From NCBI GenBank assembly GCA_037190965.1, contig JBBCKI010000061.1, positions 1 through 30,155 on the forward strand: a stretch of 30,155 nt of DNA, written 5' to 3'. Positions 1-30,155 of this stretch are shown here, in pieces. The stretch is from Chthoniobacteraceae bacterium. GTDB taxonomy: Bacteria > Verrucomicrobiota > Verrucomicrobiia > Chthoniobacterales > Chthoniobacteraceae. The translations under genes and the position numbers were made by a program. Within the stretch, counting starts at the first letter, position 1. Each line of letters begins with the position of its first letter. The notes under the pieces are model-generated. The model was not told the origin of the DNA. It made no database searches and saw only the letters and a program-made list of their open reading frames with translations.

Positions 1-64
1 AATCCTCAAGGCTCTCCGGCAGAAGCTGGCGTTGCGAGCGGTCTACTCCGGCAATGAATCTCAT
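1..64 (-). CDS. IS1182-family transposase, N-terminal 21 codons only (partial)
   Basis: Manual translation from ATG at 64 gives MRFIAGVDRSQRQLLPESLED..., matching the typical IS1182 transposase start pattern (RFIxGxDRxQxxLxPxxLxD). Not in the ORF track because it is cut by the window edge. Confidence 0.72.
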   Translation of the reverse strand, partial: MRFIAGVDRSQRQLLPESLED

Positions 65-128
65 CGCCCTTCATCCTGATCTCCCTCTCTCAGGCTTTCA
101 ATGACGTAGGTGTGTTTTCACACAGTCT
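1..128 (-). mobile_element. Left end of an IS1182-family insertion sequence (continues off the left edge of the window)
   Basis: On the minus strand, AGACTGTGTGAAAAC (128..114) resembles IS1182-type terminal inverted repeats. It is followed by a possible promoter (TTGAAA 101..96, 17 nt, CAGGAT 78..73) and a transposase-like start at 64. Confidence 0.7.
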
Positions 129-269
129 CTCTGTTTGGGAACGCCCATGTCTTCGAAACTCCGGTTTCGCAAACCTATCCGTTCCGGAATCCTGCACAAG
201 ATGACAAGGCTTCGAATCAGAGATTCGCACCCAATGGCATTACCAATCTGGAGATTGGTAACGAGAAAA
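129..269. repeat. REP/REPIN-like palindromic element, family A, copy 1 (left palindrome broken by the IS)
   Basis: Contains half-hairpin TCTGTTTGGGAAC (130..142), hairpin CGAAAC-TCCG-GTTTCG (154..169), hairpin CGAATC-AGA-GATTCG (213..227) and hairpin TTACCAATCT-GG-AGATTGGTAA (240..261). Positions ~165..269 are the near reverse complement of 4223..4329. Confidence 0.8.
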
Positions 270-327
270 CCTCATGCGCGAGCCCATTCGCTTCAACATC
301 GGAGTTGGGGCTAAACCGGATTAAAGC

Positions 328-831
328 TCATGATGTGATCGTTTTGTTCACCAGCTTCTCCATTTTTTGATCCAACATCACACCCACCTTCTTCACGTTT
401 TCATCGTCGAATTGACCAAAAAGCGAAGAGGGCAGATCATATTCCAGGCGCGTAACGCCGTTTCGATCCTCCCAGATCAGGACCCGCAGCGGCGCGTAGA
501 GCGCCGCGCCCAGGTTGTGCTGAGTCATCTTCACTGCAAAAAGCGGATTGCCAATCACGTACTGGCTTGCCTTGCTGATGGGTTTGCCAGCCAACGATAA
601 TAGGAGACCGTGGGGTAGAACCGGTCCAAAGCGCATAAAGCCGCTGGAGCCTTCCATCGCTCGGATTTTCGATTCAACTTCTTCGGCATGCTTTTCCGGA
701 TCCTGAGCAAGAATATCGAGCACACCGGGGTCGTATGTCCCTAGTTGCTCCTCAAAGCGATGAATCGTCGTCGGGAAATCGTGATTGGATGATTCCACAA
801 GATGCCGGACCGAAAAAGTTGTCGTTTGCAT
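328..831 (-). CDS. DUF302 domain-containing protein
   Basis: Motifs ..QYVIGNPLFAVKMTQHNLGAALYAPLRVLIWED..TRLEYDLPSSLF are typical of DUF302. ATG at 831 follows AAGGA; an alternative GTG at 855 overlaps the ADH stop. Confidence 0.8.
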   Translation of the reverse strand: MQTTTFSVRHLVESSNHDFPTTIHRFEEQLGTYDPGVLDILAQDPEKHAEEVESKIRAMEGSSGFMRFGPVLPHGLLLSLAGKPISKASQYVIGNPLFAVKMTQHNLGAALYAPLRVLIWEDRNGVTRLEYDLPSSLFGQFDDENVKKVGVMLDQKMEKLVNKTITS

Positions 832-851
832 CGCGGTTCCTTGGTGACCCT

Positions 852-1865
852 TCACATCGTCAAAACCGCGCGGAAACGCGCCTTGCCGCTGTGCATCTGT
901 TCATAAGCCTCCGCAACTCGCTCCAACGGGAATTTCTCCACCATTGGATGCACCCCGCTCAGCGCGCTGAACTCCAGCGTATCCTGCGAATCCCGCGCAG
1001 TGCCGGAATACCAGCCTGCCACCGACCGTCTTCCCATGATCAACGGCATCACGCTGATCGTGAGCGGGTCCGCCGGGGCGGCGGGCACGAGTAGTTTGCC
1101 ATCGATTGCCAACCCATCCACCAACGCCGAGATCGCTTGGGCGTTCGGGGCTGTTGCCAGGATCACCCGTGCGCCACCGAGTTTTTGCAGCGCTGCCGCC
1201 CCATCGCCTCCGCCCGAGTCGATATAATGATGCGCACCCAATTTTCGCGCGAGCGGCTCCTTGTCCCTTCCTCGACCCATCGCTACCGTCACAAAGCCCA
1301 TCTGCCGGGCGTACTGAACTCCGAGATGTCCGAGCCCGCCGATCCCATGCACGGCCACCACGTCACCGGCGCGCGCCCCTGCGTGCCGTAGCGCGTTGAA
1401 AACGGTGACACCCGCGCACATGAAGGGTCCGGCTTCGTCCGCCGGCATGTCATCGGGAATCGCCGCCAGCGCCGCAACCGGCACGATCATATACTCCGCA
1501 TAGCCGCCGTCAAAATCGATGCCCGTTACCTTGCGGTTGACGCACATCGCAAAATCGCCACGTCGGCATGGTTCGCATTGGAAACAATGTCCACCATGCC
1601 ACCCCACGCCAACCCGCTGGCCGACGTTCCATCCGGTGACGTCATCGCCGAGAGCGTCAACCCGCCCGGCAATCTCATGCCCCGGGACGCGTGGATACTG
1701 AATGCCGGGCCATGAGCCGTCTTTAATAAAGATGTCGCTGTGGCAAACTCCACACGCCTCCACTTTCACGCGGACCTCGCCCGCGCGCGGCTCCCGAATT
1801 TCACGTTCGACGAGTTCGAGAGCCCCGCCAGCTCGTGTGACCTGCGCTGCACGCATTTTTTTCAT
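852..1865 (-). CDS. Zinc-dependent alcohol dehydrogenase (MDR superfamily, AdhP/CAD-like)
   Basis: Catalytic CGVCHSD and PGHEIAG motifs, structural Zn site CFQCEPCRRGDFAMC, and Rossmann motif GIGGLG; 337 aa. Confidence 0.95.
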   Translation of the reverse strand: MKKMRAAQVTRAGGALELVEREIREPRAGEVRVKVEACGVCHSDIFIKDGSWPGIQYPRVPGHEIAGRVDALGDDVTGWNVGQRVGVGWHGGHCFQCEPCRRGDFAMCVNRKVTGIDFDGGYAEYMIVPVAALAAIPDDMPADEAGPFMCAGVTVFNALRHAGARAGDVVAVHGIGGLGHLGVQYARQMGFVTVAMGRGRDKEPLARKLGAHHYIDSGGGDGAAALQKLGGARVILATAPNAQAISALVDGLAIDGKLLVPAAPADPLTISVMPLIMGRRSVAGWYSGTARDSQDTLEFSALSGVHPMVEKFPLERVAEAYEQMHSGKARFRAVLTM

Positions 1866-1914
1866 ACGTTCTTAGGAAACGTTTTTCACGAACGATCCGA
1901 TTGGCAGGTTTGCA

Positions 1915-2961
1915 TCACGCCTCTCGCGCCAACTCTGCCGTAAGAAGCGCCGCCGAGACTTCTCTGCAGCCGGTCGTATTCTGGCCCGCCCACAATGGGG
2001 TGAAGTCGTAGCGGCCCAAGCTTTCGGCTTTTGCTCGCAAGGGTGTGATGGCCGCAATGGCCAGAGGAAACTCCGGCGTGGAATTACTCATCGGTCCCAA
2101 CTCTCTTATGAGGCGGTTCATGATGCCCCGCGCGGGTCGTCCGGTGAAGAGGTTGGTGACCGCCGTTTCGCGCCGAGCTTCGCTCCTTAAGGCGGCCCGA
2201 TGTAATCCGCCGGTCGCGGCCTCCGTACATAGAAGGTAAGCAGTGCCGACCTGCACGCCCGCGGCCCCTAGCGCCATGGCGGCCGCAACGCCCTTCGCGT
2301 CGGCAATGCCGCCGGCGGCGATTACCGGAACCTTCACGGCCTCCACGATCTGCGGCACGAGCGCGAGCGTGCCGACTTGCGTATTGAGATCCTGAGACAG
2401 GAACATGCCGCGATGCCCGCCTGCTTCAAGCCCTTGCGCAATGATCGCATCGACGCCTCGTGCTTCCAGCCAAAGGGCTTCTTCCACGGTGGTCGCCGAG
2501 GACAGAATCTTTGCGCCCATGGCGCGGACTTGTCTCAGCAAGTCCTCGGAGGGCAGGCCAAAATGAAAACTCACGACGGCAGGCCTGAAGTCGCCAAGCA
2601 CCCGGGCCGCCTCGACGCTGAAGGGCGATCGCGCAGGTGCGGCCGGTATCGCGTTCGGATCAATTCCAAGCTCCGCAAAATAGGGCGCGAGCGCGGCACG
2701 CCACGCGGTCTCCCGCTCGGAGCTGGGCCTGGGTGCGGGATGGCAGAAAAAGTTGACGTTAAACGGCTTTGTGGTCTGCGCTCGAATGGCCTCCAACTCC
2801 TCGCGCATCGCGTCCAATCCGAGCGTGGCGCAGGGAAGCGAGCCGAGCCCGCCCGCGTTGGAAACGGCGATCGCAAGTGCGCTGCCCTGCACGCCGGCCA
2901 TCGGGGCTTGAATGATAGGCAACTGGATGCCCAGAAGCTCCTGGATGGAATATGCAGTCAT
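1915..2961 (-). CDS. Nitronate monooxygenase (2-nitropropane dioxygenase) family flavoprotein
   Basis: Motifs PIIQAPMAG, AVSNAGGLGSL, AQGLEAGGHRG, PVIAAGGIAD, GVQVGTAYL, TNLFTGRPARG and LWAGQ. Confidence 0.93.
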   Translation of the reverse strand: MTAYSIQELLGIQLPIIQAPMAGVQGSALAIAVSNAGGLGSLPCATLGLDAMREELEAIRAQTTKPFNVNFFCHPAPRPSSERETAWRAALAPYFAELGIDPNAIPAAPARSPFSVEAARVLGDFRPAVVSFHFGLPSEDLLRQVRAMGAKILSSATTVEEALWLEARGVDAIIAQGLEAGGHRGMFLSQDLNTQVGTLALVPQIVEAVKVPVIAAGGIADAKGVAAAMALGAAGVQVGTAYLLCTEAATGGLHRAALRSEARRETAVTNLFTGRPARGIMNRLIRELGPMSNSTPEFPLAIAAITPLRAKAESLGRYDFTPLWAGQNTTGCREVSAALLTAELAREA

Positions 2962-3143
2962 ATTGTTTGCTTGGAGAGAGCAGAGATTGACTCGATGACC
3001 TCGATTGTGGTCACAAGGGCACTGGCGTACTTTGGAGGATTGATGTCGAAAGCGGCGTGCATTTCTTCATCACAGTAATCTGCGGTCGCGTCTTTTACCA
3101 TCGTGACCTCGTAGCAAAGCTCGGCGGCATAGCGAACGGTCGC
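2958..3143 (-). pseudogene. C-terminal remnant of an isochorismatase-family cysteine hydrolase
   Basis: Manual translation: ATVRYAAELCYEVTMVKDATADYCDEEMHAAFDINPPKYASALVTTIEVIESISALSKQTI*. This fits the family pattern TxRxAxxxGYxVxxVxDA. It is preceded directly by an in-frame TAA and lacks the N-terminus and catalytic Cys. Its TGA overlaps the NMO ATG (ATGA). Confidence 0.8.
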
Positions 3144-3307
3144 TTAATGCAGGGAGGCGCGTAACGGGTCATCGGTAGAACTCTTCTCAGGAGTCGCGCA
3201 TTTCAAAACCCGGAAGCTTCCAGGTCCTTTGATTTGCGAGTATTACGCGAATTGGGGCGACGATAGCCGTGTTGAAGAAGCGCGCGGTGATCTTATCCGA
3301 TGCCGCG

Positions 3308-3739
3308 TTAAACGAGATTGATCGCGACATCAATGTTGCCGCGCGTGGCTTTCGAATATGGACACGTCTGGTGCGCTCCGTCGAGCAGCGCCTGGGCGAC
3401 TTCACGTTCCACCCCCGGCAGGCTGACATTAAGGCGCGCCTGGAGGGAGTACTCGCCGTCGGTGACGCAAAGGTCCACTTCCGCGTCAATGGCAACGTCC
3501 GCCGGAAGCCTTACCTTCTTTTTGGCGGCGACAAGCTTGATTGCGCTGAGAAAACAGCCCGACCAGCCTACGGCGAACAACTGTTCCGGATTGGTTCCAT
3601 TGCCCGGACCGCCGGGAAGCGAAAATTTGACATCCAGCCGGCCATCGGAGGTACGGGATGTGCCGCCTTCCCGGCCCCCTGTCGTATGGGTTTTCGCGGT
3701 GTATTGCACCTTCTTGAGCCGGGGGTCGGTCGCGCTCAT
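3308..3739 (-). CDS. ohr: Organic hydroperoxide resistance protein (Ohr/OsmC family)
   Basis: Motifs YTAKTHTTGGREG, GTNPEQLFAVGWSGCF and AHQTCPYSKATRGNIDV; both catalytic Cys are present. Confidence 0.93.
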   Translation of the reverse strand: MSATDPRLKKVQYTAKTHTTGGREGGTSRTSDGRLDVKFSLPGGPGNGTNPEQLFAVGWSGCFLSAIKLVAAKKKVRLPADVAIDAEVDLCVTDGEYSLQARLNVSLPGVEREVAQALLDGAHQTCPYSKATRGNIDVAINLV

Positions 3740-3879
3740 TGGATGAGTGTCCTCTTTTTTGATAGGATTGTGATGATGTCAGCGGTGCATCGTTTCCGTG
3801 GGCGTCGGCGGATGTAACAAAGCGAGAGTAGCGTGGACCGGCGACGGATTTGAACGTTCTCCGCAAAGCCGGTGATCAC

Positions 3880-4128
3880 TTAGCCTCGGTTGCCTTGCCG
3901 CTGTGAGCGTGGTCTTCCCTTCGCAAGTGCCTTCACAGAGCTGGTGGTAAGGGGACTACCCCCCACTCCCCAATCGCCGCTTTTGATCTCGTTGATAATG
4001 ACCAAGGTCATTGAACGCATGTTCTCGCCTTCGATCGACACCATGGTGTCGGTCAGTTTACGGACTATGTCGCGTTTTTGAGCTTGCGTGAAAACGCCTT
4101 CGATGAGGTTTACGCTAATTAACGGCAT
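3880..4128 (-). CDS. 4-oxalocrotonate tautomerase family protein
   Basis: Pro-1 after Met (MPLISVNLIEG), KRDIVRKLTDTMVSIEG, and terminal DWGVGG; 82 aa. Confidence 0.9.
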   Translation of the reverse strand: MPLISVNLIEGVFTQAQKRDIVRKLTDTMVSIEGENMRSMTLVIINEIKSGDWGVGGSPLTTSSVKALAKGRPRSQRQGNRG

Positions 4129-4222
4129 ATAAGTATGGTTTTGAGTTGGATTCGCAGTTCATGCCGCCGCTGCTCTTCCAACCTTGCCGCCATGGAAAGG
4201 GTGGAAATGGAGTCAGGCGATA

Positions 4223-4331
4223 TTTTCCTCGTTACCAATCTCCAGATTGGTAACGCCAATGTCCCCGAATCTCTGATTCGAAAGCCTTGTCATCTCGTGC
4301 AGGGTGCCGGAATGGACAGAGTTGCGAATCA
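4223..4331. repeat. REP/REPIN-like palindromic element, family A, copy 2 (inverted relative to copy 1, truncated)
   Basis: Hairpin GTTACCAATCT-CC-AGATTGGTAAC (4231..4254) plus CGAATCTCTGATTCG. Positions 4228..4253 are the exact reverse complement of 240..265, and similarity continues through the spacer. Confidence 0.85.
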
Positions 4332-4333
4332 GG

Positions 4334-5533
4334 CTATAGAAGGCGGCTCGTGACTTCAACCGGCACAAGTGTGCAGGAATCGTTACGAAACCACTGGTGC
4401 CGCCTCTGGGCGATGAAGTTGTAGACCTTGTCGCGGAGCGCCCGGGGCACCAACCATCCGATGTACGCTGCCATCGCCCAGATATCCCCAAGCGCCTCCA
4501 GTAATACTAGCGCAGCGTCCGAACGGGCAAAGATCCGTTGATTCCATTCTACCAGCATCGTCTGGGCTTCGCGGTTTCCGCTCTGCGCGCCCAGCCGCTG
4601 CCCGTGTTCGCTTTGGAGCGCTGTAAAGCGGATGAGGTTCTGTCGATCTTCACGCGCAAAAAAGCGAACCGCCTTGCTGCACATGAGGCAATCCCCATCA
4701 TAGGCCATTACTCGCAAGCCGTCCTTTGCCCGGAGCCATTCGGGGTCGAAAGTGAACGCATGGATCATCAGCATACCGACCGTCAAATCCGTGAAGTTCA
4801 CGACCAGGACGATTCCAAAGTGCATCGAAACAAGCGCCAGCCAAAGCCAAGGCCGGGCCGTTCTCCACAACGCAAGAGGCGCAAAGGTCAACTCGGCGGC
4901 CAACGTTCCCCAGGTAAGAGCCTTCAAAAGCGGTCCGGGCATTGCGATCATGAGGTCGCGAGCGAGACCTGGCCTGGCGAGAGGGTTCTGCAGGAGATAG
5001 CTTATGGCCGTGCCATCGATCCAACTGGGCGAGAACAGCTTGGTAAACCCGCTGAATGTGTAGCCTGCAGCCAGTAGAATCCAGGCAGTGCGGAAGACCC
5101 ACTTCGGCATTGCCCAAGAGTTGTTTCTCGAGCCGAAGCTCAGCGGTTCACCTCCGGGAACCAACAAAGACAAGAGGAGCAGCAATCCAACGTAGGGGAT
5201 GGACGGATTCGAGATGAGATTGTTGCGGTGAAACAGAGCCGTCCATCCGAACCAGAGAAGGATGGCCATCCAATTGCGCTTCCACCCCACCGTAAACAGC
5301 AGGGCACATCCCGCAAGCACCGCGACACTCCCCGTCACCAACCAACCGGGGAGATCAAGCGCGAGCGGGTTCGGAAACAATCCGGCGGTAAGATTCAACG
5401 ACGGATCTTTGAGGAGCCCGGAGGAACTGAACAGTTCCACCGCATACGGAGTCAGCTCAGCAAAATGAAATGCCAGGTAAAGTCCGAAAAGGATGCGAAA
5501 CAGCGTGAACTGCCAGGGAGACATCGGTTTCAT
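4334..5533 (-). CDS. HTTM-like multi-pass membrane protein fused to a C-terminal DCC1-like (DUF393) thiol-disulfide oxidoreductase domain
   Basis: About 8 hydrophobic segments with HTTM-like motifs (FRILFGLY, YTFSGFTKL..SWIDGTAI, TWGTLAAEL, MHFGI), then YDGDCLMC..DRQNLIRFTALQS..RDKVYNFIAQRRHQWF (DCC1). The start was moved to ATG 5533, which overlaps the upstream TGA. Confidence 0.8.
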   Translation of the reverse strand: MKPMSPWQFTLFRILFGLYLAFHFAELTPYAVELFSSSGLLKDPSLNLTAGLFPNPLALDLPGWLVTGSVAVLAGCALLFTVGWKRNWMAILLWFGWTALFHRNNLISNPSIPYVGLLLLLSLLVPGGEPLSFGSRNNSWAMPKWVFRTAWILLAAGYTFSGFTKLFSPSWIDGTAISYLLQNPLARPGLARDLMIAMPGPLLKALTWGTLAAELTFAPLALWRTARPWLWLALVSMHFGIVLVVNFTDLTVGMLMIHAFTFDPEWLRAKDGLRVMAYDGDCLMCSKAVRFFAREDRQNLIRFTALQSEHGQRLGAQSGNREAQTMLVEWNQRIFARSDAALVLLEALGDIWAMAAYIGWLVPRALRDKVYNFIAQRRHQWFRNDSCTLVPVEVTSRLL

Positions 5534-6000
5534 AGTTGGTTTGCTGAGTAGGTGAAAAGGCGCTGTGACTCGCCGGGACGCGGCACGATGAGAATCCTGA
5601 TTTCGCGTAGATCTTCGGGAACTTGCAGTTCCTTTCGCATCGGTGATCCCGGTGCAAGCGCCTCTACGAGCAGGGCTTGCCGCAATGCCTCGGGGAGGCG
5701 TGGAGCATATGCCAAGGCTGCCCCGTAAACATTTCGGCGATTGTACGGGCCGCGGATCTCCGAGTAGCATTCCGGATCGAGTTTTCGTTCCCAAGGCGTT
5801 CCGTCCTGCTGCGTTCCCGCAATGATGAACGTCGCCGCGAATCCTTCATACCCTTCCGCCTCACAAAACACCTTCGGGAAGGGTGCAATGCCGCTCGCAG
5901 CGCCAAGCCCCCTCACGATGCGTGAGCCCGTGAGATAACCAACCATCTGCATCGAGCCAATGGCCAGGAGAAGAATCGCCATCCAGTTTCTCGCTTTCAT
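5530..6000 (-). CDS. Hypothetical membrane-anchored/exported protein (156 aa)
   Basis: N-terminal hydrophobic segment (MKARNWMAILLLAIGSMQMVGY). ATGA overlaps with both neighbouring genes support a real gene starting at ATG 6000. Confidence 0.75.
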   Translation of the reverse strand: MKARNWMAILLLAIGSMQMVGYLTGSRIVRGLGAASGIAPFPKVFCEAEGYEGFAATFIIAGTQQDGTPWERKLDPECYSEIRGPYNRRNVYGAALAYAPRLPEALRQALLVEALAPGSPMRKELQVPEDLREIRILIVPRPGESQRLFTYSANQL

Positions 6001-6818
6001 GATGCACACCCGGTGGAAGTTTCTTTGCCGGTGTCTTTGGCTGAAGCCGCGCACGCCCAGCGTTTTCGGCAGCCAAAGCATGTCGGGGAAACCAAAGGAG
6101 GATTTTTGTGAACGTCCCGAAAGATGAGCATCTCACCGACACGTTGTTCCCTCTCGCTCGTAAAGCCGCAGCGGGCGGGTGATTCCTTCGGGTTCGCCAG
6201 AGTGCCGAAAAGCCAGTCCCAGATTGGAAGGTCCGCGTAATTTTGGCTGTGGTGCTGGAACTGGTGATGCACCCGGTGTGATTCCGGCCGTTGTATGATC
6301 CAGCCAACCCAGCGAGGGGTCCGGATATTCCAGTGGTAAAAGTACTCTGCCAGCGCGGTGAGGCCGGTGTAAATGGCGGCTGACTCAACCGAGCATCCGA
6401 GAAGGGCATAGACAAGCACGGCACTGATCATCGAGTTGATGCAGATTTCGACCGGATGCTTGTAGAAGCTTGCCAGCAACTCGATTCGCCGCGGCGAGTG
6501 GTGCAGTTGATGACACAAGCGCCAGAAGAAATTCGATTCGTGGCGGATCCGGTGCCACCCATAGTAAACCAGTGTTGATAGGAAATAGGCGACACACGCG
6601 GCGGGCACGGTGCCTAGGCTGTCGCTTAAATGAAGAAGGGAGGCGCTGGCGAGCCAGCGATCCCAGGTGACACCGGCCACAATCACAACGCCAAGCTGCG
6701 CCAGGTTTACCAGTGCGATCCGGAGCCACCATCCATCAACCTGAGGTAGCTTGTTTGCAGGCCAAAGCCGTTCAACAACGACCATCAGTGCCGCCACAAT
6801 GCCGAGTAGAAGAATCAT
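5997..6818 (-). CDS. Sterol desaturase / fatty acid hydroxylase superfamily protein
   Basis: His boxes YYGWHRIRH, HQLHHS, YFYHWN and HRVHH, with transmembrane segments and NYADLPIWDWLFGT. Confidence 0.92.
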   Translation of the reverse strand: MILLLGIVAALMVVVERLWPANKLPQVDGWWLRIALVNLAQLGVVIVAGVTWDRWLASASLLHLSDSLGTVPAACVAYFLSTLVYYGWHRIRHESNFFWRLCHQLHHSPRRIELLASFYKHPVEICINSMISAVLVYALLGCSVESAAIYTGLTALAEYFYHWNIRTPRWVGWIIQRPESHRVHHQFQHHSQNYADLPIWDWLFGTLANPKESPARCGFTSEREQRVGEMLIFRDVHKNPPLVSPTCFGCRKRWACAASAKDTGKETSTGCAS

Positions 6819-6874
6819 GCGCCGAGACTAGGCGATGGATCGGATTTCGAGTGAGTCGAAAAATATTGCAAAAA

Positions 6875-6891
6875 CATCGAGAAAATCGATG
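6875..6891. promoter_or_regulatory. Putative LysR (LTTR) recognition box
   Basis: Inverted repeat CATCGA-GAAAA-TCGATG containing T-N11-A (T6877..A6889) in the divergent intergenic gap. A second dyad, TTTCGA-GTGAG-TCGAAA, lies at 6845..6861. Confidence 0.6.
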
Positions 6892-6899
6892 ATCTCTCC

Positions 6900-7790
6900 G
6901 TGGCAAATCTCCCCCTGAATCTCCACCACCTGGAACTTTTCCATCATGTCGCGAAGGCCGGAGGCATCACCGCAGCGACCCGAACCATGGGATACGGCAT
7001 CCAGCAACCGGCAATCAGCGCCCAAATCTCGCAACTGGAGATGGAACTCGGCGTGCGCTTGTTTCAACGCAGGCCGTTCAAGTTGACGCCTGCGGGCAGG
7101 GAGTTGATCGAGTTTTTGTCCCCGTTCTTCGCAAGGCTGCCGGAGGTGGCAAATCGCATTTCGGGCAAAGCTTCAAAGAGCCTGAGGCTTGCGGCGCCAA
7201 CGACGGCAATCCGGGAACATCTTCCCGCTGTCATCGCAAAGATCCGGGAGCGGCAGCCCGATCTGGAGCTCTCGCTGGTGGATGCTTCGCAGAAGGGAAC
7301 GTTCCAGATGCTCGAGAACGAGGAAGTCGATCTGGCGATTGCCGAACTCGAAGGCAAGCCACCCTCTACGACCCGCTGCGAGGTGCTAGCAAGACTGCCG
7401 CTCGTTATCCTGCTCCCATCGGGCTGGGTTTGGCCGAAGGGAGGACTCCCGGCGCTGGCAAGGCAAGCGCCGTTGATCCGTCCCCCCGGCGACACTGCGG
7501 TGACCCGCCTGTTTCGGAAAGGCCTTACCAAGCGTTCATTTGATTGGCCATCCTCGATTGAGGTCAGCACGATTGATCTTGTGAACGCTTATGTGGAGCA
7601 TGGCTTCGGGTGCGGCCTGAGCGTCCGTGTGCCGGGGGTACCGTTCCCGAAAGGCCTTCAGGTGGTTCCGCTAACCAATTTTCCCGAGCTTGTCATTGCA
7701 GCCCTCTGGAGGGGTCGCCTTCATCCGCTTGCCGAGGCCGTCCTTGAAGAGCTGCGTGCGATCTCGAAGAACCTGGCGGGTCCGCTGTGA
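6900..7790 (+). CDS. LysR-family transcriptional regulator
   Basis: N-terminal HTH (LELFHHVAKAGGITAATR..QQPAISAQISQLEMELGVRLFQRRPFKLTPAG) plus a substrate-binding domain; divergent from the desaturase operon. Confidence 0.95.
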   Translation: MANLPLNLHHLELFHHVAKAGGITAATRTMGYGIQQPAISAQISQLEMELGVRLFQRRPFKLTPAGRELIEFLSPFFARLPEVANRISGKASKSLRLAAPTTAIREHLPAVIAKIRERQPDLELSLVDASQKGTFQMLENEEVDLAIAELEGKPPSTTRCEVLARLPLVILLPSGWVWPKGGLPALARQAPLIRPPGDTAVTRLFRKGLTKRSFDWPSSIEVSTIDLVNAYVEHGFGCGLSVRVPGVPFPKGLQVVPLTNFPELVIAALWRGRLHPLAEAVLEELRAISKNLAGPL

Positions 7791-7810
7791 GATAAACGCC
7801 TCACTCATCG

Positions 7811-10039
7811 CTAAATCAATCCCTTTTTAAGGCGGATTGCCCAATCGCTACCCATCAGCAGGACGAGCAGAACCAGCAGGGTGGAGTTATCCCAGAGCGA
7901 GGCGGTGATGGTGCGGGTGACCGGCTTTTTATCCAGCTTCTCCGGATTGGGCCACGTGTTGCGATCCAGCCGGTCGATGATTCGGCCGCCTGTGCTGGCG
8001 GCGATGCGGCTCAGGTTATTCTGGTTGACGCTCGCGCCGGTTTCGTCGGGAGTATGAGCCACGTCGACTGCGGTTTGCGAGGTTGCCACCACTCCACCCT
8101 CTTTGATCCATTCCGCCATGAATAGATAACTTCCCGGCTGGGAGGCGTCGAGTTTGGCGGTAAAGCTGCGTTGTTTTTTGGGATCAGGGGTAAAGCTAAT
8201 CGGCAACTCCCGCTGGTCGGGAAGCTTCACGCTTCCGCGAAGCTGGGGGCGGCTCTCGGTGAGCGAGGGGGGGACATCAAGCTGGGCGCGCAGGATTATT
8301 TCCTCGCCAACTTCATACGCGGTCTTCTCGAGCTGAAGCCAAAGGTGATTTCCGCCTGCCGCAGGGCGGGCGGGTGCAAGGGCGCGCAGGGTTTGCTGCC
8401 AGAAGAGGGTGTAAGGCGTCACGCCGGGTTGCGCTTCGGTTCCGCTCATCTGCCACTTCCATAGGGTATCGGTGCCGATGAATAGTACCCGGCCTTTGCC
8501 TGCCGCGTGTTCCGCCGCGACGATCAGGGGACCGTAGTTGTTTTTCAATTGGGGGGCCTCCAATAGAATGGTGGCGGCAGGTTTCTTGTGCGACACGAGG
8601 TAGATCTGATCCATCGCCGGAAGATCGGCCCATGCTTTCGGCCCGGCATTGAAAAAGAACGACGATTGCGCGAGCGCGGGGGGGACCTGAACTTTGACGG
8701 GCCCCGCCTGTGGCTCGCCGCTCTTCGGTGTAAGCGCAACCGGCAACAGCGCTTCCATCTCGGGCACACTAGCCAGGGAGTTGAGATGCGGGCCTGCAAG
8801 GACGATCAGGGACTTGCCTTTGTTGACCACCAGATCGTAGATCGACTCCGTCAAGCCGGGAGCCCAGCCGCGAGGGTCCACATCGCCCAGCACGATGATA
8901 TCGAACAGGTTAAGATCGCCCCCACGCGGGAACGCGGCAAGCTGGTTCTGCCGGTCCGCATCGGCAAACGCCACGTAAGTCTGTCCGCCCCGGGAGAGGA
9001 ACCCCGTGAAGCTGAAGCTGGGATCGTCGCCCAAGATTCGCCGGAGGTATTTGAACTCCCAGCGCCAGGTATTCTCGATCATCAGGACTTCATGACGGTT
9101 GCCGACGACTTCCACCGTCATCTTGCGCGAAGGGGCAGTTCCGGGGAATCCTTCCAGCACGATCTCATATTCGCGGAAGCCGCTTTTCGCAGGGCGATAG
9201 ACGAGGCTCGCCTGTTGTTCATGTTCTTCCGAGGCAAACTGGACGTCCCGGGAGGCGACGACCTCCCCGTTTTGCTTCAGGCTCAACGTCAAGAGACGGT
9301 TGGCCAGCCCGTGATGCCGCAGCATCACCAGAAATCGGGATTCCGAGCCGAGCAAAACGCGGCGGGGGCTCTGGATGGAAACGATGCTGGCGTTTCCCGC
9401 GCCGTCGCGGGCGCTCTCCACCGTGTGCGGCGCGAGGGTGTCGATGGCGATGCCCAGGCTGCGGGCCAGTTCCACCACATCCTTCTGGCTCCGGTCGTTG
9501 CCATCGCTAGCCAGCACAACCCGGGCGGAACCGGCCTCTTCCCCGGCCGAGTAGCGATATTGCTCCCATGCGGAGGTGAGCGCCTCGGCATAGCGGCTCG
9601 TCTGGATCATTGGCTTTGTCGCCCCCAACTCTTCCCGTTTGATTTGGTAGGCATGTTGATCGAAGCGGAACCAGTAAACCTGATTTCCCTTCGCCAGCTT
9701 ATCGCCGAGCCCGCTTTTCTCCATCCAGGCAGCCGTCTCCTGGAAACGCGTCTTGCCGTCCGGCGCGTCTGCGGTCGCCATGCTTCGGGAAGCGTCTAAC
9801 AGTACGAGCAGGGCGGGGCCTTGGTCAGTCGTTCGTTTCCAAACGAAGGAGGGCCGCAAAAGACAGACCAGGAAGAGGAGGATGATGCCGATCCGCATCC
9901 CGGCAAGGAGATAGATCCAACGGGCCGGAACCTGCCGCTGCCTCAGGATCAGGAGACCCCAGCCCAGCAAGGCAAAAAGAGCCACCCCGACACTAGCGAT
10001 CAGGGCCGGTGAAAATAGAGGATTCCAATCAACCTTCAT
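7811..10039 (-). CDS. Membrane protein with vWA domain and glutamine-amidotransferase-like (GATase1-like) domain
   Basis: Two N-terminal TM helices ending CLLRP, MIDAS LLDASRSM..VLASDG, an Ig-like segment, WRWEFKYLRRIL..FDIIVLGDV..GKGRVLFIGTDTLWKW, LSRIAASTGG, and a C-terminal TM helix ending DWAIRLKKGLI. Confidence 0.8.
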   Translation of the reverse strand: MKVDWNPLFSPALIASVGVALFALLGWGLLILRQRQVPARWIYLLAGMRIGIILLFLVCLLRPSFVWKRTTDQGPALLVLLDASRSMATADAPDGKTRFQETAAWMEKSGLGDKLAKGNQVYWFRFDQHAYQIKREELGATKPMIQTSRYAEALTSAWEQYRYSAGEEAGSARVVLASDGNDRSQKDVVELARSLGIAIDTLAPHTVESARDGAGNASIVSIQSPRRVLLGSESRFLVMLRHHGLANRLLTLSLKQNGEVVASRDVQFASEEHEQQASLVYRPAKSGFREYEIVLEGFPGTAPSRKMTVEVVGNRHEVLMIENTWRWEFKYLRRILGDDPSFSFTGFLSRGGQTYVAFADADRQNQLAAFPRGGDLNLFDIIVLGDVDPRGWAPGLTESIYDLVVNKGKSLIVLAGPHLNSLASVPEMEALLPVALTPKSGEPQAGPVKVQVPPALAQSSFFFNAGPKAWADLPAMDQIYLVSHKKPAATILLEAPQLKNNYGPLIVAAEHAAGKGRVLFIGTDTLWKWQMSGTEAQPGVTPYTLFWQQTLRALAPARPAAGGNHLWLQLEKTAYEVGEEIILRAQLDVPPSLTESRPQLRGSVKLPDQRELPISFTPDPKKQRSFTAKLDASQPGSYLFMAEWIKEGGVVATSQTAVDVAHTPDETGASVNQNNLSRIAASTGGRIIDRLDRNTWPNPEKLDKKPVTRTITASLWDNSTLLVLLVLLMGSDWAIRLKKGLI

Positions 10040-12254
10040 TGTTAACTCCTTGCTTCTGCAGCAATCCTTTGGAGACCCGGCTTTCGGCCAGCATCGGGTT
10101 TATCTTCGGGCAAAGCCAGTGAACGAGAGCCATCTCCCCCATCAGGATCAGGCAGGCGAGCCCTGCGAACCAGGGCCAGAGGAGGATGTTGCGGTCGCTG
10201 ACGGCGGGCGGTTTGCCCCCTTCTTCCGACGAGCGGTTGGTCGTGACGGTTTCAAATTTGGCGGGCGCCCACCATTGCTCCAGCAGCTCAGGTTTCATCC
10301 TGGCCAGATTGCTATCGCTACGGCCTGTCTGAACGACGAAGGTGCGCGTTTCGGCGCTTCCTTCAATTTTGATTTCGTAAATCCCGGCTTTTTCCGGGGA
10401 GTCCAGTTGCATGACAAACTGCCCGCCCACTCGGCGCAGGGTAGGGTGCAAGCTCTCGCCGGAGGGCTCCGTCACGCTGATCTGGGGCGCTTTGTCAAAT
10501 GAACCGATGGGATAGACAACGGGCTCTCCCGCCATGAACATCCGCCGGGCAACGCCCCCGGAGAGATGGGCGACCAGCCTGTCGAGCAGTGGGATGAAAC
10601 TGGGGCGGCGCGGCAGGTCGCTCCAGGCGTCATTGGCCGTCATATTGAAGAGGACGACTTTGCCGTCGCCGAAATCGCTTTCCAGAATCGCGGGCACCGA
10701 GCTGCCGATGCGGGCCAGAACACGAACCGGCGTCTCCTGTGGCCATGCGCCGAGGCCGAAGTAGCCCGTCACCCGCGTTTGCGGAAAGTCGTTGTACGCG
10801 GGATCAAAGAGATTCGCCAGCAGGGGGTGATTCCAATCGATGGAGGTCAATCGTACCGTTTCTTCACGGACGCGCCGGTTCTCAATCGCCTGGTTGAGGG
10901 CGACCGGTGAAAGACTCGCGGCGGGGTTGGATGAGCGATGAAGTCTTTCATTGAAGAAGGAGACATTGACCGAAGGCCCCAGAAAGATGGCCAGGCCACA
11001 CCCGGCCCGAACGCGGCTCTCGATGGCGTTGAGGTGCGCATCCGAAATGCCGTCGGGCTCAACCATGATGAAAAGGTTCGCCTGCGCGATCTCCTCGTCG
11101 GTCAATTTTTGAGGAGAGGCGATACGGATTTCCAGCCCTCCTTTCTGGACCCGAGCGAGGGATTGCAGCGCCGAGCGGAGATGCAGCCCCGGTTGCAATG
11201 CTTTGACCTGGGTCACCTCGGACTCGATTACCAGGACATTGAGAAGCCCGCGCGGATTAAGATTAAGGAGGAGGGAATCGTCATCAGGCAAACTGTCGCC
11301 GGGGCGCATTTCGACGCGGGCAATCTTGCCGCGCAGATCGTATCCGGCAGGAAGCTCGATCTCCAGCGGGGTCAAAAGCCCCGGCCTGAGGAGGCCGCTC
11401 GTCGAAAGCTCGGGCAGACCGGCCAGCCCCGTGACGTAAACCGAGCGTTCGGCATCGCCATCCCCGGACCAGCCCGCCTCCACCCGGATCGCGCTGATGC
11501 GCCCCTCCGCATTTTCCACGGCGGCGGCATCGGCAAGCCAGGCATTCCGTATCGTTGCGGGAGCCACATCGATCACCCGGACCGTCAGGTTTTTGGCATT
11601 GTCGGAAAGGAAGCTGGAAATGGCGCTCTGCGACCAGTTGCTTTGCAGGCTGTTGGTAATGAAGATGATTTCCACGTTCGCCTTGTCGCGCCGGGTGCCG
11701 AGCATCGAACGGACAATCGGGAGCGCCGCGCCCAGGTCGCCCTCCTGGGGAAGAGCCTCCGCATTGCGAAGCGCCACCGCATACGCCTGGGGATCAGCCG
11801 TCAGCGGCCCGAGCGCCTTCGGAGTCCGGGACGCCAGCACCACCGTCGTTCGATCCCCCGGCCCCGAGGCGGCCAGCAACGCTTCGGCGATGGAGCGCCC
11901 CCGGTCGAAGGGAGTCTGCCGGGGGGCTTCCCCTTCCTTGCCGGGCTCGCGGTAAGTCATCGTTCTGCTTCGGTCGAGAATAATGAACCGCTCACGAGGT
12001 TCCCCGCTGCCCAGGTTCAATACCGGCCGCGCCAGAACCAGCACGAGCAGGCTGACCAGCGCCGCCCGGAAGAGAAACAGAAGGATCTGGTGCCACTGCA
12101 CGCGTCGGGTGAGCTTGTGCTGCGACTCGCGAAGCCACCGGATATTGGTGAACGCGGTCCGGCGCGTCTTGCGGGGCTTGAAAATATGGACGAGGACCGG
12201 TACCGCCAGAAGCAACATTCCCATTAACGCCCAGGGATTGAAAAAGCTGATCAT
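10029..12254 (-). CDS. BatA N-terminal domain + vWA domain membrane protein
   Basis: BatA-type N-terminus (FFNPWALMGMLLLAVPVLVHIF..FTNIRWL..LLFLFRAALVSLLVLVLARP), vWA IILDRSRTM, later GDGKVVLFNMTANDAWSDLP..FIPL, and a C-terminal TM helix LWPWFAGLACLILMGE. Confidence 0.85.
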   Translation of the reverse strand: MISFFNPWALMGMLLLAVPVLVHIFKPRKTRRTAFTNIRWLRESQHKLTRRVQWHQILLFLFRAALVSLLVLVLARPVLNLGSGEPRERFIILDRSRTMTYREPGKEGEAPRQTPFDRGRSIAEALLAASGPGDRTTVVLASRTPKALGPLTADPQAYAVALRNAEALPQEGDLGAALPIVRSMLGTRRDKANVEIIFITNSLQSNWSQSAISSFLSDNAKNLTVRVIDVAPATIRNAWLADAAAVENAEGRISAIRVEAGWSGDGDAERSVYVTGLAGLPELSTSGLLRPGLLTPLEIELPAGYDLRGKIARVEMRPGDSLPDDDSLLLNLNPRGLLNVLVIESEVTQVKALQPGLHLRSALQSLARVQKGGLEIRIASPQKLTDEEIAQANLFIMVEPDGISDAHLNAIESRVRAGCGLAIFLGPSVNVSFFNERLHRSSNPAASLSPVALNQAIENRRVREETVRLTSIDWNHPLLANLFDPAYNDFPQTRVTGYFGLGAWPQETPVRVLARIGSSVPAILESDFGDGKVVLFNMTANDAWSDLPRRPSFIPLLDRLVAHLSGGVARRMFMAGEPVVYPIGSFDKAPQISVTEPSGESLHPTLRRVGGQFVMQLDSPEKAGIYEIKIEGSAETRTFVVQTGRSDSNLARMKPELLEQWWAPAKFETVTTNRSSEEGGKPPAVSDRNILLWPWFAGLACLILMGEMALVHWLCPKINPMLAESRVSKGLLQKQGVNNEG

Positions 12255-12263
12255 AGGGAAAAA

Positions 12264-13250
12264 CTACCCGCGCATCTTCGCCCGGCGGTTCAGGTAAGCG
12301 GCGATGGCCGTGTCATAAGGATTGCGGGTGTCGATCAACTGGTAATCCACGCCGGATTCCATGAACGCCTTGCGGTAATAGGCGGTCGTCTCGCGAAGTT
12401 TTTCGAGGTAATGCTCGCGGAGCGCGGCAGGATCGATCTCGAGTTCCTCACCGGTCTCGACATCTTCAAGTACGGTGGCTCCCGCGAACGGAAACTCGAG
12501 CTCTGCGGCATCGAGGAGATGGAACACGATGACGTCGTGCTTGTGCCCTCGAATGAGGCGGATCGCCTTGGCGGTTTCCTCGGGAGAATCGATCAGGTCG
12601 CTGACGATGACGACCAGCCCGCGACGCTTGATGTTCCGCAGCACGCTCTTCACGCTGGTGCCGATATCGGTACGGCCTTCCGGCTTCTGCCGCATCATGA
12701 TCTGCATCATCTGCCGCAGGTGGCTCGAACGGCAGCGAGGCGGGACGAACATCCCCGGCTTGTCGCCAAAGAGCGAAAGCCCGACGGCATCCTGCTGTTT
12801 GAGCATCAGATAAGCCAGGCAGGAGGAGAGGAAACAGCCGTAGTCCCACTTGGTCACCCCGGTCGTCCCGTAGTCCATCGATTGGGAGCAATCCAGCAGC
12901 AGGTAGCATCGAAGGTTGGTTTCCTCCTCGAATCGCTTCACATAATAGCGATCGGTGCGGGCATAGACTTTCCAGTCGAGGTACTTCAGGTCATCGCCGG
13001 GAACGTATTCACGGTGATCCGCGAACTCGACCGAGAAGCCATGAAAGGGGCTCTTGTGCAATCCCGTCAGAAACCCTTCCACGACCACGCGTGCCAGCAA
13101 CGGAGACGCGCCCAGCCGCGAAAGCGCGGCGGGATCGAGGGCATTGCGGGGCGCGTTCGCCCGGCCTGCCGTGGCGGCTTCACGGCCAAGCGGGGAGGGC
13201 GAGAACCTTTCCAGGCTCTGTTTCAGACGCCGTTTGAGAAGGGCTAGCAT
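12264..13250 (-). CDS. DUF58 domain-containing protein (vWA-like MoxR partner)
   Basis: Motif GLHKSPFHGFSVEFADHREYVPGDDLKYLDWKVYARTDRYYVKRFEEETNL, then LLDCSQSM and VIVSDL. The start was placed at ATG 13250, just downstream of the MoxR stop. Confidence 0.92.
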   Translation of the reverse strand: MLALLKRRLKQSLERFSPSPLGREAATAGRANAPRNALDPAALSRLGASPLLARVVVEGFLTGLHKSPFHGFSVEFADHREYVPGDDLKYLDWKVYARTDRYYVKRFEEETNLRCYLLLDCSQSMDYGTTGVTKWDYGCFLSSCLAYLMLKQQDAVGLSLFGDKPGMFVPPRCRSSHLRQMMQIMMRQKPEGRTDIGTSVKSVLRNIKRRGLVVIVSDLIDSPEETAKAIRLIRGHKHDVIVFHLLDAAELEFPFAGATVLEDVETGEELEIDPAALREHYLEKLRETTAYYRKAFMESGVDYQLIDTRNPYDTAIAAYLNRRAKMRG

Positions 13251-13261
13251 GGCGGGGGAGA

Positions 13262-14263
13262 TCAGGAATGAGTGCGCTCGGGAATCTCCTTGAGGAGCTG
13301 GTGGACAATCGTGTCGGTCTTCATCCCCTCCGCCTCGGCGGTAAAGCTCGCCGCGATACGGTGGCGCAGCACAGGTAACGCTACATGGCGGACATCGTTG
13401 CACGAGACGTTCACCCGCCCATTGAGCGCGGCATAAGTCTTGGCGCAGAGGATCAATGCCTGGCTGGCGCGCGGGCCCGCGCCCCAACTGACGTTTTCGC
13501 GGATGAACGCACTCGCGCCGCTCTCTTCCGGGCGCGTGCCGCGCACGAGATCGACCGCGTAACCGGTAACGTGCCGGGATACCGGAATCCGCCGGATCAG
13601 GTGCTGATAGAAAAGGAGCCCGGCGGCATCGAGAATCGGATCCACCACCTGGGTTTCGTCGGAGGTGGTCCGGAAGACAACCTCCTCTTCGTCTTCCACC
13701 GTGGGGTAGCCGATTTGCGAGTTCATCAGGAACCGGTCCTTCTGGGCCTCCGGCAGCGGATAAGTTCCCTCCTGGTCGATCGGGTTCTGCGTGGCGAGAA
13801 CGAAGAAGGGAGCCTCCAGAGGATAGGTCACGCCGCCGCTGGAAACCTCCCGCTCCTGCATCGCCTGAAGCAGCGCGGCCTGCGTTTTGGGCGGGGTACG
13901 GTTGATTTCGTCGGCAAGGATGACGTTGGTGAAGATCGGTCCCGCGACAAAACGTGTCTCGCGTCGGCCCGTCTGGTGATCCTCCTCGATCACATTGGTG
14001 CCGATGATGTCGGAAGGCATGATATCGGGCGTAAACTGGATCCGCTTGAACTGAAGCGAGAGCGTTTGGGAAAGGGTGCTGATCAATAGTGTTTTGGCCA
14101 GGCCGGGAACCCCCTCCAGCAGGTTATGGCCCCCGGCGAAAATGGTCGTCAAGAGCTGCTCGACAACCGCACGCTGGCCGACGATCACCTTGGCGATCTC
14201 TTTCAACATCCGTTCATTCAGGCGGCTCAGGTTCTGGATATCCTCTTCAATAGGATCGCTCAT
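13262..14263 (-). CDS. moxR: MoxR-family AAA+ ATPase
   Basis: Walker A LLEGVPGLAKT, RIQFTPDIMPSDI, Walker B LADEINRTPPKTQAALL, ATQNPIDQEGTYPLPEAQKDRF, WGAGPRA and VLRHR. Start at ATG 14263 (MSDPIEED). Confidence 0.96.
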   Translation of the reverse strand: MSDPIEEDIQNLSRLNERMLKEIAKVIVGQRAVVEQLLTTIFAGGHNLLEGVPGLAKTLLISTLSQTLSLQFKRIQFTPDIMPSDIIGTNVIEEDHQTGRRETRFVAGPIFTNVILADEINRTPPKTQAALLQAMQEREVSSGGVTYPLEAPFFVLATQNPIDQEGTYPLPEAQKDRFLMNSQIGYPTVEDEEEVVFRTTSDETQVVDPILDAAGLLFYQHLIRRIPVSRHVTGYAVDLVRGTRPEESGASAFIRENVSWGAGPRASQALILCAKTYAALNGRVNVSCNDVRHVALPVLRHRIAASFTAEAEGMKTDTIVHQLLKEIPERTHS

Positions 14264-14280
14264 AAGATAATGGTGGTTGG

Positions 14281-15819
14281 TTAGTGGCTCAGGCAGTAGG
14301 TGATGAGATTGAGGGTGACACGGAGGGCATCGCGGCTCTCGAGTCCTTTGGCATAGGCGTTCGACTCGCGGTTGAGCCCGCTCATGAGATCGTAGGGAGT
14401 GTAGAGCACCGCAAGGCGCTGGTTGATGAATAGCCCGAAAAACTGCGGAGTTTTCAAATCGGGTTCGTCCCTCAGGACCGGCGAGGTGTACTCCACTTCC
14501 TGTACGGGGTTCCACCCGGCCATGAAGAGTGCATGGGAGGGAGGGATCGGGACGAGCTCATGGTTTGGAAAGGCTCTCTTGAGCTCCCGCCGGAAGGCGA
14601 TGTCGAACGGCTTGAGCCCTGCGGCGGCACTGGCAATGATCGTTCCACCCCGGTTGATGTATTCCGCCAGCCCTTTCTGTTCCTCGGGGCTCAATTCGAA
14701 ATCATAATGCCCCGTCATGAAGACCAATGGATAGTCTTTGAGTTCCGCGTCATTCAACGCGACGGTGTGCGGGGAATAATCGACGCCGATCCCCGTGTTG
14801 TCCCGCAGGCCCGTTGCGATGCTGTTTTGCAGACCGGGATTCAACGACCAACTCCCCTTGTAACGGACTTGGGCGAACCGGAAAACATCCCCCTTGTTGC
14901 TCTCGCCCTCATACTCGGGAAACTCCTGGGCCAAGAAGCGCCCATATTCCGTGCTGCCAAGGACATACGCCACCAGATTCACCCCGAGGCGTACCGCCCC
15001 TTCGCCCACGATATGCCTGCCGGAGGGGTTGTATTCCTGGCCGCTCCAGGCGGTGCCGAGGCCGTAAGGCACCAGCATGATGGCGGCACGCGTTCCGATA
15101 TCGATGGAATAGACCGGCGGCGACTGGACAGACTGGACGCCGTTGATGAGCGTGTTGACCTCCGAGATCCGTGCGTGCGAATTGAACGCCGGGTGGTCCG
15201 CCGGCAGCTTTACAAAGCCCCGGTCGGGGAAGACTTTCCGCATCTCGCGGATCACGGCCCTGACAAACTCCTCGCGCCCCCGGGCGGCATTGAAGATGAA
15301 AGTGCCGCCCTTGAGCACGAACTCGCGGATGTTCTTCACCTCCGAATCGCGCAGGACGAAGTCATAGTCGCCCGTCATATAAAGAATTGGAATGTCGAGC
15401 GGGTCGAAGCCTTGAGAGGAGAGGGGAGCGGTGGCGTACTGATAGTTGTTGCCATCCGCCAGCCGGGTATTGGTCGATTGAACGAGGCTCGACGCGTCGT
15501 TCTTGAAACTCTCCCATTGGGGGAAGACCTGCACCGTCCCGTCGGGGTGCACATACTTGAGATCCTCCCCATACTGCACCTTGTAGATGATGGTGAGATT
15601 AGTCGGCGGCGGGGGCTCCCGCTGCTGCGTCTTGCGCATGGCCACGCCTTCGTCGATCCCGATGCTGGTTTCCTCGCCGCCGGTCTGCGTGCGCGGAGGC
15701 GCCTTGTGCGCGGGCGGCGGCTTTCCGATTGCCGGGGGAAAGTCGACGGTTCGCTGAGCGAAGCCCCTCGCAAGGGGTAGCGAGAGCGCCGCTAGAAGGA
15801 TCATCCAAGAGCGCCTCAT
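14281..15819 (-). CDS. Secreted protein with two tandem DUF4159-like domains
   Basis: Signal peptide MRRSWMILLAALSLPLARGFA. Two internal repeats: PILYMTGDYDF..IREFVLKGGTF..REMRKVFP..LPADHPAF and PLVFMTGHYDF..LAEYINRGGTI..RELKRAFP..IPPSHALF. Confidence 0.8.
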   Translation of the reverse strand: MRRSWMILLAALSLPLARGFAQRTVDFPPAIGKPPPAHKAPPRTQTGGEETSIGIDEGVAMRKTQQREPPPPTNLTIIYKVQYGEDLKYVHPDGTVQVFPQWESFKNDASSLVQSTNTRLADGNNYQYATAPLSSQGFDPLDIPILYMTGDYDFVLRDSEVKNIREFVLKGGTFIFNAARGREEFVRAVIREMRKVFPDRGFVKLPADHPAFNSHARISEVNTLINGVQSVQSPPVYSIDIGTRAAIMLVPYGLGTAWSGQEYNPSGRHIVGEGAVRLGVNLVAYVLGSTEYGRFLAQEFPEYEGESNKGDVFRFAQVRYKGSWSLNPGLQNSIATGLRDNTGIGVDYSPHTVALNDAELKDYPLVFMTGHYDFELSPEEQKGLAEYINRGGTIIASAAAGLKPFDIAFRRELKRAFPNHELVPIPPSHALFMAGWNPVQEVEYTSPVLRDEPDLKTPQFFGLFINQRLAVLYTPYDLMSGLNRESNAYAKGLESRDALRVTLNLITYCLSH

Positions 15820-17381
15820 AGTGAAATCTCCAAAGTGGCAGCCTGGGAATCGAGATCAGGTCTGTGCCATTTGTCATCGGGCTTTGCCTTGAGGCTCTTG
15901 TATTTTTTGGGTGCGCCTTCCCCGCCGGGAGGCGGTACGATCACCGTCAGTCGATATTCCGGAGTGGGCTCCAGCCCGCCATCCCATTTCATGGCCCAGC
16001 TTTTGACGATGATCGCGCTCATGCTGCGCGGCAGCGGCGTCAAGCCTCCCGGCAGAATGGGCGCGGGGGAATTGCGGATATTGAGATCGGCCATGTTTGC
16101 CGCTTGCGGGGCCGCCGCGTTCTCCGTCTCGACAAGAACAACCGCCCCCGGCGGCGTGTTACCGGTTACTTTGGCAACGAGGTACTGCATCGAGACGACA
16201 GGGGGAGGCGTCGCGGGGGTGGCGTTACCCTTGGTGACCTTGACCGCCTTTGGGTCGATGTTGCTATTGAGCACCGTTACCGAGCCTTGCCCGACATCGA
16301 GCGCGAGGCTCTCCTTCCCGCCTTCGGGCAATCGCAGCGTCATGTTGCTGACCTGAATCTTGCTGCTCTGGCAGCGGATGGCGGTTTTGGAATCTTCAAT
16401 GCTCCCATCCTGGATCGAACCGCCGATCCCCTGAAAAAGGATCCCGGTTTGAGCCTGGCGAATCGCGCCCCCACGGACCGTGACATTCGAACCCGTGGCA
16501 AAGATGCCGGTGCGGACCTTCTCGATCGTGTTCTCGTCAAGCGTCACCTCCGATGCGTTGGCGCGAATGCCGGTCTGATAATCGGCAATCTTGTTGCCCT
16601 TGATCACCGCCATGGGCGTCCTCAGAAGTAATACTCCGTGTTCAATACCGGCCTCGCCGGTCAATTGATTTCTGGCGAAATGCGGCGTATCGCAATCGGT
16701 GAAGGTGACGGCGGCGTTTTCAAAGCGGCTGTCGAGGACGTTGAGGCGTTCGTTGGGGCGAATGCCGGTGTTGTTGATGCTGTTGAAGTGAGCGGAAACA
16801 TTCTCGAAAAGGGCGTGCTTGATGTCGATTCCGCAGCCGCTGTCAGCGGCAAAGCTTCCCGCCGTCGTTTTCTCCCCGGCGGAGGTGCGGCGGATGGCGG
16901 CATTCTTGCGCCCCTCGGGAAGGGCCGGATGCCCCGAAATGACTAGCGATCCTCCTCGGTGAAGCGCGAATTTTCCCTCTTCGCCGCCGACGAGCTGGAT
17001 CTCAAGGTGATCCTCCGGCGAGAGGGTGCCGTCCATGCGAACGGCCCCGTAGGATTCCAGCAGACCCGCCACGCGGAAGACCCGTTTGCCCGCGCCTTCC
17101 TCAAACTCGAAGCGCGATTCCGGGTCGAGCTGCAGCGCGGCGCAACTGATGACGGCGCTGTCGTCGCGGTCGAAAAGAACCTTGTCCCCACCCGCGATCA
17201 CCACGGTGTCTTCCGGACCGGGCACCCGGTTTTCCTCCCAGGTCGCCGTTTGGCTCCACTTGCCGCCTCCGCTGCTGTTGCTGCGGACCTCCGCGCCGTC
17301 GAGGGCGGCGGAGAAGGCAAGAAAGCTGACGAAAAGCAGGGTGGCTTTTCCCCGGATGCCGGACATCGATAGGCTATTCAT
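15816..17381 (-). CDS. Secreted G8-like domain + right-handed parallel beta-helix protein
   Basis: Signal peptide, a G8-like start (SSGGGKWSQTATWEENRVPGPEDTVVI), and ~21-aa beta-helix repeats (IKGNKIADYQTGI, LDENTIEKVRTGI, VRGGAIRQAQTGI). Confidence 0.7.
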   Translation of the reverse strand: MNSLSMSGIRGKATLLFVSFLAFSAALDGAEVRSNSSGGGKWSQTATWEENRVPGPEDTVVIAGGDKVLFDRDDSAVISCAALQLDPESRFEFEEGAGKRVFRVAGLLESYGAVRMDGTLSPEDHLEIQLVGGEEGKFALHRGGSLVISGHPALPEGRKNAAIRRTSAGEKTTAGSFAADSGCGIDIKHALFENVSAHFNSINNTGIRPNERLNVLDSRFENAAVTFTDCDTPHFARNQLTGEAGIEHGVLLLRTPMAVIKGNKIADYQTGIRANASEVTLDENTIEKVRTGIFATGSNVTVRGGAIRQAQTGILFQGIGGSIQDGSIEDSKTAIRCQSSKIQVSNMTLRLPEGGKESLALDVGQGSVTVLNSNIDPKAVKVTKGNATPATPPPVVSMQYLVAKVTGNTPPGAVVLVETENAAAPQAANMADLNIRNSPAPILPGGLTPLPRSMSAIIVKSWAMKWDGGLEPTPEYRLTVIVPPPGGEGAPKKYKSLKAKPDDKWHRPDLDSQAATLEISL

Positions 17382-19986
17382 GAACTGCGTGATCTCCCTG
17401 GATAAAGTTGTTGAGGAGTTCCACTTCCCTGTCGGTGACGGGCATGACTCTCAGGCCGTCCCATTGGTAGGAGCCTGCGATGCCTTGCATTCTTAAATGC
17501 AGGTCCGCGCTTTCCGCATCGGGAGCACGAAGGAGAAAGCCGATCTTCCGCCATTGCCCGAAGGTCCGATCGATCGCCAGAGTTTGAAACGCCTCCGACT
17601 TGGGGGGCGTTTCACGCAGTGTCAGGGCCGCCGCGACCTCGGGCCGGAACCGCTCGCCAAGCCCGGCGGGTTGTTCGCGATACCAGATCTCCACCCAGTA
17701 TTGGCCGCCCGGCTCCAGATCGTAGAGGGATTGCGAGAGTCGGGCCACTTTGGGGTGGCTGGATTGCGCCAGCCCGGCAACGCCGCGCCCGCGAATGCCG
17801 AGGCCCTCTTCCAGAGCCAGCTCGGAGAGATTCACCGTCTCTTTGTCCCCGAGATCGAAGTCGGCTTTGAACCCCGAGAATATAGCCGTCTTCCCGCTAG
17901 CCAGCCGCTCGTCAATCCGCGCGACCGTCGCGGCCAGTTTGTGCTGGTCGTAAAATTCGGGGTAGGAATTCTTGATCCCTTCAAACAGCTCCTGCGATTT
18001 CTTCAGGTCGCCCAGCCGATAAAAGCTCTGGGCGATGCCGTTGAGCGCTTTGTCCCGGTAGCTGGCCCATTGGGAAAGCTTGAGCAGCACCTCGTAGTTC
18101 CGAATCGCTTCCGGGTAACGCCCTTCCTTGTAATCCACCTCTGCCCGGAGCAGCCGGAACAGCCCTTCCAGCTTTTGCTCGGGATGCTCAAGCTCCAGAC
18201 GGTCGAGCAACGTCCGGCTCTCCCGAATACTCCCGGCGCGAAGTTTTTGTTCCGCGACGCGAAGGAGCGCGCCCCGTTCGATCGCCTTGACCTGGCCGGT
18301 AGCGGCAAACGTGTCCCCGCCAAGGGTGGAGGCGAGCCGGTAGCGTTCCTCGGCCTGGTTCATGTCGCCGGTCTCCAGAAACATGTCGCCCCATTCGATG
18401 ACCGCCCGTCGAAGTTCGGGCCGTTTGACTCTGCGGTTTTCCTCCACCAATTGCTCGTAAAGTTCGCTAGCCTCCTTGAAGTTCCGAAGGTACTTCCAGT
18501 GGATGCGTGCCAGGGTTTGCGTGGCGCGGAAGTGGAGACTGGCCGATCTCCCCAGATCGCTGAACATCTTCTCTTTCAGCTTCACCGCTTCGGCCGCCTG
18601 CCCTTCTTCGGCGAGGGCTTCCAGCAGCGCCGCATAGAGATGAGCCTTCCTGGGCCCGTCGATCTCCTTTTGAGCCAGAAGGTGTTGCGCCAAGGCCGCC
18701 TGGAACTTCCATCGCCCGGGCTGTTGCGAGGCGACGACGAAATCGAAAATCTTGTCGATCCGCGCCGGGGTCATGGTCTGCCAGCGGGTTTGCGCGAGCA
18801 CCTTGACCGCTTCTCCCAGCGCGCCGGGCCCCGAGTTGACCGGGGGCTCATCCACAAAAATGCGCTGACGGAATGGCGGGAGACTCCCCGCTTGCAGCGT
18901 CACCAGGTATTCGCCTGGTTCGAGGTAAACATGCTGCACGGCATCGCCGGACGCCGTGGTGCCGTCCCCAAAATCCCATCGCAACTGGGCCGGGTTGGAG
19001 AAACTGCCGTGAGCCTGAAATCGGGTCAGGTAAGCGCTTGCGCCCAGCGAAACGAGGGCGTCCTCCACGCTGCAAACAAACGCGGCGACGGGCGCATCGA
19101 AGGACTCGACGGCGCGCACCTCGGCGACCGGGGCCGAGAGGAAGTTGCCGGGCGGGATTATCTCCCATTTCGTCTTGCCGGGAGGCTTCCATGCCAGCGC
19201 CGCAACACCTGTCTGCGCGGTGGCCCCGCTGAAATGGAAATACTCAAAAGGGAGCAATCCCGGTTTGAGTTCCATCTCATGCCATTCTTCCACATTCTTG
19301 GGAGCCTGCCGTTTGCCGGTTTGCTGAAAGATCAACTGCCGGTTGAGAAAAAGAAAAGAGGCGTCGTCCGCGCTTGCCGAAAAGCGATAGGTGCCCGCAG
19401 CGTCGATCTTCAGATGCCCCCGGTAAACCGCCGCAAAACTGCCGGGCTGCGCGCCACGGAAGGGGTTTCCACGACCGCGAACCTGAGCCACGAGGGCGTT
19501 CCCCTGGATCTTCGGAGTCGCGGTAAGCTCCGCGAGTGCCTCCGCCCAAGTGTCGAAGCGATCGCCGGCAAAGGGGCGGACCTCCATCGTGGGAGCCCGC
19601 CCGGAGGTGGCCCCTTGCGCGGAGGTGGCCCCTTGCGCGGAGGTCACGGTCGGGTTGCCCATCGAGACCCAGAATCGACGGTCGCTCCCTTCGCCTTTGA
19701 ACTGAATGATCGTGCTCCCCTCCGGGTTGCTGGAGATGACGTTGACGGGAAGAAGCTTCCCGGCCTCGTTTTGTACCTGAAGGTCGGCTCCGTCGGGCCT
19801 GCACCAGCCCCCTGTGGGAATGCTGGCGACCATCCAGCCATCGCTGCTCTTCCATAGATCCTCCTCGCCCACGCGTTCCAGGACCATGCGAACCGGCCTG
19901 CCGGGCAGTCGTTCGGGCGCGGCAAATGAGAGGGGGGAGAGCGCGAACGCCATCCCGAAAAACAAAGCGATCGGTTTATGGCTCAT
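17374..19986 (-). CDS. Secreted multidomain protein: PA14 + PKD + TPR repeats + C-terminal carbohydrate-binding-like domain
   Basis: Signal peptide ending SFA; PA14 (FAAVYRGHLKIDAAGTYRFSASADDASFLFLN..LAWKPPG); PKD (WDFGDGTTASG..HVYLEPGEYLVTL); TPR helices (YKEGRYPEAIRNYEVLL, ALNGIAQSFYRLGDLKKSQELFE); beta-sandwich tail (LEPGGQYWVEIWYR..QWRK..WDGLRV). Confidence 0.8.
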   Translation of the reverse strand: MSHKPIALFFGMAFALSPLSFAAPERLPGRPVRMVLERVGEEDLWKSSDGWMVASIPTGGWCRPDGADLQVQNEAGKLLPVNVISSNPEGSTIIQFKGEGSDRRFWVSMGNPTVTSAQGATSAQGATSGRAPTMEVRPFAGDRFDTWAEALAELTATPKIQGNALVAQVRGRGNPFRGAQPGSFAAVYRGHLKIDAAGTYRFSASADDASFLFLNRQLIFQQTGKRQAPKNVEEWHEMELKPGLLPFEYFHFSGATAQTGVAALAWKPPGKTKWEIIPPGNFLSAPVAEVRAVESFDAPVAAFVCSVEDALVSLGASAYLTRFQAHGSFSNPAQLRWDFGDGTTASGDAVQHVYLEPGEYLVTLQAGSLPPFRQRIFVDEPPVNSGPGALGEAVKVLAQTRWQTMTPARIDKIFDFVVASQQPGRWKFQAALAQHLLAQKEIDGPRKAHLYAALLEALAEEGQAAEAVKLKEKMFSDLGRSASLHFRATQTLARIHWKYLRNFKEASELYEQLVEENRRVKRPELRRAVIEWGDMFLETGDMNQAEERYRLASTLGGDTFAATGQVKAIERGALLRVAEQKLRAGSIRESRTLLDRLELEHPEQKLEGLFRLLRAEVDYKEGRYPEAIRNYEVLLKLSQWASYRDKALNGIAQSFYRLGDLKKSQELFEGIKNSYPEFYDQHKLAATVARIDERLASGKTAIFSGFKADFDLGDKETVNLSELALEEGLGIRGRGVAGLAQSSHPKVARLSQSLYDLEPGGQYWVEIWYREQPAGLGERFRPEVAAALTLRETPPKSEAFQTLAIDRTFGQWRKIGFLLRAPDAESADLHLRMQGIAGSYQWDGLRVMPVTDREVELLNNFIQGDHAVHE
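19602..19644. repeat. In-frame 18-bp tandem repeat (about 2.4 copies)
   Basis: CGGAGGTGGCCCCTTGCG x2 plus CGGAGGT, encoding TSAQGA-TSAQGA-TS in the linker before the PA14 domain. Confidence 0.9.
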
Positions 19987-20656
19987 AGGTGATTCTCAGT
20001 TTCCATTGGTCCGGGACGCCGAGCGGCGCCTGGAAGCCGACGATCTCCTGGAGATCTTCGGTACAAAGCATCCAGCCATATTCTTTGGCGCTGCCCGAAT
20101 GCCAGAGTTCCACGTCGCTAAGCACGTTCAACGCAATCTCCCCGGATTCATTGGTGAGCCTCATCTGGACCGAAGGGCGCGAGGCCCGGTCGCTGCCAAT
20201 CCCTCGCGCGCCCGGTTCCGTCCACATCGCGGCTTCGGGGCGCAAGCTGCGGAACCGGTGGTTGATCCCCACACCCCACGGTTGCTGCAATCTCCAGAGG
20301 TGAAGCCTTGCATTGCGGGAGGAAACTTTCGGGGCCAGCGGAAGAAGAAGTTCTGCGCGAACGATGCGTTGGTCTTTGGGGATCCGGTCGAGTTTGAACC
20401 TCAACAGAATCGCTTCCTGGCCCGAGGCGTTTACGATTTTGGAGTCAGAAAAGTGGGCATGGACATGCGTGCCGGCCCAGCCATGCGCCGCCGCTTGCGA
20501 GGAGATCGTGGCAAACAGATCGCAATCGTTGAGCGTCAGGGTAATCGTCCGCGCCTGCGCGAAGCACGACAAACTTAGCCAGAGAAGCGCGGCCAGTAAC
20601 TTGAAGTGCCGAATGGCCGGGACCAGTGCCGATGGGTTCTTAATTCGCGGCTTCAT
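19976..20656 (-). CDS. Secreted DNRLRE-domain (CBM96-like) protein
   Basis: Signal peptide, ILLRFKLDRIPKDQRIVRAELLL, WTEPGA, LNVLSDVELWHSG..YGWML, and terminal KLRITY: the pattern of DNRLRE domains. Confidence 0.72.
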   Translation of the reverse strand: MKPRIKNPSALVPAIRHFKLLAALLWLSLSCFAQARTITLTLNDCDLFATISSQAAAHGWAGTHVHAHFSDSKIVNASGQEAILLRFKLDRIPKDQRIVRAELLLPLAPKVSSRNARLHLWRLQQPWGVGINHRFRSLRPEAAMWTEPGARGIGSDRASRPSVQMRLTNESGEIALNVLSDVELWHSGSAKEYGWMLCTEDLQEIVGFQAPLGVPDQWKLRITYEP

Positions 20657-20657
20657 C

Positions 20658-21803
20658 CTATTTTACCGGGACATAAAGGCGGTTGAACTTTTCGGAGTAA
20701 ACCGGCGCCGCCGCTTCGTTTTCGAGGTTGTCTACCTTGTGCATCCGCGCCTTTCCCGAGGGCCACCCTTCCTTGTCGAGGTCGATGACAACCACCGCGC
20801 GCGGACTTCCGACGGCCACCTGATTTCGTGGAGTCATCACCACCGGGCGGCTCTTGAACTCCACTCCCTGGAGAGTGACCGTGCGCGGCAACTGGGTGAG
20901 GATTCCATCCACATGCTCCATGGCAAGGAAGGCGCCGGAGCCAATCGCGCTGAAATAGTAGAGAGGCCGTTGCGGGTGGGAGGCCACTTCCACAATCGCG
21001 GTCGTATCCGGCACAAGGATCTGGCGAAGCACCTGTGATTCTTCCAGATTGACGAAACATGGGCCCGAGAGCGCTCCGAGGAGCACGGTCGATTTCGGTC
21101 CGGGCACAATACTGTTGCCGACGAAGTAGAAAAAAGCCCGGGTTCCCTGCGGCTCGGGCCTTGGTGCTCCCGCGGCCTGCGCGGGGAGACCCTGTGCCGT
21201 CAGCGAATAGTGGAAAAGGGAGACGGGAACTTTCTTGGGACCGTCGATGCCGCTGGGGATGAACAGCCGCTCCTGCCTGCTGTCGAGGGCCAGCATTCCC
21301 ATTTGTCGATTGTAGCCGAAATCCGGCCCCTGGACGAGCGCCGAGGCCAACTGAAGCCGTTGCTCCGAGCAACGATAGATCACGAGATGCGGCAGTTGTT
21401 CCTGGGCTTGATGCGTCGCGTCACTGGCAAAATTCTGCCACACGTAGAGCAGCGGTTGACGGGGATGAAATAACACGCTGACCACGCGGCACTGCGCGTT
21501 CTGGTTCGGCGCGGAACGCGGCAGATCGATCGTTTGGGCCGGGGCATCTTCCACGGAGCCGTCTTGCTTGAGCGGGTAGACAAGCAGTTTGCCATCCCGG
21601 GTGCCGACGACCAAAAGGCGGTGGGTATCGCTAACGTCCGCCGCCGTGGACCCGGGCGCGATCACCGACGTCAGGGCACTGTTGTCGTTCATCGTCTCCG
21701 GAACTACTGGAACTAGCGAGGCGGCGTCCAGAGCATGGGTCGCCAAGGCAACGACGGCAATCAATGCGGAGATCAGTTTTCGAATGAAAGAGGAGCGGTT
21801 CAC
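20658..21803 (-). CDS. Secreted beta-propeller protein (lactonase/WD40-YVTN-like)
   Basis: GTG at 21803 overlaps the upstream TGA (GTGA) and is followed by a signal peptide. Blade-like repeats: ADVSDTHRLLVVG, VLFHPRQPLLYVW, LALDSRQERLFI, VASHPQRPLYYF, VYSEKFNRLYV. Confidence 0.7.
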   Translation of the reverse strand: MNRSSFIRKLISALIAVVALATHALDAASLVPVVPETMNDNSALTSVIAPGSTAADVSDTHRLLVVGTRDGKLLVYPLKQDGSVEDAPAQTIDLPRSAPNQNAQCRVVSVLFHPRQPLLYVWQNFASDATHQAQEQLPHLVIYRCSEQRLQLASALVQGPDFGYNRQMGMLALDSRQERLFIPSGIDGPKKVPVSLFHYSLTAQGLPAQAAGAPRPEPQGTRAFFYFVGNSIVPGPKSTVLLGALSGPCFVNLEESQVLRQILVPDTTAIVEVASHPQRPLYYFSAIGSGAFLAMEHVDGILTQLPRTVTLQGVEFKSRPVVMTPRNQVAVGSPRAVVVIDLDKEGWPSGKARMHKVDNLENEAAAPVYSEKFNRLYVPVK

Positions 21804-24800
21804 TGCGTGGTCAATTTTTCGTAATAGTCCTGCACCGCTTTTTCGTACCCGGGCAATGGCTGCCACGCGGGCTCGTCCAGGACGCGGCCCTGGACGCGAC
21901 GATCTTTCGGCAGGCTTTGATGGAAGCCCGCATAGGCCCGGTTGATGACCTGCAATTCGCTCCTCAACTGATCCATCGCTTCCTTCTGATGTCGGAAGAG
22001 ATCGGACTCCGGGGTTTCCTTGAGCCGTTCGAGGTTGGCCGCGATTTTGTCGATCAAATCGTCGAGACGCTCGGTGGGTAGGAAGAGGTTGCGCAGTTCT
22101 TTGCGGATGGCTTTGGCGCGGACGACGATCTGCTCCTGCGTGCTATTGGAATCCTGCAACAGAGCGGCCACGCGAGGGTCCATGGGCGCGCCCTGGCGGT
22201 CCACCAGCTTTGCCACAGCCTGCGGCTTCTCCATCTTGTCAGCGTAGTCGTCGCGCCACTGGCCCGCGTCCATGGTGGCCCAGCCTTTGTCCTGGGAATC
22301 AACCCGCTTGCCCCCCATGCCGGGCGAAGACCCTTTCTGAGGATCGTCGCTCATGATCTCTTTCATGATCCCCTGCTGCATCGGGGCGTTCTCCAGCCCC
22401 ACCTGCACCTCGTCCCTTCCCCGGCGATTGACGGTGACTTGATCGACATTGCGCCCGTGGCTGCGGGCTCCCTGCCGACCGGTGCCGGATGCGCCGCCGC
22501 TGCTGGTGGTTGGCGGTTTCTGGTTGCCGGTGCGCGAAGAGGCGGAAAAGGAATTGAGATTGCCGCCCATCTTGCCGATGTCGCCGCTATCGAGAATCGT
22601 GAAGGCCGCGTTGGCATTGAGGATATCGAAATCCTTCGATTCCTCATCGGCCTCATCCAGCAACGCGCCAACAAGGTCGAGCAGTTCGGGAATCGGCGGC
22701 GGGGTGATATTGTTGGGGGTTAAATCACTGGAGCCCGGCTGCCGTTTTGTGGGGCCTCCCGGTTCGGTCGATAGCGTAATGACCGACTTGGAACGGTCTT
22801 CTCCCGCGCCCGCGTGAATCGCCAGCCGCGCCTTGGTCTGTTCATCCAGCAGGAACGGCGTCGTATCGACCTCGGGTGGCCTCACCTTTGCCGGTCCGGC
22901 CTGCCGCGTCTCTTCGATTTTGAGGAGCGTGCCCGGCGAGACGGCGTTGTCATCTTCGACGCCGCTGTCGGCGAGGGCCGAGCGCAACGCTTCGATGGCC
23001 TGTTGATCGGCTACGGAGGCTTTATCCTCCGCCCGTGCGAGGACCCGCTTGGCCGCTTCGGCAGTGGCGTTTTTAAGATCCGCAAAAATCTTCTGGAGCA
23101 ACTGGGCCGCCTTCGTCTGTTCGGAAGCGGCGTTCTGCCAGGCTCCGGAGCCGAGTTGCTCGGCCGCCTGCCGCATCGGATTTTGGACATTGTCGCCGAG
23201 TTGATTGGCGGCGTCGGCAAAAGCGGCTCCGAGCGTCGGCTCCACTTTGACGATCCGCCCTGCCACGGCAAGAACGGCCCCCCGGGCCAGCTCAGTGGTC
23301 GCAACTAACCTCTTTTGGCGATTAGCGGCGGCCCTGCTTCGCTGTTGGATCATCGCGGGGTCGAGCTTTTCCTGCTGACGCTTCAGGCTCTCTTCACGCA
23401 ACACCTCCTGCCTTGCGGCCAGCATACCGACGAAGTCCGTCATGTGATTGTTCTCCCAATCTTCCCGGAACTTTCCGTACTGCTGCAAGATCTCGCCGAG
23501 GCTCTTGATAATCCGCTCCTGGATGAGCCGCGCCTCCGCCAGTGCGGCCCGTTTCCGCTGGGGATTGTCCTGATCGCTAGCCCCTTCGAGAACGAGGGTT
23601 CCCCGCACCATTTCGGCATCGGCCAGCATTCCCAGCGAGAAGCGCAGGTTGCCCGACGTCTCCGCCATCTCCCGCGCGATCTCCGTCGTCCTGGCCCGTA
23701 ACTTCTCCTGCTTTGCCGCGAGATCCTTGGCCGCCTTCCGTAGCGCATCGAGATTGTCCTGATCGTCCCATCGCAAGCCTGAGTCCGGCTCCAGCTTCCG
23801 GATCCACGCGGGCAACGCGTCGGCCAGTTGCTGTTGTTCGGGGATCAGCCTGCGCAGCTCGGTTTCGGTTTTGAGGATCTGTTCGTAGAGAAGCTGCAAC
23901 CGCGAGCTCTGGCTTCCCACCGTGATGACGGAGAGCTGGCTCTCGGTCCAGGCCGAGCTGTCTTTAAGCGGGTCGGTATCCTGCGCCAGCAGGGCGACCT
24001 CGATCCTGTCCCCTTCCACGACGCCCAGTGCTTGCAGATCAAACGCCGCTTCCCCCTCCCAGCGGGATTTACCGTCAACCATCCATTCCTGGACTTTCCG
24101 CCACTCCTTCTCCGCGCCATCGGCTTTGCGGATGGCCAGGGCGACTCGAGTCAATCCGTAGTCATCCTCCGCAACCAGCGTGAGAGGCAGGCTCATGTCT
24201 ACTTCCCCTTCCTGTTCACGCTCCAGGCCTTCCAGTCGAGCCTGCGGCGGCTGATCTGCCAGCACGCGGAGCTGGTAGGACGGGCTTTCGAGGGTCTTGC
24301 CATTCTGCAAAAGCTCGAGACGGTATCCAGCCACATCCTCAAAGAGCAGTTCCCCGGCGGCTTCTGCGGCATTGACGCTCAAAGGCACTTCGACAACATG
24401 GATGCCCCCATCCGCGCCCTGTTTCTGGAGGAGCAGGGTAGCCTTCTCCACGGGCCGGTTGAACTGAAACGAAACCTTCGCGCGGCTTCCAAAGAGCCCC
24501 TCAAGATTGCCCGATGCGGTTTCAATTTTTGCCGGAGGGAGTTTGGTATACGCTGGTGGCTGGATCTCGGCACGCACGGTTCGAAGCGACGCGGGCGCGG
24601 GGACGGTGATGGTGTAAGATTCGCTTTTGAAGTCGCCCCCGCGGACGGAATAGACAATGTCCTCCTGGACTTGTTTGAAAAGGGTGGAGGCCTGTGTGGC
24701 TCCCGGCTCCAGGGTAAGAATCTCCATCTTCCGCTCCCCTCCGGTTGAATGGATGACGGTAATCGTGTCCGGTGCTTCTCCCTCGATCTTGATCGTGAGC

Positions 24801-25456
24801 TTGACGTCGCTTCCCCGTGGGGCCTCCACATTGCCCGGTTCAATAGTGAGCCGCGTGCGATAGGCCGGGTCCACCTTCGCCAGTGGCAGGAGGATGCGCA
24901 CCAGCGAGCTTTTGAATCGGCTTCCCTCAAGCAGAAACAGAACCGCGCCCCCCAGGAAAACGCCGAGGATGGCTCCTGAGCCGATCAGCATCGGGCGGAG
25001 GCTTGCCGCCTGCTTGAGTTCGATATTCTTCAGACGTTGATGATTCTCCCGAATCACCGCTTCGCTCAAACGCACATCGGGTACGCGCTTGTCCCGGGCC
25101 AACTGGATCGTATTGATCAGGCGGTTGTCGGTTTCGGCGCTCCTTTGCTCAATGGCTAGCGCGATCTGCTCTTCGGTAAAATGCGTTTGACGCCACTGGC
25201 GGCGGATGACCCAGGCCGCGCCCAGGAGACTGCATACCAGCACCGAAAAAGCCGCCGCGCGCCACGCGACAGGCAGGTGAAAATAGGAGTCGGCCCCCAG
25301 CATGCCAAGCAGCGTCGCCGCGATGATCGCGACGGCAAACGCGCAAGCCTTCCACAGAAGAAGCCTGCGCGAACGCCGGGCATTGCGGGCGACGAGAAGG
25401 CGCAGGTCATCAAGGAGGACCTGGATCGACTGGGACCGGGGAGGATCGACGATCAT
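21800..25456 (-). CDS. Large membrane-anchored protein with Ig-like domains and long coiled coil (DUF4175-like)
   Basis: Three N-terminal TM helices, beta-rich Ig-like domains (IQPPAYTKLP, DQPPQA, AEDDYGL), a long Q/E/A-rich helical region, a Gly/Ser-rich segment, and C-terminal PGYEKAVQDYYEKL. Start placed at ATG 25456 (1218 aa). Confidence 0.75.
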   Translation of the reverse strand: MIVDPPRSQSIQVLLDDLRLLVARNARRSRRLLLWKACAFAVAIIAATLLGMLGADSYFHLPVAWRAAAFSVLVCSLLGAAWVIRRQWRQTHFTEEQIALAIEQRSAETDNRLINTIQLARDKRVPDVRLSEAVIRENHQRLKNIELKQAASLRPMLIGSGAILGVFLGGAVLFLLEGSRFKSSLVRILLPLAKVDPAYRTRLTIEPGNVEAPRGSDVKLTIKIEGEAPDTITVIHSTGGERKMEILTLEPGATQASTLFKQVQEDIVYSVRGGDFKSESYTITVPAPASLRTVRAEIQPPAYTKLPPAKIETASGNLEGLFGSRAKVSFQFNRPVEKATLLLQKQGADGGIHVVEVPLSVNAAEAAGELLFEDVAGYRLELLQNGKTLESPSYQLRVLADQPPQARLEGLEREQEGEVDMSLPLTLVAEDDYGLTRVALAIRKADGAEKEWRKVQEWMVDGKSRWEGEAAFDLQALGVVEGDRIEVALLAQDTDPLKDSSAWTESQLSVITVGSQSSRLQLLYEQILKTETELRRLIPEQQQLADALPAWIRKLEPDSGLRWDDQDNLDALRKAAKDLAAKQEKLRARTTEIAREMAETSGNLRFSLGMLADAEMVRGTLVLEGASDQDNPQRKRAALAEARLIQERIIKSLGEILQQYGKFREDWENNHMTDFVGMLAARQEVLREESLKRQQEKLDPAMIQQRSRAAANRQKRLVATTELARGAVLAVAGRIVKVEPTLGAAFADAANQLGDNVQNPMRQAAEQLGSGAWQNAASEQTKAAQLLQKIFADLKNATAEAAKRVLARAEDKASVADQQAIEALRSALADSGVEDDNAVSPGTLLKIEETRQAGPAKVRPPEVDTTPFLLDEQTKARLAIHAGAGEDRSKSVITLSTEPGGPTKRQPGSSDLTPNNITPPPIPELLDLVGALLDEADEESKDFDILNANAAFTILDSGDIGKMGGNLNSFSASSRTGNQKPPTTSSGGASGTGRQGARSHGRNVDQVTVNRRGRDEVQVGLENAPMQQGIMKEIMSDDPQKGSSPGMGGKRVDSQDKGWATMDAGQWRDDYADKMEKPQAVAKLVDRQGAPMDPRVAALLQDSNSTQEQIVVRAKAIRKELRNLFLPTERLDDLIDKIAANLERLKETPESDLFRHQKEAMDQLRSELQVINRAYAGFHQSLPKDRRVQGRVLDEPAWQPLPGYEKAVQDYYEKLTTQ

Positions 25457-25581
25457 TTGCTGCTGGAGGAAACAGAGGCGGGGGAAGGCTGAATGCCGAC
25501 CGTGCAATACCGGTACATAAATTTCTCCACACGGACCACAAAAATCGCTGCGTAAAAGCGAATTTGCAGTCAAATCCAGCA

Positions 25582-25598
25582 TGGCAGAAAAGTTGCCG
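25582..25598. promoter_or_regulatory. Possible sigma-54 (-24/-12) motif or dyad operator upstream of the 10-gene operon
   Basis: TGGCAGAAAAGTTGC on + and CGGCAACTTTTCTGC on - both have GG-N10-GC spacing. A dyad ATTTG-CAGT-CAAAT lies next to it at 25562..25575. Confidence 0.3.
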
Positions 25599-25608
25599 AT
25601 CTGGAGGA

Positions 25609-25768
25609 AAGGCAAGGTAGCCCGCTCTCGCCGAGAGCGCGGGATCGGTGCAGAGTCGCGTTTAGCGTCAGTCCCCGCAGGACGGGCTGCCGGGATTGGG
25701 ATGCGGCCTTTATCAAGCCATGGGACTCGAACTCCGCGCTTGACGGCGCGAGCGGGCTACCTTGCCTT
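25609..25768. repeat. GTAG-type REPIN/MITE-like element, family B, copy 1
   Basis: 19-bp perfect terminal inverted repeats AAGGCAAGGTAGCCCGCTC / GAGCGGGCTACCTTGCCTT. Each arm is GTAG plus a GC-rich hairpin, and the core is shared with 28002..28156. Confidence 0.88.
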
Positions 25769-25800
25769 GCATTCGCAAAACGACAAGAGAGGCTAGGCTT

Positions 25801-26133
25801 TCACGACGAAAGAATCCGGCGCAGGGATTCGAGTTCACTGGTCACTTCCGAAGCGTCGTCGACGGTTTGGGCAATTTCCTCGCGCAACACTTGGCGATAA
25901 CGTTGCCGCAGCCTGTGAACCGCCACGCGAACGACTTCCTCGGTAGTACCAAGCCGGTTCGCTAGCGTTGCATAAGGGACGGCGCTTTTATCCCCGGTAA
26001 TGGCAAACCGCAGTTCCGAGAACAACGCTCCGCGCCCCGATTTCTCGTACTCATGGCAAAGCCGTTGTACGACATTTTCCAGCAACGTGAGCGCCCATTG
26101 CCGTTCAAAGAGACGTTCCGGGCTGAGGGCCAA
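25801..26133 (-). pseudogene. C-terminal (region 4) half of an ECF sigma-70 factor
   Basis: SPERLFERQWALTLLENVVQRL..YATLANRLGTTEEVVRVAVHRLRQRYRQVLREEIAQTV..ELESLRRILSS is a sigma-4 HTH of the kinase-associated ECF type. No region 2 is present upstream, where the DNA encodes the kinase tail in another frame. Confidence 0.8.
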
Positions 26134-27916
26134 AGATGGCGTCTTTAATAACAGGCGCCGTGAGGAGTCTCCCATCAAAGAGAACCGCAAGCCTGCGTTC
26201 CTTGTTGGCATCGGTGAGCATTCCGAATTTTCGCATCCCATCCACGGTGAACCTTATTTGGATGATACGGTCGCCGTCAGAACGGCCTTCCAGTGAAGCC
26301 GAGGCGACGTCACCTTCGTTGATCATCACCTTTTTGGCTACCCGGATTTCATGGCCGCTTTGATCCACGAAGGTCTCCGCATCCTTGTCATCCTGACTTG
26401 CCTCCAGACGGAACTGAAGGCGGGGATTCTTGATGCGGCTCTCCGGAAAAGGTAGAGGTTTGCCTGCGAGGACTTCAGGGGAGTTGATGCCGAAAGCCTT
26501 GTAGGCATCGGCGATGACACGGGTCTGGGATTTGTCCACGCCCGTCGCATTGGTGATGGTAATGGGCGTCGGTAGATGATTTTTCGCCTGTTCGACGGCG
26601 AGCTTGTTCAGCCTCCCAAGCAAGCCATCGAGATCATACTCTTCGCTATTCACCGAGAAGAGACCGCCGGGCCAGGCTTTGATGACGATGGGAGTTTTGT
26701 ACTCGGTGGGTAATTCATCGATATTCAATTTCGCCAACTCCTCGACGGTCTTGTTCGCTTCTGTTCGCACCTTCTCTTGGGACATTCGGATTTTGCCATA
26801 ACTCAGGAAGAGCAAAACGATTATTCCAAGAAAGGTGAGCAACACGCCCCCAATTACAAACGCGAGGATGGTCATCGTGCGGGAAAGACGCGACCTGTCT
26901 CCCGGCTTCCCGCTTGAGATCGCCGGTTTTGCCGCGTCACCCGTAATTGTTTCCAGCCGCGTCTTCACTTCATGCACTTGCTGATAGCGATGCTCCGGGT
27001 TCTCCTCAAGGGCGCGCAGTACCACCTCATCAAGGCGTACGTCGATCTGGACCTTCTTCGAAGGCAACTCGATACGCTTGCCGGGCAGTTCCCCGGTCAG
27101 CATTTGATAAAACACCACGCCGAGCGAGTAGATGTCGGCCCGGTGGTCCACTTCCAAAGGATGCGAAGCCTGCTCCGGTGCCATATACCGGGGCGTGCCG
27201 AGCACCCGCCCGATGCCCGTCATCTCCGGTCCCGAAGCGGGAGTCTCGCCCGAAGCCGACTCTCCCCTCTCTCCTCCGACGATCTTCGCCACGCCGAAGT
27301 CCGCGATCTTCACCCGGCCGTCTTTGCCGAGGAGAATATTCTCCGGCTTGATGTCCCGGTGGACAATCCCCCGGTCGTGCGCGAACTGAAGCGCCTCGCA
27401 GATTTGCGGCACGATGGCCAACGCTTCGCCGGGAGAGATGCGCCCGCCGTTGAGCAATTGTCGCAAGTTCACGCCATCCACGTACTCCATGAAGAAGTAG
27501 AAGAGCCCGTCGGCCTGGCCGAAATCATAAAGCGTGACGATGTGGGGATGGTTGAGCTTGGCCAAGGCGCGGGCTTCGCGCGTAAACCGCTCCGCAAACG
27601 CCGGATCGTGGCCGATGTCGGGCGGCAGGATCTTCAGCGCGACAACGCGGTCGAGCTCCTTCTGGCGCGCCTTGTAAACCGCCCCCATCCCCCCGCGCCC
27701 CAACAGTTCAAGGATTTCCAGTTGCGGGAAATAGCGGGCGAGTTCCTCCGGCGACGGCGGTACAAATCCGCTGGCGCGTTCCCCCGGAAGCGCGTCCTCC
27801 GTCGCCGTGGCGAACCCGGCGCGAAGAAGGCAGTCCGGACAAAGCCCCATGAGAGGGGCATTTTAGGTCAACGGTTTACCGCAGTGGGGGCAAAGGGGAG
27901 TTTCCGGATTCATCAT
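26105..27916 (-). pseudogene. Hanks-type Ser/Thr protein kinase (Zn ribbon - kinase - TM - ExbD-like - SecD P1-head-like), disrupted; 26105..27850 remains open
   Basis: Motifs LGRGGMGAVY, VALK, HRDIKPEN, DFG, GTPRYMAPEQ, ADIYSLG and one TM helix. The upstream in-frame MMNPETPLCPHCGKPLT*NAPLMGLCPDC has TAA at 27865..27863. The C-terminus ends abruptly in the sigma fragment. Confidence 0.8.
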
Positions 27917-28001
27917 TCCACCTGTATCAGAGGAGCCACAGGCGGAATGTTAACGGATTGCGCCACCGAATCCAAAAAAGAAGGCGCAACCGCCGAATGC
28001 T

Positions 28002-28156
28002 GCAGGTAGTCCGCTCGCGCCGCGAGCGCGGGTATCGACTCACTTGGTTGCATGAAGGCCGCATCCCAACATCAGCAGCCCGTCCTGCGGGGATGGATGT
28101 CAAACGCGACTCGCAAACCCATCCCGCGCTCGACGGCGCGAGCGGGCTACCTTGCC
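28002..28156. repeat. GTAG-type REPIN/MITE-like element, family B, copy 2 (core inverted relative to copy 1)
   Basis: Arms AGGTAGTCCGCTCGCGCC / GGCGCGAGCGGGCTACCT. Core GCAGCCCGTCCTGCGGGGA (28075..28093) is the exact reverse complement of 25672..25690. Confidence 0.88.
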
Positions 28157-28180
28157 GCTCACGCCCCCGCCTAAACCCGT

Positions 28181-30155
28181 CTATGAATGCACAGGCGTTT
28201 CTTCTTTGTGTTTCTCTCCCACTTCCGACGCTCGCTTCACCCGGAAGAGTTGCAGGATCGCCACGAAGAAGAGCGGCACGAACAGGATGCCGAGGAATGT
28301 CGAGGAGAGCGTCCCGCCGATCACCCCGGTGCCAATCGCGTTCTGCCCGCCGGAGCCTGCCCCGGTGGCGATCGCCAGCGGCACCACGCCGAGCGCGAAG
28401 GCGAAGGAGGTCATCAGAATGGGGCGCAGGCGCTGGTGGGCCGCTTTGGCGGCGGCTTCGACCAGGCTCATTCCCTCCTCGTAGTTCGCCTTGGCAAACT
28501 CCACGATCAGAATGGCGTTCTTGGCGGCCAGCCCGACGGTCGTCAACAGACCGACCTGCAAGAAGACGTCGTTGGAAAGCCCGCGCATCGACGTGGCCGC
28601 CAATGCGCCCAGAATGCCAAGCGGCACCGACAGCAACACGGCCGTCGGGATCGACCAGCTTTCGTACAACGCCGCCAGACAAAGGAAAACGACAATGAGG
28701 GAGACGGCGTAAAGCGGCCCGGTTTGCGCGCCTGCGGCGCGCTCCTCGTAGGAAAGCCCGCCCCATTCGTAGCCAACCCCCGGCGGGAGGCCTTCAGCGA
28801 TTTTTTCCATCGCCTGCATGGCCGCGCCGCTACTCAGCCCCAAGGCGGGCTCGCCCATGATTTGTCGGGAAGGCCGCCCGTTATACCGCTCCAGACGCGG
28901 GGATCCGTAGATCCATTTCCCCGAGGCGAATGCCGAGAACGGAACCATCTGCCCCTTGTTGTTGCGGATATACCAATCGTTGAGATCGTCGGGATTCATC
29001 CGCGAAGCCGATTGCCCCTGAAGAAGGACACGCTTGACGCGGCCCCGATCGATAAAGTCGTTCACGTACGAAGAACCCCAGGCCGAGGAGAGCGTCGAGT
29101 TGATGTCGGCGATCTTCAGCCCGAGAGCGGCGGCTTTTTCGCGGTCGATCTCGATGTGGTACTGCGGTTCGTCGTTCAAGCCGTTGGCGCGCACCGCTCT
29201 CAACGCCGGGTTCTTTGCCGCCTGGGCGAGCACCTCGTCACGCGCCTCCATCAGTTTTTCGTGGCCGACGTTGCCGATATCGACCAGTTGGAAGTCGAAA
29301 CCCGTGGCGTTGCCCAATTCCGGCACCGCGGGCGGGGCGAACGAGAAGGCCAGGGCGTCGCGGATTTTGGAGAACCGGGCCATCGCTCGCCCGGCAATGG
29401 CCTGGACGCGGTTTTCCTTTCCGGGGCGTTCCTTCCAGTCCTTCAACCGGATGAAGGCGAGCCCCGCGTTCTGGCCACGGCCCGCAAAGCTGAACCCCGC
29501 TACGGTGAAGACCGCTTCCACGTTGTCCTTCTCCTCCGTAAGCAGATACTCGCGAAGCTCCTTGAGCACGGCGACGGTGCGGTCCCGCGTCGCCCCGGGG
29601 GGCGTCGTCGCCATGGCGTAGAGAACGCCCTGATCTTCGTCCGGCAGGAACGAGGTGGGGATGCGGTTAAAGAGAATCACCATCCCGCCGATGAGGAGCA
29701 GGAAAATCAACCCATATCGCTTCCCACGGGCGAGAATATGGCGCACGCTTCCCTCGTAACCACGGGCCGTGGCGTTGAAGGTGCGGTTGAACCAGCCGAA
29801 GAACCCGGTCTTCTTCTCGTGATGTCCTTTTTTGACCGGCTTGAGCAGGGTGGCGCAAAGGGATGGCGTAAAAATGAGCGCCACTACTACGGAGAGGGTC
29901 ATCGCGGAGACAATCGTGATCGAGAACTGCCGGTAGATCACCCCCGTGGAACCGCCAAAGAAGGCCATCGGCACGAAAACGGCGGAAAGCACAAGCCCGA
30001 TGCCGACGAGCGCGCCGGTGATCTGCTCCATCGACTTGCGTGTGGCTTCCCTGGGAGAAAGCCCCTCCTCTGCCATGACGCGTTCGACGTTTTCGACGAC
30101 GACGATGGCGTCGTCCACCAGAAGGCCGATGGCCAGCACCATGGCAAACATGGTC
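28181..30155 (-). CDS. acrB: RND efflux transporter permease, HAE1 (AcrB/MexB) family, 5'-truncated by the window edge
   Basis: TM4 [57 protein letters not shown] and RLRPILMTS (proton-relay residues D-D, K, T). Confidence 0.95.

Follow-up and report, generated by a model that had tools for sequence, protein, structure and literature searches.

A conserved ten-gene MoxR-vWA unit of Planctomycetota and Verrucomicrobiota, possibly involved in the maturation of exported proteins

Ten consecutive genes of the 30,155-nucleotide window (the whole stretch of DNA analysed here) form one conserved unit, found with the same genes in the same order in two phyla. We tentatively read this cassette as an ATP-driven maturation machine that would span the inner membrane and serve exported, putatively glycan-binding proteins in a manner resembling MxaRSACKL; this reading is plausible but falls somewhat short of probable. 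Six of the genes belong to a core type (MoxR-DUF58-vWA-vWA-DUF4159-DUF4175, all six types being present here) known from widespread, uncharacterised clusters. The four exported genes g2 to g5 are, as judged from sequence comparison, specific to this subtype. What is new is the fixed ten-gene subtype; the six-gene core type is common. A preliminary description of the region had suspected an undescribed subtype of a widespread core, and our results agree with this view. The g10 family alone has 5,484 representatives at E<=1e-30, and a literature search on MoxR/vWA, Bat and DUF4175/DUF4159 proteins, covering article listings and the beginnings of abstracts, found no description of the cassette.

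Operon layout and conservation

A check of the open reading frames in the window placed all ten genes, g1 to g10, on the minus strand at the coordinates assigned in the preliminary description. In transcription order, the nine junctions measure -4, +1, -11, -8, -4, +17, +11, +9 and -11 nt, which reproduces the five overlaps and the spacings of 1-17 nt reported earlier. Using a crude gene caller, junctions of at most 17 nt accounted for 33.6% of the 2,152 co-oriented junctions genome-wide, and nine consecutive junctions of this kind gave p ~5e-5, junctions being assumed independent. The start of g2 was set at 21803, which keeps a signal-like N-terminus, instead of the caller's 21692. The start of g6 was set at 15819, giving 512 aa; the database copy P0001 has 507 aa and starts at 15804, a start with which the g5/g6 junction would become +11. 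Promoter-like sites were at chance level in a promoter and terminator scan of the window (3 versus 3.5 expected), the window contained no tRNA, and the GC content (0.57-0.64 in the cassette, 0.53-0.64 in the flanks) gave no clear island signal.

Of the 24 GTDB loci of Planctomycetota and Verrucomicrobiota that could be tested in full, 15 have all ten genes within about 10 kb. In metagenomes, 28 of the 34 loci that could be tested have MoxR after the gene for the exported beta-helix. Linkage is fixed in both directions. Where the operon was split or permuted, the tested missing gene was still present in the genome in 10/10 cases (g10 in five of five; g5 and g1 in five of five). The preliminary description had staked its interpretation on the exported genes accompanying the MoxR core in other genomes, and this is what was found. 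That a Bat-like core and exported genes unrelated to it came to lie side by side locally and by chance is very improbable indeed: although the g6 query found no orthologue in five of five genus-mates of the source genome and a lone ECF-sigma fragment adjoins the 5′ end, the recurrence of the same genes and order in two phyla and their co-inheritance even when split refute it. The ECF-sigma fragment itself suggests a rearrangement.

The cassette is rare, with 1/300 and 0/300 positive genomes among those sampled from the two phyla. Apart from a GH39-like family treated below, the genes beside it vary between loci, and no transporter, synthase or CAZyme was conserved among the 93 of 152 longer flanking ORFs that were scanned. 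A quick g6 tree (58 rows, SH-aLRT only, the careful search being unfinished), from which the frameshifted L069 and X-containing and partial rows were left out, clusters by phylum (6 changes versus 21.9 after shuffling), so that a recent transfer between phyla is not demonstrated and need not be invoked. A number of MAG titles (Klebsiella, Akkermansia, Kuenenia) appear to be mislabelled. The titles of all 65 GTDB loci point to MAGs or uncultured bins, and no cultured carrier was found among them.

MoxR, DUF58 and the vWA membrane pair

Most domain labels of the preliminary description (MoxR, DUF58, BatA with vWA, double DUF4159, PA14, PKD and TPR) are strong in Pfam. Gene g7 (13262..14263) encodes a 333-aa, predicted cytoplasmic MoxR AAA+ ATPase with matches to AAA_3 (203 bits) and AAA_lid_2; it is 65-75% identical to its cassette orthologues, and its translation shows Walker A, Walker B and sensor motifs. 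Gene g8 (12264..13250, 328 aa) encodes a DUF58 vWA adaptor (197 bits in Pfam), also predicted to be cytoplasmic. Its MIDAS is intact, residues D120, S122, S124, T194 and D218 being invariant in 37/37 rows. As in MoxR AAA+/vWA systems, intact Walker motifs in g7 go together with adjacent MIDAS-bearing vWA partners, g8 and g10.

Both members of the membrane pair have a double-TM anchor followed by vWA, Ig, GATase-like and Ig domains and a C-terminal TM helix. The anchor of g9 (10029..12254, 741 aa) is of the BatA type, and the protein matches BatA and VWA_2 in Pfam as well as TIGR02226; its vWA domain resembles the BatB structures 4jdu and 3ibs. Its MIDAS is degenerate in the window copy, with G172 and N201 at positions that are mostly T (19/27) and D (26/27) in the family. 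By sequence, g10 (7811..10039, 742 aa) is a full-length paralogue of g9 (HHalign 98.7%, 578 columns). The MIDAS of g10 is intact, with DxSxS in 26/26 rows and D179 in 25/26. The vWA-GATase-like label given to g10 holds through relatives, the window protein having no Pfam match above cut-off; relatives and profiles match integrin I-domains, and GATase1_like was found in 11/11 proteins of the broader g10 family versus 0/4 of the subtype proteins scanned. The GATase-like domains of the cassette are without the catalytic Cys.

In the g9 family, the loop carries on average 8.7 K/R versus 0.3 D/E. Because of this positive-inside pattern, the vWA domains are placed outside the cytoplasm, and the same topology was demonstrated experimentally for the BatA-domain protein BB0173 (PMC5700661). 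The trans-envelope topology proposed earlier, with cytoplasmic MoxR and DUF58 and periplasmic vWA domains, stands as a prediction. An apparent g9-g10 fusion in locus L032 joins two TM helices mid-way and was set aside as a deletion or assembly artefact, since the topology would invert. Modelling weakly supports a contact between DUF58 and the N-terminal part of g9: the prediction with g9(1-85) scored 0.35 versus 0.00 for the best control, at least 98% of the contacts agreed between runs, and the partner pLDDT was 66. In the calibration, contact passes at <=0.60 comprised 18/157 solved complexes; among 215 mismatches 2 passed, both in that range.

The DUF4175-like and DUF4159 proteins

Gene g1 (21800..25456) encodes a 1218-aa DUF4175-like membrane protein with three TM helices predicted by hydropathy. 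The DUF4175 label is only partly justified, the Pfam match covering ~157 residues at 36 bits. An AlphaFold2 model (mean pLDDT 73.8) predicts three Ig-like domains, a long helical bundle and C-terminal helices. The Gly-rich segment (~aa 921-1090), unfolded in this model, is the most conserved region (0.69 versus 0.55 for the Ig domains). Foldseek returned tandem-Ig matches only, and an Atlas search with the C-terminal part returned only unnamed clusters and a DUF4175 lead at 0.83. PDB profile searches gave no matches for g1 or for g3.

Gene g6 (14281..15819, 512 aa) encodes a predicted exported tandem DUF4159 protein (208 bits over 2 stretches in Pfam; PDB match 4i66), presumably class I GATase-like, with no conserved Cys in the elbow-region columns. 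Orthologues are 60-85% identical. The preliminary description counted g6 among the exported clients. It behaves instead as a core subunit, because it stays with g7 or g1 when operons split and DUF4159 relatives are widespread. Four, not five, subtype-specific exported proteins are therefore left.

The exported subtype-specific proteins

Gene g2 (20658..21803) encodes a predicted exported 381-aa protein, a probable beta-propeller. This label is only partly supported: the window protein is below cut-off (E 0.005), and the matches are weak (Pfam propeller, E 0.004; 6-phosphogluconolactonase 6nau, E 0.057). A signal-like N-terminus is present in 31/33 family rows. Gene g3 (19976..20656, 226 aa) encodes a predicted exported single DNRLRE/CBM96-like domain with a signal-like N-terminus in 34/34 rows. 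At 19 bits the window protein stays below the DNRLRE cut-off of 34; among family members, 26/35 match the model at E<=0.01. Atlas neighbours are CBM96 clusters at 0.96. The search found no longer, fused forms of g3, which is weak evidence. An integrin/TGF-beta-like reading, combining vWA, propeller and a propeptide-like g3, was dropped as a fold resemblance because only 2/35 g3 rows match TGFb_propeptide.

Gene g4 (17374..19986, 870 aa) encodes a PA14-PKD-TPR protein that is predicted to be exported and has additional domains at its N- and C-termini. PDB profiles match its PA14 and PKD domains, and its acidic pair 207-208 is D/E in 36/36 rows and D in 31/36. Gene g5 (15816..17381, 521 aa) is predicted to encode an exported protein built as a right-handed parallel beta-helix, with a beta domain at the C-terminus; the G8 label was not retained, the window protein being below cut-off (E 0.013). 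The g5 model (pLDDT 92.6) has the parallel beta-helix fold of the AlgG/AlgE epimerases, with AlgG (Z 28.9, rmsd 2.7, 289 aligned) and AlgE4 (Z 27.4) as best matches. Tailspikes, Vag8 and NosD are close behind, and Z-scores are nearly tied across unrelated functions. The DPH motif, which we take to be the catalytic motif of AlgG/AlgE mannuronan epimerases, was found in 0/42 members of the g5 family.

The fold matches raise the idea of a scaffold that modifies or exports a self-made exopolysaccharide, with a beta-helix and TPRs as in AlgG and AlgK, the latter having such a role by report. The TPRs of g4 would fit, and CBM96 is described as binding alginate (PMC9971899). The cassette has no synthase, glycosyltransferase or porin, and with DPH missing and the g5 Z-scores close to those of tailspikes and adhesins we consider such a scaffold quite improbable.

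A glycan link is suggested by the CBM96-like g3, the acidic pair in the PA14 protein g4 and the beta-helix of g5. The polysaccharide connection of the preliminary description is retained as far as the folds of g3-g5 and one co-occurring hydrolase family go; the cassette brings no enzyme activity, transporter or synthase. Beta-helix, PA14, PKD and DNRLRE folds are also common among non-glycan surface proteins. If the cassette were an ATP-powered device for the capture or uptake of glycans, g2-g5 would bind polysaccharide outside the inner membrane and a MoxR-vWA-g1 arm would pull or release it. Three of the four subtype-specific proteins have folds often used in glycan binding, g1 is modelled as a long arm whose tip is conserved and unfolded, and GH39-like hydrolases co-occur. 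Yet no outer-membrane barrel or sugar transporter was found in or beside the cassette, and the MoxR/vWA mechanisms covered by this analysis act on proteins, which makes a capture device unlikely.

The preliminary description also saw the exported proteins as five clients. Since g2-g5 are single-copy and invariant in content across loci, fixed subunits or one dedicated client complex fits better than a repertoire of clients.

Comparison with known systems

By analogy, we infer that MxaRSACKL, and not Bat, is the nearest precedent in mechanism. MxaRSACKL, described as the calcium-insertion system of the MxaFI methanol dehydrogenase, has a MoxR, three vWA proteins (MxaS, MxaC, MxaL) and a periplasmic client in the same cluster (PMC12276312). 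The cassette matches this architecture with its MoxR, several vWA proteins and exported proteins, the client relation being an analogy. In contrast, it has no MxaF, MxaI, MxaJ or PQQ genes, it has extra DUF4175, DUF4159 and GATase-like domains, and four unrelated exported proteins stand where MxaRSACKL has its dehydrogenase. MxaF/MxaI dehydrogenase is absent from the window, and none is conserved in the flanks. Against maturation stand the degenerate MIDAS of the window g9, the lack of any match to NCBIfam Mxa models among the ten proteins, and the lack of a recognised catalytic or MxaF-like buried-cofactor site in g2-g5.

Bat stands for Bacteroides aerotolerance. Bat operons of Bacteroides, Leptospira and Borrelia are described with MoxR, DUF58, a BatA double-TM protein, a periplasmic vWA protein with MIDAS and a TPR protein (PMC3557215, PMC5700661). 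The resemblance noted earlier holds for the MoxR-DUF58-BatA-domain vWA membrane protein set. The cassette is however not a Bat operon: its vWA proteins are ~740 aa with Ig and GATase-like domains, and no BatD match was found in the ten proteins at E<=0.05, whereas the same library gives BatD 99 bits in the canonical Bat operon (BatA, BatB/C-like and BatD genes) elsewhere in the genome (G000:C10). The TPRs of the cassette are those of g4, a predicted exported protein that reaches 23 bits against the BatC model (cut-off 175).

The nearest core architecture is reportedly that of RL3499-RL3502, an operon of Rhizobium leguminosarum described as broadly conserved, which is said also to have DUF58, a BatA/DUF4159 protein and a GATase-like membrane protein; DUF4159 is reportedly fused there, whereas in the cassette it is the free tandem exported protein g6. 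The other genes of Arc2 (PA4317-23, Pseudomonas aeruginosa) are said to belong to different membrane families, which sets it apart by description. RL3499-RL3502, compared here by description only, has four genes versus ten, with a MoxR-proper ATPase of envelope role (PMC3893208); it is needed for a normal envelope, whereas the cassette is rare and accessory. Arc2 is likewise a multi-gene MoxR/vWA operon (PMC8926400).

On these two models, the cassette could be an envelope-integrity or anti-antagonism complex, in which MoxR energy would go into mending or removing inner-membrane or periplasmic damage and g2-g5 would sense the threat. RL3499 is reported to matter for membrane integrity and morphology (PMC3893208), arc2 to protect against a colicin-like toxin (PMC8926400), and the patchy distribution of the cassette fits defence genes. 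We consider such a complex fairly unlikely: the content is invariant and the sequences well conserved, with no diversifying sensor apparent, a Bat operon and further MoxR/DUF58/DUF4159 genes are already present in the genome, and the GH39-like association would be left unexplained.

A model for the maturation machine

In the maturation reading, exported glycan-binding proteins would rely on the machine to complete their folding, metal loading or assembly. A MoxR hexamer would bind one DUF58 adaptor, as NorQ binds NorD. DUF58 would then dock on the cytoplasmic face of the g9/g10 pair. Candidate docking sites there are the BatA loop, which is basic, and the invariant acidic residues g9 E707 and g10 D732 at the ends of the C-terminal TM helices. 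ATP-driven movement would pass via the TM helices to the periplasmic vWA domains, and the intact g10 MIDAS would grip an acidic residue of a partner. In NorQ-NorD and CbbQ-CbbO, an AAA+ ring with a MIDAS-bearing vWA adaptor is described as pulling an acidic target residue (PMC9976466); these are two-component systems that work from the cytoplasm, without a periplasmic vWA relay or exported subunits. Further out, g1 may span the periplasm as an arm, its conserved Gly-rich segment becoming folded when it binds, with g6 as a scaffold. Finally, g2-g5 would be a subtype-specific head or a dedicated client, recognising glycan or glycan-active proteins.

The question of how cytoplasmic MoxR acts on periplasmic vWA proteins is shared with the Bat, Mxa and RL3499-type operons, and a 2025 Mxa paper states that the mechanism still needs elucidation (PMC12276312). 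The cassette is complete in itself and fixed in its parts, its candidate contact residues can be named and a family of possible clients is at hand, so that it lends itself to reconstruction in E. coli.

The GH39-like giant secreted family

Giant secreted GH39-like proteins are, we infer, the best candidate clients or partners. The family matches the profile of 5JVK (E 1e-7), which is GH39wh2 (PMC6933502), and at several Verrucomicrobiota loci it is encoded within the operon or next to it. One example of the family is the protein encoded at G000:C18:40457-44011. A ten-protein PVC machine in which MoxR force, transmitted via DUF58 and a pseudo-symmetric vWA pair, matures or displays these giant glycoside hydrolases is a doubtful proposal. 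If true, the cassette would be the first of the MoxR-DUF58-vWA-DUF4175-DUF4159 class to be defined by its client, and would represent a new way of deploying enzymes that degrade glycans. Should the GH39-like link hold, it would show how PVC bacteria deploy enzymes of polysaccharide breakdown.

The family was present in 13 of 24 distinct cassette genomes, compared with 24/599 cassette-free background genomes (17/299 and 7/300). As it was found without the cassette and was not found in the other 11/24 cassette genomes, it is independent of the cassette, and its enrichment may reflect shared niche, kinship or genome size. Four of the five genus-mates carry the family, none of them with a g6 orthologue.

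Organisation and conservation of the ten-gene cassette

The source genome measures 4.2 Mb and is 97% complete; the DNA of its contig C61, the window, was also matched in soil metagenome runs. ORF reading of the window places the ten cassette genes (g1 to g10) on the minus strand, from 25456 to 7811, with successive junctions in transcription order of -4, +1, -11, -8, -4, +17, +11, +9 and -11 nt. These values, between -11 and +17 nt, bear out the overlapping or closely spaced co-oriented genes of the preliminary description. Because junctions this tight make up about one third of the co-oriented junctions genome-wide, as counted with a crude gene caller, chance would seldom produce a run of nine (p about 5e-5 if junctions are independent). 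Beside the 5′ end of the cassette, the interval 25801-27850 holds a Ser/Thr kinase gene whose product ends with a SecDF-P1-head-like domain. It overlaps a downstream 146-aa ORF, which looks like no more than the C-terminal half of an ECF sigma factor and for which tblastn found no paralogue in the source genome. This kinase/ECF-like fragment is possibly a rearrangement scar. The interval 4334-7790 contains a LysR regulator and, divergent from it, a run of three genes (fatty acid hydroxylase family, unknown protein, HTTM-DCC1 fusion).

A GTDB genome scan anchored on g6, the tandem DUF4159 gene, gave 78 pattern matches, corresponding to 65 loci. Where at least 9.3 kb was available upstream, g5 and g4 were each found in 34 of 38 loci, g3 and g2 in 33 and g1 in 32; with at least 9.3 kb downstream, g7 was found in 26 of 31 loci, g8 and g9 in 25 and g10 in 24. 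The complete set was present in 15 of the 24 loci having both flanks, in identical order in 14 of these and with g4 and g5 swapped in one. Only 32 of 629 junctions across all loci have gaps above 900 nt. The reverse test, a g5-anchored metagenome search, yielded 63 loci, some of them near-duplicates; among the testable ones, g6 was present in 43/49, g4 in 45/50 and g1 in 21/25. MoxR was found in 28/34, so the proposed association of the exported genes with the MoxR core holds elsewhere. Ten exceptional genomes were examined further. All five lacking g7-g10 orthologues downstream carried a g10 orthologue elsewhere, in three of them on the contig and strand of g6, 11-12 kb upstream of it, which fits a permuted order. 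Likewise, g5 and g1 orthologues were present in the genome in 5/5 cases with missing upstream genes. Since the missing genes tested (g10, or g5 and g1) are still in the genome, the ten-gene set is co-inherited even when split. In two genomes the cassette is directly adjoined by a paralogous MoxR system (L044:15631-21076; L071:16486-21482), whose DUF4159 protein is 27-28% identical.

Distribution and distinctness

The g5 profile matched 1 of 300 other genomes of the source phylum and none of 300 from the phylum of a planctomycete carrier. Close orthologues of g6 turned up in 3 of 60 relatives and in none of five genus-mates. In a quick tree, g6 sequences group by phylum, with that of the window among Verrucomicrobiota; this fits old inheritance with heavy loss, and transfer is also compatible. 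In the g10 family (5,484 members at E<=1e-30), about 43 full-length representatives score above 670 bits and other full-length members at most 410 bits, a gap expected in part, since the profile derives from subtype members.

The source genome holds one copy each of g1-g5, and DUF58, BatA, GATase1-like and DUF4159 genes are scattered elsewhere in it. It also carries a canonical Bat operon with BatD (contig C10:61062-68848); the cassette, in contrast, has no BatD. Its other MoxR/vWA gene sets, an ABC-transporter-linked MoxR cluster and the scattered DUF58-BatA-GATase1-like and DUF4159 genes, lie at C32:165-11368, C60:29064-31625, C28:159757-165178 and C23:74055-77049. No description of the cassette was found in the literature searched, in which subscription journals were poorly covered. 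It is best filed as a variant of MoxR/vWA maturation-type systems, a known but unsolved kind.

The MoxR and vWA proteins

Pfam identifies g7 as a MoxR ATPase and g8 as a DUF58 vWA protein, the MIDAS of which is unchanged in 37/37 orthologues. The g9 and g10 proteins are paralogous over their full length (HHalign 98.7%, 578 columns), with the common order TM hairpin, vWA, Ig, GATase-like, Ig, TM. The g10 MIDAS is intact (DxSxS in 26/26); that of g9 is mostly retained across the family, the window copy lacking two ligands. In family alignments, neither g10 nor g6 shows a conserved elbow Cys in its GATase-like region. The loop between TM1 and TM2 is strongly basic in g9 (mean 8.7 K/R versus 0.3 D/E) and likewise in g10, which argues for loops inside and vWA domains in the periplasm. 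The same topology has been shown by experiment for BB0173, a protein with a BatA domain (PMC5700661). The C-terminal TM helices carry, near their cytoplasmic ends, invariant acids (g9 E707, 27/27; g10 D732, 26/26) that are candidate MIDAS ligands.

In NorQD, the ring carries a vWA adaptor whose MIDAS engages an acidic residue of the membrane target (PMC9976466). Of the analogues that have an exported client, MxaRSACKL is the best studied; in it, MoxR and three vWA proteins are required for Ca2+ loading of periplasmic methanol dehydrogenase (PMC12276312). MxaF belongs to the Mxa system, whereas the cassette has none. By analogy with these two systems, MoxR movement would be relayed by DUF58 to g9/g10. 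The only complex predicted, DUF58 with g9 residues 1-85, scored 0.35 versus 0.00 for the best control, weakly supporting such a contact, as most scores in this range prove wrong except for contacts that were likely beforehand. On this analogy, we tentatively favour, at somewhat under even chances, a MoxR/vWA-type maturation machine acting like MxaRSACKL; a role in envelope defence seems unlikely.

The proposed g1 arm and the predicted exported proteins

The model of the DUF4175-like g1 (residues 31-1218) comprises TM helices, three Ig domains and a long bundle of helices, together with C-terminal helices and a stretch left unfolded. Residues 921-1090, within the unfolded stretch, are the best-conserved part of g1, which suggests that they may fold upon binding a partner. 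One genome with a full cassette (L064) has in addition a stand-alone second g1-g6 pair (L062:6234-11482), which suggests that these two genes make up a sub-module.

Among the predicted exported proteins, g2 is probably a propeller, judging from weak matches; g3 is DNRLRE/CBM96-like, g4 a PA14-PKD-TPR protein and g5, confidently modelled, a parallel beta-helix. A reading of the cassette as a glycan-capture system appears rather improbable. The fold matches of g5 are nearly tied, with AlgG and AlgE4 on top, and the epimerase motif is absent from the g5 family; an exopolysaccharide scaffold is very doubtful. A crude hydropathy test found signal-like N-termini in 31/33 g2, 34/34 g3, 35/42 g5 and 23/23 g6 sequences, compared with 0/37 for the g8 control; for g4 the count was only 10/27, many of the chosen starts being truncated. 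The g4 ORFs of one genome group (L017, L023, L027, L033, L034, L035 and L044) are N-terminally extended by 200-660 codons, the extra part being Ala-rich and possibly coiled coil. In L016, L018 and L030, g5 is longer by about 200 aa.

A recurrent GH39-like family at cassette loci

Genes flanking the cassette loci are heterogeneous. One insert recurs, a predicted secreted protein of 1,150-1,400 aa (GH39-like family), found between g3 and g4 (L024, at 1206-5216; L025; L114/L117), directly after g10 (L020, L069, L081), before g1 (L103) or near a lone g5 (L120), mostly in one related Verrucomicrobiota group. The family is unannotated and has no glycoside-hydrolase Pfam match; its profile matches GH39wh2 (5JVK, E 1e-7), and it has invariant glutamates. 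Of 24 distinct cassette genomes (G349 and G355 being one genome), 13 carry it, against 17/299 and 7/300 background genomes; among relatives, the counts are 3/4 for cassette and 6/57 for non-cassette genomes. A Fisher test makes the association look stronger than it is, kin being non-independent and MAG completeness variable. Genomes lacking the cassette clearly can have the family too. Seventeen matches lie in G362, the genome with the second g1-g6 pair, a single case.

Three copies in the source genome are unlinked to the cassette (C18:40457-44011, C34:53115-57242 and C34:63888-67286), the two on C34 in a same-strand run with PEP-CTERM, TPR and LamG proteins. Two unrelated genomes have type II secretion-like genes on the downstream side of a partial cassette (L014:7352-13705 and L017:15036-21476), possibly by chance; GspE is present in both and GspF was confirmed in L014.
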